Part shown: in pieces, positions 1 to 60,243 of the stretch | How the letters are laid out: every line of letters starts with the position of its first letter | Numbering within the stretch: position 1 is the stretch's first letter | Virus record (IMG/VR): IMGVR_UViG_3300024999_000110 | Coordinates: 1 to 60,243 of that record | Strand: one strand, 5' to 3' | Length of the DNA stretch: 60,243 bases | Origin: a virus | Taxonomy: Duplodnaviria; Caudoviricetes | Notes under the pieces: model-generated | What the model saw: only the letters and a program-made list of their open reading frames with translations | Told to the model about the DNA's origin: nothing | Databases searched by the model: none | Program-made: the position numbers and the translations under genes

Positions 1-280
1 CAACCTCACCATTAACTGAAACATAAATAATCGATCCTGCTTGTAAAGTCCTGAACAAAATCCCTGCAGAACCGTTGCCTTGATCAGTTGATCGTTCAAA
101 AGTAATCGCATGTGGAAATATCTTATTATCTGATGGAGGAGTAACGGGAGGAGTAACTGGTACACTTCCTGGGAAATACTGAGTACAAAGTGCATTGCAT
201 TCATCAAGAGACTGTGGAATTGTTACAGCATTAACTGGTAAAGTCCAGAACAAAACTATAGCCAGAACCAACCTGAGCAT
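1..280 (-). CDS. Exported protein with N-terminal signal peptide, runs off the window edge (partial)
   Basis: Not in the ORF track. ATG at 280 overlaps the stop of the upstream ORF; translates MLRLVLAIVLFWTFPVNA-VTIPQ... and stays open to position 1. Confidence 0.7.
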   Translation of the reverse strand, partial: MLRLVLAIVLFWTLPVNAVTIPQSLDECNALCTQYFPGSVPVTPPVTPPSDNKIFPHAITFERSTDQGNGSAGILFRTLQAGSIIYVSVNGEV

Positions 281-675
281 CAGTCTACCTCCTCGATCTG
301 GCCTTCAGGCTCGATAGGTTCGGCAATCTCTTCAGTGGGGGCGAGCGGCGGAGCAACGTCGGGGAAGGTGGGAGCGGCCGGCTGAGGCGCAAGCGGCGTC
401 GTTGTGGTCGTGGTCTCAGTCGTCGTTACAGCCGGGATGAAGTTGGCCACTGCGTCTTTGATACCTCCAAGCGCAGCCATTGCACCCTCAGTCGCTGCCG
501 AACCGCTGGCATCCTGAGTAGGTGTGTTAGCAGTCGTGAGCCCCTTGGCATCGGTCCTCATGGTGCCGTTTCCGCCGCCGGTGTTCTGGTTAAATGTGAC
601 CTCAGTCGGACTGTAATTTACCGAACAACTCGTCAACAGGCCAACAGCCAAGGCTACTCCCAAAAGTCTCTTCAT
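280..675 (-). CDS. Putative lipoprotein with Thr/Pro-rich tail
   Basis: Likely start MKRLLGVALAVGLLTSC (lipobox-like LTSC) after a GGGGAAGAG RBS; low-complexity T/P/E C-terminus. Confidence 0.65.
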   Translation of the reverse strand: MKRLLGVALAVGLLTSCSVNYSPTEVTFNQNTGGGNGTMRTDAKGLTTANTPTQDASGSAATEGAMAALGGIKDAVANFIPAVTTTETTTTTTPLAPQPAAPTFPDVAPPLAPTEEIAEPIEPEGQIEEVD

Positions 676-700
676 CTCTTCCCCCATATTAAGTTGGTTT

Positions 701-1078
701 TCAATACCATTTATCCGCCCATCCTTTGCAATGCTCAAGCTCATGTTTCAGCAGAAACCCCGGCGCCCAGACCTCGCAGGATTGAACACCTCCTTTGCCG
801 TCCGGCCTAACGTCGGCACAGGCCCAGATTCCACCAAGAAAGATAAGTGAAAAGATAGGCCGCTCCTTGAACATCACCCACTGACAAATTGCTGCAGACG
901 CAGGCAGCGACAGCTTATGGATTTTCAAATCTGGAATATTTTGTAACTGTGTCTCATGTGTAAGTCCTGGAAATAACTTTCCTCCAGGCAGTGGTGCACA
1001 TCCAATGAGTTGCGAAACAATAAGCAGGATAGCAATACTCCAGAGGATGCCTGATATGATCTTCTCAGAGAAGGTCAC
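701..1078 (-). CDS. Putative lipoprotein with HExxH motif
   Basis: Hydrophobic N-terminus ending LIGC; C-terminal LLKHELEHCKG. Confidence 0.6.
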   Translation of the reverse strand: MTFSEKIISGILWSIAILLIVSQLIGCAPLPGGKLFPGLTHETQLQNIPDLKIHKLSLPASAAICQWVMFKERPIFSLIFLGGIWACADVRPDGKGGVQSCEVWAPGFLLKHELEHCKGWADKWY

Positions 1079-1413
1079 TTCGGCGTAACCTTAATAATCG
1101 TCGGTTTCGGTCCCCAGTCATTCAGCGTGTAAATCTCTGAGTGTGGGGACTCTCCACCATCAGCAAACGTTGCTGTCAACGTGAATGATGTGGTTTTCTT
1201 TATCAGCACCACATCACAGGAACCAATCCTGACAATAGCTGTTGCCCAAGTACATACTGCTGCGCCATCTTGATAGAGCTTAAAACCAGTGTGAGACATA
1301 TCAGCAGGCGGCTCGTAGCCCCACTCAACGGTCAGATTGCGCTGCCAACCTGGAGCTGCAGAGACTGATATTGGAATCAGTAGCAATAAGATTGCAAGCA
1401 AAAGTTTTTTCAT
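1075..1413 (-). CDS. Secreted protein, fibronectin type III-like domain
   Basis: Signal peptide MKKLLLAILLLLIPISVSA; FN3-like pattern LTVEW..GFKLY..FTLTA..GGESPHS. Confidence 0.65.
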   Translation of the reverse strand: MKKLLLAILLLLIPISVSAAPGWQRNLTVEWGYEPPADMSHTGFKLYQDGAAVCTWATAIVRIGSCDVVLIKKTTSFTLTATFADGGESPHSEIYTLNDWGPKPTIIKVTPK

Positions 1414-1925
1414 ATCGTTTTCTCCTCAGAGCACTTCGTCACATTAGGAACCTCATTCCCCTCTTCACCAACAGTCGGCTGCCAGACTTCAGGAGCATCA
1501 GCGATAACATCTGCCAGTGTGAAGCCCATAAACTCAGGCACCATCACCGCTGCCCGCTTCTCAATCAACTCATAGCCAGTCAGGCCAAGTGATTCGTCAT
1601 ACTCGATAAGCTGCTTGATCTTTGGTTTCAACCGAACCTTCGGAGGCTTACCACCCTTGAGCATCGGGTTGAAGCAGATATCAGGGGTCAGCCGGTCCAT
1701 GGTCAGCGGGCAGGTATCGAAAGATTCTCCATGCCCAGGGTGGTCATCTGCCGGGAAGAGATCTTTGTAGAAAATGATAAAGGTCAGACCGTAGGTCTTG
1801 CCTCCCCTGGTATAGGTTCCACAAGGGAAGGCATTCTCCCAGACTATACCAAAGAGTCTCTTGGGATCTGCTGGGTCTGGTATCTCGTAGTATGCACCGA
1901 ATGATTCACCTCTATCGAGTATCAT
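1410..1925 (-). CDS. Hypothetical protein
   Basis: 171-aa ORF coupled to both neighbours by ATGA overlaps. Confidence 0.7.
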   Translation of the reverse strand: MILDRGESFGAYYEIPDPADPKRLFGIVWENAFPCGTYTRGGKTYGLTFIIFYKDLFPADDHPGHGESFDTCPLTMDRLTPDICFNPMLKGGKPPKVRLKPKIKQLIEYDESLGLTGYELIEKRAAVMVPEFMGFTLADVIADAPEVWQPTVGEEGNEVPNVTKCSEEKTI

Positions 1926-2095
1926 TCCACCACCTCGTCATCAATCGCCTTCAGCACTTCAGCCAGCTTCTTTGCCCCAAATTCGTAACCAGTGGAAGTT
2001 TCCCACCAGCTTTCGGCGGTATCTTCGGTGCCGTCAATCCCTGCAAGGATGTCCTTGATTTTCGCTTTCAGGTAATAGGCTTCGTGTCTGGTCAT
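1922..2095 (-). CDS. Small hypothetical protein (57 aa)
   Basis: Not in the ORF track; MTRHEAYYLKAKIKDILAGIDGTEDTAESWWETSTGYEFGAKKLAEVLKAIDDEVVE, with ATGA overlaps at both ends. Confidence 0.7.
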   Translation of the reverse strand: MTRHEAYYLKAKIKDILAGIDGTEDTAESWWETSTGYEFGAKKLAEVLKAIDDEVVE

Positions 2096-3357
2096 ATCGC
2101 ATACCCCTGCACTTTCAGCACTTCTGCCTCACTCGCAGATTTCCCCCAGAATTGAGTCTGCTGTATGCCAAATGGTATAACGCTATTCAGGCCGATACGT
2201 TCATGGGTAACGACATTCCAGTCTCCATCAGCACCGACCGCGACAGCGCTTCCCCATGTGATTGCAGTGAAAGTGTTCTTCGCGTAGCCAGTCCTGAATG
2301 TGGCCCCATCACATTGCACAACCGGGAGAAGTTCGTCAGTCCTTGCCCATCCGCCTGTAACCGTGACCTCTGCCGTATTGGTGCCGTCAGTACATTTCAA
2401 CTTCCCACCAGAATCCGCGAAGATCAATCCGGCTGCAACGTCATTGACCGAGAGGATATTCGCCGGGGCCGTAACCTGTGCGCTGGATACTCCCATTTCT
2501 ACCAATGCAGCAGCCGTAAACGCACCCCCGCTTAGGGCAGCGATCATAGCTGCAGACAGCGGTATCGCCAGTCCGTTGCCGCCGCTGGTGGATGCTGTGG
2601 AGGTTACTGAGGTGGTTGCGCCTGCGCCTGATGCTGCGTAGGGCATTTGGTAGGGGGAGGCTACGAGTTGGGGGTTGGAGATGGTTACTGTGCCTGTTGC
2701 AGCCCCGGACGTTCCCGCCCCAAATCTAAAACTGACTGTCCCTCCCGTGCCAGCAATGACCATTTTTACAGCCAACACCCTGCTCCCCGATGATGGCTTG
2801 TATCCAACCGTTTGCCCAACCCCATCAACATAATATGTGCTGGTCGCACCGCTCGGAAGCGGGACAGGATAGATGATATCTGCAACAGCTAAATTGCCAT
2901 CACACACTGCGTCAACGGTATAAATATAGGTTGTATTGGCCAATACAGACAGACTTTGCCCAATCCCTTCACGAGCAACTGCGGCTGAAAACGTTAACAA
3001 CGGTCCTGCAACGGTAAGGGTTCCGCCCGTGAGCACTACAGCCCAATTCGTCGGAGCAGCCCCCGGCGTACCCGACACAGCCCCCTCAAACTTGGAGTTC
3101 TGCAACAGGTTGCTATACGCAGGCTGTACCATCACCCCCCGCCCAGGATGATTGACAGGCCACGGAACCATATTTCCTGAAGCGTCTGGCTGGTTGCCTG
3201 CTACTGAGGTTTGGATCTGGGGGCCTACAGGACAGACGGTGGGGGTCTTGGCGTTCCAGAGAGAGAGTAGGCCGGGAATACCACCTTCGCTACCAGCTAT
3301 CGCTCTCCGCGAATAACTCTTGAATATCGGCTTGAAAATACTCTTAGCGACACTCAT
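2092..3357 (-). CDS. Virion fibre or receptor-binding-like protein (beta-rich, possible carbohydrate-binding/LamG-like domains)
   Basis: G/A/S/T/V-rich; NLLQNSKF and PQL..PY patterns typical of phage fibre proteins; lies in the late operon; visibly higher GC than flanks. Confidence 0.5.
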   Translation of the reverse strand: MSVAKSIFKPIFKSYSRRAIAGSEGGIPGLLSLWNAKTPTVCPVGPQIQTSVAGNQPDASGNMVPWPVNHPGRGVMVQPAYSNLLQNSKFEGAVSGTPGAAPTNWAVVLTGGTLTVAGPLLTFSAAVAREGIGQSLSVLANTTYIYTVDAVCDGNLAVADIIYPVPLPSGATSTYYVDGVGQTVGYKPSSGSRVLAVKMVIAGTGGTVSFRFGAGTSGAATGTVTISNPQLVASPYQMPYAASGAGATTSVTSTASTSGGNGLAIPLSAAMIAALSGGAFTAAALVEMGVSSAQVTAPANILSVNDVAAGLIFADSGGKLKCTDGTNTAEVTVTGGWARTDELLPVVQCDGATFRTGYAKNTFTAITWGSAVAVGADGDWNVVTHERIGLNSVIPFGIQQTQFWGKSASEAEVLKVQGYAI

Positions 3358-3641
3358 CAGTCTACCAACTGAACACCGACTGCGTTAGCGGTTACGCCCT
3401 TGACAAATTGCAGGGTGATGGGACTATCGATCTTTAACGGAGGTGAGGTGGCGGTCATGGTTACTGCTACTCCAAATTCATCATAAAGAGCCAAAGCTAC
3501 ACCAGCTTCATCAAGTATATTTACTGCAATAGTCTCTGCCACAAGAACACCAGCAACTGTAACAGTCTTCGGAAGTGAATGAGCAGGAAAATAATGCCTG
3601 ACAGTCATAGCCGCAGTTTGCTTAGGAATAATCATACTCAT
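3357..3641 (-). CDS. Hypothetical virion protein
   Basis: 94-aa ORF with GGAG RBS in the late operon. Confidence 0.6.
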   Translation of the reverse strand: MSMIIPKQTAAMTVRHYFPAHSLPKTVTVAGVLVAETIAVNILDEAGVALALYDEFGVAVTMTATSPPLKIDSPITLQFVKGVTANAVGVQLVD

Positions 3642-3697
3642 AATATTCTCCGCTATAATAATTGTTATTGGATTAACTTTTATATTAACACAAAACC

Positions 3698-3727
3698 TGT
3701 AATAATAAAGTTCCCCTTATTATTACA
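3698..3727 (-). terminator. Hairpin, probable intrinsic terminator after the head genes
   Basis: TGTAATAATAA/TTATTATTACA 11-bp inverted repeat, followed by GGTTTTGTGTT on the minus strand. Confidence 0.5.
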
Positions 3728-3736
3728 AGTTCTTTT

Positions 3737-4675
3737 TTAATATGCCCTGAGCACCATATAACTAAAGGCATGAACACTAGATGGATCAGCTGAACAAGTT
3801 ACCGTCAAAGTATTAGCAGTTACAACAGCCTTCAAAATGCTATCCGTATCATTCGTAGTATTATAAATGACTATCGGAATATCTGTAGCAAGAGCACCAG
3901 TCACAGTAACCGCTTCAGCTGCTGCCCCACCAACCGTTTGATGTGTTCCTGCGTAAGCAATATAATGACTTGGTTTAAATGTTCCTCTCGGCCGAATAAC
4001 AACATAATGTAAACTATGTGCCACAGCTGGATCAGCAGAACAGGTTACAGTAATTGTATTATTAGTACAAACTATATCACTAATAGTATCAGTGTCATCT
4101 GTTGCACCATAATTAACAAAAGCCATATCAGTAGCCAAAACACCAGCAACTGTAATAGCTTCTGCAGCAGCACCACCAACAGTAGTATGCGTTCCAGCAG
4201 CTACAATATCCCACTCAGGAACACATCTATTCCTTAACAATGCATAATCATAGCCATGTGCTGTACTAGGATCTGCACTACCAACAATAGTAATCGTACT
4301 ATCAGTAGCTATTGCAGAAACTATCTGATCGTTATCATCAGAAACTTCATGATTAACAATAGCTATATCAGTAGAAAGAATCAGTCCACTTCGAGTAATT
4401 ACTTCAGTTGTATCTCCACCGGCAGAAGTGACTGGGCCTTCAGCCAACTTTATGCCATAACCATAAGTTGGGCCAACAGGAACAAACAAGCACGATGCAG
4501 CAGTGCCCATATTTACCCATTGAGCTGCCTGACCAAGAGCTACATCAGTCTTAGTGAATGTACACCCTGGATTGTACCCAGCAGATCCAGATGCAGGAAT
4601 CGTAGATCCAGAAGCCATTGACTTATTTCTGGAAGTATCACATGTAATACCATTCGGAAAATTTGTTACACCCAT
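3737..4675 (-). CDS. Putative capsid decoration/head fibre protein with three internal ~80-aa repeats
   Basis: Directly after the MCP; unit T.GG....I...G.L.TD...V.....D.D.I......T.T...SADP...H...Y..LR occurs three times; MGVTNFPNG start. Confidence 0.6.
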   Translation of the reverse strand: MGVTNFPNGITCDTSRNKSMASGSTIPASGSAGYNPGCTFTKTDVALGQAAQWVNMGTAASCLFVPVGPTYGYGIKLAEGPVTSAGGDTTEVITRSGLILSTDIAIVNHEVSDDNDQIVSAIATDSTITIVGSADPSTAHGYDYALLRNRCVPEWDIVAAGTHTTVGGAAAEAITVAGVLATDMAFVNYGATDDTDTISDIVCTNNTITVTCSADPAVAHSLHYVVIRPRGTFKPSHYIAYAGTHQTVGGAAAEAVTVTGALATDIPIVIYNTTNDTDSILKAVVTANTLTVTCSADPSSVHAFSYMVLRAY

Positions 4676-4803
4676 AATTTCCTCCACTGGGACACTTCTT
4701 ATCTCAAAGAACTGCCTGAAAGATTTTAACTTTCATTTACCCACATTATTAAGACCGTTCTAAGCTCGTCACAAAGAACGGTCAGTTCTTATTTCAGTTT
4801 GGT

Positions 4804-4819
4804 CGTTCACTTATGAACG
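4804..4819. promoter_or_regulatory. 16-bp palindromic site (GTTCA-N4-TGAAC), copy 1
   Basis: CGTTCACTTATGAACG just past the MCP stop codon. Confidence 0.6.
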
Positions 4820-4824
4820 GTCAA

Positions 4825-5748
4825 TTATGCAGCACCCGGACTTCCAAAAATTCCCCTTGGATCAGACCAACCAAAGCTTCCACGAAAAGTCGCTTTGAAC
4901 TTTGCATTCTCAGTATCGAAGTCATTCTCAGTTCCAAACGCATCAGGCCTCCTTTCCATATACTTCAAACCGTCTGGACAGTTAGTTTTAATAAACCATG
5001 CATCACTATCAGTCAGGTAATGATTCACAGCGATGCCCTGAGGAAACTTCTTCGATGCTCGAATAGCATTGATATCATTATTCGCGCTGCCGGACTGTCC
5101 GATAGATTCGAGAATCCGCATAGCGTCAAACTCAAGAGCAGTCGGGATGATCAACTTCTGAGGCATAATCGCGATCTTGAGTCCACGATCAGTAGTGAAT
5201 GCAGCGATGTCAATGCAAGCCTGCTCGAGGGCTGCTTCACTGAGGTCAGCCGCAGTAGAGAGCTCGTTCCTCCAGATACCGCCGGATTTATTCGGATGAT
5301 CAGTAGCACAAAGCTCCTTACCATCACTATTAGTTCCCATAGTATAAGCAGCAGTAAACGCCCGATTAAGGATGTTTGCCCCAATAATCTCTTTGGTTTG
5401 CCGGATAGAAAAAGCAAGTGCATTTGCACGACGCAGCGCAACTGTAACAGCTATACCATCTTCGTACATTTCCCGAGTAATAATAAATCCAAGGCCGTAC
5501 GTTACATGAGTGTAGCGACTAACAAATCCCTGCTCCTGCTCATCATACGCAATCCCAGCTCCCTCGGTTTTTACTGCTGCAAGACCGAAACCAGTTACGC
5601 CAGCTTCTTCTTCGAAAGCCTTTGTAGAGTTACCCTTTTCAAAAATATCCAAATACTCAATCGGATACTCTTTATATTTCTGCCCGAACCAAGTCTTGAC
5701 CCCAGGCACCAGATCTTTTGCAAAATTACTAGTAGTAATAATACCCAT
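4825..5748 (-). CDS. Major capsid protein (HK97 fold)
   Basis: 307 aa, downstream of portal and scaffold; motifs EGAGIAYD, DGKELCATDHP, P.KLIIP, HYLTDSDAWF and C-terminal R.SFGWSDPRG typical of phage MCPs. Confidence 0.85.
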   Translation of the reverse strand: MGIITTSNFAKDLVPGVKTWFGQKYKEYPIEYLDIFEKGNSTKAFEEEAGVTGFGLAAVKTEGAGIAYDEQEQGFVSRYTHVTYGLGFIITREMYEDGIAVTVALRRANALAFSIRQTKEIIGANILNRAFTAAYTMGTNSDGKELCATDHPNKSGGIWRNELSTAADLSEAALEQACIDIAAFTTDRGLKIAIMPQKLIIPTALEFDAMRILESIGQSGSANNDINAIRASKKFPQGIAVNHYLTDSDAWFIKTNCPDGLKYMERRPDAFGTENDFDTENAKFKATFRGSFGWSDPRGIFGSPGAA

Positions 5749-5800
5749 TTGTAAGCTCCTTTAAATGATGATTAAATAGCAGAAGTTAATAAACAACTAA

Positions 5801-6397
5801 TTAAACATCAGTTGAAATAGTAAGGCCCAGCTCATGCTCTCCGAAAAGAATTTCCCACTTGGCATAATTTCCAAGTTCATTATCTTCTCGATTAGCCAAC
5901 CTCAAAAGTCTACAGTTACCACTGGTGTCGGTTGCAGTATCACTGGAATCAAGTTCCATAGCAGACTTACCAGTAGTCGTAGATCCAGAACCAACTATAA
6001 AGTTTGTAGAAAGCCCTACTTCAGTAGCAGCCAATGCAGCACCATCACTATCTTCCTGAACTTCAAAAATAACCTGAGGATCATCAACTACCAGACAATA
6101 CATTGCAGTAGCAGCAGGCCGATATGAACGATTAGGAGTATCAGGATGAGTCATTACATACGGATTATCACCAAAAGCAATTACAACACCTCTCACTGCA
6201 GCACCAGCAGTAGCTTGGGCTACCGTAGGATACTTGCCGGTTGAATCTGCAGATCCAGCACTTTTAACTGCATCGCCAATAAAAGTTGCAGTATTATCAG
6301 TAGACGGAATGTAATAAACATTTGCCTGACCGTTCCAAGGAGACCCGTTCAAATGTTTGACCGGCTTAAAGCCGAAAGGAGTATCAAGATTTGCCAT
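5801..6397 (-). CDS. Capsid-associated (cement/decoration) protein
   Basis: MANLDTPFGFKPV start and V.DDP...FEVQ motif; lies immediately upstream of the MCP. Confidence 0.55.
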   Translation of the reverse strand: MANLDTPFGFKPVKHLNGSPWNGQANVYYIPSTDNTATFIGDAVKSAGSADSTGKYPTVAQATAGAAVRGVVIAFGDNPYVMTHPDTPNRSYRPAATAMYCLVVDDPQVIFEVQEDSDGAALAATEVGLSTNFIVGSGSTTTGKSAMELDSSDTATDTSGNCRLLRLANREDNELGNYAKWEILFGEHELGLTISTDV

Positions 6398-6424
6398 ATT
6401 TTTTACCTCAACAAAGTTTAATTA

Positions 6425-6838
6425 TTACGAAATAGTCACACTTCCAGACAAGCCATCTCTACCCTCGCCACGAGAGTTCCGCTTAATTTGGTTTTCTACC
6501 TCACTAATCTTGGCTTGTGATTCGGCTCGGTCTGCCTCATAAATCTCTTCTGGAATCTCCATTAGAACAGCCCTTTGATTGTTACCCACACTAGGGTTGG
6601 TGGCACTACCAATATTAGTCGGTCTGCCAATCTTTGAATCCCCAACAGGTGAACCATCATCAACAGTGTTCCATCCAGCGTCTTTAAACATCTGAAGGCG
6701 ATCTCCAGTATCATTAACAAATCGGCGCACGAAACCGACCTTCTTCGGTGCAGTCAAGATATTCCTCGACCCTAAAGGTATTCTCTTACGCGGTTGCTCG
6801 CTTTTAATACTCTCTGTATTTTTTGCCTGTTCTGTCAT
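6425..6838 (-). CDS. Hypothetical head-module protein
   Basis: 137 aa between the scaffold and capsid genes; AGAGGA RBS. Confidence 0.6.
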   Translation of the reverse strand: MTEQAKNTESIKSEQPRKRIPLGSRNILTAPKKVGFVRRFVNDTGDRLQMFKDAGWNTVDDGSPVGDSKIGRPTNIGSATNPSVGNNQRAVLMEIPEEIYEADRAESQAKISEVENQIKRNSRGEGRDGLSGSVTIS

Positions 6839-6853
6839 AACATAATCCTCTTA

Positions 6854-7810
6854 TTATTCTTGCATACTTGCAATATCTTTAATGTATTGTTCTTCGGTCA
6901 TTATGCCTCCGCGAACAAATTGATTCATTATACTAATTTGGTCAGGTGTAAGATCAGCTTTGCTGAAAGAATTCGTAGCACCTTTATTGTTTGATCCTTT
7001 ATCAACAGGAGAAACAGGTCCGATTGGCTTAACAGTCCCAGTAGTAGCAGGTGCTGCTGAAGTAGTTTTAGGAGCAAACTTTTCTGGAAAAACCTCCTGA
7101 ACTTTCTGTCGTACTAATGCATAAATCCTCGGCAGTGGTGCTCCAACATAATTCTGCGCTACACTATCAGCGAACTGTGCCATTTCATTGTCTTCCAAGT
7201 ACCATTGATTATCCTGAATCCAATCATCATAGACAGGATTTTCAACAGCACCAGCATCAGACTTGTTAGCACTTATTTTGGGGGCAGCAAGATCATTTTT
7301 CTTTGCTTCGATCTGTGCGTCCAGTTCTTCTACTTTATCAACATCAGCAAGTTCAATTGCAGACTTACGTTCCTTTTTAAGAGTTTCTATTTCAGCAGTT
7401 AGTTTCTTAACTTCAGTCTGATAGACTTTCTCATTGTGCTCTTTAAGTGCATTTACAGATGCCTGAACAGCACTAAGATTCTCCTTTAAGTCTTTATTAT
7501 GCTTACTCATTGCCTTCTGAATGTCTTTCGACCTCAGAATGTACGTGACCGCATCAACTGCATCTTCACCTACATGATCAGCACGCCAGCCAAGTTGTGA
7601 AGCAAGTTCTTCTACAGAAGGAGCAATCTTGGTTTGATCAGAATCAGCATTACCATCAGTGGTTTTAGTTTGATTGGAAGATTGATCATCACCAGATTTA
7701 GCTACCACAACAGACTTGCTGATATCACCAGTTGTTTCTGTTGCTTCTGTAGAAGAACCATCAGTTGCTTCGGCTGCCATAATAATGTCTTGCACAAATT
7801 CTTCTGCCAT
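6854..7810 (-). CDS. Putative capsid scaffolding protein
   Basis: Acidic disordered N-terminus, central coiled coil, W...N.WY motif; lies between portal and MCP. Confidence 0.6.
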   Translation of the reverse strand: MAEEFVQDIIMAAEATDGSSTEATETTGDISKSVVVAKSGDDQSSNQTKTTDGNADSDQTKIAPSVEELASQLGWRADHVGEDAVDAVTYILRSKDIQKAMSKHNKDLKENLSAVQASVNALKEHNEKVYQTEVKKLTAEIETLKKERKSAIELADVDKVEELDAQIEAKKNDLAAPKISANKSDAGAVENPVYDDWIQDNQWYLEDNEMAQFADSVAQNYVGAPLPRIYALVRQKVQEVFPEKFAPKTTSAAPATTGTVKPIGPVSPVDKGSNNKGATNSFSKADLTPDQISIMNQFVRGGIMTEEQYIKDIASMQE

Positions 7811-7822
7811 AATAACACCTAT

Positions 7823-8158
7823 TTAAAAGAGTAATCGAGCTAAAACATCATTGTCATTAATCAATACATAAGAGTCGTCATCTTTGCCAGGCATTGATAC
7901 GCCGGCATATCGAGAGTAACTAATCTTATCGCCAACTTCTGCCCAGGCAACTCCGTCATCAAGGTCTTTCCAGGCAGTAGGTCCGATGGCAATCAAGGTT
8001 CCTACTGTAGCGGCTTGCTGTTCTTTTTCCCGAATTGTTTCAGGCAAATAGATTCCGCCCTTAGTCTTTTCTTCAACCTTCTCAGGAAGTACTAACAAGT
8101 GTCCGCCAGTCGGTAAGATGCCAGATTGATTAATATCCATAATGTGTTCGTCGCTCAT
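7823..8158 (-). CDS. groES: GroES/Cpn10-like co-chaperonin
   Basis: LPTGGHLLVLP..EEKTKGGIYLP mobile loop; G.LIAIGP; VGDKI.YSRYAG; LINDNDVLA. Confidence 0.9.
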   Translation of the reverse strand: MSDEHIMDINQSGILPTGGHLLVLPEKVEEKTKGGIYLPETIREKEQQAATVGTLIAIGPTAWKDLDDGVAWAEVGDKISYSRYAGVSMPGKDDDSYVLINDNDVLARLLF

Positions 8159-8205
8159 AATTATTACCCTTTTAAATAATTGTTATTCTCAACAAATGTG
8201 TATGC

Positions 8206-8460
8206 TTAGTAACCACTACGCTCGTCAACGTCATTCTCTACAGAATCACCTTCAAAGGAAATATTCAATATTTGATCAAGCCCTTCAATATTTCCAACAA
8301 TCCTATTTGTCATGCCATGAGTCTCATATGCATTTTTGCCAATAGTATTTCCATTACTTAACTTATTTTCCATAACCTTACGAACTTTTCTAAGTTCTGT
8401 AAGAATCTCTGTTGTGACTGCATTAGTTTTCCATTCTTGGAATTGTTCACTAGTTAGCAT
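8206..8460 (-). CDS. Hypothetical protein
   Basis: 84-aa ORF with GAGGA RBS; F.EWK...VT pattern, post-portal position. Confidence 0.65.
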   Translation of the reverse strand: MLTSEQFQEWKTNAVTTEILTELRKVRKVMENKLSNGNTIGKNAYETHGMTNRIVGNIEGLDQILNISFEGDSVENDVDERSGY

Positions 8461-8470
8461 CGTAATGTCC

Positions 8471-8638
8471 TCAATTCTGATTAGCTTTCTCCAATTCTTT
8501 CTTCCTCTTAGTTGCAGCAGTTGTTACATTTCCAGCATAAAAAACATTCTTGTCTGAAGCATCATTCTTATTTTTACCCAAACCAAGTGCACGTAAAAAA
8601 GAAAACGTACCTTTCTTCTTCTTGTCTAATTCATCCAT
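8471..8638 (-). CDS. Small basic hypothetical protein (55 aa)
   Basis: Not in the ORF track; AGGAG RBS; MDELDKKKKGTFSFLRALGLGKNK...; exactly fills the gap after the portal. Confidence 0.6.
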   Translation of the reverse strand: MDELDKKKKGTFSFLRALGLGKNKNDASDKNVFYAGNVTTAATKRKKELEKANQN

Positions 8639-8647
8639 ATTGTCTCC

Positions 8648-10858
8648 TTAACTATATTCACGTTCAATCGTACTTTCTTTTAATCCACCAGGTGCTTTGC
8701 CAAGACTTTGCTGAGATCGTCCAAGCTCAAGCTGTCCAGAGATTTGCTTATCTTTAAGAGCTAAATCTATAACCTCATTGTCCATATCTGCAATTGTCTT
8801 CTCTTGCTCGAGTTGCGCTTTTGGAATATTTTCTATAATTTGCTGTGTTTCTGCATTTAATTTAGCGACCTTCGCCTGAAGTTCTGCAAGCTCAGCTTGG
8901 AGTTTCTGCATAGCGAGTTGTTCAGCTGGATCAGGCTGGTCTTCTGCAGGAAAGAATCTCTCAACATCTTCGATATCAAGTGCAAGTAAATACTGTCGCA
9001 AGATTTCCTGGTCATTCAATCCTTGACCCCGCAACTCTAGCATGGCTTTAGCCTTGAGCAACCGCTGCATCATTGTGGTGCTGTTCGGATCACTAACTGG
9101 CACAACATCAAAGTCTGCACTAGAGAAGTCTGCCTGAACAATTGCATTACTATCATCGAGAACAGCCTTATAAGTCATCTGATCTAGATAAAGAGCATTC
9201 AGCCTCCGTAACTTTATGAACTCTTTATACTGGCTACGATAAAGTCTCTTATGGATGGCACTGTAGACTTGTAAGCCTTGTTCAATCAATGCAAGAACAG
9301 ATTCAGCCGGAACATTCGCGCCTGGAGAATTACCAGCAAGAATCTCTGTCATGCCGGCAAGTTCTTTGCCACTCTCGATTAGCAGTCCGAGCAATTGGAA
9401 AAGAACATTACTTGGCTCACGTACTGGCATTGGGAAGATGTTCTTGCGAAGATCGTCGCCCGTTGCATCAACTGGCTTCCACTCTCCGGACTTAACCTGA
9501 ATGGATTTGCCTCTACCCAGTTTAAGGCCTCTTCCCAGAAAACCGCTTTGTCGATTTGATAAAGTACCCGCATCCAGCAACTGATTAATAACTGTGTTTA
9601 TGGCTGAGTTACTGCTCATCAAAAGTGAGCCAAACCCCATGCCATAAAAGCCACCATCAATCGCAGGCATGAAAATAAAGCGAGTAAAATACTGTTCAGG
9701 AATTATTTTAACAATCGGTCCGTCTGGATCAGTTATTCCGCTTTCATCAGACTTGCGAATAATTCCATCCGTGGCAAACCGAGGAGAAATCCTTACTAAC
9801 TTCTGTGATTGTTCATGAACAGTTACTACATAAGGCTCTTGATAACCATCCCCATCCAGGTCATACCACCGATGTTGCTCAAGGAACAAATGTGGAGTAT
9901 CTTCATCTACATCGGCAGTCTTATCGCTAGTTGCTTGACCAAGCTCGGCTACATCAAACTTGATAAAGATTCCAGAATTAATTCGCTCAACAATTTCATT
10001 ATGATACAAATAGATTCTATGTGTAACTCGTGGAGCCCGTTCCAGTGATTCAGCAAAATAATTTACAACCAAATCATCAGCAAAGACTATCTGAGATACG
10101 GACTTCCGCTCAATTGAATCGAAGTAACTCTTTTTGAACACACAACCGATTGCTGGCAACGTAAAAAGTAGCTGATCAACTCCTTCTTCCCAGTCTTCCA
10201 TTAGCGATAGAAGCTGGAAAGACATAAACTGAGAAATGCGGTTGGCTTTGTCGAACTTACGGTTGTCTGGATCAGTCCCTATTACCTTGCCTTTGACAAC
10301 CTCGTTACCTTTGATCAGTTCAGGATATGCTCTAGCAGCAAACTGGATACAAGCATTAATTATTAATGGATACTTAACATTGGCAACAACTTCGCCTGCG
10401 TAGACTTTCTTCTTTACGAGCAACTTAGCAAGATCGATGATCTGCACATTGAGTGCTTCCCATTCAGTGCGGCTAGCTAGATCAAGCTTATATCCCTCAA
10501 GTACTTTGGTTGTAATATCTGCTAAGGTTTCCTTATTTTGTTTGTCTGCCAAGTTTGTGATAAGTACAACTGCTTCAGCTCGGAGAGCTTCTTTTTCAAC
10601 AAGAGCAGTTGTAATAGGATCAACTTGAACGGGAGCAATTATATCTTCAATTGGTTCTTCAGTTGCCCAAAAGGGAACTTGGCCACTTAGGCTGGCTTGT
10701 TCAGTGTCTGGCAAGTTTGTGCCCGTATTCAAGGTTGAGTTGGTTCGTGTAGGCAGCTTCGCTGCTTGGCCAGCTATAATTGCATTAGCCATCGGAGTCG
10801 CTGGATTGCCTGGATCAACAAGTTCCTCTACAGGAAATTCAAAACCATTATTAGCCAT
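8648..10858 (-). CDS. Portal protein (long, P22-like architecture)
   Basis: 736 aa directly after TerL; GC.FKK.YFD, FYGMGFG..L, INQLLDAGTLSN motifs; C-terminal coiled-coil region. Confidence 0.85.
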   Translation of the reverse strand: MANNGFEFPVEELVDPGNPATPMANAIIAGQAAKLPTRTNSTLNTGTNLPDTEQASLSGQVPFWATEEPIEDIIAPVQVDPITTALVEKEALRAEAVVLITNLADKQNKETLADITTKVLEGYKLDLASRTEWEALNVQIIDLAKLLVKKKVYAGEVVANVKYPLIINACIQFAARAYPELIKGNEVVKGKVIGTDPDNRKFDKANRISQFMSFQLLSLMEDWEEGVDQLLFTLPAIGCVFKKSYFDSIERKSVSQIVFADDLVVNYFAESLERAPRVTHRIYLYHNEIVERINSGIFIKFDVAELGQATSDKTADVDEDTPHLFLEQHRWYDLDGDGYQEPYVVTVHEQSQKLVRISPRFATDGIIRKSDESGITDPDGPIVKIIPEQYFTRFIFMPAIDGGFYGMGFGSLLMSSNSAINTVINQLLDAGTLSNRQSGFLGRGLKLGRGKSIQVKSGEWKPVDATGDDLRKNIFPMPVREPSNVLFQLLGLLIESGKELAGMTEILAGNSPGANVPAESVLALIEQGLQVYSAIHKRLYRSQYKEFIKLRRLNALYLDQMTYKAVLDDSNAIVQADFSSADFDVVPVSDPNSTTMMQRLLKAKAMLELRGQGLNDQEILRQYLLALDIEDVERFFPAEDQPDPAEQLAMQKLQAELAELQAKVAKLNAETQQIIENIPKAQLEQEKTIADMDNEVIDLALKDKQISGQLELGRSQQSLGKAPGGLKESTIEREYS

Positions 10859-10985
10859 TAGCTCTTTCCTGAAGATTAAGTTGTATGCTTATTATATAGT
10901 AATAGCAAGTAGCGTGAAGATACAGGTAGAGTGAATATACGTGTAGGCGACTTCGTCGCTTGCAACACTTTACCTACTTAAGTTA

Positions 10986-12455
10986 TTAATAACCTGTAAC
11001 TAGACTTGTATCTTGCTGGTTGTATATTTCTGATGCCTCATAAGCCTGAAACTCCCAATAGGGCTTGGCGATTGCTCGCTTAAGTCCAGACATAATCAAG
11101 TACCTGGTGCAGTCCATAAGATGGTCCTTGTCTTTAACAATCTGACCGTTCTCATCCCGTCGATAAATACGAAACTCACTAAACCAATTAACCAGCGAAC
11201 CAAATACTTTTAGTCTGTTAGTACTCAGCATTTGCCACACAGCATACAGGCCAGCTTCAACAGATTTGTTGGCATTCTCAAGGTCAAGACCTAAACCTAG
11301 GTATTGTTCAAAAAGTTGCTTTCCGTCATCTTGACTGCGGCCATGTGCAGCTGAATCAACCACACCAGGAATCCATGTTCCACGAGCCTTAATGGCATCT
11401 GCATGGATCAGTGGCAACTGTTGTCCCTGGTAATATTCAGAATACAGATAAGTTATGTTACTAGTCGGATCTGTGGCTGCCCAAACAGTGGCAGTCTTCT
11501 TCCAGCCAACATCCAACGCATAACAGCGAAGCCAATGATCGGGAATAGCAAAATCAGCGACAGTGATATTAGATTCGAGGATTGGATAAATTGCACCAGC
11601 CCCAAGTTGTGGAACACCCTTCGACCTAGCGTCTCGTTGGTGAGGTGGAAGGGCTGCCCAGAGTTTATCTTTCTGTTCTTTGGTGAGGTGTGGAGCATCA
11701 TCCCATGTCGCCTGGATTAGGAATTTGCTACCTTCTTGATTATCCTCAATCTTTCCATTCGGCATAAACTGAAGAACAGTGTCAGTTAAGCCTTCAAGAG
11801 GAGTGAATGTAAGCATAATCAAACCATTTGTCGTCATGGTCCGAGTTATACATTCAGTATAGATTGGCAATGGACATTCTTCGTCCAGCCAGATCAGGTC
11901 TTGCTCAGTTCCTTCAAAAGACTTGCGCCCTTCAGCATAAGACTTGATCTTAATACGAGATATGCCACCAGAAATATGCTTGACCAAGATCATGTCGATG
12001 GCATTAGCTACTCCGCCGGCTTTCGGACTAGTTTTGATTATATATTTTTCGGGGATAAGGCCAGTACCGTACTCTTCAGGATTGCCGATCAGCTTATACT
12101 GAACGATATCTCTGGCAGTTGTACTGGTCGTACCACATGCCCAAATAGAAACTGGTTTGGTAAATCTCTTGCCAGCCCACCAAGCAGGATATCTGCCGGT
12201 TGCATGAAGAGTTGTTTCGTATGCACCAATACCTTCGCTTTTGCCTATGCGATTTGCGGCCATGATGCAACGCTCAGAAAAGTCTGCTCCGGCTGCAAAA
12301 AATGCCATGTGCTTAGGATAGTTATTTCGACTCAGCTCGCCGTCATCTGGATAATATTGTGCAATCTTGTTTTGCTTGATCCGGATGTTTTTGGCTTGCA
12401 ATAGTTTGAGGTATTGCTCTTTGCGGTCTCTATCAAGGTGGGAAAGATCCATCAT
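10986..12455 (-). CDS. terL: Terminase large subunit
   Basis: Walker A-like AANRIGKS, Walker B LIWLDEE, coupling motif TFTPLEG, nuclease ALDVGW and DHLMDCTRY. Confidence 0.95.
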   Translation of the reverse strand: MMDLSHLDRDRKEQYLKLLQAKNIRIKQNKIAQYYPDDGELSRNNYPKHMAFFAAGADFSERCIMAANRIGKSEGIGAYETTLHATGRYPAWWAGKRFTKPVSIWACGTTSTTARDIVQYKLIGNPEEYGTGLIPEKYIIKTSPKAGGVANAIDMILVKHISGGISRIKIKSYAEGRKSFEGTEQDLIWLDEECPLPIYTECITRTMTTNGLIMLTFTPLEGLTDTVLQFMPNGKIEDNQEGSKFLIQATWDDAPHLTKEQKDKLWAALPPHQRDARSKGVPQLGAGAIYPILESNITVADFAIPDHWLRCYALDVGWKKTATVWAATDPTSNITYLYSEYYQGQQLPLIHADAIKARGTWIPGVVDSAAHGRSQDDGKQLFEQYLGLGLDLENANKSVEAGLYAVWQMLSTNRLKVFGSLVNWFSEFRIYRRDENGQIVKDKDHLMDCTRYLIMSGLKRAIAKPYWEFQAYEASEIYNQQDTSLVTGY

Positions 12456-13141
12456 TATGACCTTTTAATATTGTGAAAGGGGTCAAATGATAAATCTTCT
12501 AAAATTGAAGTGTCTTCCATCAGAATGGGTTCTTCAAAATCTTCATCAGGAATAAAGAGTCCTTCTTGTTCTTCAGTACAGAATAAATCTTCCAGAGATA
12601 AATCATCCTCGTTAGCAGGCGTCGTGACAACAGCATGATCTGAGGTAAGAGGAATGGTCGTAAAGGATAGGTTTTGTCGTAAGGACTTTTTAATCTCTGG
12701 AAGATTTTTACCCCCTGTGCGATTGATAGCTTCTTCTATGGCTGCTATTTCAGCATCGAGTTCTTCGTCAGTTTTGGTTTGCAGCGTCATGTCAATGTTC
12801 AACCGATCGGGAGCCTTATATCCATTGCGATCGAGAACATCTTTGGCTGCATTAAATTGTACGGAGGCTGGTACAGCTTTGCGTGAACCAGAATTGAGAA
12901 GGTGCTCAAAGGTTGCAAGTGCTTCTTTGTTGAGGCTGACTAGCTTTTTGCGAACGTCCAAAGTTGCTTCGTGAGCCCTGTCTTGAAGGCCATTCAAGTA
13001 GGCTTGCCCTAACGGTGAACGCAGAATTGTCGATACAGAGGATTGTGCCATACCAAGACGCTCAGCGATCTCCTGATTTTTGTACCCGTTAAAGGCCATC
13101 TGGATAATGTTGCGGTGCTGGCTTTTCAGTTCTTTAAGCAT
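12455..13141 (-). CDS. terS: Putative terminase small subunit (N-terminal HTH, acidic tail)
   Basis: HTH GYKNQEIAERLGMAQSSVSTIL; AAKDVLDRNGYK motif; immediately upstream of terL. Confidence 0.7.
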   Translation of the reverse strand: MLKELKSQHRNIIQMAFNGYKNQEIAERLGMAQSSVSTILRSPLGQAYLNGLQDRAHEATLDVRKKLVSLNKEALATFEHLLNSGSRKAVPASVQFNAAKDVLDRNGYKAPDRLNIDMTLQTKTDEELDAEIAAIEEAINRTGGKNLPEIKKSLRQNLSFTTIPLTSDHAVVTTPANEDDLSLEDLFCTEEQEGLFIPDEDFEEPILMEDTSILEDLSFDPFHNIKRS

Positions 13142-13422
13142 GACAAGTGATAAATAGCTCTACTGGATTAATAGGTTAAATGGATGTTGTGAACCTTTTG
13201 GAATTGTCTTATTTTACGTTGACATATTATAGTGAAAAGGTCAATATTAAAATGCATAAGGCCTTAATTTTCCTGCTTTTTCCATAATGACGGCAATCAT
13301 ATTGAGCCTCCTATAATATGTAAGGACTGCCAAGTTAATTCTGGCTACAGTTCGGCTAATTATACTAAGATGACTGGTTGGCTAGTTATGATTGTTCCCG
13401 ATTAGTTGATGGCTGGCCTGGC

Positions 13423-13438
13423 TGTTCATAAGTGAACA
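13423..13438. promoter_or_regulatory. 16-bp palindromic site, copy 2
   Basis: TGTTCATAAGTGAACA in the divergent early/late intergenic region; its core is the reverse complement of copy 1. Confidence 0.6.
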
Positions 13439-13769
13439 CGGTATGTATATGTACCAATTGACGGCAATGAGAAGTTGCTTGTTTCCGCAACTCTATATAG
13501 AAACCCTAATCCACTACAGTAGGATCGAGGCATCCACATACAGGCAGGTTACACACAATAATAATTGTTCCCGCGACATACGTCGCAACCACACAAGAGA
13601 TGCACCAGGCAAGCAGATAAATCCTGGCAAACTGTGGAACATTTCAACAGATAGAATATTTTAATATGATGGGCCTGGCAACCTTGACAGCCTTCAAGCA
13701 AGTTACACTAGGCTATATTGCAAATGACCAGACAAGTTGTACCAAGCAGACTGGGGGGCAAAATAACTC

Positions 13770-13798
13770 TTGACAACCTGGACATGATGGGCTATTGT
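13770..13798 (+). promoter_or_regulatory. Sigma70-type early promoter
   Basis: TTGACA-N17-TATTGT, preceded by AAAATAACTC. Confidence 0.7.
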
Positions 13799-13849
13799 AA
13801 TTGGGAAAGGACAATTAATTAGAAAATGAAACAAGGTGGAAAATAACTC

Positions 13850-13878
13850 TTGACAATCCTTTCCACAGTTGATATACA
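13850..13878 (+). promoter_or_regulatory. Second tandem sigma70-type promoter
   Basis: TTGACA-N17-TATACA; AAAATAACTCTTGACAA repeats exactly 80 bp after the first copy. Confidence 0.6.
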
Positions 13879-13944
13879 GTAATTAACAGGCTGAGAAAAG
13901 GTCTCAGTCATAAGGAGTTAAACCCATCATAAAGGAGTTTTATC

Positions 13945-14358
13945 ATGGCAAAGTCAATATTTGTAACACTGGATACGTTGAAAACAGAGACTTCAGTCCC
14001 GGCAGTTGGTATCATGGTAAGCCATACATTGCCCCGGTCAATCTTTCCGACCTCTGAACAATTCAGCGATGAAGAAAAGTTGGTTGCATGGGCAAAGGAA
14101 AGCGGATGTCTGCATGCATGTTTGCAGAAAGGAGTACAGGCAAAGTTGATTGATGCACGAGCAACCTTCAAAGCCACAAAGAAAGGTGCTGAATGGTCAG
14201 CTGCGCTTGGACAAGAGAACGTGGACAAGATGAAATGGGAAGCTGCTGAACGTCCGGCAAGTGCCAAGAGTGACGAGCAAAAAGCCATTGAAGCTATGGC
14301 CAAACTTAGCCCGGAACAACTTGCGTCAATCATTGCAGGGATGCAAGCAAACAATTAA
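13945..14358 (+). CDS. First early protein, unknown function
   Basis: Strong AAGGAG RBS, directly after the tandem promoters. Confidence 0.85.
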   Translation: MAKSIFVTLDTLKTETSVPAVGIMVSHTLPRSIFPTSEQFSDEEKLVAWAKESGCLHACLQKGVQAKLIDARATFKATKKGAEWSAALGQENVDKMKWEAAERPASAKSDEQKAIEAMAKLSPEQLASIIAGMQANN

Positions 14359-14430
14359 CAACCAAACAATTAACAACCATCTAACTCGGGCATAGTCCAT
14401 AAGATTGTGCCCGAGCCATGAGGTGCAAGC

Positions 14431-14769
14431 ATGAAATATTCAAAACGATTCATAAGTTTCTTTAATCGAAAATCCGCGCCATACTTGCCTGAATGGGTTA
14501 TCGAAGCATGGTATGTGCAATTTAATAATGTTGACTTCCACCTGGGGGAATGTATGAAAATAGATAAACTTGCAAAGGACGTAACCTACGGAATTAGTTT
14601 TGCAAAGGCAATTAAGCTAACTTCAGATCGTGAGGAAATGAAAGTTGTTCGCTGCATATTATGCCAGGACTGTCATAATGTTAGCAGAGTGTTGAAATAC
14701 CTTGGCCTAATGCCTGAACGTTACAACAAGGCTATTCAAACTGGCATCTGCATTGAGCTGTCACGATAA
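14431..14769 (+). CDS. Hypothetical protein
   Basis: GAGGTG RBS; 112 aa. Confidence 0.7.
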   Translation: MKYSKRFISFFNRKSAPYLPEWVIEAWYVQFNNVDFHLGECMKIDKLAKDVTYGISFAKAIKLTSDREEMKVVRCILCQDCHNVSRVLKYLGLMPERYNKAIQTGICIELSR

Positions 14770-14799
14770 TAAAAAAGCCTAACAACCTGTTATCAGTCT

Positions 14800-14838
14800 A
14801 GCCCGATTAGGTTCCTGTAACCTTTTCGGGCTTTTCTT
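14800..14838 (+). terminator. Intrinsic terminator
   Basis: AGCCCGA...TCGGGCT stem followed by TTTCTT. Confidence 0.65.
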
Positions 14839-14950
14839 ATTGCTAATGCCTAACAGACTGTAAAATTGCCTAACAGACTGTATTGAATGACTAGTGATTA
14901 GATGGTGGTTGTATGGTCGTTCGATGGTCGTTCGATGGTGAACAAGAATA

Positions 14951-15130
14951 ACGCGACCACACGTAACCACATGGTGCCACACGTAACCACACGTAACCAC
15001 ATGGACACAGAAAACAGGCACCAAGTGTAACCATATTGGCACCACAAGTAACCAAAAGGCACCGGATGGGCACACATAATTGGCACTACCTGGCACCACA
15101 TTGGCATTGCTTGGCACCATATGGGCACAG
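14951..15130 (+). repeat. Helically phased 10-11-bp repeat array (left), core G(G/T)(C/A)ACC
   Basis: ACGTAACCAC at 14961, 14981, 14991; GGCAC/GTAAC cores (GGCAT at 15103) at 15017, 15027, 15038, 15048, 15058, 15069, 15082, 15092, 15103, 15113, 15124. Confidence 0.85.
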
Positions 15131-15152
15131 AAGCTCTAGAAAAAGGTAATCA

Positions 15153-15165
15153 TTTCAAAGAGTTA
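15153..15165 (+). promoter_or_regulatory. IHF-like site (one mismatch)
   Basis: TTTCAAAGAGTTA versus consensus WATCAANNNNTTR. Confidence 0.35.
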
Positions 15166-15203
15166 CAAACCTGTGTGTCCAAACGTGGTCAATAGTGTCC
15201 AAC

Positions 15204-15303
15204 CGTACACCACCCCCTGTGTCGTGAGTGGGAGAGGGGGTCTGTTTTAGTATTTAATTTTTTTTTTAAATACTTAAATAGAATGGTCGGGGGGAGGTGT
15301 ACG
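15204..15303. other. Nested inverted repeat/cruciform with AT-rich core; candidate replication origin
   Basis: Outer arms CGTACACCACCCCC / GGGGGAGGTGTACG (one mismatch); inner AGTATTTAA-T8-TTAAATACT. Confidence 0.55.
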
Positions 15304-15353
15304 CACGGACTCTTTTGGCACCAACCGTACACAGCCCTAAAATTCCCCAACAA

Positions 15354-15366
15354 TATCAACCACTTA
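15354..15366 (+). promoter_or_regulatory. IHF consensus site
   Basis: TATCAACCACTTA matches WATCAANNNNTTR exactly. Confidence 0.45.
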
Positions 15367-15378
15367 CACAAGCATCCT

Positions 15379-15510
15379 GTCACCAACCGTCACCAAAACA
15401 TTACCACCAATCACCAAAAACGGCACCACCAGGCACCAAACCCTTGACAAATGGCACCAACCCGTGTTAAACCGTCACCAAACCGTCACCAAACCGTACC
15501 AACCGGACAC
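15379..15510 (+). repeat. Helically phased repeat array (right), core G(G/T)CACC
   Basis: Cores at 15379, 15389, 15422, 15432, 15453, 15474, 15485, with degenerate copies between; TTGACA at 15444 is embedded in the array. Confidence 0.8.
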
Positions 15511-15554
15511 AAAACGCCCGGTAACAACAAACCTCAACCAACGGAGCAACCATT

Positions 15555-16130
15555 ATGTCAAGCCCACACATGTCATTTCGCCTAAATCATTACCAACTAG
15601 CCAAAGCATTAAGAATCCTTGTAACCTTAGAACCCAACCAACCAATAGCATCGCTATCCCAGGCAGCAAAATTAATAATCATTGACTGGATATCAAAGCA
15701 CTCCATCCATACATCATTAGAATGCGCTCAAGCAGACATAAACGCAATCAAGTTAATCAATACACTGCAGGTAGACCAAATAGACCCATACACAACCATA
15801 CAAAACATTATGGCACAAGCAAAAGCTCAACAACCATTCCAGGCACAACAATCATTACAGATAAAAGCCCAGGCACAGAAATCAGCCCAACAAATACAAA
15901 GAGATATTGAAGATACCAGACTCTTTGAACAGCTCAGACGTGAACATGCATTAAAAGAAGCACAAGAATTAAAAGATAAAGAGCTTGATACACAAATAGA
16001 GCTATCTTTGCAAACAAGAAAACCACTTCCCAAACCGTCAGAATTCCATGATCCAAACATCACCGAGTCAGAAATATCAACTATAACTGACTTCAGCCCA
16101 CCGAAAGATTGGATTGACAGCGAGGAGTAA
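15555..16130 (+). CDS. Protein with N-terminal ribbon-helix-helix-like domain, Gln-rich coiled coil and acidic tail
   Basis: MSSPHMSFRLNHYQLAKAL...SLSQAAKLIIIDW; clear paralog of 19367..19648. Confidence 0.65.
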   Translation: MSSPHMSFRLNHYQLAKALRILVTLEPNQPIASLSQAAKLIIIDWISKHSIHTSLECAQADINAIKLINTLQVDQIDPYTTIQNIMAQAKAQQPFQAQQSLQIKAQAQKSAQQIQRDIEDTRLFEQLRREHALKEAQELKDKELDTQIELSLQTRKPLPKPSEFHDPNITESEISTITDFSPPKDWIDSEE

Positions 16131-16391
16131 ACACAACAAATGAACGGGCATAACGTGGTGGAATTACACAGTTTTTACGTTATGCCCCCCGCTTAGCCAC
16201 CACAACGGCCGCCACGCCACGTTCCCGACCGTCCATGCCACCATACCCACCGTCCCGTTACGGCCTGTCACGGCCATCCTACGCCCTTCTAGCCCCCTAT
16301 TTCGCCCGGCCACCATACTATATACACGCCACCAACCAACTACCACAACGTAGCACAACGGCTTCGCCGTAAACCACCTACGTGTTTTTTG

Positions 16392-16420
16392 TTGACAAAC
16401 CCACGTGTATACGGTACAAT
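16392..16420 (+). promoter_or_regulatory. Sigma70-type promoter
   Basis: TTGACA-N17-TACAAT. Confidence 0.75.
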
Positions 16421-16613
16421 AACACATACTACAGCCATACTACAGCCATAGAGGAAATCAAAGCAATTGCAAGCGCTCTTCCAACAGACCAAGCGCGCGA
16501 AACAGTAGTACTATTTTTATTTTCAATAGGTTTTACAGCAGAACAGGCTCAACAGATTATCAATAACGATACAGTTTTAAAGAATATCTTTACAAATTAA
16601 TCCGGGAGTTATC

Positions 16614-16901
16614 ATGAAACCTTCCGAAGCAAACTATTATCTTGTAACCTCCAATGCTAGAGCCACAATCAGCAAAGGAACGGTTCTTATTAATTATACA
16701 ACTAAGAAGCCATTTCCATGTAATTTCTGTCACCAACTAACTTTACGAATTTGCCTAGATACCAGAATCAAAGATAACAATCTCAACCTAATTAATTGCT
16801 GCAAAGAATGCCAAAAGATTCAAAATGGTGCTAAAGAAACCATTACTATCAGTACAGTCTGTAAGAAAGATGACGAAGTTGTTAAGGAATCTAAAATATG
16901 A
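16614..16901 (+). CDS. Small zinc-finger-like protein
   Basis: CNFC...CKEC; GGGAG RBS. Confidence 0.6.
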   Translation: MKPSEANYYLVTSNARATISKGTVLINYTTKKPFPCNFCHQLTLRICLDTRIKDNNLNLINCCKECQKIQNGAKETITISTVCKKDDEVVKESKI

Positions 16902-17185
16902 ACACAACATTCTATTATGCCCTTGCCCCAAGTGAGCTGTTCCACCTGCAAGAGCAATGCACAATTTGGATGCCTGAAACCCAGCCGCTTAATCAATCAA
17001 TTTGGGAACCTAGCCAGATCATTGCCACCTGAGACCTTAGTTACTTGTTCCAAATTGCAGAAATGCTCCAGATTGGAGCCATTACACCTAGTGAAGTCAT
17101 TTGGATTGAGATCAAGCACAAAACAGCGACAGGTTACATATTTAGAAACGATGGCAAGATTGCAAACTTCTTTCGCATAATCTAA
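16898..17185 (+). pseudogene. 95-codon gene interrupted by one in-frame TGA (17030-17032)
   Basis: AAGGA RBS and ATGA overlap; MNTTFYYALAP...IIAT*DLSYLFQ...NFFRII; the frame ends 3 nt before the next ORF. Confidence 0.55.
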
Positions 17186-17188
17186 CTT

Positions 17189-17410
17189 ATGGAGATTATT
17201 ATGGAAACTCGATATGACTCTTATTATGAAAAAGAAATTCCTTATAAAATGTCTTTAGAAGAATTATTATCTATTGAGTATAAACGTGAAGAAGATATTT
17301 TAGCTTATTTTAGATATATTGGCATTGATAATGTAAGAGTTATTTTACCAGCAACACCACAAGCCAGTATTCATAAAACCCCTTTTTTTTGGAATTGCTA
17401 TGTGTTCTAG
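17189..17410 (+). CDS. Hypothetical protein
   Basis: AT-rich ORF; GGAG RBS before the second Met. Confidence 0.55.
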   Translation: MEIIMETRYDSYYEKEIPYKMSLEELLSIEYKREEDILAYFRYIGIDNVRVILPATPQASIHKTPFFWNCYVF

Positions 17411-17621
17411 TAATAAAACTGCTACTCTTTGTAGAATGATTAATAATAAAAATGATTTATATAATCCATTAATAGAGAAAGAAAATACTATTCATCCAGG
17501 ACATTGGTATCATGTCTATAAAATTGAATTTACTCCTATAGAGTATGAAGGAGTAATTGAAAGGTTTTATTTTTCTGCTTTCTGTTCATTACTAAAATCA
17601 GATAAGGCTAAAATTGTCTAA
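17400..17621 (+). CDS. Hypothetical protein
   Basis: AT-rich ORF overlapping the previous stop. Confidence 0.5.
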   Translation: MCSSNKTATLCRMINNKNDLYNPLIEKENTIHPGHWYHVYKIEFTPIEYEGVIERFYFSAFCSLLKSDKAKIV

Positions 17622-17680
17622 CCAATCCAAGCAACGGAGTTGCCCGCTTTTAACCACCAGCCAATCAAGGAGAACAAAGC

Positions 17681-17874
17681 ATGAATAAGCAAAGCTACCA
17701 AATTCAGTCTGATTATTTCTGTAAATGTGGAAAACCAATTAAAATGAACCTCTTTAGTAAGAAAATAGCAAAGACCTTCTTTGCTACAGGTGTCACAGAA
17801 TCTCAATCGGAAAGCCAGCCCAACATGTACCACGAAGAAAAAGGCTTGATGCAGGACTGCCAGTGCATAACTAA
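17681..17874 (+). pseudogene. Frameshifted zinc-finger gene
   Basis: Frame 0 gives CKCG; the -1 frame after ~17765 gives DLLCYRCHRISIGKPAQHVPRRKR, completing a four-Cys finger. Confidence 0.55.
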
Positions 17875-17987
17875 ATTGCCTGCCTAATCACCAGGGCAAA
17901 GACTTTGCAATATTGAGCTTTGCCCCCCCCCTGGTTATGAGTTAGTCAATTTAATAACCTTAGATATGACCAAATGTTTAGTTTCGC

Positions 17988-18003
17988 TGTTCATCCTTGA
18001 ACA
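17988..18003. promoter_or_regulatory. 16-bp palindromic site, copy 3
   Basis: TGTTCATCCTTGAACA, intergenic. Confidence 0.55.
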
Positions 18004-18044
18004 ACCATTACAACAATTTACACTAAGGGGAGAATGTTATAATT

Positions 18045-18233
18045 ATGAAAGGCAAAACGATTCGTTTCTACAACAGATTTGGAACCCATATGGGCTGGAA
18101 ATACCTTGCCAATGTGACATACTTTGAACTGCTTAACTGGCTCAAGGCAGGCAACACATTAAGATTTCAGAAACAAATCCTGACTAAGGACTCTCACAGT
18201 AATGAAATCTTCAAAATCTTGCGGAGATCATAA
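18045..18233 (+). CDS. Hypothetical protein
   Basis: 62 aa; GGGGAG RBS. Confidence 0.6.
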   Translation: MKGKTIRFYNRFGTHMGWKYLANVTYFELLNWLKAGNTLRFQKQILTKDSHSNEIFKILRRS

Positions 18234-18553
18234 TGACAATGACATCAGAAGAGATTATGTCTTTCCAAGGGCACGAGTTTACCTACGTGTTCGAAGATAA
18301 CGATACAATGTCAGCATATGTTAAGAAAATAGACTTAGAAAAAGAACTATTATCTTTCTGGAGCTTTTCACTAGTTACAGATAGCGGATATGAGTTTGAA
18401 CCACTAGATGATGAAGAAAAAATTGAGGGTGCTTGTTGTTTAGGTTATTCAAATACATTAGATAAAATTATTGAATTTATTACAGAAATAAAAACTATTA
18501 GAAAACATTTATCTAAACAAACAGGAATTTATTTTGACGGATGTCCATTCTAA
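18233..18553 (+). CDS. Hypothetical protein, paralog family B
   Basis: G.EF.Y......A.VK..D.....S..S..T..G pattern shared with 20289..20639. Confidence 0.7.
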   Translation: MTMTSEEIMSFQGHEFTYVFEDNDTMSAYVKKIDLEKELLSFWSFSLVTDSGYEFEPLDDEEKIEGACCLGYSNTLDKIIEFITEIKTIRKHLSKQTGIYFDGCPF

Positions 18554-18564
18554 GGAGCTTAGAC

Positions 18565-19008
18565 ATGAAAAAACTCTGTCCAATTTGCAACACCCTCAAT
18601 GAAGCAATCGGCTTCAACTTAACTGAAAAAGAAATTCATAACATTCGTAAGATTGGTTTGTCCGAACAGCTTTGCAAGACCTGTTACCAGAAAGAACTTG
18701 CAACCAGGCTAGAATCTACCAAAGCTACTTTAATTCCGCTGAACAAAGAAAAAGAAATTACTCAGACTGCATACCATAAAGCCTATGAAGCATGGAAAGA
18801 AGTAGCCAGCATTTATCAAGCTATCGATTACAATCTCAACATGAATAAACATGCAATCAAAATGAAAGAATCAACCAAGATAAGAGTGCCAAAAACTAGT
18901 GAACCAGTCAACATTGAGCTTCTTTGCCAGCAGATTCTTTCTACCCTAAGTAAAGAACAACAACAGGCTATTATTCAAACCTTTAAAGCAACTCAAACCA
19001 TAGGATAA
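18565..19008 (+). CDS. Zinc-finger plus coiled-coil protein
   Basis: CPIC...CKTC; AAGGAG RBS before MKKLC. Confidence 0.7.
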   Translation: MKKLCPICNTLNEAIGFNLTEKEIHNIRKIGLSEQLCKTCYQKELATRLESTKATLIPLNKEKEITQTAYHKAYEAWKEVASIYQAIDYNLNMNKHAIKMKESTKIRVPKTSEPVNIELLCQQILSTLSKEQQQAIIQTFKATQTIG

Positions 19009-19013
19009 CTAAA

Positions 19014-19337
19014 ATGACTAAAATAGACCAACTATTTATTAGAGCATGCAAAAGTAAAGATCCTTATAAAAGACTTAAATCTATTCGTCGTCGTTTCTAT
19101 ATTCGCCTTAATGATGATGACAAATATATTACAATGAAATTGGCTGAAATATGTGATACATACATTCCAGTTAAATCCATTAAAATATTTGAGGACCTTA
19201 CTCATCCATTTGTAATGCGTAATGCCACTATTCAAGAGAAGTTATTTCGTCTTTTCTTGAATAATATTAGATTTGCTGAAATAACTGCATTTCCTGGCAT
19301 GATACCGCCTGCGATGTTTAGAAAAGTTAAAGATTAA
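19014..19337 (+). CDS. Hypothetical protein
   Basis: 107 aa; AGGA RBS. Confidence 0.65.
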   Translation: MTKIDQLFIRACKSKDPYKRLKSIRRRFYIRLNDDDKYITMKLAEICDTYIPVKSIKIFEDLTHPFVMRNATIQEKLFRLFLNNIRFAEITAFPGMIPPAMFRKVKD

Positions 19338-19366
19338 ATATTTTCCAATTAATAGGAACCATTACA

Positions 19367-19648
19367 ATGTCAAGCCCAATCATTACATTCCGCTTCACAA
19401 CCTATCAACTTGCTCGTGGCCTGCAAATTGTCCGCAGCCTGGAGCCGAACTTCCAACTTACTAGTCTTAGCCAACTAGTCAAGATCATCTATACTGATTA
19501 CCTGGCAAAAATGACCCTTAGCCAAACAGATGAAGTAAATCCAGACATTATGCAAGAAACCCAAGTTTTTATCTTAAATCCCAGAAAGAGAGAAATCAAC
19601 TTGATATCATTGGCTGATGAGGAAAACTTCACTCATCAGGAGGTATAA
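19367..19648 (+). CDS. Ribbon-helix-helix-like protein, paralog family A
   Basis: MSSPIITFRFTTYQLARGL..LEPN....SLSQLVKIIYTDY aligns with 15555..16130. Confidence 0.7.
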   Translation: MSSPIITFRFTTYQLARGLQIVRSLEPNFQLTSLSQLVKIIYTDYLAKMTLSQTDEVNPDIMQETQVFILNPRKREINLISLADEENFTHQEV

Positions 19649-19649
19649 T

Positions 19650-19955
19650 ATGAAAAGAATACACGTAAACAATATTGTTATATGTAAAACATATTATGCA
19701 GTATGTGTGGGTTCAATATCAGCAATACAATTTGAAGAGATAATGATACCTAAAGATACAGTACATAATTTCAGAACAAATTTTACTTATGCCTGGTACT
19801 TGTCTGATATTGGTATTGAATATGAAAATGAATCATATATAAACAATCTTAATCGAGTATTTGATACGGAAGAAGAAGCTAAGAATTGGATAAGCACTGA
19901 AGAGTATAAACAAGATTTAGAACGCCATTGGAATGTGTGTTCTTTTGGTAAATAA
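19650..19955 (+). CDS. Hypothetical protein
   Basis: AGGAGG RBS; contains VFDTEEEA motif. Confidence 0.65.
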   Translation: MKRIHVNNIVICKTYYAVCVGSISAIQFEEIMIPKDTVHNFRTNFTYAWYLSDIGIEYENESYINNLNRVFDTEEEAKNWISTEEYKQDLERHWNVCSFGK

Positions 19956-19983
19956 CATCAGTCAATTAATAAAGGAACCAACT

Positions 19984-20241
19984 ATGAGTAAAGCCCGCGT
20001 AGTTTCAACCCGAATGACTATTGAAGATCTTGCCAAAGCTCGTGATGGCCTACTTGCTAAAGGCATAGACCCAGCTGAATTAACAACTAGTCAAATTATC
20101 AAACTTACTTTTTATTATGGAATCATTTATCTCTGCCAAGATCCAAAATCTTCACCGAGTCAAGAATCCATAGACTTTGTAAGGCAGAAATTCAGCAAGA
20201 CAAAAGTAACCAGGAGAATGCTCTTAACTGATCTGGAATAA
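19984..20241 (+). CDS. Ribbon-helix-helix-like protein, paralog family A (more distant)
   Basis: MSKARVVSTRMTIEDLAKARDGL...TTSQIIKLTF; AAGGA RBS. Confidence 0.6.
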   Translation: MSKARVVSTRMTIEDLAKARDGLLAKGIDPAELTTSQIIKLTFYYGIIYLCQDPKSSPSQESIDFVRQKFSKTKVTRRMLLTDLE

Positions 20242-20288
20242 TAATCTTGCAAGATTTTAAAGAACTCACAACCAAAGGAGACATAAAA

Positions 20289-20639
20289 ATGATAACAAGA
20301 GATAATATGAAAACAATGCTTGGAGTTGAATTTGATTACATTGACAGGAATGGAAGTATAACAAAGGCTTTTGTAAAAGTAGTTGATCCACAGAAAGGTA
20401 TATCTTTATTTTCATTATCTGACAGAACAGAAGATGGTTTTTGTCCAAGAGATGAAGGATTTAAAACTGAACAAGATGGTACTTGGTGCTTAGCATCTTT
20501 AGACTTCTCAGTAGAAAGGGAACTTGAAATTGCTTTAATGGATTTAAATGAAATTAATTCTACAGGAAAATTAGCCCCATTTAAAAGAGTAGAATCAGAT
20601 TATGATGGCAGTAATAATATAAATTGTATTTTTAGTTAG
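20289..20639 (+). CDS. Hypothetical protein, paralog family B
   Basis: AAGGAG RBS before MITRDN; similar to 18233..18553. Confidence 0.7.
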   Translation: MITRDNMKTMLGVEFDYIDRNGSITKAFVKVVDPQKGISLFSLSDRTEDGFCPRDEGFKTEQDGTWCLASLDFSVERELEIALMDLNEINSTGKLAPFKRVESDYDGSNNINCIFS

Positions 20640-20797
20640 GAGTACTCATAATAAAGGACCAAAAACAATGAAATTAATATTCAAACTTCTTACAGCCCTT
20701 ATCATCTTAATCCTATTCGGCATTGCAGGAGAAATGGATTATCAACATACCATCTCGCAACAAGAACCAGTAGTTCAATATTAAAAGGAGCACTATT

Positions 20798-21074
20798 ATG
20801 TGGGACTTCACTAAGAATGCGCAATATTCTTTTCGTACTTTTTATATCCCTGAACGTATGATGTATGGATTGGAGCGTTATATTGAGGGGCACATTAAAC
20901 CAGGAGGTTTTCTCTCAGCAGTTCTTAAAAATGATCTTCGCGGCGCTATTAACCATGCAGATAACGAAAACATTCAAAAGCTGCCAGCATACATAGAATT
21001 TTTATATAATGAAGCACCAAGCTTATGTTGTGGGAAGTGAAAAGAAGTTTAACGACTGGTTAAATAATAAATAA
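20798..21074 (+). pseudogene. Small phage gene with an apparent +1 insertion near its 3' end
   Basis: PGGFLSAVLKNDL..A...AD..N pattern; removing one T at ~21031 gives ...APSLCWGSEKKFNDWLNNK*, ending just before the next gene. Confidence 0.5.
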
Positions 21075-21079
21075 TCACC

Positions 21080-21316
21080 ATGAAAAAACTCCCACACTAT
21101 AAGACACCAACTAACTTTCTTTGTCCAGCCTGCAATCATCCCTGTCGCATAATTGCCTTAGACGATTCATTCAGTTATTCTGGCACTCATTGCACTTATG
21201 GCCAAGCTGGCATTCACTATCCATCTGATTATGGCTCACCTGTAACTGATTGCTGCGAGGCAGACGTTCCAGATGCTGAGATGGATGAACCAGATTATTA
21301 TGATTATGGAGATTAA
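21080..21316 (+). CDS. Small Cys-rich protein
   Basis: CPAC...TDCCEA; acidic tail. Confidence 0.65.
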   Translation: MKKLPHYKTPTNFLCPACNHPCRIIALDDSFSYSGTHCTYGQAGIHYPSDYGSPVTDCCEADVPDAEMDEPDYYDYGD

Positions 21317-21319
21317 GTT

Positions 21320-22873
21320 ATGGTAATGAAATATAAAGGCAAGACTCTTACCACCGAACAAGAGTCGCATGTCAATACCATTCTTGATGGAAACAATTAT
21401 GCCATCCAAGCACCTCCTGGCAGTGGCAAAACATTCTTACTCCTCGCTATGGCGCGCAAAATGTCAGGATACGGATTATCAATTTCATTCAACAAACTTC
21501 TCGCTCAAGAAGCTGCAACCAAGTTTTCTAGCAACATAATGTGCAAAACTGGCCATGCCTTAGCATACGGTGCAATTGGTTACAAATATAAGAAGAAGCT
21601 CAGCAAACTGACAGGCAAACAACTAGCTGATACTTTCGACATTGGAGAATGGCAGTTATATAACAGTCCAGCCAACAAAGGATACCTCATTCTAAATACG
21701 ATCCGCAAGTACTGTTATTCTAGCGATGAAGTTATTCAATACAAACATTTGCCAAGATTAACAATTCTTCAGGATGCAGACCTGGATATTATGCGTGAAG
21801 ATTTGGTTCACCATGCCAATCTTGTATTTAATGAAATGGCTGATGTTAATAAGCATATGCCAATAACTCATGATGTTTATCTCAAAATCTGGGCATTAAC
21901 AAACCCAATCATTAACAAAGACTTTATCTTCTTTGACGAATATCAAGATAGCAACCCAGTTATTGCACAAGTAATCAAGAATCAAAGTTGTCAAAAGATC
22001 TTCGTTGGAGACTGTTTCCAGCAAATCTACAGTTGGAGAGGTGCAGTCAATGCCTTGCAAGACGAGAATTTGGCAAAGCTATACATTACTAGAAGTTTCC
22101 GATTCGGTGAAAACATAGCCAATATGGCAAACACTATAATCACAGGCTATTATCCATATCAGTTTGCTTATGTGCCATTTCATGGCAACGACGATGTTGT
22201 TTCTTCTATCCATTACGAGCCCCTTCCAGCTGTGGATGCCATTCTCTGTCGAACAAACAAAGGAATTATTGCAGAAACAATCGAAGCTCTTGATAAGAAT
22301 CTTTCTGTCCACATCCTGGGAGGTACTCAACAACTTACATATCTTATCAACTCTATAATTCAGCTCAAACTCCAGGGATATTCAAATCATCCAGACTTAT
22401 TCCTTTTTAAGAACTTTGTCGATCTAGTCGAGTATGCTAATTCTCCAATGGGCGGAGATATTAAGCCAATCCTAAAATTAATCGAACTCTATGGCAGGGA
22501 ACGCTTATTAAGTATTCTAGAGTCAACTGTGGAAGATCCAAACGAAGCCGACGTAACCATAACTACGGCCCATAAAGCAAAAGGTCTGGAGTATCCTAGA
22601 GTGAGGCTAGCTAACGATTTCAAGGTTCCCAGCGATCAGGGCAACCCTACTACTGAAGAAACCAACATATTGTATGTAGCCGCATCCAGGGCACTTCATC
22701 AACTCGATGTAAGCAAGTGTGAAGCTTGCTGGCCACACACATTTGACAAGGCTCGAAAGGTTGCCTATGAACAATGGCAAGTAGATCAAATGAGTAGAAA
22801 AGACATTAATACTATGTTTAAAGAAGTTGTTAGTAAGCATATCAATGATCTTGAAAATGATGTTAAGTTTTAA
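21320..22873 (+). CDS. UvrD/Rep-like superfamily 1 helicase
   Basis: APPGSGKT, FDEYQD, VGD..QQIYSWRGA, RSFRFG, TAHKAKGLEY, YVAASRA. Confidence 0.92.
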   Translation: MVMKYKGKTLTTEQESHVNTILDGNNYAIQAPPGSGKTFLLLAMARKMSGYGLSISFNKLLAQEAATKFSSNIMCKTGHALAYGAIGYKYKKKLSKLTGKQLADTFDIGEWQLYNSPANKGYLILNTIRKYCYSSDEVIQYKHLPRLTILQDADLDIMREDLVHHANLVFNEMADVNKHMPITHDVYLKIWALTNPIINKDFIFFDEYQDSNPVIAQVIKNQSCQKIFVGDCFQQIYSWRGAVNALQDENLAKLYITRSFRFGENIANMANTIITGYYPYQFAYVPFHGNDDVVSSIHYEPLPAVDAILCRTNKGIIAETIEALDKNLSVHILGGTQQLTYLINSIIQLKLQGYSNHPDLFLFKNFVDLVEYANSPMGGDIKPILKLIELYGRERLLSILESTVEDPNEADVTITTAHKAKGLEYPRVRLANDFKVPSDQGNPTTEETNILYVAASRALHQLDVSKCEACWPHTFDKARKVAYEQWQVDQMSRKDINTMFKEVVSKHINDLENDVKF

Positions 22874-22884
22874 GTAGACTAATT

Positions 22885-23085
22885 ATGGATCATAAAATGT
22901 TAGCAAAAGTTCTTATGAAACAAGCAAAAATTTTTGCTCTTTATGCAGAACTTGAAGGCATGAAAGCTACTAACTTATCTCGTATATCAATAGGTGCAGC
23001 TATTGCATATCCTGGAAAAGAATTTACACGTATAGCAAATGATCTTAATGGTCTTTCTAGCGACCTTTTTGATCTGTCATATTAA
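22885..23085 (+). CDS. Hypothetical protein
   Basis: 66-aa co-directional ORF. Confidence 0.55.
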   Translation: MDHKMLAKVLMKQAKIFALYAELEGMKATNLSRISIGAAIAYPGKEFTRIANDLNGLSSDLFDLSY

Positions 23086-23305
23086 AGGAGCCTAACCTAT
23101 GAACAAACGACAACTAAAGAAAATAATCACCCTATATCGAGAAGGCTTATCTTGTGAAATCTGCATAGCTGTTATTGTGGATTTAATGAAGGGAAAAACT
23201 CCATTAGAAATAGGAACTGCAATTCATTCTTTTTATGAATTAATATTTGACCTTGATGTAAAGAAAAGTTAAATTAAAGCATAAATAACTAAAAAGGAGA
23301 TTATA

Positions 23306-23836
23306 ATGAAAGTAACAGTAGAATTAGATTTTTATGATGTACAAGAAAACGGATTTGAAACAGCTATTGAAAATGCTATTATTTATAAATTAACATCTGA
23401 TTTTGAAAAACGCGCAGAAGCATTTATTTCTGATAAAATTAATATAATGCTTCAATCAGCAGTTGAAGTTACTATTGAAAATAAAATGCGAAATCTTTTA
23501 AATGAAGATGTTGTAATCACTGATAAGTGGGGAAAGAAAATATTTGTTGGAAGTCCTGAAGATTATATTAAAAAGCAAATGGATGAAAAATTATTATCTC
23601 CTGTAGATAATTCTGGTAAAAAACTTTCAGGATGTACATCTTCAGGTCAAACTTGGCTAGAATGGAATATTGAAAAGGCAATAGAATCTACTATAAAAAC
23701 ACTAACTTCTGAAACTAGAAGTAGTGCCTTAAAAGAATATACAAAACTTTGTAATGATATTCTTGAAGAAATTAAAATGAGTTCAACTCATGATGCTTTA
23801 TCGAAAGTTATGAAAGATATTGTTAATCAAAAGTAA
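23306..23836 (+). CDS. Hypothetical helical protein
   Basis: AAGGAG RBS; 176 aa. Confidence 0.75.
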   Translation: MKVTVELDFYDVQENGFETAIENAIIYKLTSDFEKRAEAFISDKINIMLQSAVEVTIENKMRNLLNEDVVITDKWGKKIFVGSPEDYIKKQMDEKLLSPVDNSGKKLSGCTSSGQTWLEWNIEKAIESTIKTLTSETRSSALKEYTKLCNDILEEIKMSSTHDALSKVMKDIVNQK

Positions 23837-24053
23837 AAATTTTTATAACGGAGCCAATTGTGAGCAAACGCAAATTCTTGCCAGAACTCTTCGGAATGAA
23901 TCTTTACCAGACTGGTCGCAACGAAACTTTTTATGCCTGGAATCATAAACATGCCATTAATAAAAGGCCAAACGAATTGATTTATTTTATTACAGATGTT
24001 GGGAAAAGAATATTAATTATTAATAAATAATTTAAATTAAAAGGGGCACTTAA

Positions 24054-24286
24054 ATGTTTGAAGGAAAGAGAATTAAATACATTAGTCCAAGTGGTAATTC
24101 ATATGATGCTATGGTTGTTTCTTGTGTAAAAGATATAGGAATAACATTAGTAAATGCCGATACTTCTTCACAATATCTTTGGTGTTTACAGAAGCTAGAA
24201 AGGGTATAATAAATGGTATTGTAGATAGAACTCTTGAAAAGATAGGAGGATTTGCTTCTTCTGAGTCTTGTCTATTTGGACAATAA
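24054..24286 (+). pseudogene. Frameshifted third member of paralog family B
   Basis: MFEGKRIKYISPSGNSYDAMVVSCVKDIGITLVN...YLWCL in one frame; ...GGFASSESCLFGQ* in another frame resembles the CPF/CIF C-termini of the paralogs. Confidence 0.5.
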
Positions 24287-24296
24287 GGATACAAAT

Positions 24297-24560
24297 ATGA
24301 TCATTAATAATAAAATAATAATAGGTATTGGTATACTTTTTAGTGCTATTATAATATTTTTTGCTTTTAAAGCTGACTTAGAAAAGAATAAAAGAATAGC
24401 TGAACTGAAAGAAAGGGCAAACTTAGTGCCAGTCGTAACTGTTGACGCACTAGGCATTTGTAAAGTAACGCAAGGAGGCAAAACTTACATGCTGATTGAT
24501 GTTACTAATGAAACGAAAGCACTTGATGAGGTTAAACAAACTATTAGTACGGAGAAATAA
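24297..24560 (+). CDS. Membrane-anchored hypothetical protein
   Basis: N-terminal hydrophobic helix IIIGIGILFSAIIIFFAF; AAGGA RBS. Confidence 0.65.
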   Translation: MIINNKIIIGIGILFSAIIIFFAFKADLEKNKRIAELKERANLVPVVTVDALGICKVTQGGKTYMLIDVTNETKALDEVKQTISTEK

Positions 24561-24942
24561 TGTGCGAAAGATTACTCGAATACTTCATACTCTTCTTACT
24601 CGCCTGTGTAACCTTAATTCTTTTTTTACGCGAAAAAGTAAAAGCTCTTATGATCAGGATAGAAAAATAATGCGAATAGCTAGACTACATATTTGGAGGG
24701 TAAAATGAATACTGTAAAAAATACTTTAATCTTTCTAGCATCTTTTATAATCGTAGGATTATTTGTCCTTCTTATTGATCAATTGTACCCCACACCTCCG
24801 ATTGATCAAGCAGCTTTTCAACCTTATTCTAATAGAAATGTTATTACAAGTTTGGATAAATAACTTGGATTTACCTATAAATTGAGTAAGTATTTAAGGA
24901 TTTTATGAAATAGTAAAAAGGCTAAAAAAGTGAAAAGAGTGC

Positions 24943-24971
24943 TTGACAAGGGCGATTTTTTCTGTTATTGT
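24943..24971 (+). promoter_or_regulatory. Sigma70-type promoter with extended -10
   Basis: TTGACA-N17-TATTGT with TG upstream of the -10 and an A-rich UP-like tract; same hexamers as the 13770 promoter. Confidence 0.75.
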
Positions 24972-25079
24972 GGTCGAATAATACCGGATTTTACCGGAAA
25001 GCACCAAGGGACGTAAAAAGCCGTTTTCAAGTCGGGCATGTCGCCCATTCTACAAACCCACTAATTAGGAGAATCAAAA

Positions 25080-25442
25080 ATGAGCATGATCAAAGTAGTT
25101 AGCAACCAGGCATCTCGTGAAATCACCGTAACTGAGCCGGCAGTATTGAACCTCGGAACTATCGAAGAAATGGTACAGGCGCTCGGTGAGGATCTTACCG
25201 TGAACATGATCAAGAACCAGCTGAAGGTTTCTTTCCGCGCAGTTATTCGGCGCAAACTGGAAGAAAAAGATGACAATAACGAGTTCAGCAATACTGACGA
25301 AGCCATCACAGCTGAAGACTTCAGCGACTGGAAGCCGACTCTTCGCATTACTAAGACTCCCGAGGAGAAAGCTCTGGAAGCTCTTGGTAATCTGCCTCCG
25401 GAAGTTCGTGATGCAGTTCTGGCGCAGTTCAACAATCGGTAA
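25080..25442 (+). CDS. Probably highly expressed protein of unknown function
   Basis: AGGAG RBS, directly after a promoter; C-terminus resembles that of 13945..14358. Confidence 0.85.
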   Translation: MSMIKVVSNQASREITVTEPAVLNLGTIEEMVQALGEDLTVNMIKNQLKVSFRAVIRRKLEEKDDNNEFSNTDEAITAEDFSDWKPTLRITKTPEEKALEALGNLPPEVRDAVLAQFNNR

Positions 25443-25543
25443 GCTTGCCTGACAACTTGGAAAGACAAGTCGTATAGGACACGCATACGTTAAAGCGAAG
25501 TGGGGGTCGGTGGAAGCCCGACATTTCTTATTTGCTTATATTA

Positions 25544-25690
25544 GTAGTGGTGGCGAAATAAAAAATGGTAGACGCAGCCGATTGTGTCCATAAGTAAACC
25601 TAGCCCATGTTTCTATGGCCGGACACAGAGCGAATAGTGTAATCGAGGGTAAAGGCTATTCAATTGCAGGTTCAAATCCTGCCCACTACT
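25544..25690 (+). ncRNA. tRNA-like RNA (~146 nt) with expanded anticodon/variable region
   Basis: Acceptor stem GTAGTGG/CCACTAC; D arm TGGCGAAAT..GGTAGACGC; T arm GCAGG-TTCAAAT-CCTGC; ~90 nt between D and T arms; no encoded CCA. Confidence 0.7.
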
Positions 25691-25704
25691 TTTTAACTCT
25701 TACT

Positions 25705-25790
25705 GCCGGAAACGCATTGGATAGCAAGTCCATGCGCACCATTCGACCTGAATTGACAGGTATCGCCAGCATGACGATGTTGGAATCGGC
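25705..25790 (+). ncRNA. Candidate four-way-junction RNA
   Basis: Closing GCCG/CGGC; hairpins CGCA(T)TGGA/TCCATGCG, ACCTG/CAGGT, CCAGCAT/ATGTTGG. Confidence 0.4.
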
Positions 25791-25823
25791 TTCTTAGTAA
25801 GATTCAACGAGAGGATTTCTCAA

Positions 25824-26795
25824 ATGAATTTTTACGAAAAAATAGACTATAGTGCATTATTCACTTATCAGTTATGTCCACGCAAGTTTCTCTTCCAGTA
25901 TGTAATGCATCTCAAACCAGCTGGACAGTCCATCCATTTAGTCTTTGGCTCCTGTTGGCATTATGGCCTTGAGGCTGCTTACAACGAATTACTTAAAAAC
26001 CCATCTCTTAATGTTATCGAAGTAACTGAAATCTCCATCAAGGCGTTTAACAAACTCTGGAAGCTCGACGGCGAGCCTTTCTGGAAAAATGAAGATGCAA
26101 TCTTCCCCAAGAGCCCAGGACATGCAGCTAATATGTATAAGGGTTATTGGGACCGCTTTCTTAAGGCTGACGTTCACGAGCGTTCAATCCTCGCTGTTGA
26201 AGCACCATTCTCAATTGATCTTTCTATCAATGGTTCGCATCTTCCCAATTATGTTGGCAGACTAGATTTAGTATTTTCAAATGGTCGTGATAGCGTAGAT
26301 GTGTTGGATCACAAAACTACGAAAGCTCTCTATGCTACGACCTCACAATCTTACGAAATGTCATATCAATCTGACGGTTACTTAACCGCTGGACGGATAT
26401 ATTATGATAAAATTCCAACCATTACTTATCGCATAGCTTTGTGTCAGAAATCCAAGATTGACTTCATCCCGATTACGATTAACAAACGATCTGCATCTAT
26501 TGAGCATTTTTTATCTGATCTATGTCATTATGCAACAGAGATTCAAAAGAACCTAGTTTTGCTTGAAAACGACAAGGTTACTTGTCATGATCGAACTGAT
26601 ACATTACAATCTTTTCATCGCAACCCTGGATATTCATGTACTTCATTTTCTTCTACCTGCCCATATTATGATATATGCAAAATTCGGAATAATCCATTAA
26701 TGTGGCTTGATAAAGCTCCTCAGGGATTTCATTTCTCTGAATGGGATCCGGAATTACACGAGGCAAACACTAAGCAAAGGTTGGGTGAGGTGTAA
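25824..26795 (+). CDS. PD-(D/E)XK exonuclease, Cas4/AddB-like
   Basis: N-terminal CPRK, FGSCWH, VEAPF, GRLDLV, VLDHKT; C-terminal C......CPYYDIC. Confidence 0.85.
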   Translation: MNFYEKIDYSALFTYQLCPRKFLFQYVMHLKPAGQSIHLVFGSCWHYGLEAAYNELLKNPSLNVIEVTEISIKAFNKLWKLDGEPFWKNEDAIFPKSPGHAANMYKGYWDRFLKADVHERSILAVEAPFSIDLSINGSHLPNYVGRLDLVFSNGRDSVDVLDHKTTKALYATTSQSYEMSYQSDGYLTAGRIYYDKIPTITYRIALCQKSKIDFIPITINKRSASIEHFLSDLCHYATEIQKNLVLLENDKVTCHDRTDTLQSFHRNPGYSCTSFSSTCPYYDICKIRNNPLMWLDKAPQGFHFSEWDPELHEANTKQRLGEV

Positions 26796-26797
26796 TT

Positions 26798-27028
26798 ATG
26801 AAACATGGTATAATTACAGAAATTAATTGGAAATATATAGCAGCTGTATTAGCTAATGAAGGTGATGATGTGCAAAGTGATTTTTTTAAATCATTTGTTG
26901 CAGAATGTAAAACTTGGGGAACATCATACGAAGTTCAAACACAATTAGCAAGTATAAATGCTAAACTTACTAAGGATGAAAAAGAATTATTAGGAATGAT
27001 AACTTATCAATCTGATAGTGAGGTGTAA
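26798..27028 (+). CDS. Hypothetical protein
   Basis: GAGGTG RBS; AT-rich. Confidence 0.65.
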   Translation: MKHGIITEINWKYIAAVLANEGDDVQSDFFKSFVAECKTWGTSYEVQTQLASINAKLTKDEKELLGMITYQSDSEV

Positions 27029-27029
27029 T

Positions 27030-27260
27030 ATGAGCCATTATTCAAATGATTCAACAATGATTAAATTAGATCATTCTTCAGAATATGGAAAAGATTGTTT
27101 GAGATTTTTTTATAATGGATCTATTATTGCTGAGATAATTTGTTTTCAATGGATTCCTAAAATACAAGAACAAATTATTTTTGTTAATGATAAATATTTT
27201 GTAACAGAAGTTATTCATGATTATATAAACAAAACTTGTTCTTGCTATTTGTCAAAATAA
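27030..27260 (+). CDS. Hypothetical protein
   Basis: GAGGTG RBS before MSHYS; AT-rich. Confidence 0.6.
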   Translation: MSHYSNDSTMIKLDHSSEYGKDCLRFFYNGSIIAEIICFQWIPKIQEQIIFVNDKYFVTEVIHDYINKTCSCYLSK

Positions 27261-27430
27261 ATTAAAATTGCTGGAGGTGTAACTATGTTATTTCCAGGCA
27301 CTGCAAAAGGATTTTACATTACTATGGCAATTGCAGCAATTATTATTTTAGTGGTAGTATTTACTGATAATTATAATTGGTAGACCTCATGCACCCCCTT
27401 TTTTATTACTATCATTTAAAGGAGTTTTAA

Positions 27431-27982
27431 ATGAAAACATTTGAATTAGTTTACACAATCGAAGCAGGTTCATCCTGGAGAGGTAAAGAAGCTATTAAGA
27501 TTAAGAGCAATCTTGCTGATGACAAACTGGTAGATTGTGAACTTTCTCAAAGTCTTATTGATCATCTCAAAACAGAAGCTGCTGTTCTTGATCCAGATAA
27601 ACTTCTCCTAACTATTGCCGAGGCACAGAAACGAGAAATTCAAACTAGTATTGAAAACATGGACGACATGGCTGTTCTAGCAAAAGCTCATGCTGATAAA
27701 GCATATGAAATTCTCTCAACTATTTCTGAGGAAGCAGAGACTAAGTATGCAGAGATTGAAAAGAAATTTTCAGCTACAGAAAAGCGTTTCAAAGATAAGA
27801 TGCTTTCCACTTCTGAGAGTATCAAAACTCATATGGAAAAACTCTCTGCTGTTGATGAAAAACTTACAAAGATTGACAATTGGCAACTGGAAAAACTAAC
27901 TGAGACTTTGAAACAGTTAATTAAAATCATAGAGGTTGATCCTGAACTTGTTAAGCTGGTTTTGGATTATAAGAAGGCATAA
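27431..27982 (+). CDS. Coiled-coil protein flanked by a 22-bp direct repeat
   Basis: AAGGAG RBS; K/E-rich heptads. Confidence 0.75.
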   Translation: MKTFELVYTIEAGSSWRGKEAIKIKSNLADDKLVDCELSQSLIDHLKTEAAVLDPDKLLLTIAEAQKREIQTSIENMDDMAVLAKAHADKAYEILSTISEEAETKYAEIEKKFSATEKRFKDKMLSTSESIKTHMEKLSAVDEKLTKIDNWQLEKLTETLKQLIKIIEVDPELVKLVLDYKKA

Positions 27983-28006
27983 TTATTTTATTTAAAGGAG
28001 TTTTAA

Positions 28007-28813
28007 ATGAATCCACAAGTAGCTACAGTACCAAATTTCAACAAGACAAAGCTAACTGAAAAGCAACGAATCTTTAATCTTAAATTCCTCTTGACTGGTA
28101 ATTCAGGTTCTGGCAAAACTCACTTCACAGCAACCTACACCAAGGGACCGCTTCATTATTATATGTTTGATAAGGGAGGAGAAAAGACAATAGAGAAAAT
28201 AGCATCCAAAAGGAACGATATCACAATTGATAATTTCTCAGCTGACTCTTTGCTCTTCTCTGATTTTTGGCGGACATTCCAGGAGGATGAAAAAAATGGT
28301 CTGTTCCAGTGGCTGAAGGAACAGTCAGGCATGTTAGTTCTCGACTCTCTGACAAATGCTAACAAGAAAGCAATCCATGAAATTGAAAAGAAGTCTGGTA
28401 TTACTCCAAGCGGCATAGGTAAAAAGATCGACATGAAGATGGGCATGGCACCTGCTCATTGGGGCCAACTCTTGAATTGGATGAGCACTTTAGTTAGCTC
28501 ACTCCAGGAATTGCCTTGTGCAGTTGCAGTCACAGTCCATTTGCATACGCTTATGAATTCTGATCAAGAAGTAGTTGCAAGATATCCCGCAGTAAATGGG
28601 CAGTTCAGGCAGTTACTAGCTGCTGATTTTGACGAAGCCTACTTGCTGACGACACAAGGAACGAAACGACAAATCTTCTTTACTGAAAAACTTGCATTTG
28701 AAGCAAAGTCTCGTGTGTTTGATATGCCAAAAGTTGAAGGAATTTCAATGGATCAATTGGCAGCAGCCTATTTGGCAGGCAAAACAGTCATTCCACAATC
28801 CATCTCAGCTTAA
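28007..28813 (+). CDS. AAA_24/Sak4-like P-loop ATPase (recombination)
   Basis: GNSGSGKT, LVLDSLT, WG.L, V.VH; lies between the exonuclease and SSB-like gene. Confidence 0.75.
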   Translation: MNPQVATVPNFNKTKLTEKQRIFNLKFLLTGNSGSGKTHFTATYTKGPLHYYMFDKGGEKTIEKIASKRNDITIDNFSADSLLFSDFWRTFQEDEKNGLFQWLKEQSGMLVLDSLTNANKKAIHEIEKKSGITPSGIGKKIDMKMGMAPAHWGQLLNWMSTLVSSLQELPCAVAVTVHLHTLMNSDQEVVARYPAVNGQFRQLLAADFDEAYLLTTQGTKRQIFFTEKLAFEAKSRVFDMPKVEGISMDQLAAAYLAGKTVIPQSISA

Positions 28814-28830
28814 TTAAAGGAGTTTTAATT

Positions 28831-29274
28831 ATGGAAAAGCAAATCGTGGAAATTAATGGTGTGAAGTTTGAAGTTGATATGAGTAGCGCGAAGATTATTT
28901 CTGAATATAAAATCGGAGATAAAGTAAATGTTTTAATAAAAGAATATTCTGATAAAATTGTATGTCCAGGCATCATTGTAGGCTTTGATAATTTCAAAGA
29001 TTTACCAACTATCACTGTTGCATATCTTAAAATTGGCTACAACGAAGCAACGATTAAGTTTGTCTACTTTAATAGTGATTCAAAAGAAGTTGACATTGCT
29101 CCATGTCGTGAATCAGACCTTATTTTTAATAAAGGTGATATTATTACCAAAATGGATCGTGAAATTGCATCTAAAGAGAAAGAAGTAGAAGATTTGATTC
29201 GGAAGAAAAATTATTTCTTAAACAACTTTACAAAGCATTTCGAGGCTGCAATGGCAGTTAAGACTAACGAATAA
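28831..29274 (+). CDS. Hypothetical protein
   Basis: AAGGAG RBS; 147 aa. Confidence 0.75.
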   Translation: MEKQIVEINGVKFEVDMSSAKIISEYKIGDKVNVLIKEYSDKIVCPGIIVGFDNFKDLPTITVAYLKIGYNEATIKFVYFNSDSKEVDIAPCRESDLIFNKGDIITKMDREIASKEKEVEDLIRKKNYFLNNFTKHFEAAMAVKTNE

Positions 29275-29401
29275 AAAGGAGAATATAAAACACCAAAACT
29301 AAAACGAAAACTATCAATCAAACCAAACCTTACCAACTTTTGATCGAAGAATAGTTCTTTGGTCACGCATTACACTAAACTTATTTAAAGGAGATTTACT
29401 C

Positions 29402-29824
29402 ATGTCTATGATTCCTAATCTGTCCGAAATTCCTGACAAAGCACCTGTTGAAGCTGGCGAATATGACCTCACCATCTCTAAGGTCAAAGAGACCAAGTCT
29501 CAGCGCACTGGCAGGTATGGTTGTCAGCTGATTATTAATATCGACGGAGAAGATAACGCATCAACTATCTTTCACACTCTCTGGTATGGTAACTACAAAG
29601 ATTATCAGGGTGACGATGAAGAAAAGAATAACCTCATGTGGCGGATGGTAAAAGATTTTCTCCGTGCACTTGGACTTGATCCAGACCAGGAAACCGACGA
29701 ATCTGATCTGGTCGGCCTCAATTTTACGGCTGAACTCAGTTTTAATGATGGCATGTCGACAGATGATGATGGTAATCCGATCAAGGTTGGTCAGCCAAGG
29801 AATGAAATTGCTCGTGTAGTTTAA
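29402..29824 (+). CDS. Putative single-stranded DNA-binding protein (DUF669-like)
   Basis: PVEAGEY.LTI, FL.ALG, DLVG and terminal RNEI pattern; acidic; follows the Sak4-like ATPase. Confidence 0.65.
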   Translation: MSMIPNLSEIPDKAPVEAGEYDLTISKVKETKSQRTGRYGCQLIINIDGEDNASTIFHTLWYGNYKDYQGDDEEKNNLMWRMVKDFLRALGLDPDQETDESDLVGLNFTAELSFNDGMSTDDDGNPIKVGQPRNEIARVV

Positions 29825-29850
29825 TAACGGAGCTTTATGATCAAGTTTAA

Positions 29851-30195
29851 TTCGATATTAGAGTCTAGTTACCACTTTCAGTTAGCTAGGTCTGGCATTG
29901 CCGGAACAATGTCATTCTGAACGAGGCGTTGATGTGACGCCTACAAGATATCGGAATAAATAAAACTTGCTGTTCACTTATGAACGAACTGTTGAATGGT
30001 TCGCAAGTAAGTGAACAGCAACTTACAATTGAATGTATGAATCTAATAATCCACATAGATCTGGCCTATGGTTAGGATTATACCTAAAGTAGCATTTGTG
30101 TAATGCTATAGCTCGTAGTTACCAGACATAAGATACTGGACTCAGAGCTAAGAACATGAGAGGTATAATACCAATGCCTCTCATGTCTTGTTTTT
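29851..30195 (+). ncRNA. Candidate structured ncRNA region (contains palindrome copy 4 at 29971-29986)
   Basis: At least eight stems in sequence, including 14-bp TTGCTGTTCACTTA/TAAGTGAACAGCAA; no long ORF. Confidence 0.45.
30154..30195 (+). terminator. Intrinsic terminator
   Basis: ACATGAGAGG/CCTCTCATGT 10-bp stem followed by CTTGTTTTT. Confidence 0.65.
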
Positions 30196-30222
30196 ATTTA
30201 TCTTACTAAATAAATATTACTA

Positions 30223-30420
30223 ATGAAACTAATTAAAACATTAAATGATTGGTTATTAAAACGGAAGAGAAAGAATTGTAAGCATCAATGGGCTTCTTCA
30301 GATAATTTTCACAGAACCTGCTCTGTTTGCGGATTGAAACAGATTATTGTTTATTATCGATTCGGACCAATAAGGACAGAATGGATTCAAGATCCATGGC
30401 AACTTATTAATAAAGGTTGA
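30223..30420 (+). CDS. Small Cys/His zinc-ribbon-like protein
   Basis: CKHQW...CSVCG. Confidence 0.5.
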   Translation: MKLIKTLNDWLLKRKRKNCKHQWASSDNFHRTCSVCGLKQIIVYYRFGPIRTEWIQDPWQLINKG

Positions 30421-30497
30421 TATTATCTTTACTAAGAATTAATCTGCTAAAATATTAATGTTTAGCAAAGATAAATATCTCACAAAGGAGAATTATC

Positions 30498-30836
30498 ATG
30501 GGTGAGCAATCTGATTATGAAAAATATCGTGGTAAATGTAAAGAATTTTCAGAAGCTTTAATTAAAAAAGATCCAAGTCTTAGATTAGTTCGAGAACATT
30601 ACTATTGTCCAATATGGGGTGAGCAAGAACATTGGTGGTGTGAAGATAAGACTGGAAAGATAATAGATCCAACGAAAGATCAATTTCCATCAAAAGGAAG
30701 TGGAGAATATATAGAATTTGGTGGAATCTGTATTTGTGCTGAATGTAGTATTGCAGTTAAAGAAGAAGATGCTATATTTATGTCAAGGTATCCTGTTTGT
30801 TCAGATCGTTGTGCTAGAGCTTTAGTTGGACTATAA
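30498..30836 (+). CDS. Small transglutaminase/papain-like protein with C-terminal zinc finger
   Basis: GKC..FS, HWW, IIDPT..QF (Cys-His-Asp order), then CAEC...CSDRC. Confidence 0.5.
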   Translation: MGEQSDYEKYRGKCKEFSEALIKKDPSLRLVREHYYCPIWGEQEHWWCEDKTGKIIDPTKDQFPSKGSGEYIEFGGICICAECSIAVKEEDAIFMSRYPVCSDRCARALVGL

Positions 30837-30850
30837 TAGAGAGGCTACCT

Positions 30851-32608
30851 ATGAATCATGAACAACTCATAAAAGAAATCTCTCAAGCAAACATGGCTTA
30901 TGCTTCTGGCATACCATTCATGACAGATTCTGAATATGATCTGTTATGGCAACAACTTTATGCTATAGACCCACATAACAATATCCTTTACCATACTGCA
31001 CAAGGTCGGGCTGCTTTAACGGGCAAAACCTGGCACAAGCACCCCATCTACGGAACTAACAAAGCATTCAACATGCTCGACCTTAAGCCATTCCTTACAA
31101 GGTTTGGATCTTATAAATTACGGATCGAACCCAAATACGATGGTTGTGCAGCAGTTATAACTCTTACAGATACCGGAGTAAACATTACTCTTGAAGGTGA
31201 CGGCAGATGTGGACGAGATATAACTCACTTAATGCCATATATTACGTTTCCATTTCATCTTCGGCACTTTCAAGCAGTTGAGATTCTTATCCTACTAAGT
31301 GAGTGGAATTCAGATTATGGAGCAAATCCAAGAAATGTAGTTGCTGGCTGGCTAGACCGCAAATATGACAAGCCTTCTGCCCTGATGACAGCCATTCCAC
31401 ATAATCATGGCAACCTATTTGAAGAATATAACTACTCCGGTAGCTTAGAAGCTATGGGAGATTTTCTGCTTGAGACATATAACAAATGGTCAAAGATCTA
31501 TCCGATGGATGGACTTATGATTAAGGTGGCTGATGAAAAAGTGCGGCTGGTTGCAGGTAATAATGGACAGACCAATAACTGGAGCATAGCTTGGAAGCCA
31601 CCAATCCAAGTTAAAGAAACAAAAGTTACCAATATTGAATGGAACATATCTCGCTTAGGTAGAGCTGTGCCAACAGTTATCTATGAGCCGATTGAACTTT
31701 GTGGAACTACAAATAATAGAGTAACAGGTAATAATGCTCAGTGGATTAAAGACAGAAAGATTATGCCTGATTCTACAATATTAGTAGGTAAAGCAGGAGA
31801 AATAATTCCAAAGATTTTAGTAGTTCAAAATGATATTCCTAATGAGTATAGAAGAAATTTTCTTCCTACTAACTGTCCAAAATGTAATAATATTCTTCAA
31901 TGGGAAGGAGTACATCTTGTCTGTAATGGAGCTAAATGTATAGCAAAATCAATCGTTTCCATTGCTTACTTCTACTCTCAGAAAGGTATAAAAATCGACG
32001 GAGTTGGCGAAGGCATTATAGAAAAGCTACTTCAGAATGAAAAATGTTATTCAGTTCTTTCAACCAAGCCTTGGGCACTTCTTGATCCTCTTAGCTACGA
32101 CCTTGTGCCAGACATAATAAATACAATCGGAGTAACAATTTATAGCAACATCGCTGAACAAGTATTTTCAATGAATAATCAATGCACAATGGCACACTTC
32201 GTCGCAGGTTTAGGTCTTCCAGGCTTAGCATATAAATCATCTCTGCGGCTTTGTCAATATTTAAAAACTGGACAGATTAATATTCACATAACTGATAATG
32301 CTAAACGCAGCTTTATTACTGCTGCAACTATTTATACAGAAGCAATTAAGGAAATGAAAAATTTCTCTTTCGCGCAACTCCCTAGTGAAGCAAAAGCAAT
32401 TTATTGCATTACCGGATCGTTGAGCCAGTCACGAGAAACTATGATAGAAATTCTGAACGGTTACGGATATGAATTTTCATCTGGAGTAACGAGAGAAACA
32501 AACTATCTGATCGTCGGAGATGATCCAGGCAGAACTAAGATCGAAAAGGCAACTCGTTACAACATCCCTCAAATAACTGAGGAACAACTTTTTAACCTTT
32601 TACGGTGA
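30851..32608 (+). CDS. ligA: NAD-dependent DNA ligase
   Basis: MTDSEYD (domain Ia), EPKYDG adenylation motif, DGLMIK, IAWK, KAGEIIPKI, CPKC zinc finger, C-terminal BRCT. Confidence 0.92.
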   Translation: MNHEQLIKEISQANMAYASGIPFMTDSEYDLLWQQLYAIDPHNNILYHTAQGRAALTGKTWHKHPIYGTNKAFNMLDLKPFLTRFGSYKLRIEPKYDGCAAVITLTDTGVNITLEGDGRCGRDITHLMPYITFPFHLRHFQAVEILILLSEWNSDYGANPRNVVAGWLDRKYDKPSALMTAIPHNHGNLFEEYNYSGSLEAMGDFLLETYNKWSKIYPMDGLMIKVADEKVRLVAGNNGQTNNWSIAWKPPIQVKETKVTNIEWNISRLGRAVPTVIYEPIELCGTTNNRVTGNNAQWIKDRKIMPDSTILVGKAGEIIPKILVVQNDIPNEYRRNFLPTNCPKCNNILQWEGVHLVCNGAKCIAKSIVSIAYFYSQKGIKIDGVGEGIIEKLLQNEKCYSVLSTKPWALLDPLSYDLVPDIINTIGVTIYSNIAEQVFSMNNQCTMAHFVAGLGLPGLAYKSSLRLCQYLKTGQINIHITDNAKRSFITAATIYTEAIKEMKNFSFAQLPSEAKAIYCITGSLSQSRETMIEILNGYGYEFSSGVTRETNYLIVGDDPGRTKIEKATRYNIPQITEEQLFNLLR

Positions 32609-32823
32609 ACAAAATGCTTAAAGAAGAATGTAAAGTAACTGCACGAATAGACAAAGACTTGTACGAACAAGTCCAGGAACACTTTCATCATGGGCAGCAA
32701 ACAAAACTGTTCAGGCAAATATTCCTTTCGCTGAAAAGCATAATTAATGGTGGAAAGCTGAATGAGGTTCTTGATTATATGTATAAAGGAAAAGCATTAA
32801 CTTTGCCAGGCATAGAGGAATAA
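32605..32823 (+). CDS. Small RHH-like DNA-binding protein
   Basis: KVTARIDKDLYEQV strand-helix pattern. Confidence 0.5.
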   Translation: MNKMLKEECKVTARIDKDLYEQVQEHFHHGQQTKLFRQIFLSLKSIINGGKLNEVLDYMYKGKALTLPGIEE

Positions 32824-32825
32824 TT

Positions 32826-33203
32826 ATGTCTATAGATAATGTAATAAATTCAAAACAAACAGAATTAGCATATTGGCAAGCTAGGAATTTTCCTTCATCA
32901 GAATTATTTGCTTTAAGTAAAGAAGATTTAGTACTAATGATCTGCAATCTGCAAATGACTTTAGGTATGTGTGAAGAGATTGGTGAAATAGCTCATACAG
33001 TTCTTAAAGGCACTCAAGGTATTCGTGAAGGTAAGAATGGAATTAATAAAGATCTTCTTGCTGATGGCTTTGGTGATGTTTTCATTTATGGCTCTCAATT
33101 AATGACTTTAAATAAAATAGATGTATCTGATGCTATAAATACAACTATTCAGCAGGTTTTAAAAAGAGACTGGCAAAATAATAAAGATGATGGTGAGGTT
33201 TAA
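32826..33203 (+). CDS. MazG-like nucleotide pyrophosphohydrolase
   Basis: LGMCEEIGEIAH...DGFGDVFIY, the all-alpha NTP-PPase ExxE..D signature. Confidence 0.8.
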   Translation: MSIDNVINSKQTELAYWQARNFPSSELFALSKEDLVLMICNLQMTLGMCEEIGEIAHTVLKGTQGIREGKNGINKDLLADGFGDVFIYGSQLMTLNKIDVSDAINTTIQQVLKRDWQNNKDDGEV

Positions 33204-33205
33204 CT

Positions 33206-33496
33206 ATGCCACTAATGGATCGTATTTACTGCCGATCATTCTTAGAAATGTCTTATCCTGAGCAAGCCAGACTAATTGAACGCGTTCGGACTATGCGAAC
33301 CTCTGCGCTGAACGCAGCACTTGTTAAGTCTCAAAAGATCACTAAGTCTGCTATGAAAAATATTTCTAAGAACTCTGGAACAAAGCGCGGCAAGAAGATG
33401 CTGGCGGATCCTACCAAGAATGCAACAGACTTGCTTGGTAAACTTTCAGCAGATCAAATAGAGTTAATAAAAAGGCAGTTTCAAAATTTAAACTGA
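33206..33496 (+). CDS. Basic hypothetical protein
   Basis: GAGGT RBS; 96 aa. Confidence 0.7.
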   Translation: MPLMDRIYCRSFLEMSYPEQARLIERVRTMRTSALNAALVKSQKITKSAMKNISKNSGTKRGKKMLADPTKNATDLLGKLSADQIELIKRQFQNLN

Positions 33497-33501
33497 GGCT
33501 T

Positions 33502-33705
33502 ATGATGATAGACAGAGAAATTGTAGTTACATTAAGTCAGGCTATTCAAATTGGTCCTGATGAATGGAAACAGCATAAGATAAGTAGAATATTTTCAAGT
33601 ACAAGAAGTCTTAGAGATATGCTTTCATGGGCTGAAGCAGAAGGATTAATTAATCCACAAATATCAGATTTACAATTTTCTGAATTTACAGGTAAGAGTA
33701 TATAA
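33502..33705 (+). CDS. Hypothetical protein
   Basis: GAGG RBS; 67 aa. Confidence 0.6.
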   Translation: MMIDREIVVTLSQAIQIGPDEWKQHKISRIFSSTRSLRDMLSWAEAEGLINPQISDLQFSEFTGKSI

Positions 33706-33738
33706 AAATTAATTAAAGATAAAGTTAAAGGTTAAATC

Positions 33739-35169
33739 ATGCAACTTTTTCAAATAGAAAAACGTAATATTTCCGACATTATTATCAAAGATCGTGCTCG
33801 CACAACAGTAGGTGACATATCAAGTTTAGCTGATTCAATCTCGATGGTTGGCCAGCTTCATGCGATCCTCATAGATTCAAACAACGTCTTAATTGACGGT
33901 TTGCATCGCATCGAAGCCTTTAAAAAGCTTGGTAGGGAAACAATTGAAGTCCGAGTATTCGACGGTATTACTGAAGACGATCATTTCTTGATCGAACTTC
34001 TTAGTAATATGGACCGTAAGGAATTTCTGTGGCATGAGGAAATTGATCTCAAGTATAAACTTCACAACTATTGGGTAGAATCAGCAATCAAGGAAGGCAA
34101 ATCTTGGGGCTACAGAGAAACAGCCAAGAGGCTCAAGTGCAGTCTTGGTGGCTTATCTACTGACCTTGCTTTCGCTGAGGCTCTTAAAGTCTTTCCAATC
34201 TTGAAAGAACAGTCTACTAAAGGCCGAGCTAAAGAAGCATACAAAGCTCTTGGTGAACAAGCTAAGGCACTTCAGCGAATGGGTAGCTTTACCGATACAG
34301 AAAAGGAACGCTTGGTTGCATTACAAAGCGGAGTTATGACGGCTCCTATAAAGAATACGGTAACTCAAAATGTATTTGAGAAAACCAAGCAAGCCAAGAA
34401 AAAACTTGATGATTTTGATGAAGATGATCAAGACCTTAACGATGAACAAGAACCAATCCGATCTAACATCCAAGTAATTTATGTAGCTGAAAACTACAAG
34501 ACTTTCCTCGATAAGATTCCAAGTAACTCTGTGGGAATGGTAGAACTTGATCCGCCATATGCAATTGATTTTAATGACAACTATGGTAAAACGAATAAGA
34601 TCGAATGCAAAGCACAAGACTGGGATGAGAAAGAGCTTTATGACTTCTACTTCAATTATCTTCCGTTAGTCTATGAGAAGATGCTTGACTGTAGTTGGGC
34701 TTTAGTCTGGACAGGTAAAGAACATTTTATACAAATCAACAATATTGCACGAGAAATCGGCTTTGGAGTTCAATCTCCTGGTTCATGGAACAAAGTTGGT
34801 GGCAGTACCAATAAGCCGAAGACAAACATGGTTAGCAATTGGGAAATGTTTTTGCTCCTGCGTAAGGGAAATGCACAGTTCAATACTCCTAGCTTGTCGT
34901 CTTCAATTAACATAAGTACAGTCAGTTCAAGTCAACGTATTCACCAATGGGAAAAACCGATTGAACTTTATGATCATTTCTTAAAAGCCTTAGGTAAACC
35001 TGGAACCTTATTTATGAGCCTCTTTGCTGGTTCTGGCAACTGCTTGATCAGCGCGGCCAAAGAAAAAATGATGCCAGTTGGTTGTGATAAGAGCCAGAAG
35101 TATATCCCGGAATTTTATCAGAGACTTGAGAATTATCTTGGAATAACTGCCGAAGTGGAGGGATTATGA
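33739..35169 (+). CDS. ParB-like domain + HTH fused to an N6-adenine/N4-cytosine DNA methyltransferase (beta-class motif order)
   Basis: LIDGLHRIEA and EL.SN..RK (ParB); WGYRETAKRLKCSLGGLS (HTH); LDPPY, H.WEKP.EL, LFAGSG (MTase). Confidence 0.88.
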   Translation: MQLFQIEKRNISDIIIKDRARTTVGDISSLADSISMVGQLHAILIDSNNVLIDGLHRIEAFKKLGRETIEVRVFDGITEDDHFLIELLSNMDRKEFLWHEEIDLKYKLHNYWVESAIKEGKSWGYRETAKRLKCSLGGLSTDLAFAEALKVFPILKEQSTKGRAKEAYKALGEQAKALQRMGSFTDTEKERLVALQSGVMTAPIKNTVTQNVFEKTKQAKKKLDDFDEDDQDLNDEQEPIRSNIQVIYVAENYKTFLDKIPSNSVGMVELDPPYAIDFNDNYGKTNKIECKAQDWDEKELYDFYFNYLPLVYEKMLDCSWALVWTGKEHFIQINNIAREIGFGVQSPGSWNKVGGSTNKPKTNMVSNWEMFLLLRKGNAQFNTPSLSSSINISTVSSSQRIHQWEKPIELYDHFLKALGKPGTLFMSLFAGSGNCLISAAKEKMMPVGCDKSQKYIPEFYQRLENYLGITAEVEGL

Positions 35170-35357
35170 TTATAAAATATATAATTATGTTTTTATTAAG
35201 ACTAATATTTATGCCTTTTATTATAGCTATACTTATTATAACTGCTTCAATTACATATATGAGTATAGATAAAGATTGGCCTTATTGGAAATCCTTTAAT
35301 GAGTTAGTTATTGAATTACTTCCTTGGTCTAAATACAAGAAGTAAACAGGATTTATT

Positions 35358-35627
35358 ATGACAAAATATAAAGTAGGCCAACTATCTGAACAGAAAGCTC
35401 CTATCACGCCTGGCTCTAACTGTTGCCTACATAAAAACATCGTGCCACTCGAAATAGGTTTTGCATCCAAGAGCTGGCCGAACGGCTATAAGAATGAGCC
35501 AAATTATAACTTTGCTATCAACATCATCAGTGCAAATGTTATTCGAGTTCGTTCTTATCTTTGCTTAGATTGTAAGCAGGAAATAAAGGCTCCGAATCCA
35601 GGAGCATTGACTAAGGATAGGATATGA
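35358..35627 (+). CDS. Small zinc-binding hypothetical protein
   Basis: CLH...CLDC; AGGA RBS. Confidence 0.65.
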   Translation: MTKYKVGQLSEQKAPITPGSNCCLHKNIVPLEIGFASKSWPNGYKNEPNYNFAINIISANVIRVRSYLCLDCKQEIKAPNPGALTKDRI

Positions 35628-35812
35628 AAAAATCAGAGCTCAGATCTGTTCTTAATAAATTTGGATATCAATTCTTAGAACAAATAAATAATGATATTTC
35701 AAAAATCTTATTTGAAATAAAACGAGATCCTAGAAAGAGAACTAATATGACTTTAGATACATTTATCAACACTTTAGATGAAGAATTAGAATCTAGAGAA
35801 CGAGGAGAATAA
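35624..35812 (+). CDS. Hypothetical protein
   Basis: ATGA overlap with the previous gene. Confidence 0.55.
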   Translation: MKKSELRSVLNKFGYQFLEQINNDISKILFEIKRDPRKRTNMTLDTFINTLDEELESRERGE

Positions 35813-35814
35813 AC

Positions 35815-36039
35815 ATGACAGGTGCTAACAATGGAACTCCTGTACAAATGGAAAATCTATTTGAAGAATCCTTAAAGAAAGTTATAGAAAAAATTAGTAA
35901 GTCTAATAAACTTATATCAATCAAACCTACTAAACTAATATTACCACAAAATGTTATAGATTATCTTGCAGATTTAGGTTATGATTCACAAGAAAAAATA
36001 AACGAATTAATAATTGAGCTAACTAAGGATCAGTCATGA
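35815..36039 (+). CDS. Hypothetical protein
   Basis: GAGGAG RBS; overlaps the polymerase start. Confidence 0.55.
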   Translation: MTGANNGTPVQMENLFEESLKKVIEKISKSNKLISIKPTKLILPQNVIDYLADLGYDSQEKINELIIELTKDQS

Positions 36040-38558
36040 TAATCCCTAGCATATCAACTACAGCATCACCGCAGAAAGAAGGTTCTTTCAATGCATTAGC
36101 TGTAGAGTGCGCTCCAACTGACAACATACTCACGGCTGAGATTGCTATGGTTGGCGAAGCTCCAGGCGAAATCGAAGTCCTGAAGAATGAACCTTTCGTA
36201 GGTCCAACAGGCTCTCAGCTTAATCGCATCTGCGCAGCAGTCAGACTAGCAAGATATAAAATCTATCTCACTAATGCTTGCAAAGCTAAGTTCCCCAAAA
36301 ACAATACCGCTGTCTTATGGACTGATAAAGGCTATCGGCATCCAGACTGGAGCAAGTTGCAAGCAGCACTAATTGACGAGCTTGCTCAATTTCCAGGCAA
36401 AATCATAATGTTGCTCGGTGCAACTCCAATGAGGTTATTGCTAGATGAGCCTAAGTTCGATTCAATTACAAAATATCGTGGTTCATTCTACCATGCTGAA
36501 GACTTCCCACATTTAAAAGAAAAACTGGCTGGCAAAATAATAGGTTTGTCTTACCACCCATCTTTCACCCTCCCATACGGGCAGCCAATCCACTTTTATA
36601 CAATGATTGCAGACTTCACGAAAGCCTTGCGGATTATTGAAGATCCAGAATTGCTTACTGATAATGTGGAAATAAAAATCAAGCCTAGCTTTGAAGAAAT
36701 CATGCAGTTCTACGCATTGATTAAGACAAAGCAATATGTAGCCTTTGACATCGAGGCTACGCCAGAATTTATTACCTGCTATTCATTGGCTGTATATCAC
36801 GATAACAAGATTCTATCCATGTCTGTTCCTCTAATGAACAACCAGGGCAATTATTGGACAACAGGAGAAGAGATAAAAATCTGGACTGGCTTAGCTGAAA
36901 TACTTAACAATGAAGCAATCGGCAAGATTTGTCAAAATGGAATGTTCGATATCATGTTTACTTTCCGCACCATGATGATTAAAACAGATAACTTTTATTT
37001 TGATACAATGCTTGCCCAGCATATATGTTATACGGAACTTCCAAAAGGACTTGATTACCTGACTTCAACATACACCTACTATCCCTATTACAAAGACGAA
37101 GGAAAGCAATCTCACCTTAAGGCTATCAAGAACTGGCCACAATACTGGACATATAATGCCAAAGACTCAGCATACTTATTGCCAATAACTGAAAAGCTCC
37201 TTGAAGAGTTAGGCGAATTTGATTCTATGGATGCTATGGATTATACAATGAACCTCCATAAGCCATTAATAGAAATGGAATTCAATGGCATCCTGACTGA
37301 TCAGAAAGGGATTAGTAAAAGAAAAAAAGCCCTTGAAAGAATACTTAGACTTCTTCAATATAAGTTAAATAAATTAACTGGTAAAGAACTTAATCAAGGT
37401 TCATCGAAGCAGATGATCGCTTATTTCTACGGCCTTTGTATGATCAAGCCATACGTGAATCGCAAAACTGGAGCTATCTCTTGTGATGCTGTAGCAATGC
37501 ATAGGATAGCAAAGAAAGGAATTAAAGGATCTGAAGAAGCTAGACTTATTATTAAAATGCGAGGATATCAAAAACTTTTATCTACTTATTTTAATGTTAC
37601 TGTAGATGAAGATGATAAACTTAGATGTAATCATAAAATAACTGGCACAGTTTCAGGACGTATTTCTACTGAAAAAACTTATCAAGGCACAGGAACAAAT
37701 CTGCAAAACCAGCCTTATATGTTTAAGTATTATCTCATTGCTGATCCAGATTGGATTATGTGTGAGTGTGATCTTGCAAAGGCAGAGGCTCATGTAGTTG
37801 CATACCTAACTCAAGATGCCAACATGATTCAGTCATTCGAGTCTGGCATAGATGTTCACAGTTTTAATGCTAGCAAAATATTTAATGTTCCAATTGAAGA
37901 CGTTATTTATGAGGCAAAGAATAAAAAAGCTGATCAGAAATCTACAATGCGTTACATAGGCAAAAAAGTAGTTCATGCAGCCAATTACAGCATGGGGCCA
38001 CAGACTTTCTCTGACAATCTTGCTAAAGAAGAAGTTTTTATGTCTCAGTCAGAGTGCAAGAGATTACTTGATAATTATTCTGACAGATTTCCTGGCTTGA
38101 AACGCTGGCATAGATCAATCGAAGAAGAGGTTCAAAAGAACAGGGTTCTCTACAACTTATTTGGTCGGCCTCGCAGGTTTTTAGGTGAAATGAATGCAGC
38201 ACTATTCAGAAATGCCTATAGCTACAAGCCTCAATCAACAGTCGCAGAGTTGCTCAATCGTGGAATGATTAAAGTAGTCAACGATCCCAGGCTGGGCAAA
38301 GATGGATTTGACATTCGTTGCATGACAACTGTTCACGACTCGTTTGTATTCAGGTTTCACAAAAGCCAAATAGCAAACTTACCTCAGATCCTTCTTATCA
38401 TTAAAGATCATCTGACACATACATTTACTTACAAAGGAAAAAGTTTCACTATTGGCTTGGATGCCAAGATCGGCACCCAATGGGCTGGCAACACGGCTGA
38501 AATCAGTAAGTTTACTCAAGAAGAATGTGATAAAGCAATTTCTAAAATAGGATTCTAA
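36036..38558 (+). CDS. polA: Family A DNA polymerase with N-terminal family 4-like uracil-DNA glycosylase domain and 3'-5' exonuclease
   Basis: UDG: VGEAPG..E....PFVG.TG, LLGAT, YHPS. Exo: FDIE, NGMFD, YNAKD. Pol: DLAKAE (A), R...KKVVHAANY (B), VHDS (C). Confidence 0.93.
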   Translation: MIIPSISTTASPQKEGSFNALAVECAPTDNILTAEIAMVGEAPGEIEVLKNEPFVGPTGSQLNRICAAVRLARYKIYLTNACKAKFPKNNTAVLWTDKGYRHPDWSKLQAALIDELAQFPGKIIMLLGATPMRLLLDEPKFDSITKYRGSFYHAEDFPHLKEKLAGKIIGLSYHPSFTLPYGQPIHFYTMIADFTKALRIIEDPELLTDNVEIKIKPSFEEIMQFYALIKTKQYVAFDIEATPEFITCYSLAVYHDNKILSMSVPLMNNQGNYWTTGEEIKIWTGLAEILNNEAIGKICQNGMFDIMFTFRTMMIKTDNFYFDTMLAQHICYTELPKGLDYLTSTYTYYPYYKDEGKQSHLKAIKNWPQYWTYNAKDSAYLLPITEKLLEELGEFDSMDAMDYTMNLHKPLIEMEFNGILTDQKGISKRKKALERILRLLQYKLNKLTGKELNQGSSKQMIAYFYGLCMIKPYVNRKTGAISCDAVAMHRIAKKGIKGSEEARLIIKMRGYQKLLSTYFNVTVDEDDKLRCNHKITGTVSGRISTEKTYQGTGTNLQNQPYMFKYYLIADPDWIMCECDLAKAEAHVVAYLTQDANMIQSFESGIDVHSFNASKIFNVPIEDVIYEAKNKKADQKSTMRYIGKKVVHAANYSMGPQTFSDNLAKEEVFMSQSECKRLLDNYSDRFPGLKRWHRSIEEEVQKNRVLYNLFGRPRRFLGEMNAALFRNAYSYKPQSTVAELLNRGMIKVVNDPRLGKDGFDIRCMTTVHDSFVFRFHKSQIANLPQILLIIKDHLTHTFTYKGKSFTIGLDAKIGTQWAGNTAEISKFTQEECDKAISKIGF

Positions 38559-38560
38559 TA

Positions 38561-38884
38561 ATGAATAAAGATAGAATTTATTATCAATTAAAATTAATGT
38601 CAGAGTTATGTAGAACAGTTGGTGGAAATTATATAATAATTCTTCCAACCATGAGTGGAATTGATAATGTTATATCATATTATTCAGAAGAATTATTATC
38701 TGATTTTACTTTGAATAAAAATCAAAGAGTTTATAGAAATGAAAAAGGAAGTATAAGATTAACTATTCCTCTTATGGAAAAATTAGGTGGATTAGAAGTT
38801 ACTGATTTTTGGATAGATGAAGAAGTAGATAATTATTTTAATATTAATTTATACTTAAAAAGTAGAAAGTTAAGATCAAAATAA
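38561..38884 (+). CDS. AT-rich hypothetical protein, possible P-loop ATPase fragment
   Basis: LGGLEVTDFWIDE resembles a terminase-type Walker B region; no Walker A. Confidence 0.45.
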   Translation: MNKDRIYYQLKLMSELCRTVGGNYIIILPTMSGIDNVISYYSEELLSDFTLNKNQRVYRNEKGSIRLTIPLMEKLGGLEVTDFWIDEEVDNYFNINLYLKSRKLRSK

Positions 38885-38963
38885 ATAAAATATTACTTTA
38901 CAGAGCCAATAAAATGGGAAAGCCCATTCAACAATCGTATGTCGCTATTCAAGGAACCTTTTC

Positions 38964-40235
38964 ATGTCGAGGCAATTAGATAATTGGTTAGCTCACTATA
39001 TGAAGTACACACAGCGAACAGAGCCTCCAGAACTATATCATCTTTGGAGCGGACTGACTGCAATAGCTTCTGCCTTGCGAAGAAAGTGCTATTGTAACTG
39101 GGGAGCACTACGAGGCTATGTTTATCCTAATTTATTCGTTTCCCTAGTCGGACCTCCTGGAGGTCGGAAAGGCACAGCCATGAAAATTGCAAAGAGCTTT
39201 GTACAAAAACTAGACGTTAATATCGGTGCAGATTCTCTAGGATCAACCCAGGCACTCTATAGAGAACTCATGGACAGCGAAGATACTTATGTTGACCATG
39301 CTGGGCTTACTCGCAAGCATAAGAGCGTATCAATCTGGTCAGAAGAATTTCAAGTCTTCTTGAACGACAGAGATCAGATGCTCCTAGCATCCCTAACCGA
39401 TCTGTTCGATTGTGCAGATACTTGGAAGTATAAAACCTTAGCAAGAAAGACTGAAGACATATCCAATTGTTGGCTAACGCTTTTTGGTTGCATAACTCCT
39501 AGTCTTTTGCAATCTAAACTGAGTCAAGATGCAGTTGGTGGTGGTCTAATCTCTCGGATTATTTTCGTAGTTGGCCAGGGTCCAAAGCAAAGAAGAGCCT
39601 TGCAGTTTTTAACTGAAGAGGAGGAAGATACACAAAAAAGATTAGAAAACGACCTGCAAGAGATTGCAAACTTATCTGGACAGTTCACATTAAGTAAGGA
39701 TTTTCTCAAGACTTATGTTCGTTGGTATGAGCAAGATTATGACGAGTCAGGTGTGCCATCAGAGCGATTTCTCGGCTATAATCACAGGCGGCCACTTCAT
39801 TTGAATAAGGTCTGCATGCTTGTAGCTGCTGCCGAGTCTGACGACATGATTATCACGGCTGAACATTTCGAGCAAGCTTTGGCAATAATGCAAGCTACAG
39901 AACTTGAAATGCCAAACGCTTTCTATGGACTTGGATTGTCCAGTCAAGCTAACATCTATGCCAAGATACTGTCATTCATTGATAATCACGAATCTTTTGA
40001 GTGGACAGAACTGGTTAGGAACTTTCACCTGGATGTAGACAACATACCTCAGCTACGAGGCTATGTTGAAATGGCTGAGCAATCTGGGATACTCAAAGCA
40101 GAGAATTCTGCTACAACTTGCAGATATACCACAATTCGTAAGCAACAAAAGCTTCGTGACCCAACGTATCTTGATAGAACAGTCTTTAGATTGATGGACA
40201 GAAATGTTATTAAAAATCAAATGGAGAAAAACTGA
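38964..40235 (+). CDS. DUF3987/YfjI-like P-loop protein, probable replicative helicase
   Basis: YPNLFV.LVGPPGGRKGT, IWSEEF, LTDLFD, GLISRIIFV; next to the polymerase. Confidence 0.75.
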   Translation: MSRQLDNWLAHYMKYTQRTEPPELYHLWSGLTAIASALRRKCYCNWGALRGYVYPNLFVSLVGPPGGRKGTAMKIAKSFVQKLDVNIGADSLGSTQALYRELMDSEDTYVDHAGLTRKHKSVSIWSEEFQVFLNDRDQMLLASLTDLFDCADTWKYKTLARKTEDISNCWLTLFGCITPSLLQSKLSQDAVGGGLISRIIFVVGQGPKQRRALQFLTEEEEDTQKRLENDLQEIANLSGQFTLSKDFLKTYVRWYEQDYDESGVPSERFLGYNHRRPLHLNKVCMLVAAAESDDMIITAEHFEQALAIMQATELEMPNAFYGLGLSSQANIYAKILSFIDNHESFEWTELVRNFHLDVDNIPQLRGYVEMAEQSGILKAENSATTCRYTTIRKQQKLRDPTYLDRTVFRLMDRNVIKNQMEKN

Positions 40236-40859
40236 ATGACACCAGCTACAAAAGTACTCTTTTTCGACACTGAAACATCTGACTTTATTAAAAAAGCTCT
40301 TTCTGCCAATGATCCCGAGCAAGCCTGGACAGTACAGATCGGAGCAATTCTTGCCAGCCAAGAAGAAGAATTTGATCAAATGAATGTCATCATCAAAAGT
40401 AATGGCCGGTCAATGAATTATTATGCTCAAGAGGTTCATGGCATCACCATTGAACGAGCCGACCAAGAAGGCATTGAAGAACTTGAGGCAGCAGAAAGAT
40501 TTGGCCTAATGCTCCGAGAAGCTGACCTAGTTGTCTGTCATAACTTTGCTTTTGATTGGAACTATGTTTACCAGATGATGGAACGCAACCTGGAAGAATT
40601 ATCTGACCTGGCGAGAAGTGCATTTTATCTTGATCTGCCAAACCATTGTACCATGAAAGATAAGAATGTGGTAAAAATGTGTGGCCTAAAGAACAAGGCT
40701 GGACGTGCAAAATGGCCAAAGCTAACCGAGTTGCACGAGCACTTATTTGGTGAATGCTTTGATGGAGCACATGATGCGTATGCAGACATAACTGCAACCA
40801 AGCGATGCTTTTTTGAGTTGGTGAATCGAGGAATTGTTATTCCTAATCTAGAGGGTTAA
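40236..40859 (+). CDS. DEDDh 3'-5' exonuclease (DnaQ-like)
   Basis: FFDTETS, VHGIT, HNFAFD, AHDAYAD. Confidence 0.9.
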   Translation: MTPATKVLFFDTETSDFIKKALSANDPEQAWTVQIGAILASQEEEFDQMNVIIKSNGRSMNYYAQEVHGITIERADQEGIEELEAAERFGLMLREADLVVCHNFAFDWNYVYQMMERNLEELSDLARSAFYLDLPNHCTMKDKNVVKMCGLKNKAGRAKWPKLTELHEHLFGECFDGAHDAYADITATKRCFFELVNRGIVIPNLEG

Positions 40860-40860
40860 T

Positions 40861-41037
40861 ATGACTATGGATAAAAATATAATGCTATCTTATCTACGTA
40901 ACCCTTATGGTATTGATGAACTTGAATTACGCACAGCAAGATTACAAGCTGCTGATGAACTTGAAAGGCTTTACAGAATTGAAAAAGGATTGAAAGAGAT
41001 TGTAGCAAAAATAGAAAAACATAATAATGGAGCTTAA
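40861..41037 (+). CDS. Small hypothetical protein (58 aa)
   Basis: Not in the ORF track; GAGG RBS; MTMDKNIMLSYLRNPYG...AADELERL. Confidence 0.6.
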   Translation: MTMDKNIMLSYLRNPYGIDELELRTARLQAADELERLYRIEKGLKEIVAKIEKHNNGA

Positions 41038-41039
41038 CT

Positions 41040-41372
41040 ATGCAAATTGATCCTTGTCCCTCAGAAGAAGATTATGACACTGGTCCTTCATTACGTGCAT
41101 CAGAATGGTTAAAGTTTAGTAAAAGAGTATTCAATCATATTGAATCTTATACTGTTCCGCAATACGGAGATAAAGGATCAGATCAATGTTCAGAATTTAG
41201 CGAAGCTGACTTTATCACTCAGATGAAAAAATACCTCAATAGGTATGGAAAAAACTCTCGTGAAGGCCAACAGAGGCTTGACCTGCTAAAGATTGCACAC
41301 TATGCAGGGATGCTTTATACAAAGTTAGCTGAAGAAGAACAAGAATTGAATAAAATCATTATGCATGAATAA
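41040..41372 (+). CDS. DUF3310-like protein (possible nucleotide kinase/hydrolase)
   Basis: KYLNRYGKN..G...DLLKIAHY resembles the KY..R...K....DL.KA..Y family signature. Confidence 0.5.
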   Translation: MQIDPCPSEEDYDTGPSLRASEWLKFSKRVFNHIESYTVPQYGDKGSDQCSEFSEADFITQMKKYLNRYGKNSREGQQRLDLLKIAHYAGMLYTKLAEEEQELNKIIMHE

Positions 41373-41586
41373 GGATATTTATAGAAATTCAAAAATTCAT
41401 AATCACTATCCAATGGGGAAAAGGTATGCATTATGTTGCATCTACTTGTGCAACTGAAAAACGTGCGTCAGAATTAGTTGTTTTCCATACTGGAAGATGT
41501 GATAAATTAAAACTTAAAACCAGACGTGGAGCTAAAGCAACTGTTCGATCATGGCAATTAGTAACAGAGTCTAAGTGAATAAATTT

Positions 41587-41811
41587 ATGAAGAAACTAAC
41601 TGAATTAGATCTACAGAATGCTCTAGATGAGTGCGAATTATTACAATTCAAATCTCACGGAGACTGGCTGGCTGGAATGGTCAAGCGATTGAATATTACA
41701 CTTGGTAGTATAACAGAGAAGAAAATTGTTAAAGGTTTTCCTAAGTCTGCAAAACAAACTGTGATTAAAACTGGCAATTCTGTTGAACCAGAAGTTCCAT
41801 GCATTAGCTGA
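41587..41811 (+). CDS. Hypothetical protein
   Basis: Co-directional ORF starting MKKLTELD. Confidence 0.55.
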   Translation: MKKLTELDLQNALDECELLQFKSHGDWLAGMVKRLNITLGSITEKKIVKGFPKSAKQTVIKTGNSVEPEVPCIS

Positions 41812-42025
41812 AGTGATTAACTACACCTGGAGGGTGTAATAAAATACTGGAGGTCACATAAATGAGTAATGAAATGCTTCTTGTGTTTATAACTAATCTA
41901 TATGCAATAGGATTTAATTTTTTAACACTTTCATCAAAAGATCTTCCACGATTTATTTCATACCATGGATATTTACTTTGGATATTAGCAGTAATTAATT
42001 CTTTCATTATGATGAATATAAAATA

Positions 42026-42223
42026 ATGTCAATGATATTCAAAACTATAGTGCTGCAAAAACTTCAAGCCTTCTTACTTTCTCGGGAAGCGGAGCCAACT
42101 AGAGATGCAGCCAACGTAATAATTCCTGATGGAGTTACAGCAGCAGCCACTGTACAAGCAATTAAAGATTGTATTAAAATAGTTGAAGGAACAAATAATG
42201 AAATCACATCTGAAAACACTTGA
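42026..42223 (+). CDS. Hypothetical protein
   Basis: 65-aa co-directional ORF. Confidence 0.55.
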   Translation: MSMIFKTIVLQKLQAFLLSREAEPTRDAANVIIPDGVTAAATVQAIKDCIKIVEGTNNEITSENT

Positions 42224-42452
42224 CAAAGCTGGTATTAATGCTCCATTGCTTCGAGAGTTTCTTACTAAAGATCTAACAGAGGCTAGTATAATTGCTATTA
42301 ATGAAAAGATAAAGCAGCTTAATTATCAGATACAAGTTCTATCTGAGATACAAGTGCAATTAAGGAATAAATCAAAAGACTGTACAATTGATTCCAAAGA
42401 GGATTTGCATAATGATTTGATAGCAGCCTTGGCTCATGATGATGGAGAATGA
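42198..42452 (+). CDS. Hypothetical protein
   Basis: AAGGA RBS before MKSHLK. Confidence 0.6.
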   Translation: MKSHLKTLDKAGINAPLLREFLTKDLTEASIIAINEKIKQLNYQIQVLSEIQVQLRNKSKDCTIDSKEDLHNDLIAALAHDDGE

Positions 42453-42456
42453 AATT

Positions 42457-43323
42457 ATGAAAATAATCAAACCAAGCGTTGAATATTTTGGAGAAGTACC
42501 GACAGAATATAATGCCGCTCTTAAGTTTATCGAGATGGCCGGCAGAACTTGCTACAAGTCAGAAGACAAGATCACTGAAGATAGTGCCAAGGGATTTGTT
42601 CGGAAGCTGAGCAAGGCTGGGCATCTGGCTATGGTTGAGCACTCAAATTTTGTGGTGCGAACTAACAACAGTTTCACTCCTACATATATTGCATTGATGA
42701 CAGAACAGTTAGGAAAATATATTAATGTCAAAGTATGGAAAGACTTTATTTATGTAGGCGGTAGTTTAACAGCATGGGCGCAAATAACCATGGAGATTAG
42801 GTACGCTGCAGTGCTTGTCCCATTTGTGAAAATATATGGAAAGTTGTTTAATCAAAGTATGGTAGCGATGCATTCATCTTGGGAAGTCTGCTCCCATGAC
42901 GAAATCCCCAAGGAGCTTCACCGCTACTCGGCAAAATTCATTTGTGATCGTGGGGTCAGCCATGAGTTAGTGCGGCATCGACCATGCTCGTTTGCTCAGG
43001 AATCAACCAGGTATGTGAATTATGGCGGTAAGAATATGGAGTTTATTGAACCAGAAGGTTTTGATGACTGGAAGACATATGATAAAGATGTATTTCTTGG
43101 TGCTTGCAGGCAAGCTGAAGGAAATTATAATTGGCTTCTGGATGGGAAAACTTGTTCGCCCCAACAAGCCCGAGCCGTCCTACCTAATGCTTTGAAGACT
43201 GAGATCGTAGTCACAGCAGATGCAGCTGAATGGACTCATATCAGAAAGCTACGAACAGCTAAATCTGCTCATCCTGATATGCAGCGAGTCATGAATATGA
43301 TGCCTTGGGAGGAGTTCTTATGA
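42457..43323 (+). CDS. thyX: Flavin-dependent thymidylate synthase
   Basis: GRTCYKS, GH.AMVEH, DRGVSHELVRHR..SFAQESTRY, QQARAVLP, AHPDM. Confidence 0.95.
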   Translation: MKIIKPSVEYFGEVPTEYNAALKFIEMAGRTCYKSEDKITEDSAKGFVRKLSKAGHLAMVEHSNFVVRTNNSFTPTYIALMTEQLGKYINVKVWKDFIYVGGSLTAWAQITMEIRYAAVLVPFVKIYGKLFNQSMVAMHSSWEVCSHDEIPKELHRYSAKFICDRGVSHELVRHRPCSFAQESTRYVNYGGKNMEFIEPEGFDDWKTYDKDVFLGACRQAEGNYNWLLDGKTCSPQQARAVLPNALKTEIVVTADAAEWTHIRKLRTAKSAHPDMQRVMNMMPWEEFL

Positions 43324-43541
43324 TTCAATATTTTACTATTCCAGTAGCATTGTTATTTGGTTTATTAGCTATTTACAAAGGAACTATTAAAGCAAAGCGT
43401 GAGAATCTTATTTCTGTACGATACAAATTGCATAGTGAAGCAAGCGTATTGGCATTCACAGCAAGTGTAATTGCTCTTCTTGGTTTATTATTTGATCAGA
43501 TACTCAAAGCCATATATGGGCATTATATATACTTTCTCTAA
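43320..43541 (+). CDS. Small two-TM membrane protein
   Basis: Two hydrophobic segments; GGAGG RBS; ATGA overlap with thyX. Confidence 0.55.
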   Translation: MIQYFTIPVALLFGLLAIYKGTIKAKRENLISVRYKLHSEASVLAFTASVIALLGLLFDQILKAIYGHYIYFL

Positions 43542-43567
43542 AAAAGATTAAAATAAAAAGGAATTAA

Positions 43568-43603
43568 TTGCTAGAGGTTACGTTGAATTGTAACCTCTAG
43601 CAA
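43568..43603. terminator. Hairpin between the convergent transcription units
   Basis: Perfect 14-bp inverted repeat TTGCTAGAGGTTAC/GTAACCTCTAGCAA. Confidence 0.75.
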
Positions 43604-43608
43604 CTTGC

Positions 43609-46600
43609 TTATTGCACTGTATTTGTTACGTCAAAATATCTTTTCAAGATCACCTCTCGTTGCTGCTGCAACTGTCCAAGCCTCTCCCTAACATTTGTTG
43701 TCTGGTCAATCTTTTTCAGCTTATTAATTACTGCTTGGTTTCGATTGAGAGCACTTTGAAAATTTTCATGCATCTTCATTTGCTTGAAGTCATCCAGGTT
43801 TGAATTCAAGAAAGTTCGTTTGTCTTCCGAGTTTTCGAGTTGCTTCTTGAAGATGGCTACTTCCTTGCTGATCTTACCAAACTCTTGTTCGTTGTTACTC
43901 TTCTTATAGTCTTCACCTCGTCCGTAATGCCAATAATAAAGCTTACCACCAATTGGGATTGATTCAACAATTCTGACATGATCAAAATCTATTGTATCTC
44001 CCGTAATGTAGGATCCATACAATTGGTTAAGATCCTTACTGATGGAGTTTACAAATCTGAATGGAGGCAAAATTTGTCCAAGCAATCCAGATCCCAAACC
44101 TTCCCTAGCAGTCTGCATCCGTACATACTTTGATGCTCCGCCCATGGTGAGGAAGTTCTCAATCACGTGGTCTTCAAACTTAGTTTCTTTCCCAAGCAGC
44201 AAGGCCTTCAATTCATCTGCACCAGCATTAGCAAGTGTAAGCAAACTTACCAGCTTGATCATGTTACCAATTCCTTCAATAACCTGATCTCGTTCGCCAG
44301 TCTTGATTTTGTGCCAAGCTTCATTTCTGAAAACATCAAACTGCTTGAGTGTGTATGTCTTGAGCATATAAAACACTCGACCATTTCCACTCTTGAGGTA
44401 CTGCTCTGACATTTCAGAAAGCGCAACAGGTTGGAAATCAAGCAAGCGATGATACAACAACATCTTCACGTTGTCTGTCGGATTCCCGGCAAGCAAATCA
44501 TTTATTACACTCTCAGATTGTGTTCCAAAGATCGGCTTGATTTGCTTCAACAATGTTTGTCGTCCAGCCTCAGTACTGGCCATAACCTTGTAGTTGCTAA
44601 ACGCATTGTTGATTAAAGTCTCTTTGCCGATAGAATCTATTCGTTCAAGCTGCACTTTTTTGAATACCCAACTTACTGCATTCCCTAGTGTCGTTCCGTC
44701 TGCAAACTCCTGGGCGATCCTCTCAATCCCTAAGTCTTCCTTAGTTATTTCAGACTTCTTAGTTATGGCTTTACCAACATTCTTAACTGTATCAGCTAGG
44801 CCACGTGGTGTCCATACCTTGCCTACATACATCGCCCAAGCTAAGTCTCCAATCTGCGTTAACGCAGATATAGGTGAACCCATTACGTCGATGTATGACA
44901 TATTTTTGTAAGCATTAACTATTCCTGTAGCTCCATGTTCGTGGAACCTAGCATCAAGAATATCTCTAACTACTTTTTCATCATCTGCCTGGATTCGACC
45001 AGACATTCGCAAGTCATTAATATATGTACCAATATTCTCAGTATAGTCTCTTTGCAGTTTGTACTTATCCAATTCTTGCTCTATTCTAATCAAGTCGCCT
45101 GAAACATCTTCTATGCGTGCAGTATTATTAGCCTTTTCATATTCTGTGAGCATTACCTGCTTTCGTTTCTTTTCAGTTTTCAGGCTTGCTATTCTCTCTG
45201 GAACCTTACCAAAGAATCTCCGTGCTTCAATTTTTTTGGTCATACTATAGATGTATTGCATCAATGCTGCATCACTGTCCATGTAAAACTTATTCAACTC
45301 TGGAGGAACAGTTTCATATTGCCTAGCCTGAATGTTGCCTGGTCCACCAATACCAAGGTTCCTTCCAAGTATTGTGTTGCTTGCAATATCAGCTGCCTGT
45401 TCAGGATATGCAAGTTCAAACTTTTCAACAGTCATACCCAGTTTGTCTGCATAAACTTTGATTGCATCAGTAATAACTGGTCGTTGAGAAATTCCTTTAG
45501 TTGCCTGCAAGAATCCTTCCTGATCTTTGATTATACGTGGCCAGTATTCTTCGATGAAACCTACATCATAACCAACATCAATTGCATCCTGCCTAATCTG
45601 ATCCAGGACTGATCGCAGCTTTTCTTGATCAGCGGTCATGTTGTATTTTTCTGCAATCTCTTTTATCTTAACCTCGTCTGAATTTCTCCTAGCTGCATCC
45701 CAAACAAACTTGTCTTGTGGACTCATTTGCTTAGTCTTTTCCAGGAGTGGGTGTGCAATTCGTAATGCAGTTACAATCTTTTGTGCAGTCCGAAAGTCTA
45801 GGTTTCTAATCTTTGCTCGGAGCATTGGATCTACGTTCTTAAGCCTAGTTGATATAGACCCCAATCCTTTGTCAATGAGCTGCTTAATTTCATGTCCACG
45901 CATACGAAGCATCTGACCAATTGTACGGACCAAGCTATTTCGTTCGCTGAACATTTGATAATAAACATCATCGCTAATCTTCTGCATTGGTGTTTCACGA
46001 ACCTCGAACATCGGCATACCTTCACGGAGTGCCTTAGATTTCATGCGATTCGTGATCGGAATAGAAAGAACATTTATTGAAAAATCCCATGAATCAAAAT
46101 CTAATGCTTGAGTAGAAAGAACATCATCATTATATTTTATTTCTTGTACTTCTTCAGCACTATAAAATATTTTAGTTGTACCATCAGTATAACGGACAAT
46201 CCATCTACCAGTATCTATCTTTAAATTATCACCACCAACATTTGTTACTTCAACTCTTGCATTTCCCCACTTGTTCTTATTGAACTCTGCATTGAAAGTA
46301 TTCGGAAGTATTTTATCATAAAACTCCTGCATTCCACGAAGTCTTTTAGCTTGTTCTTCTTCAGTACCTTGAGCATAACGATCAAACTGTTGCTGTCCAG
46401 TAGTCCATGCAATTTTATCAAAACCATTCTCAGCAGCATACCTGACCATTCGCTTCATGGCAAGGAGAGACCACTGAGTAGAGTTCTTGAATGGTGCATT
46501 GGGAACACCTTGAATAGCATATCTTTTAACTTCTCCCCCATTAATACTAGCAAACTTTTCAGCTTCTTCTCTTGTATCAAATGAAGCTTTTTCTATAGCG

Positions 46601-49600
46601 AGAATATCATCTTCTTCGAGTACAGCAAATCTTTCTTGTTTGTAACCTTCCTTTTTCCCTGCCTGATGCCAATCACTCTGCACTTCTTCAAAGAAAAGAA
46701 CTTTATTACCCTCTGCATCAGTTCGTTCATTGAATCTGATGTGAGCTAGAATGTTCGGTTCGTCCCAATGATCAGAATGATACATACTTTTAAGAACTTT
46801 AATAACTTGTGCTTTTTCATTTTCATTTTCTTTTACTTCATCCCAAGTTTTATTAAAAAGTTCTTTTGAAAGTTCTCCAGCATTTACTCCATTAACGTTT
46901 TTTGGTAAAGTGAGTAATATTTCTTTGTAATTCTTTCCACCTGGAAGTTGATATGTATCATATTTAACTCTATCTTTTGATTGTTCATCAAGTATTATAT
47001 TATACTTTTCTGTGAGTTCACTGAAAATCTCTTCTGGTATTTCTGTAGAATTATTATACCCATACTGTTTTATTAAATCGCTATAAATATTATCTAATTT
47101 ATCTTCTGTTAAATAATTATCTCCTTTAATTACTTCCTCAAGCTGAACATTATTCTCCTGAACAAATTTCAGCAAGTCTGCCTGACTTACTTTTCCTTCC
47201 TGCTTATCAAACCAATCATTCACACCAACCCAATCAAGTTCATCTTGCTTAATACCTGGGAAGTTCTTAATCATTCCTTTCCATTGATCAGGTGTTGCTT
47301 GCTTCTGATTAAATCCTGCAACTGCATTTTCAAGCGCGGAGTACCATTTATTTGCTACTTCTTCAGCCTGAGGAACAGTAACTTGAACAGTTTGTCCATT
47401 AACTTTCCGCTCATAAATCTTTCCACTTTCTACTTCACGAGCTAAACCAGAAACTGTTTGCTTACCAAAACTTAGCAATTGCTGAAAGAAGTCCATTACT
47501 CTCTGAATCACTTTACCAAACGAAGTGTTTCTATATTCAGCTCTGTTGACCATGATTTGAGCAAACATGTTCGCACGATTCTCAACCATCCTCTGCTTCG
47601 AATCTTTATGAGTACTCAGAGCAAATTCCAGCTTACCTGCTTTACGAAGTTTATTAAACTCCTTATTTAAAGCACTGTCATCTGCTTCTGTAATCAAGCC
47701 CAAGTTGTCAAGGACATGCTTGTTTTCATGCCAAAGAGTTTTGTTATCTGCAAAGTTTTCATCAAGAAGAATTTCATTGCCAACTGTAACTCCGAAGATT
47801 ACGTCATTCTTTTGCATCTGCCCAGTTTCAATAGCTAACTTAATGAAGCCTTTGCCAGCATTTTGAATACTGTTGATCTTTACGCCTTTTCCATTCTTGA
47901 ACTGAACAGATACTGAACCATCATCATTTTGATTAATTTCTTGATTTGGAAAAGTCTTTTTAATGTCTTCAAGATTTACTTTACTTAAGGTTTTTTGATT
48001 TTCACTTATCTGAAACTGTGGAGCACCTGCTACTTGCTGTTCATTAGTGAACCCACTCGGCAAACCTCCGGGTAAGTTTCTAGGAATTTCTGTTTGAACT
48101 GCTTGTGCATTTGACTGACGAACATCTCCAAGGCTTTCAGCAATTTGACGAAACCATATCTGGCGTTTATTCTGTTCAGCTAAAGATGGAACAACATTTT
48201 GTTTTGCTTCACTTTGTACTGCTGTATCACTTTTGATATTACCTTCAATATTAGCAAGTTGAGTCTCAAAGAACTTCTTCCTCATGAACGCTTCTGTCCC
48301 AGGAGTCATTTCTTTCTGACGAAGAGTCAATTCCTTCTTAACGCCTTGCCAATAATTTTCAATAATCTTTCTCTCTTCAGGAGTAAAACTATTATTTATA
48401 TATGTCTTTACATAATTTACATAATCTTGAATTTGCCTTAGATTATTTTCTTCTTCAGGAGTTCTTGCTTTTGGCTGATCATTTAAAGCTGATCTCTCCT
48501 GAGATTTATTTGCAATTATTTGATTTGCATAATCAGCTATAGACTTTGGAACTATTTCACTTTCTATAATTTCTGCGGATTCAGCAGCATCTTTTTCTAT
48601 ACCAACTTTCTCACCGACATTTACTGTCCCAAAAAGTTCTTCAAGATATTTCTGCCTACCATCTCTAGTAGTATATGGAGCAAAAGCCTTCTTAACCTCA
48701 GGCGTTTCTTTATCAAGTAACTCATTACGCCTTTTGTTCAATGTAATAAGTTTATCTTCAATTACTTTTCTTTCTTCTGCGCTTGGTGATGTCTTAGCAT
48801 CTAATGCATAAGGATCAAACTTGCGATTATATTGATCAGAGAGAGTTGTAATCTCGTTGTCAATATTCGTAATCCTTTCATTAAGCTGGCTTGCAGATTC
48901 ATATCTATAAGCAGCTAATTTATTTTCAATTTCTTTTACTTGCTTCTCTTCAGGAGAAAGCTGCTCATATTCTTTCTTAGCAAGTTCTTCTTTCTTCTGA
49001 ATTCCAGAATTAATCCGATCTAGGAGGCTTTGACTATTTTTATTATCATCAACAGTCTTTCTAATTAATTCAGCCGGATCAACATTTTCTTTTCTTGCCT
49101 TTGCTTCAAGTTTATCAAGATCATTAATGAGTTCTTGGTTTGAATTAATGTCAGTAGTTAACTTTTGGATGCTCTTACCAAGTTCATCTTCTTTTAAATT
49201 AAGAATATTCGCTGCTCGCCTGTCAAGCTCAATCTCTACATCAGTCTTTTCAGGTCCAGGATCTTTTGCTTGTGCAGAAAAGCCTGCATTAACTGCTGCA
49301 CCAGCTCCACCACCAATCGCACCAGCAGCCATACTCTCAATAATTCTTTCAACATTGCTTGCAGTCAAAAGTTTTTCATCTGTATTTGCTACAGTATTAA
49401 GAACATTGAAGAACTCCTGCCCGCCTTCCTGAAGTGCTTCTTGAGGAATATTTGTAAGCAACTCCTTTGCAGACTTTTTAATAGTTCCAGTAGAACCCTT
49501 ACTCAAAGCATCTACAAAAGTATCTACCAACTTACTGTTACCACCAGCAAATTCTAATGATGTTGCCAAAGCACCAAACAGCAATGCAGTCTCAGGTGCG

Positions 49601-50262
49601 TCAATGCCCTTCTCTTGTAGCAACTCAGCGTACATGCCACCAGACTCAAGGGGCATAACTGATCCGGCAATACCAACCTTGCCACCAAACTTCTTCAGAG
49701 CTTGGCCAGTAAGTTGCTTTCTTACCTGAGCTTCTGTCAAATCTCCAATTCCACGTTTGATTGACTGCTTGACAGCTTCATCAATTCCTTTCTTAAGAAT
49801 TGTTCTACCTGCCAACCCTCCGGCAATAGTACCTGGGCCTGGAGCAACAACAGATCCTATACCAGCACCGATCGCAGCCTCAGCCATACTTGGAACAAGT
49901 TCACCTAAGGTTCCTTGAGCCCAGTCAAGAGCACCACCAATACCTGTCTTGCCAGTATAAATATCTTTAAAGGAATGTTTTTTAGGGTATAATTTTGCTT
50001 CTTCAATATTCCTATTATATCCTTCCATGCCAAAGTCTTGCAAACTCTGGCCAGCAGATTCAGCACCAAGCTTTTTCAATCCAGAGCCTGCAAGTGCAGT
50101 AGCACCATATGCAGATGCTTGAAGATTCTGAAGTCCTCTCTTCACTCCAGGTATAAAATCAGAATCAGTTGGCACAGGGGCATTAATTTCTTCTGTATCA
50201 TCAAAAAAACTTTTTGCTACTGGCGAAGTAGTTTCTTCTGTATCATCAAAAAATCCAGCCAT
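43609..50262 (-). CDS. Large (2217 aa) internal virion/ejection protein with polyvalent-protein features
   Basis: Last late gene; G/A-rich amphipathic N-terminal region, coiled coils, HENKH zincin-like motif, central globular domain with EEVQSDWHQ. Confidence 0.75.
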   Translation of the reverse strand: MAGFFDDTEETTSPVAKSFFDDTEEINAPVPTDSDFIPGVKRGLQNLQASAYGATALAGSGLKKLGAESAGQSLQDFGMEGYNRNIEEAKLYPKKHSFKDIYTGKTGIGGALDWAQGTLGELVPSMAEAAIGAGIGSVVAPGPGTIAGGLAGRTILKKGIDEAVKQSIKRGIGDLTEAQVRKQLTGQALKKFGGKVGIAGSVMPLESGGMYAELLQEKGIDAPETALLFGALATSLEFAGGNSKLVDTFVDALSKGSTGTIKKSAKELLTNIPQEALQEGGQEFFNVLNTVANTDEKLLTASNVERIIESMAAGAIGGGAGAAVNAGFSAQAKDPGPEKTDVEIELDRRAANILNLKEDELGKSIQKLTTDINSNQELINDLDKLEAKARKENVDPAELIRKTVDDNKNSQSLLDRINSGIQKKEELAKKEYEQLSPEEKQVKEIENKLAAYRYESASQLNERITNIDNEITTLSDQYNRKFDPYALDAKTSPSAEERKVIEDKLITLNKRRNELLDKETPEVKKAFAPYTTRDGRQKYLEELFGTVNVGEKVGIEKDAAESAEIIESEIVPKSIADYANQIIANKSQERSALNDQPKARTPEEENNLRQIQDYVNYVKTYINNSFTPEERKIIENYWQGVKKELTLRQKEMTPGTEAFMRKKFFETQLANIEGNIKSDTAVQSEAKQNVVPSLAEQNKRQIWFRQIAESLGDVRQSNAQAVQTEIPRNLPGGLPSGFTNEQQVAGAPQFQISENQKTLSKVNLEDIKKTFPNQEINQNDDGSVSVQFKNGKGVKINSIQNAGKGFIKLAIETGQMQKNDVIFGVTVGNEILLDENFADNKTLWHENKHVLDNLGLITEADDSALNKEFNKLRKAGKLEFALSTHKDSKQRMVENRANMFAQIMVNRAEYRNTSFGKVIQRVMDFFQQLLSFGKQTVSGLAREVESGKIYERKVNGQTVQVTVPQAEEVANKWYSALENAVAGFNQKQATPDQWKGMIKNFPGIKQDELDWVGVNDWFDKQEGKVSQADLLKFVQENNVQLEEVIKGDNYLTEDKLDNIYSDLIKQYGYNNSTEIPEEIFSELTEKYNIILDEQSKDRVKYDTYQLPGGKNYKEILLTLPKNVNGVNAGELSKELFNKTWDEVKENENEKAQVIKVLKSMYHSDHWDEPNILAHIRFNERTDAEGNKVLFFEEVQSDWHQAGKKEGYKQERFAVLEEDDILAIEKASFDTREEAEKFASINGGEVKRYAIQGVPNAPFKNSTQWSLLAMKRMVRYAAENGFDKIAWTTGQQQFDRYAQGTEEEQAKRLRGMQEFYDKILPNTFNAEFNKNKWGNARVEVTNVGGDNLKIDTGRWIVRYTDGTTKIFYSAEEVQEIKYNDDVLSTQALDFDSWDFSINVLSIPITNRMKSKALREGMPMFEVRETPMQKISDDVYYQMFSERNSLVRTIGQMLRMRGHEIKQLIDKGLGSISTRLKNVDPMLRAKIRNLDFRTAQKIVTALRIAHPLLEKTKQMSPQDKFVWDAARRNSDEVKIKEIAEKYNMTADQEKLRSVLDQIRQDAIDVGYDVGFIEEYWPRIIKDQEGFLQATKGISQRPVITDAIKVYADKLGMTVEKFELAYPEQAADIASNTILGRNLGIGGPGNIQARQYETVPPELNKFYMDSDAALMQYIYSMTKKIEARRFFGKVPERIASLKTEKKRKQVMLTEYEKANNTARIEDVSGDLIRIEQELDKYKLQRDYTENIGTYINDLRMSGRIQADDEKVVRDILDARFHEHGATGIVNAYKNMSYIDVMGSPISALTQIGDLAWAMYVGKVWTPRGLADTVKNVGKAITKKSEITKEDLGIERIAQEFADGTTLGNAVSWVFKKVQLERIDSIGKETLINNAFSNYKVMASTEAGRQTLLKQIKPIFGTQSESVINDLLAGNPTDNVKMLLYHRLLDFQPVALSEMSEQYLKSGNGRVFYMLKTYTLKQFDVFRNEAWHKIKTGERDQVIEGIGNMIKLVSLLTLANAGADELKALLLGKETKFEDHVIENFLTMGGASKYVRMQTAREGLGSGLLGQILPPFRFVNSISKDLNQLYGSYITGDTIDFDHVRIVESIPIGGKLYYWHYGRGEDYKKSNNEQEFGKISKEVAIFKKQLENSEDKRTFLNSNLDDFKQMKMHENFQSALNRNQAVINKLKKIDQTTNVRERLGQLQQQREVILKRYFDVTNTVQ

Positions 50263-50286
50263 TTTATATCCTTATAAGTTAATTTA

Positions 50287-51351
50287 TTAATACGGAAGAC
50301 TTCCAAATCTCATTTTATATTCAGCCTCGGCGGCAGCAAAATTAGGATCTTTAGATGCACGCATTTTTAATAGCTTTTCTGTAGTAGCTGGTTTTGGAAT
50401 TGCAAATGTTGTTTGGCCGGATGTGTCATCAACATATCCAGTACCTTCAGCATTTGGCATTTTAATTACTTGTCTCTTAGTCATTCCAGTAGGATCATTT
50501 GGATCTGGTTCTTCAATTACTAAAGGCTTTAATGGATTTTCCTTGATTGGTGGATTCTGCAATACTTGTCCTTGAATATCACGTAATTTATTTTCTGCAT
50601 TAACATCAAGCTCACCAATACGATTCTTATCTGCATCAAGAGAAAGCTGCTCTCTTGCAATCTGGTTACGATCTAAAGTAGAAAGCAAGTTTGCACGATT
50701 GACATCTCGATCTGCTTCAGCATTTGCTATCAGTGCATCAGCTCGAGCCTGTCTACTTTGCAAGCCTCGTACAAACATTCCACCAATGCTATCATCGCCA
50801 AGATCTTCTGTAGTTATTGGATTTACTCCAAAGAACCTACCACGAGGAGAATTTGCATAAGCATCATATCGGTCACGTAGTTGCCTACGATAATCATTCC
50901 AAGTTGCTTGCTGATTATCTGATTGCTGGTTTAGATTTCTTAAACTAATCTTTCCTTTATCTCCTTCATATGAAAGAGTATTTCCACCAATATCATAAGT
51001 GGTTGTATTTCCATTTTTTGCTACAGTCATCTTGCCTAATTCTGCATCTCTTTGTGCATTAGTAATTTCTTTAAGTTTAGGAAGATTTAGATTTGATCTT
51101 ACTGGAGGCTGATATAAGGAAGCTATTTTTGGTTCAGCTAAAGGAGTTGATTGAATTGTTGGCTTTTGAATATTTTGTGGATTACTTCCACCATAAAATG
51201 CTTCATTATTTGGATTACCTGAAGTCATTGGAGCTTGAATCTTTTTTAAAGGCTTAGGCACACTAAAATTTTTATCTGTAAATGCTTCATCCATAGTAGG
51301 AAGAGGACGTAATCTTTTCTTCTTTTCTTCTTCAATTTGATTCAAAGCCAT
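50287..51351 (-). CDS. Putative ejection/internal virion protein
   Basis: Hydrophilic and low-structure; directly upstream of the giant protein. Confidence 0.55.
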   Translation of the reverse strand: MALNQIEEEKKKRLRPLPTMDEAFTDKNFSVPKPLKKIQAPMTSGNPNNEAFYGGSNPQNIQKPTIQSTPLAEPKIASLYQPPVRSNLNLPKLKEITNAQRDAELGKMTVAKNGNTTTYDIGGNTLSYEGDKGKISLRNLNQQSDNQQATWNDYRRQLRDRYDAYANSPRGRFFGVNPITTEDLGDDSIGGMFVRGLQSRQARADALIANAEADRDVNRANLLSTLDRNQIAREQLSLDADKNRIGELDVNAENKLRDIQGQVLQNPPIKENPLKPLVIEEPDPNDPTGMTKRQVIKMPNAEGTGYVDDTSGQTTFAIPKPATTEKLLKMRASKDPNFAAAEAEYKMRFGSLPY

Positions 51352-51374
51352 TTTAGCCTCACAGATTAATTTTA

Positions 51375-52343
51375 TTATTCAAATGCGCTGACAGATTGAG
51401 AAACAATACTGTTCAAAGACATCAAAGCAGCCTGTGCAGTCTTAGCAAAAACATCTGCCGCAGCAGCAAGTGCTTGAACGTCAACTTGACTATTCTGAGT
51501 AGCATTATCTCTTCTATGCTTATAAACATCAACTCCTGCACCAAGCTCAGCAAGTTTTGACTGCAAGACCATTTGATCCCTATTCTGCCTTGCTCTGTAC
51601 CAGTCTGCAGCAGCACTCATCATTTTAGCTTTTATATCTGTATTTAGTGCTGCTATTCTCGCTGCTGCATCAGGAGCTACAGCCAGAGATCGAATATAAT
51701 CTATTGCTGCCTGCATTGCTGCAAGACGAGATTCAATAGCCTTGCCTATGGCAAACTTAATAGTTTCAATGGCTATCTCAATTTGTTTTACAGCAACTGT
51801 AGTTGTAGCAATACCAATCCTGCCTGCCTGTTCAAAGGCTGCCTGGTTAAGATCATAAATCATTGGTCCCTGGACAAGTGAAAAACCTCTTGCAGCATAC
51901 CCAGCAGCTATACCACTAGAAACTCTCTGTCCATCCCTAATAATCCTATCTCTTTCACGCTGAATTATTTGATCTTCAAGTGCTGCCGGAATTCCTGTGC
52001 CACCATTAGTAATTGTATTTACTAACCAATTTGTGGCTTCATCAAAAGCATCACTTGCCAAAGGATAATAGATAGCAAAAAAGTTTGCCAGTTGTCCAGA
52101 TAAGAGTGCAATTAATGCATCACGTTCTGCTTCATAATTATATTTTGAATCATCTACTGTTGGTATTTCTGGCTCTATTGCCTCAACAGTAAAGCCTGTA
52201 GCAGTTGCTGGTGGTGTAAGATAAAAACCTGCATTACTATTAATAAGATCATCTGCAGCATCTTGAGCAGAAGTAGTTGCATTAGTCGCAGTAGCTAGCG
52301 CGTTTGTAATGATTTGATTTACAATCTCTGCCGTAGTAGCCAT
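51375..52343 (-). CDS. Putative ejection/internal virion protein
   Basis: Ala-rich helical protein with an AARGFS...G motif. Confidence 0.55.
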   Translation of the reverse strand: MATTAEIVNQIITNALATATNATTSAQDAADDLINSNAGFYLTPPATATGFTVEAIEPEIPTVDDSKYNYEAERDALIALLSGQLANFFAIYYPLASDAFDEATNWLVNTITNGGTGIPAALEDQIIQRERDRIIRDGQRVSSGIAAGYAARGFSLVQGPMIYDLNQAAFEQAGRIGIATTTVAVKQIEIAIETIKFAIGKAIESRLAAMQAAIDYIRSLAVAPDAAARIAALNTDIKAKMMSAAADWYRARQNRDQMVLQSKLAELGAGVDVYKHRRDNATQNSQVDVQALAAAADVFAKTAQAALMSLNSIVSQSVSAFE

Positions 52344-53524
52344 TAAAGTCTCCTGTTTAATTGCATGATTTCAAACATAATATTTTCAAGATCAAAATTA
52401 TAACCATTATTCGTAAGTACAGAATTCCAATAATATCCAGAAAGTTCACTTCCCATATTAATACGTTGCTTTGTCATTGTAGTACTTGAATCTTTCATTA
52501 CAAATGTTTGTGTCTGTCCATCAGCTTCGACTGTTAATGAAAGTTTTCCACTTGAACTTATTCCTAAATATGCTGAAGTAACTCTCTTATTATAAATTGA
52601 TCCTAAATCAGATTTACCGAAATCAACTAAAGAATCTATTTCAATTCCATTATCAGTGCTTCCAGTCAATTCATAAATACCATCTCTTGCTACACCATAA
52701 TTTTTACCTTCATGTGTATAGAAAGAAAGATATCCATAATTATCATATTGACTAGTTGCATTAGTATCTATGTTAACTACCCAAACTCTGGCAGTATCAT
52801 CAAGTGCAGCAACATTATTAATTGTTGCAGCATTACCAGATGTAGCAATAACTACATCATTTGTTAATATAGAAGTATCGAACGAAGCAAGAAATGATCC
52901 GAGAACCGTAAAGGTATCGGTCGCCTGCATGGAAGCCAGCAGCTGATATATGTATATATAGCTGCCAGTAATGGTATCTACGATCTGGCCAGAACTATTA
53001 AGTACTACAATAAAAACTGGTCTATGTCCAAAAGCATCCAAAATATAACAGAAATTATAAAGTTTACGTTCAAACGGAGTAGCATCATATATACCGGAAG
53101 AAACGAGTGCCAGGAATTCAACTGATCCTTCTCCGTATTCTCCTTCACCACCCTTAGCAAGCATTGCTGGAAAATCAGCATCACCATCAAGATAAGATAT
53201 GGTACCGAGAATGCTAGAGGATACCATCTTCGGAAATGAGGAAAAGCCATAGTTGGCAAGCATAGGCACATACAATCCGCCTTCAGCGTATGACTCAAGC
53301 GAGGGGAAGGTTGCATCTCCTGCACCATAACTAGTAATATCTCCTCCAAACCCAGCCAGTGACGGAAACAATGCATAGCCGTAATTGCTCGAAGCAATGG
53401 CAACCATCTCGCCAATCCCGGACATTGTAACACTTGCTGCCTGGAGATTATCTAGTGTTAGCGTACCAACACCGGTCATCAGCACTTCATAATCTTGGAT
53501 TGTCAGTGTTCCATAACCTATCAT
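52343..53524 (-). CDS. Tail structural protein
   Basis: Repeated G...FP.L units; beta-rich C-terminus (DFG.....KRV..AYLG). Confidence 0.55.
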   Translation of the reverse strand: MIGYGTLTIQDYEVLMTGVGTLTLDNLQAASVTMSGIGEMVAIASSNYGYALFPSLAGFGGDITSYGAGDATFPSLESYAEGGLYVPMLANYGFSSFPKMVSSSILGTISYLDGDADFPAMLAKGGEGEYGEGSVEFLALVSSGIYDATPFERKLYNFCYILDAFGHRPVFIVVLNSSGQIVDTITGSYIYIYQLLASMQATDTFTVLGSFLASFDTSILTNDVVIATSGNAATINNVAALDDTARVWVVNIDTNATSQYDNYGYLSFYTHEGKNYGVARDGIYELTGSTDNGIEIDSLVDFGKSDLGSIYNKRVTSAYLGISSSGKLSLTVEADGQTQTFVMKDSSTTMTKQRINMGSELSGYYWNSVLTNNGYNFDLENIMFEIMQLNRRL

Positions 53525-54822
53525 CAGACACTCCCGTACTGGATTTCACCAGTTTTAAATACAGCAGATGTTACCTTATCTCCTGCTGTGTATAGATAAC
53601 CGTAAACATAAAGTTGAAGCAACCTAGATACTGTAGGAACTGTACTAGTATGAACAACAGAAATTTCATCAGTCTTCGCCATGTAAACAATTACATTATC
53701 AGATTGACGATAAATTCTAATTTCTGTCAGCTCAGTCTGCACTGAAAACATGGTCTTTACCATTGTTCCATTTTCATATACTCTTACTCCATTCTGATCG
53801 CAGATGATACTATGCATGAACCTTGCCACTCCTGCCCCTTCCATTCCCTTGTTAGCAATGCTGATACAGGCACTCGTCACCCCGGATGCCGCAGTGAATT
53901 TGATGAACGTGCCAGAAGCAAGAGGATCGATCGACCGTGCCCAGGTATTCCAGCCACTATTAGTCAGTTGTAGAATCTCCTGATAAGTAAGAGGTTCGTT
54001 TACACTGGTTGTTGGTTCCTGCGCAGGCATGGTGGTTTCGACAGTATAAGTAACGGTCGGTACAGATGTTGGATCAATGAGTGACGTGCCGTCATTGTAA
54101 GTACCTGATTCCCCCAACGGAACAACCGGCTGATTATACCCATCAGCCATCGTGATATCGAAAATCTCCCCCCACGACTCGCCATCAGGAAGTTCTTGAT
54201 ATATCCACTTTGACCTGTCTTCTTGCAGGATTGTGTCCTTGAGTGCGTCGTAAGTATCTTGGTTGAAGTTGGTGGAATCTTCAGAAAGAGTCTGAGTAGG
54301 CTTGGCATTTTCGTACTCAACAAAGTGATACAGTCCATACCCTACAAAACCGACCCAGAAAGCGAGATAACTATCATCAGGATATGAGTATTTCGACACG
54401 CCTAGTTCACTCTTCCCTTGATACCAGACGATATTGTGATGGTTCACCCTCGCCTGCATGTCGGTGGCAGTACCATCCCAGTCGTTCGGATACAGCGTCC
54501 GCATCATATCATTTTCCTGTGCTGTCGTGGCAAGATAGATGCCCTTCTTGCCAGTTCTCACTCCATCAGGTGGAGCATCACCAATAAATCCGTCAGGGTA
54601 AAAAATCCCCTTGCTTGTCATGGTGTAACCAGACACTAGACTACCAGTCTCATCTATCCATTGATCGTTATCTAACTGAGTCCAGCCGTCCGGTATATAG
54701 TAATAACTCATGGTAGACTGTTCAGATGTACCGGTAGTCGTAGAGGTATAACCTTCAGTCCCAGCCGTACTACCGTAGCGAGTAACAAGTTCATATTTGT
54801 AATCTTTTATTAGTGTGCTCAT
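53524..54822 (-). CDS. Putative tail/receptor-binding protein
   Basis: Start re-placed at the ATGA overlap (MSTLIKDY); T/G/Y-rich; central part higher in GC. Confidence 0.55.
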   Translation of the reverse strand: MSTLIKDYKYELVTRYGSTAGTEGYTSTTTGTSEQSTMSYYYIPDGWTQLDNDQWIDETGSLVSGYTMTSKGIFYPDGFIGDAPPDGVRTGKKGIYLATTAQENDMMRTLYPNDWDGTATDMQARVNHHNIVWYQGKSELGVSKYSYPDDSYLAFWVGFVGYGLYHFVEYENAKPTQTLSEDSTNFNQDTYDALKDTILQEDRSKWIYQELPDGESWGEIFDITMADGYNQPVVPLGESGTYNDGTSLIDPTSVPTVTYTVETTMPAQEPTTSVNEPLTYQEILQLTNSGWNTWARSIDPLASGTFIKFTAASGVTSACISIANKGMEGAGVARFMHSIICDQNGVRVYENGTMVKTMFSVQTELTEIRIYRQSDNVIVYMAKTDEISVVHTSTVPTVSRLLQLYVYGYLYTAGDKVTSAVFKTGEIQYGSV

Positions 54823-56609
54823 GGCATTCCTATTGCATATTTGTCGTATGGTCCGACTGGACTTTGTGGAACAATCGGTGGACACTGGTATGCGGCGAGA
54901 GCATCAGCTCTTGGATCGTCACCATAAAGACCGAGAGAAAAGTTATCAGCGTCTCCAACCGGGAAAGGAAGTTCACCCATTACCTGCCATGGTGCGGTGC
55001 TTGCATCTTCTGTTTCGGTTGCGGCGGTCCAGTTCAGGGAAGCGAAGGCGTATTTCTCAACATCATCCACCGTATGCTTTACAACCCCAATCAGGAATAT
55101 CCGTTCAGGAGTAACCATGCAGGGGCGGACGCTGATAAGTTGAACACCATCAGGACATCCTGGCAATGCAGTCCAGCCGGAAAATGGAGAACCGTAATGC
55201 ACCGCCCGCACTCCGACTTTGACCTTGTTGCTTACGCATAGGTAAAGATTAGTATCATCGAACACGCCTGCGTAGGTGATATCTGGTCGCACTCCCTCCT
55301 CTCCTGAGACTTGCGATGGAACGAGGACGGTTGCCAGAAATAACCCTGTTGTCGTAAACTTGACCGCTCCATACTTCCTTGTCCATGTGTAAATGATTCC
55401 ATCATGTGCATGGAACATTACAGAGTCATATGGCACTGTGAAATTTACATTCGGGTACGCCCCGGCAATCTGTTCAAACATCCGCTTGGCATTGAACCAA
55501 TCCCCTGAGACTGTTACGGTAGCAAGGTCAACAAGCAGTGGCATGAACTGATTCGAGTTGATCAGGTGCACATTCCCGCCTACAGTCATGGAATAGAACA
55601 ATCTCCACTTATCTTCGTCGGGATTATCATCGTAATAATCTCTTGCTTCGCAAGCCTCGACACTCCCAGAAAACACATGGCAGGAAGCATTGACCGCGTG
55701 AAAGAAACTGTTATTCTGTGCATACGACCCAATCGGTTCGCATGATCCATCGTTTAATGAGTTGCTGAGGATGAGTCGTAAAGCTTCAGGCATATCTGTG
55801 TTCAGAATCTCGCTGAAATAGATATTATCCTGCGTGCTGAAATCAACGTCAATATTATATCCGACTGCCTTTCTTTGTGGGTCGCCAACAAAGTCATAAA
55901 TCCAGGAACTGTGAAACGTGGTGTACCGATCCGTTCCCGTCTTCTGGTAAACTCTCCAAGGAGTATACGCAGTCTCGTATTCAATATGTCTGGCTACACA
56001 TTTAATCCTTCTGGCTTGGTTTCCGTTGGAGATATAGAAAGAACCTGTTTTCTCAAAAACTTGCCTCCACCAGTCAAAGACCCCGTCCCCTGCAAGATCG
56101 TACTTCATTGCATCTGATACTGTGACATTAAAGACCTCTCCATGAAAAGGGAGCAGTACAGGGCAACAAGAATAATCGTCTACCCACACAGTATCGGGAC
56201 CGCCAGTGTCCCCGTCAATCAGGCCATATGGAGATTGATTAACCGCAGGGATAAACTTCACAGGATAATACCCAGCCTCAACAGGTATCTGCCCAGCAAA
56301 GAACGTAGTGAACTCACCAGAAACTCCCAAATCTTTAAACAGCACATACAAGTCTTGGGCTGGATTGAACCCACCCGCCCAGTAATCAGCGGCCGCTATC
56401 TTGATTCCGTCCTGTGTCGAGCAGGCCACAATTGCACCCATCGGAGCAGTAACTCTGCCCCCATCAATCTCGCCAAGTTGCCACACCTTGAACCTGAATC
56501 CATCCCAGATCGGACAAGCCGAAGGAATATCCATCTCTTTAATCTGAGCGAGTTTCTTCTTAGCAAACCATCTGCGCTTTAGGCTGCGATCGCCGTCAAA
56601 GGTAATCAT
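54819..56609 (-). CDS. Putative tail protein
   Basis: 596 aa, translationally coupled; aromatic and beta-rich. Confidence 0.55.
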   Translation of the reverse strand: MITFDGDRSLKRRWFAKKKLAQIKEMDIPSACPIWDGFRFKVWQLGEIDGGRVTAPMGAIVACSTQDGIKIAAADYWAGGFNPAQDLYVLFKDLGVSGEFTTFFAGQIPVEAGYYPVKFIPAVNQSPYGLIDGDTGGPDTVWVDDYSCCPVLLPFHGEVFNVTVSDAMKYDLAGDGVFDWWRQVFEKTGSFYISNGNQARRIKCVARHIEYETAYTPWRVYQKTGTDRYTTFHSSWIYDFVGDPQRKAVGYNIDVDFSTQDNIYFSEILNTDMPEALRLILSNSLNDGSCEPIGSYAQNNSFFHAVNASCHVFSGSVEACEARDYYDDNPDEDKWRLFYSMTVGGNVHLINSNQFMPLLVDLATVTVSGDWFNAKRMFEQIAGAYPNVNFTVPYDSVMFHAHDGIIYTWTRKYGAVKFTTTGLFLATVLVPSQVSGEEGVRPDITYAGVFDDTNLYLCVSNKVKVGVRAVHYGSPFSGWTALPGCPDGVQLISVRPCMVTPERIFLIGVVKHTVDDVEKYAFASLNWTAATETEDASTAPWQVMGELPFPVGDADNFSLGLYGDDPRADALAAYQCPPIVPQSPVGPYDKYAIGMP

Positions 56610-57694
56610 TCGATGATCTCAGTCTGCCCTGAGAAGTTTGTCCAGAAATGCGGCAGATAGGAGTATGAAGAATCAAGGTAGTTGTTCAGCCCCCCGATAA
56701 ATGGCGCTGAGATAACATTTTTCTCAAACCACCAAGTTAGCAGGTCATATATACAGAAAATTCTTGATGATGTAATGAACATTGCGGTGGATGTCGGGCC
56801 AAGCGCGGTGAAGTTCCCTGACACATCGGAGAAGGCTTGCAACTCATCATTAACAACCTGCGCTGCCCAGACAGTGCTATCCAATTTGAACGCATACACT
56901 GAACTGCCAGTAGTAACTACATGCTCGGTTGTTCCCGACAGGGTAAGTCCAGTATCTATCCATCCTGTTATGTTCCACGATTCGTTAAGGGCCGCTCGGT
57001 ATATGGTAGTAAGGTCTACACCACCCGATGTACCGCTGATGAGGTACAGATCGTCCCCGAGTGGGAACATCTTATGGCGCGTCTGCGCTTGCGGGAGATT
57101 TGCCTGCGCCGAGAATGTCCCTGAGAACTCTCCAGTCTGTGAAATGTCTACCGCGAAACAACTAATTCTCTCAAGACCTGCACTGGCTCCATAATTCCCC
57201 CCAGAAACTATCATCCTTCCCTTGAATAACACCGGAGAAATGTGTTCGGCATCTAATGGGTTAGCAAGAACATCTGTAGAAAACGCTCCTATGCTTCCAT
57301 CTGCCAATATTGGAGTCTTATAAATTGGCGAACTGTAGTATTGACTACTTCCTATTTCATGGCCTCCCATCACATAGCAGACCGCACCTGTGGAGCATAC
57401 CTGCCCCCAGGCATAATGCGTCGGGAATCTGTGGACGTACTCACTCCAAGTGCCGAGAGTACCGTCTGTGTTTATCGGTGCCTGGAATATATACGTGCCG
57501 GATGAATCAAGCTCGTTCTGAAGGTTGCCGGAAATAGTATAAGCAAACCCGTTCGTAACCAATGTCGCAGTCTGCATGACATGGCAAGGCATGGGTGTTT
57601 CGGTGTTAACCCACACCAACTCACCATTTGTCTCATTGTTGAACGAATACTGCTCAAGCCAGGGCTGCCCTGTGTCGTAGATTTTTATAGCCAT
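56606..57694 (-). CDS. Kelch-like beta-propeller protein (putative tail appendage)
   Basis: Repeats YTISG, YVMGG, IVSGG, YLISG, each followed by DG.(L/I)G.(W/F)-like turns; FWTNF.GQTE terminus. Confidence 0.65.
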   Translation of the reverse strand: MAIKIYDTGQPWLEQYSFNNETNGELVWVNTETPMPCHVMQTATLVTNGFAYTISGNLQNELDSSGTYIFQAPINTDGTLGTWSEYVHRFPTHYAWGQVCSTGAVCYVMGGHEIGSSQYYSSPIYKTPILADGSIGAFSTDVLANPLDAEHISPVLFKGRMIVSGGNYGASAGLERISCFAVDISQTGEFSGTFSAQANLPQAQTRHKMFPLGDDLYLISGTSGGVDLTTIYRAALNESWNITGWIDTGLTLSGTTEHVVTTGSSVYAFKLDSTVWAAQVVNDELQAFSDVSGNFTALGPTSTAMFITSSRIFCIYDLLTWWFEKNVISAPFIGGLNNYLDSSYSYLPHFWTNFSGQTEIIE

Positions 57695-58161
57695 TATTCA
57701 GCTGGGAATCCAATAGAATAAGAGTTTATAGGTTGCACAACCCCTGAAGTCATGTAAGCATTGGCAATAATCAAGTCTTTGCCGACCGTACCAACTGTAC
57801 CTTGTGTGCGTTTCTCAGTTGTACTCAACACTCCAGTGTCAGAACTCAATACTCCCCGATAGAAAGAAGCATAGCCAGATGCAGCATTGGTGCCACTCCA
57901 TACTTCTGCCGCTGCCTTGGCAATAACACCTGCTGAAGGAGCATCAAACGTCCCACCAGTACCACCACCATTTACAGAAATGATGCAAAGCAGAGTAGCT
58001 GCTCCAAGAGTTGCATCAGCTGTAGCAGGGATAAGAGCATCCGCAGCAGCCTGGCTAGTTGCAGATCCATAAATCTTAATAAGATATCCACTCATACCGG
58101 TTGAGAAAGCACCAGTACCAAGCATGTAGTTTCGTAATCCTGTACTTACTTTAAAAGCCAT
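57694..58161 (-). CDS. Small tail structural protein
   Basis: STGLRN.ML, IKIYG, SG.ASFYR, QGTVG. Confidence 0.6.
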   Translation of the reverse strand: MAFKVSTGLRNYMLGTGAFSTGMSGYLIKIYGSATSQAAADALIPATADATLGAATLLCIISVNGGGTGGTFDAPSAGVIAKAAAEVWSGTNAASGYASFYRGVLSSDTGVLSTTEKRTQGTVGTVGKDLIIANAYMTSGVVQPINSYSIGFPAE

Positions 58162-58169
58162 ATTTCACC

Positions 58170-58565
58170 TCAATCCAGTGCGGCGATGATTTCGCCAATT
58201 TCAAAAGTTAGGGGGCTGGCATTGCTGATCGACCTTGGAGTAGCGAGTGCTCCATACATAAGGCAATTTCCAACCGTAGCCGCTGTCCAGATACTCACAT
58301 GCGTTACAGCATACGTTCCAGCTGCAACTGCTGGTGTAAATACAACTTGTGTCGTACTAGCAGATGAGCCAGTAGTTGCTGTTCCCATAGTAACAGCTTG
58401 ACGCACGTAGTCTGCATCAGTACCAACAACCATTTCAGCAGTTGCCCCAGTTTCAGTTGGATCTGCAGTATGGATAGCCACAAACCAAGCCGTCGGTCTA
58501 GTTACCGAATCAGTATTGAATGCCCAGTTGATAAGGAGATTTTCGCCGTAAGTTGTGAATGACAT
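58170..58565 (-). CDS. Small tail structural protein
   Basis: ENLLINW, VAIHTADP, YVRQAV, THVSIW.AAT.GN.L. Confidence 0.65.
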   Translation of the reverse strand: MSFTTYGENLLINWAFNTDSVTRPTAWFVAIHTADPTETGATAEMVVGTDADYVRQAVTMGTATTGSSASTTQVVFTPAVAAGTYAVTHVSIWTAATVGNCLMYGALATPRSISNASPLTFEIGEIIAALD

Positions 58566-58574
58566 ATCTCCTCC

Positions 58575-59081
58575 TTATGCCGAAACGAGTGCGAACCCGA
58601 CCGGAACTCGTAATGCACCAAGATTGGCCATGGTAAACGGAGATGCAAACAGAGCTGCAGAAACAAGCAGCCCAGTATTTGATCCTCGGGTTATTCCAGT
58701 TGAAATGAACGCTCCACGAATAGTAGCCGCTCCAGTGAATGCAAATTCATTTGGTGATGCTGAAGTAGTAATAGATCCAGCAACTGGTGCTGGAAGAGTT
58801 AAAGTCAATCTATTTGTACCAGTCGTAGTATAACTAGTATTCTCTCCACAAGCAGCCATGAATGTAGTCATTGTATCAGTTGCCAATGGAGTATAGTTAT
58901 TTTCAAACAACGAAAGATAATAAGTCGAGTATTGACTACCACCTCTCAATGCAGCATTGAGTATGTATGTAATCATCTCCGCTGGCATGAGATTATGCAC
59001 CTCTTGTTGAGAGATAATCTGCTCATCCTCGCCTACATGTGTCGGAGTATAAATGAATCCGACTTTGTATTCATTGTTCAT
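58575..59081 (-). CDS. Small tail structural protein
   Basis: HNL, Y.L.AAL, TIRGAF, G.L.SAA.F. Confidence 0.6.
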   Translation of the reverse strand: MNNEYKVGFIYTPTHVGEDEQIISQQEVHNLMPAEMITYILNAALRGGSQYSTYYLSLFENNYTPLATDTMTTFMAACGENTSYTTTGTNRLTLTLPAPVAGSITTSASPNEFAFTGAATIRGAFISTGITRGSNTGLLVSAALFASPFTMANLGALRVPVGFALVSA

Positions 59082-60243
59082 TATGCCTCTCTTCGAATTT
59101 GTTCAGCAGTTATCCAACTACTTGCTGCCATAGCTGACATTGATGAATTATTCAAACTTGTTATAGCTTGTTTCATCCCATTTTCTTCCCTAATCAACAT
59201 AGCTCCTTTAGTGCTGTAATCTGGTGCTACTTGATCCTCCTGCATGTTCTTTATTTCTCCTCCATTTCCTGCCATGATTAAACCTCTTGTTGAAAACCAA
59301 TAAACATTTTTATCTGCTCGTTTTTGTCCTGTCCCAAGTGACGCACCATAATCAAGTTTAGTTAATTGCTGAAAGTTCTCAGGGCCACTTCCAGCAAAGA
59401 AATAAGTCTTATCCGCTACAATCCAAACTCCATCATCCACAGGCTCAACAACAGTTATTTCATCGCTGAATTGAAAAACACTATTACTCAATTGTGAAAC
59501 AAGATCAGTTGAATATGCTTCAGTCACATATAGCAAATTATTTTTCGCAATTAAGATCCGACCATTATGTTCTCGAATAATTTGCCCAGCAGGTGGCTTT
59601 GTCATGAATAAAGTTTCAAGAACCTTTCCACCATCATAAGCAAGTGTTACTGAATAACTCAACGTTCCAATCGCTACATCTCCACATTGATAAAATACTT
59701 GACCATTCGCAGTAGTCATGTACAAACGAATACCAGTAACCTGACTATCACTAGAAGATGGAAGACTTGTAAAAACAAGACTGCTATTATCTATAACTGA
59801 AATCGACGTAATATCACTTGCCCCAGATTCATTCCCAAGTGCATCGTAAAAAGTCAGGCAGCATAAATAAACTCCCGCTCCAAATATTCCAGAAGAACTA
59901 TAAACTACTGGAGCTAATGGATTACTTATGCCCCAATTTTTAGCTGCACCATTTATAATCTTTTTTCCTACTAACCCATCACTAAAAAACAACTCATTAT
60001 TATGCTCATAATGAGCAAAAGTATCACCAAGTATTCCACCTGAAATATCAGTCTTTGTCCAATCAGCATTAACTTTTTTAATTATTGTCCCTTCAACAAT
60101 AAACTGTCCTTGTGAACAAGCAAAGCCATACTTTACATCAAATCCAGCACATCTCTTTGTACTTCCGTTCCGCATTTTGATCTTACCTGCATTAGTAAAA
60201 TCAACACTTACAGCATTTCTAACCATCGTGCTTGAATCGTCTG
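59081..60243 (-). CDS. Tail tubular/stabilisation-like protein, probably 5'-truncated by the window edge
   Basis: Frame stays open to the window end; beta-propeller-like repeats plus an FN3-like insert (GNESG.S). Confidence 0.6.
   Translation of the reverse strand, partial: DDSSTMVRNAVSVDFTNAGKIKMRNGSTKRCAGFDVKYGFACSQGQFIVEGTIIKKVNADWTKTDISGGILGDTFAHYEHNNELFFSDGLVGKKIINGAAKNWGISNPLAPVVYSSSGIFGAGVYLCCLTFYDALGNESGASDITSISVIDNSSLVFTSLPSSSDSQVTGIRLYMTTANGQVFYQCGDVAIGTLSYSVTLAYDGGKVLETLFMTKPPAGQIIREHNGRILIAKNNLLYVTEAYSTDLVSQLSNSVFQFSDEITVVEPVDDGVWIVADKTYFFAGSGPENFQQLTKLDYGASLGTGQKRADKNVYWFSTRGLIMAGNGGEIKNMQEDQVAPDYSTKGAMLIREENGMKQAITSLNNSSMSAMAASSWITAEQIRREA

Follow-up and report, generated by a model that had tools for sequence, protein, structure and literature searches.

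Dispersed palindromes as candidate docking sites for a phage-encoded ParB-HTH-DNA methyltransferase fusion

In the DNA of an uncultured phage analyzed here (the window, 60,243 nt), the palindrome GTTCA-N4-TGAAC, parS-like in form, recurs at five positions, and its copies are probably landing or docking sites on double-stranded DNA for the phage's own ParB-HTH-methyltransferase fusion (P0001), which would hold the enzyme on phage DNA for preferential methylation. The sites are conserved among relatives, the fusion joins a ParB N-domain and an HTH to a methyltransferase, and the palindrome both co-occurs and covaries with the HTH recognition helix. An earlier sequence-only reading had tentatively linked this protein to the sites as a loading system for a sliding CTP-dependent clamp; the link now has strong comparative support, in its co-occurrence over lineages and in the covariation of site and helix, whereas the CTP sliding part does not.

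Results

The four copies of YGTTCA-N4-TGAACR reported by the sequence-only reading were all recovered with the same coordinates and letters (Table 1), and no others were found. Its estimate of fewer than 0.1 chance hits in 60 kb was right, since dinucleotide-preserving shuffles gave a mean of 0.02 and a largest count of 1, with four or more copies in 0 of 100. These four sites are intergenic on our gene map, as had been claimed. Site 1 overlaps the plus-strand ORF 4813-5754, but this ORF is only the shadow of a capsid-like gene on the minus strand (Pfam Phage_capsid_4). The fifth copy of the core breaks the Y...R rule because its right flank is C. Three of the four do share the CTTA/TAAG spacer, a likeness that reflects recent common descent and no constraint, since the spacer varies freely in relatives.

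Table 1. Coordinates of the features discussed, in window positions
Feature	Coordinates	Strand	Remarks
Palindrome site 1	4804..4819	.	CGTTCA-CTTA-TGAACG; between capsid-like gene 4825-5748 (-) and gene 3737-4687 (-)
Palindrome site 2	13423..13438	.	TGTTCA-TAAG-TGAACA; divergent region between small terminase (TerS) gene (12455-13141, -) and first plus-strand genes
Palindrome site 3	17988..18003	.	TGTTCA-TCCT-TGAACA; 43 nt upstream of ORF 18045-18233 (+)
Palindrome site 4	29971..29986	.	TGTTCA-CTTA-TGAACG; downstream of DUF669 gene 29402-29824
Fifth core copy	48039..48052	.	GTTCA-TTAG-TGAAC; within 2217-aa ORF 43609-50262 (-); overlooked by the sequence-only reading
Covarying 15-bp stem enclosing site 4	29967..30021	+	29967-29981 pairs with 30007-30021; site 4 in 5' arm and loop
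ParB N-domain, HTH and beta-class DNA methyltransferase fusion gene (P0001)	33739..35169	+	476 aa; proposed reader of the palindromes
Predicted helix-turn-helix	34096..34209	+	residues about 120-157; recognition helix with SLGGLSTDLAFA
Methyltransferase domain	34471..35148	+	residues about 245-470; DPPY before FAGSG; predicted homodimer interface residues 327-391
Three RHH-like paralogues	15555-16130, 19367-19648, 19933-20241
Primase-helicase	38964-40235		DUF3987; PHROG DNA primase
Repeat-rich region	14840-15520

GTTCA-N4-TGAAC was found in 23 relatives, with 4-7 copies of the core in 17 of 20 related records (against 0-1 of the control pattern) and 3-8 copies in six further records. Four relatives have GTTCA-N5-TGAAC instead (G021, six copies; G022, eight; G024, four; G023, two), with 9, 8, 5 and 10 copies, respectively, of the looser GTTC-N7-GAAC, and seven high-GC phages have GTTCR-N5-YGAAC. 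In the seven records of 51-57% GC, GTTC-N7-GAAC occurs 5, 11, 5, 4, 7, 9 and 6 times, against 0-1 for controls and shuffle means of 0.46-0.64 (maximum 3). Three of the high-GC phages (G046, G050 and G037) have just 3-4 proteins matching the window at E<=1e-3, namely the ParB-methyltransferase, PolA and primase, with a weak TerL match in two. In G016 there are no GTTCA palindromes and seven copies of GTAAT-N5-ATTAC. Among the sites of the related records the arms do not vary, whereas the spacer does so freely. Because the members of each lineage are related to one another, the 34 positive records reduce to about three independent, deeply diverged lineages, set beside one specificity variant (the singleton G016) and a handful of negative lineages.

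Positions are partly conserved: the capsid-like gene (306-307 aa) has an adjoining site in 5 of 6 mapped genomes, the 140-aa DUF669 gene is followed by one in 4 of 6, as is a DUF669 homologue in G021 and G022, and the counterpart of the 2217-aa structural ORF carries a copy in all six. This large ORF is split into 849- and 907-aa pieces in two of these genomes. Of 8 mapped non-N4 genomes, 5 have a site inside the ParB-methyltransferase gene itself, at two different positions in two lineages. Spacing is even: in all 12 genomes the gaps have a coefficient of variation lower than the null mean (summed, 5.68 versus 9.86, a value reached by 0 of 2000 random placements). Orientation relative to the genes is not fixed (29 same and 30 opposite among 59 sites).

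The ORF had been described as a ParB N-terminal domain with DGLHR, an HTH and a DPPY/FAGSG methyltransferase, and this composition is borne out by the motifs (DGLHR at residues 53-57, DPPY at 271-274, FAGSG at 429-433), by the Pfam match to N6_N4_Mtase (E 2.8e-12), by PHROG ParB-like families matching residues 1-111, and by the fold. When the N-terminal 205 residues were modelled (pLDDT 82), the top PDB matches were structures of ParB, Noc and KorB, over 211-225 alignment columns with the HTH included; a helical module predicted for residues 98-157 can be superposed on the NTD and HTH of the solved structures of these three proteins. The family profile matches the N-domains of ParB, Noc and Spo0J at E 1e-10 to 1e-8. 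At Pfam thresholds PF02195 was not reported on P0001, nor was HTH_ParB recognized by Pfam in residues 95-205; PF02195 and PF01555 are precomputed on 117 of the 120 homologues listed. A homodimer through the methyltransferase domain was predicted with a score of 0.56 (best of three controls, 0.00), the runs agreeing in at least 83% of contacts with a partner pLDDT of at least 68. Of 30 proteins solved as pairs, 20 attained that mark, as did 1 of 23 solved as single chains; the result for P0001 may stem from resemblance to solved dimers of beta-class methyltransferases. A second ParB-HTH paralogue was found neither in the window nor in any genome fetched. In the window's clade the nucleotide boxes are altered, GERR to DGLHR and ENxxR to SNxxR, and since both acidic residues of boxes II and III are gone a canonical CTPase cycle is unlikely; the sliding clamp proposed earlier is thus unsupported for the window.

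The recognition helix reads SLGGLSTDLA in the phages with N4 and N5 spacers, SIGGVSEDLS or ALGALSEDIQ in the high-GC group, and SRNTIQKDVD in G016. It is invariant in the 13 aligned N4- and N5-spacer genomes; the high-GC group has a helix that resembles this form and G016 one that departs from it, and judging from these alignments the palindrome changes where the helix changes, to GTAAT in G016. Ten records in which the ParB N-domain/HTH gave no match have 0-6 copies of GTTC-N6/7-GAAC, no enrichment over the control pattern (also 0-6). The motif was found only in records that hold the ParB-methyltransferase or in fragments that may or may not hold it, and so persistence in relatives shown to lack the fusion, which had been named as contrary evidence, was not encountered. 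Nevertheless, the distant phages G035, G036 and G038 are without the ParB N-domain/HTH module and yet have dispersed palindromes of their own, so such lattices can have other readers.

As hairpins the sites are weak (-4.2 to -6.9 kcal/mol), and among 119 non-redundant sites the first flanking position pairs more rarely than expected from shuffling (36 pairs versus 57). The conserved arms, free spacer, non-covarying flanks, unfixed orientation and even spacing fit recognition as double-stranded DNA by a dimer, and an RNA hairpin would account for them poorly. Site 4 lies within a stem for which 15 sequences give 15 predicted pairs, seven with compensatory changes, and which looks like a terminator because a T-rich run comes next in most relatives; therefore at least this site also has an RNA-level context.

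Discussion

Based on the domain make-up of P0001 and on the comparison of relatives, we hypothesize that the fusion would dimerize through its methyltransferase domain, as predicted, and so bring together a pair of ParB-type HTH modules, one for each GTTCA arm, with the arms about one helical turn apart and the central 4 bp unread. The five sites, spaced more evenly than chance round the 60-kb genome, would hold the enzyme there, and phage DNA might then be methylated in preference to host DNA. What we infer from these observations is binding itself, the geometry of the dimer, methylation in cis and whatever influence there may be on transcription, and selective methylation of the phage genome would be pure conjecture beyond them. 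Where sister clades retain canonical GERR and ENxxR, the fusion may use the sites as loading points from which it slides as an NTP-gated clamp. The boxes of the window's clade are degenerate, which makes static docking likelier there, or else a switch that involves NTP binding only.

The sites might instead serve a transcription regulator, likeliest an RHH-like paralogue, as operators or 'stoperator'-like roadblocks that time the early, replication and late blocks. We regard this as unlikely, even though 50 of 80 sites lie between genes in genomes only 5-16% intergenic on our ORF map, and many have an A-rich AACTTG flank that is -35-like. The RHH-like family occurs in all nine N4 genomes and in G021, G022 and G023, and 4 of the 9 have a site 21-164 nt upstream of such a gene, autoregulated repressors often having sites upstream of their own gene. 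However, the family was not found in G016 and G037 (searched down to E<=10), where identical or analogous palindromes exist, and its absence from these two lineages weakens this explanation; likewise, G046 and G050 have the palindromes and no match to the window's RHH-like proteins at E<=1e-3. In the high-GC group 9 of 11, 6 of 9 and 5 of 6 sites are inside ORFs, the N4 clade keeps one inside a giant structural gene, and the free orientation is also against operators. At several sites there is no room for a promoter, because they end 17-25 nt before a start codon with its own ribosome-binding site. The RHH fold is itself a weak lead, with no match in Pfam or PHROGs and protein atlas RHH families only at scores of 0.87-0.88, and the DNA-reading segments of these proteins vary. 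The stoperators of cluster A mycobacteriophages are a similar case, one short site being repeated many times across the genome in short gaps between genes, but they lack symmetry, follow the direction of transcription and are bound by the immunity repressor, whereas the sites described here are palindromic, of unfixed orientation and, in the high-GC lineage, often inside genes.

The primase-helicase, common to every motif-bearing lineage, would turn the sites into multiple points of replication initiation or helicase loading, which seems very improbable. Its C-terminal 80 residues are winged-helix-like on our reading of the alignment, the sites are evenly spread and tolerate coding positions, site 4 stands at the head of the replication module, and the primase-helicase of phage P4 binds short repeats with a similar TGTTCA core. 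Nevertheless, G046 and G037 have the same arms as the window but do not share its putative winged-helix segment, whereas the ParB HTH helix is conserved between them; G036 has the primase and no GTTC enrichment; and replication origins are usually one or two clustered loci, not 5-11 single palindromes. Slightly less credible again are packaging signals for the small terminase, or sites for a host protein. TerS has an N-terminal HTH resembling sigma-70 region 4, and most N4 genomes have a site inside its gene (4 of 9) or at most 500 bp upstream; its recognition helix, however, varies among phages with an invariant motif, no homologue was found in G046, G050 and G037, and phages normally have just one pac site. 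With a host factor, the switch to GTAAT in G016 would go unexplained, as would the same arms in phages of 31-57% GC. The least probable reading is that the sites act in RNA, as hairpins that govern processing, stability, translation or antitermination. Sites do lie near gene starts, 3 of 5 fold better than shuffles (z -2.0 to -3.5), and at site 4 the small hairpin competes with the longer stem in an antiterminator geometry, but such a distal partner exists only at this one syntenic site, the stems have 5-6 bp, the flanks are without covariation, and the sites occur in both orientations and inside genes. An invariant stem with an unconserved loop is the opposite of what RNA-binding proteins usually read, and no match to the sites was found in Rfam.

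Docking by the fusion has several precedents in part. Some OB sites of the plasmid protein KorB lie far from promoters or inside genes. In the available text of PMC12704722 (refs 36-37 therein), KorB of the IncP plasmid RK2 is a CTP-gated clamp and repressor acting at OB operators, and on that description it resembles P0001 in combining a ParB N-domain and an HTH with a short palindrome whose copies are dispersed through a replicon of some 60 kb; in the fold comparison for the N-terminal half of P0001, KorB structures ranked among the best matches. KorB differs in having its own C-terminal dimerization domain and no enzyme, where P0001 has the methyltransferase, and in the window the site centre is unread and the nucleotide boxes of the clade are degenerate. 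The ParB-parS and Noc-NBS systems share with the window a 16-bp palindrome, a dimeric ParB HTH reader and several copies per replicon, in keeping with the N-domain and fold matches given above. In contrast, P0001 lacks the C-terminal ParB dimerization domain and has DGLHR where GERR stands, its sites are spread round the whole genome whereas parS sites cluster near the origin, and no ParA was found among the 58 window ORFs scanned with Pfam.

Another phage ParB homologue serving a DNA-modifying enzyme is found in the ParB-dependent thymine dioxygenases, where, according to the accessible part of PMC13229309, ParB is a separate activator with no obvious DNA-binding domain and mutation of its NTP residues had no effect; in P0001, by comparison, ParB and enzyme form one polypeptide and the HTH is retained. 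Phage fusions of a ParB-CTPase fold to an N6_N4 methyltransferase, with the architecture of P0001, are surveyed in PMC12704722, and the available portions of this work and of PMC12783734 report them as enriched in prophage regions, a distribution that differs from that of the P0001 family, for which one genome from each of 185,579 species was scanned and only one locus emerged, on a phage-like MAG contig. Their function is given as unknown in the text available from PMC12783734, and no DNA target is named for them in the available portions of either paper. With the palindromes described here, a common class of phage enzyme that has been without an explanation would gain a candidate DNA target.

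Occurrence and conservation of the palindromes

The sequence-only reading had reported four copies of the palindrome YGTTCA-N4-TGAACR, and all of them were recovered, at 4804, 13423, 17988 and 29971 (sites 1 to 4), with no further match in the window. Their occurrence by chance is as improbable as had been estimated, with 0.02 matches expected and four matches reached in none of 100 shuffled sequences. A fifth exact copy of the core, GTTCA-N4-TGAAC, is found at 48039 within an ORF of 2217 aa. Relatives of this phage were retrieved through searches with the ParB-methyltransferase and with TerL, each of which returned dozens of viral contigs, and the core is present in 4-7 copies in 17 of 20 whole records, versus 0-1 copies of a reversed control pattern; six more records carry 3-8 copies each. 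Across relatives the arms are unchanging and the 4-bp centre takes many values. Among six mapped genomes, a site lies 3' of the DUF669 gene in four, adjoins the capsid-like gene in five and falls within the giant structural ORF in all six; in this type of ORF, whose homologues in relatives measure 2294-2623 aa, one palindrome is always located at about residues 680-860.

The record itself is linear, comprises 60,243 bases and is about 90% complete. No close DNA relative was found among isolated phages by megablast with 20 kb, no Rfam family matched the window at gathering thresholds, and a tRNA scan returned none. The plus-strand block encodes a UvrD-like helicase, a PD-(D/E)XK nuclease, AAA_24, DUF669 and NAD ligase proteins, as well as the ParB-methyltransferase, a UDG-PolA, a primase-helicase, an exonuclease and ThyX.

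Gene blocks and individual genes of the window, with coordinates and strand
Feature	Coordinates	Strand	Remarks
Structural block	1-13141	-	contains TerS, TerL, portal gene and capsid-like gene
Capsid-like gene	4825-5748	-	Phage_capsid_4, 307 aa
Portal gene	8648-10858	-	
TerL gene	10986-12455	-	
TerS gene	12455-13141	-	PHROG small terminase
Early and replication block	13443-43541	+	
Second minus-strand block	43609-60226	-	includes the 2217-aa ORF
2217-aa ORF, structural block	43609-50262	-	no family match in Pfam or PHROG

Several other features were observed along the genome. The capsid-like gene and an open frame of 313 aa at 4813-5754(+) occupy the same 940 nt on opposite strands, the latter being a shadow frame with its ATG inside site 1. 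Parts of the structural arms (1-4000 and 54000-58000) reach a G+C content of 0.47-0.50, against 0.34-0.40 elsewhere. A 22-nt element is found twice, 80 nt apart, at 13755-13776 and 13835-13856, each copy ending in CTCTTGACAA, and the pair is a candidate for tandem early sigma-70-type promoters. The region 14840-15520 is repeat-dense and apparently non-coding, displays a strong AT skew (0.23) and has several short units of 10-21 nt (of the ACCACACGTA, AAACCGTCACC and TGGCACCA types) repeated in tandem or interspersed; it could serve as a replication origin of the iteron type or as some other protein array. Directly 3' of the stop codon of the ParB-methyltransferase, at 35180-35236, a 24-nt unit is repeated 2.4 times. 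In the relatives, the PolA gene of G029 (27191-30727) encodes 1178 aa, with about 300 extra residues between two blocks matching the PolA of the window, which suggests an intein or other insertion, and G023 carries three copies of the 17-nt palindrome GATCAAGGACTTTGATC near the record ends (66, 46811 and 46873), embedded in about 45 bases of identical flanking sequence and likely to be a terminal or tandem repeat.

Placement and nature of the sites

In 12 genomes, 50 of 80 sites are mostly intergenic, where intergenic DNA makes up just 5-16% of each genome on a crude ORF map. The spacing of the sites is more even than random in all 12, and the summed coefficient of variation of the gaps (5.68 versus a null mean of 9.86) was reached by none of 2000 random placements, a test whose independence is overstated because the genomes are kin and the sites favour gene gaps. 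The sites show no constant placement or direction with respect to transcription units, of the kind that marks promoter-embedded operators or stoperators, and some lie inside genes. Several sites end 17-25 nt before start codons with a ribosome-binding site of their own. A promoter function was rejected, as scans for sigma-70-like elements gave results near shuffle expectations and the spacing from site to start codon is unsuitable. In five of eight mapped genomes with spacers other than 4 bp a site lies inside the fusion gene itself, at two independent positions, namely in the linker at about residues 233-238 (G021, G022 and G023) and in the part coding for the N-domain at about residue 57 (G046 and G050), and this was seen in none of nine genomes with the 4-bp spacer; since an own-gene site is expected by chance in roughly a quarter of genomes, this counts only as a hint.

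Whether such palindromes act as double-stranded DNA or as RNA hairpins can be judged from their flanks. Among 119 non-redundant sites, the first flanking position forms 36 pairs versus 57 expected with right flanks shuffled among sites, and a clear excess is seen at one position only (50 versus 38). Pairing below the shuffled level implies that nothing selects for a longer stem, and an extended hairpin was rejected on this test. Likewise, the hairpins of the five window sites reach only -4.2 to -6.9 kcal/mol, two of them no better than shuffles. The strongest flank signal, TGAAC-A-n-CAAGT, is one-sided; at 29 sites it runs with the local genes and at 30 against them (n=59). Conserved 5-bp arms set one helical turn apart, with a centre that is not read, are what a DNA-binding protein acting as a dimer classically leaves. 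Taken together, the weak hairpins, the unpaired flanks, the lack of orientation and the geometry of the arms point to palindromes that act as double-stranded DNA. With the exception of site 4, no stable covarying stem followed by a T run, as in a structured RNA hairpin or an intrinsic terminator, was found at the sites. At site 4 the left arm and the spacer also find a pairing partner in a distal copy located 36-40 nt downstream, which gives a 15-bp stem (29967-30021), with compensatory changes at 7 of 15 pairs across 15 relatives and a T-rich run following in most; the stem resembles a terminator of the DUF669 gene in which the palindrome is embedded. About 130 nt past this stem, at 30154-30196, lies a strong terminator with a 13-bp stem. 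The 400-nt intergenic gap holding site 4 could encode a small RNA.

The ParB-methyltransferase protein

The domains that had been assigned to the product of ORF 33739-35169 are present, with DGLHR in the N-terminal part, DPPY at residues 271-274 and FAGSG at 429-433. PHROG ParB-like families match residues 1-111, and a profile of the family matches ParB, Noc and Spo0J chains with E values of 6e-10 to 7e-8; PF02195 is precomputed on homologues and was not reported by Pfam on the fusion sequence of the window. As a fold search with the full-length protein gave methyltransferase matches only, a separate model was built for the N-terminal half. This model, which covers 205 residues (pLDDT 82), matches pNOB8 ParB, the Noc-NBS complex, the ParB proteins of Myxococcus, Bacillus and Caulobacter, and KorB over 211-225 columns, which identifies a ParB N-domain followed by a DNA-binding module. 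HTH_ParB was not matched by Pfam; on the basis of the predicted fold, a central HTH follows the N-domain, with helices at 125-132 and 136-151, and an alignment of 22 sequences contains invariant positions within it.

The C-terminal half matches N6_N4_Mtase (PF01555, E 2.8e-12) and its fold matches CcrM, RsrI, MboIIA and M1.HpyAVI (E 1e-13 to 1e-11); this fold, and the order of motifs with DPPY (motif IV) before FxGxG (motif I), place it in the beta class of N6-adenine or N4-cytosine methyltransferases. The C-terminal dimerisation domain of ParB is missing and the methyltransferase stands in its place. A symmetric homodimer was predicted through methyltransferase residues 327-391, scoring 0.56 versus 0.00 for the best of three controls, a mark that 20 of 30 solved pairs attain, as does 1 of 23 proteins solved as single chains; runs agreed in at least 83% of contacts, with a partner pLDDT of at least 68. 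Beta-class methyltransferases have been solved as dimers, and so this result may reflect likeness to them. In the predicted complex, the methyltransferase homodimer would supply the dimerisation normally given by the ParB C-domain. Among the 58 window ORFs scanned with Pfam, all of them outside 50287-60226, no ParA-type match was found.

Association between palindrome and fusion

All 17 motif-bearing close records also encode the ParB-methyltransferase; these relatives have nearly all genes in common, and consequently their co-occurrence says little and the distant carriers are the informative ones. Four phages, G021-G024, have nothing in common with the window beyond the replication module and TerS, and carry a variant with a 5-bp spacer, GTTCA-N5-TGAAC, in 6, 8, 2 and 4 copies, and the looser GTTC-N7-GAAC in 9, 8, 10 and 5 copies. 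A high-GC group (G037 and G045-G050, 51-57% GC), in which the fusion is only about 24-33% identical to that of the window, holds GTTC-N7-GAAC in 6, 5, 11, 5, 4, 7 and 9 copies, respectively, with controls at 0-1 and, in three of these records, shuffle means of 0.46-0.64 and a maximum of 3. At E<=1e-3, the window has four proteins in common with G046 and G050 (a weak TerL match, the ParB-methyltransferase, PolA and primase) and three with G037. In G016, the fusion is only 31% identical to that of the window and no GTTCA palindrome is present; seven copies of GTAAT-N5-ATTAC are found instead, in similarly tight gene gaps, when ten shuffles never gave more than two. No close relative of G016 was found in the viral collection, so that a single genome represents the GTAAT class. 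The positive records reduce to about three independent lineages and this singleton variant.

In ten records (G015, G019, G035, G036, G038 and G040-G044) no match to the ParB N-domain/HTH module was found, as judged by the whole protein in G015 and G019 and by an N-terminal profile in the remaining eight, and no GTTC enrichment was detected in them (GTTC-N6/7-GAAC 0-6, control pattern 0-6). No lineage member lacking the fusion was found: a PolA-based search returned no relative with more than 42% PolA identity for which absence of the fusion could be demonstrated. A fragment that breaks off inside PolA, G039, holds nine GTTC sites, and a scan of genome contigs for the fusion returned one locus.

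Candidate readers of the palindromes

The predicted recognition helix follows the sites. In all 13 aligned genomes with 4-bp or 5-bp spacers its sequence is SLGGLSTDLA, although overall identity among their fusions ranges over 47-100%; the high-GC group has SIGGVSEDLS or ALGALSEDIQ, and G016 has SRNTIQKDVD and has also lost the arginine of WGYR. No second ParB-HTH paralogue was found in any fetched genome. The co-occurrence and this covariation between helix and site support the palindrome as the putative cognate site of the fusion, and we consider docking of the ParB-HTH-methyltransferase to be the most likely role of the palindromes, a reading that we hold with some, though far from full, confidence.

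Other proteins have to be weighed as readers. The RHH-like proteins, which the sequence-only reading had offered as an alternative, are kept under consideration, given that sites lie near their genes and that an iterated profile search found the family in all nine genomes with the 4-bp spacer and in G021-G023; in G016 and G037, however, the family is missing down to E<=10, and at E<=1e-3 none of the RHH-like proteins of the window matches G046 or G050. The three paralogues themselves (15555-16130, 19367-19648 and 19933-20241) have in common an N-terminal strand-helix-helix pattern, xxFRLxxxQLAxxL; Pfam and PHROGs gave no match for any of them, and the protein atlas, queried with the 93-aa protein, gave only weak leads towards an RHH fold. 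TerS is also retained as a candidate reader, with sites in or near its gene, but its helix differs among phages with an identical motif and no TerS homologue was found in the high-GC group. The primase-helicase is a further rival, being present in every motif-bearing lineage, yet the winged helix that its C-terminus may form in the window is not preserved in G046 or G037, and G036 has the primase and no GTTC enrichment. That such lattices can have other readers is indicated by three distant phages (G035, G036 and G038; PolA about 27% identical) in which the module is absent and dispersed palindromes of another type occur, many inside ORFs: TAACA-N1-2-TGTTA in 12 copies in G036 and 5 in G035, and TTACA-N2-TGTAA in 4 copies in G038.

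Nucleotide boxes and a putative mechanism

The CTP-dependent sliding that had been proposed for the fusion is not supported for the window. In canonical ParB, two glutamates of the nucleotide boxes serve CTP hydrolysis and the last arginine of box II is needed for nucleotide binding. The fusion of the window has DGLHR in place of GERR (box II) and SNMDR in place of ENxxR (box III), keeping only the last arginine of the former and the N..R of the latter, and its clade displays D-G-(L/A/F)-(H/R)-R and (S/A)-N-x-D-R. As both box glutamates are lost throughout this clade, CTP-driven sliding is unlikely there. Both GERR and ENxxR are kept in more distant members of the family, the clade with the 5-bp spacer, G016 and G037, and box II is GAKR in the G046 group. 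Decay of the boxes goes together with a shortening of the spacer from 5 to 4 bp.

We tentatively hypothesize that several phage lineages might label their own chromosome by means of a lattice of evenly spaced, phage-specific palindromes, to which a ParB-type reader would be recruited with a DNA methyltransferase as its cargo, and that a simple, evolvable helix-site code could operate in which GTTC arms are recognised by xS(T/E)D(L/I) and GTAAT arms by IQKDV. In clades where GERR and ENxxR are intact, the enzyme may load, slide as an NTP-gated clamp and methylate in cis; in the clade of the window this switch may have decayed to static docking, along with the 5 to 4 bp spacer change. Selective methylation in cis is itself inferred, and the joint reading, which combines self-labelling by a lattice-recruited methyltransferase, a helix-site code and an NTP clamp decayed in the clade of the window, is possible but the less probable outcome.

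Fusions of the ParB fold to DNA methyltransferases belong to the commonest phage architectures with a ParB domain, and PMC12704722 reports that phages frequently encode ParB-CTPase folds joined to N6_N4 methyltransferases. The function of ParB-MTase fusions is stated to be unknown in PMC12704722 and PMC12783734, the latter adding that the role of ParBc in such fusions is not known, and a phage ParB that activates a thymine dioxygenase is described in PMC13229309. No DNA target for ParB-methyltransferase fusions is named in the literature as searched, the accessible part of PMC12704722 included. The question is open to direct tests, as there is now a candidate site, naturally occurring variation in its spacing and arms, and a set of three or four residues that may determine specificity. 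If true, cis-targeted methylation would represent a new viral way to tell own DNA from host DNA, and the enzyme would be a case from nature of DNA modification addressed by sequence.
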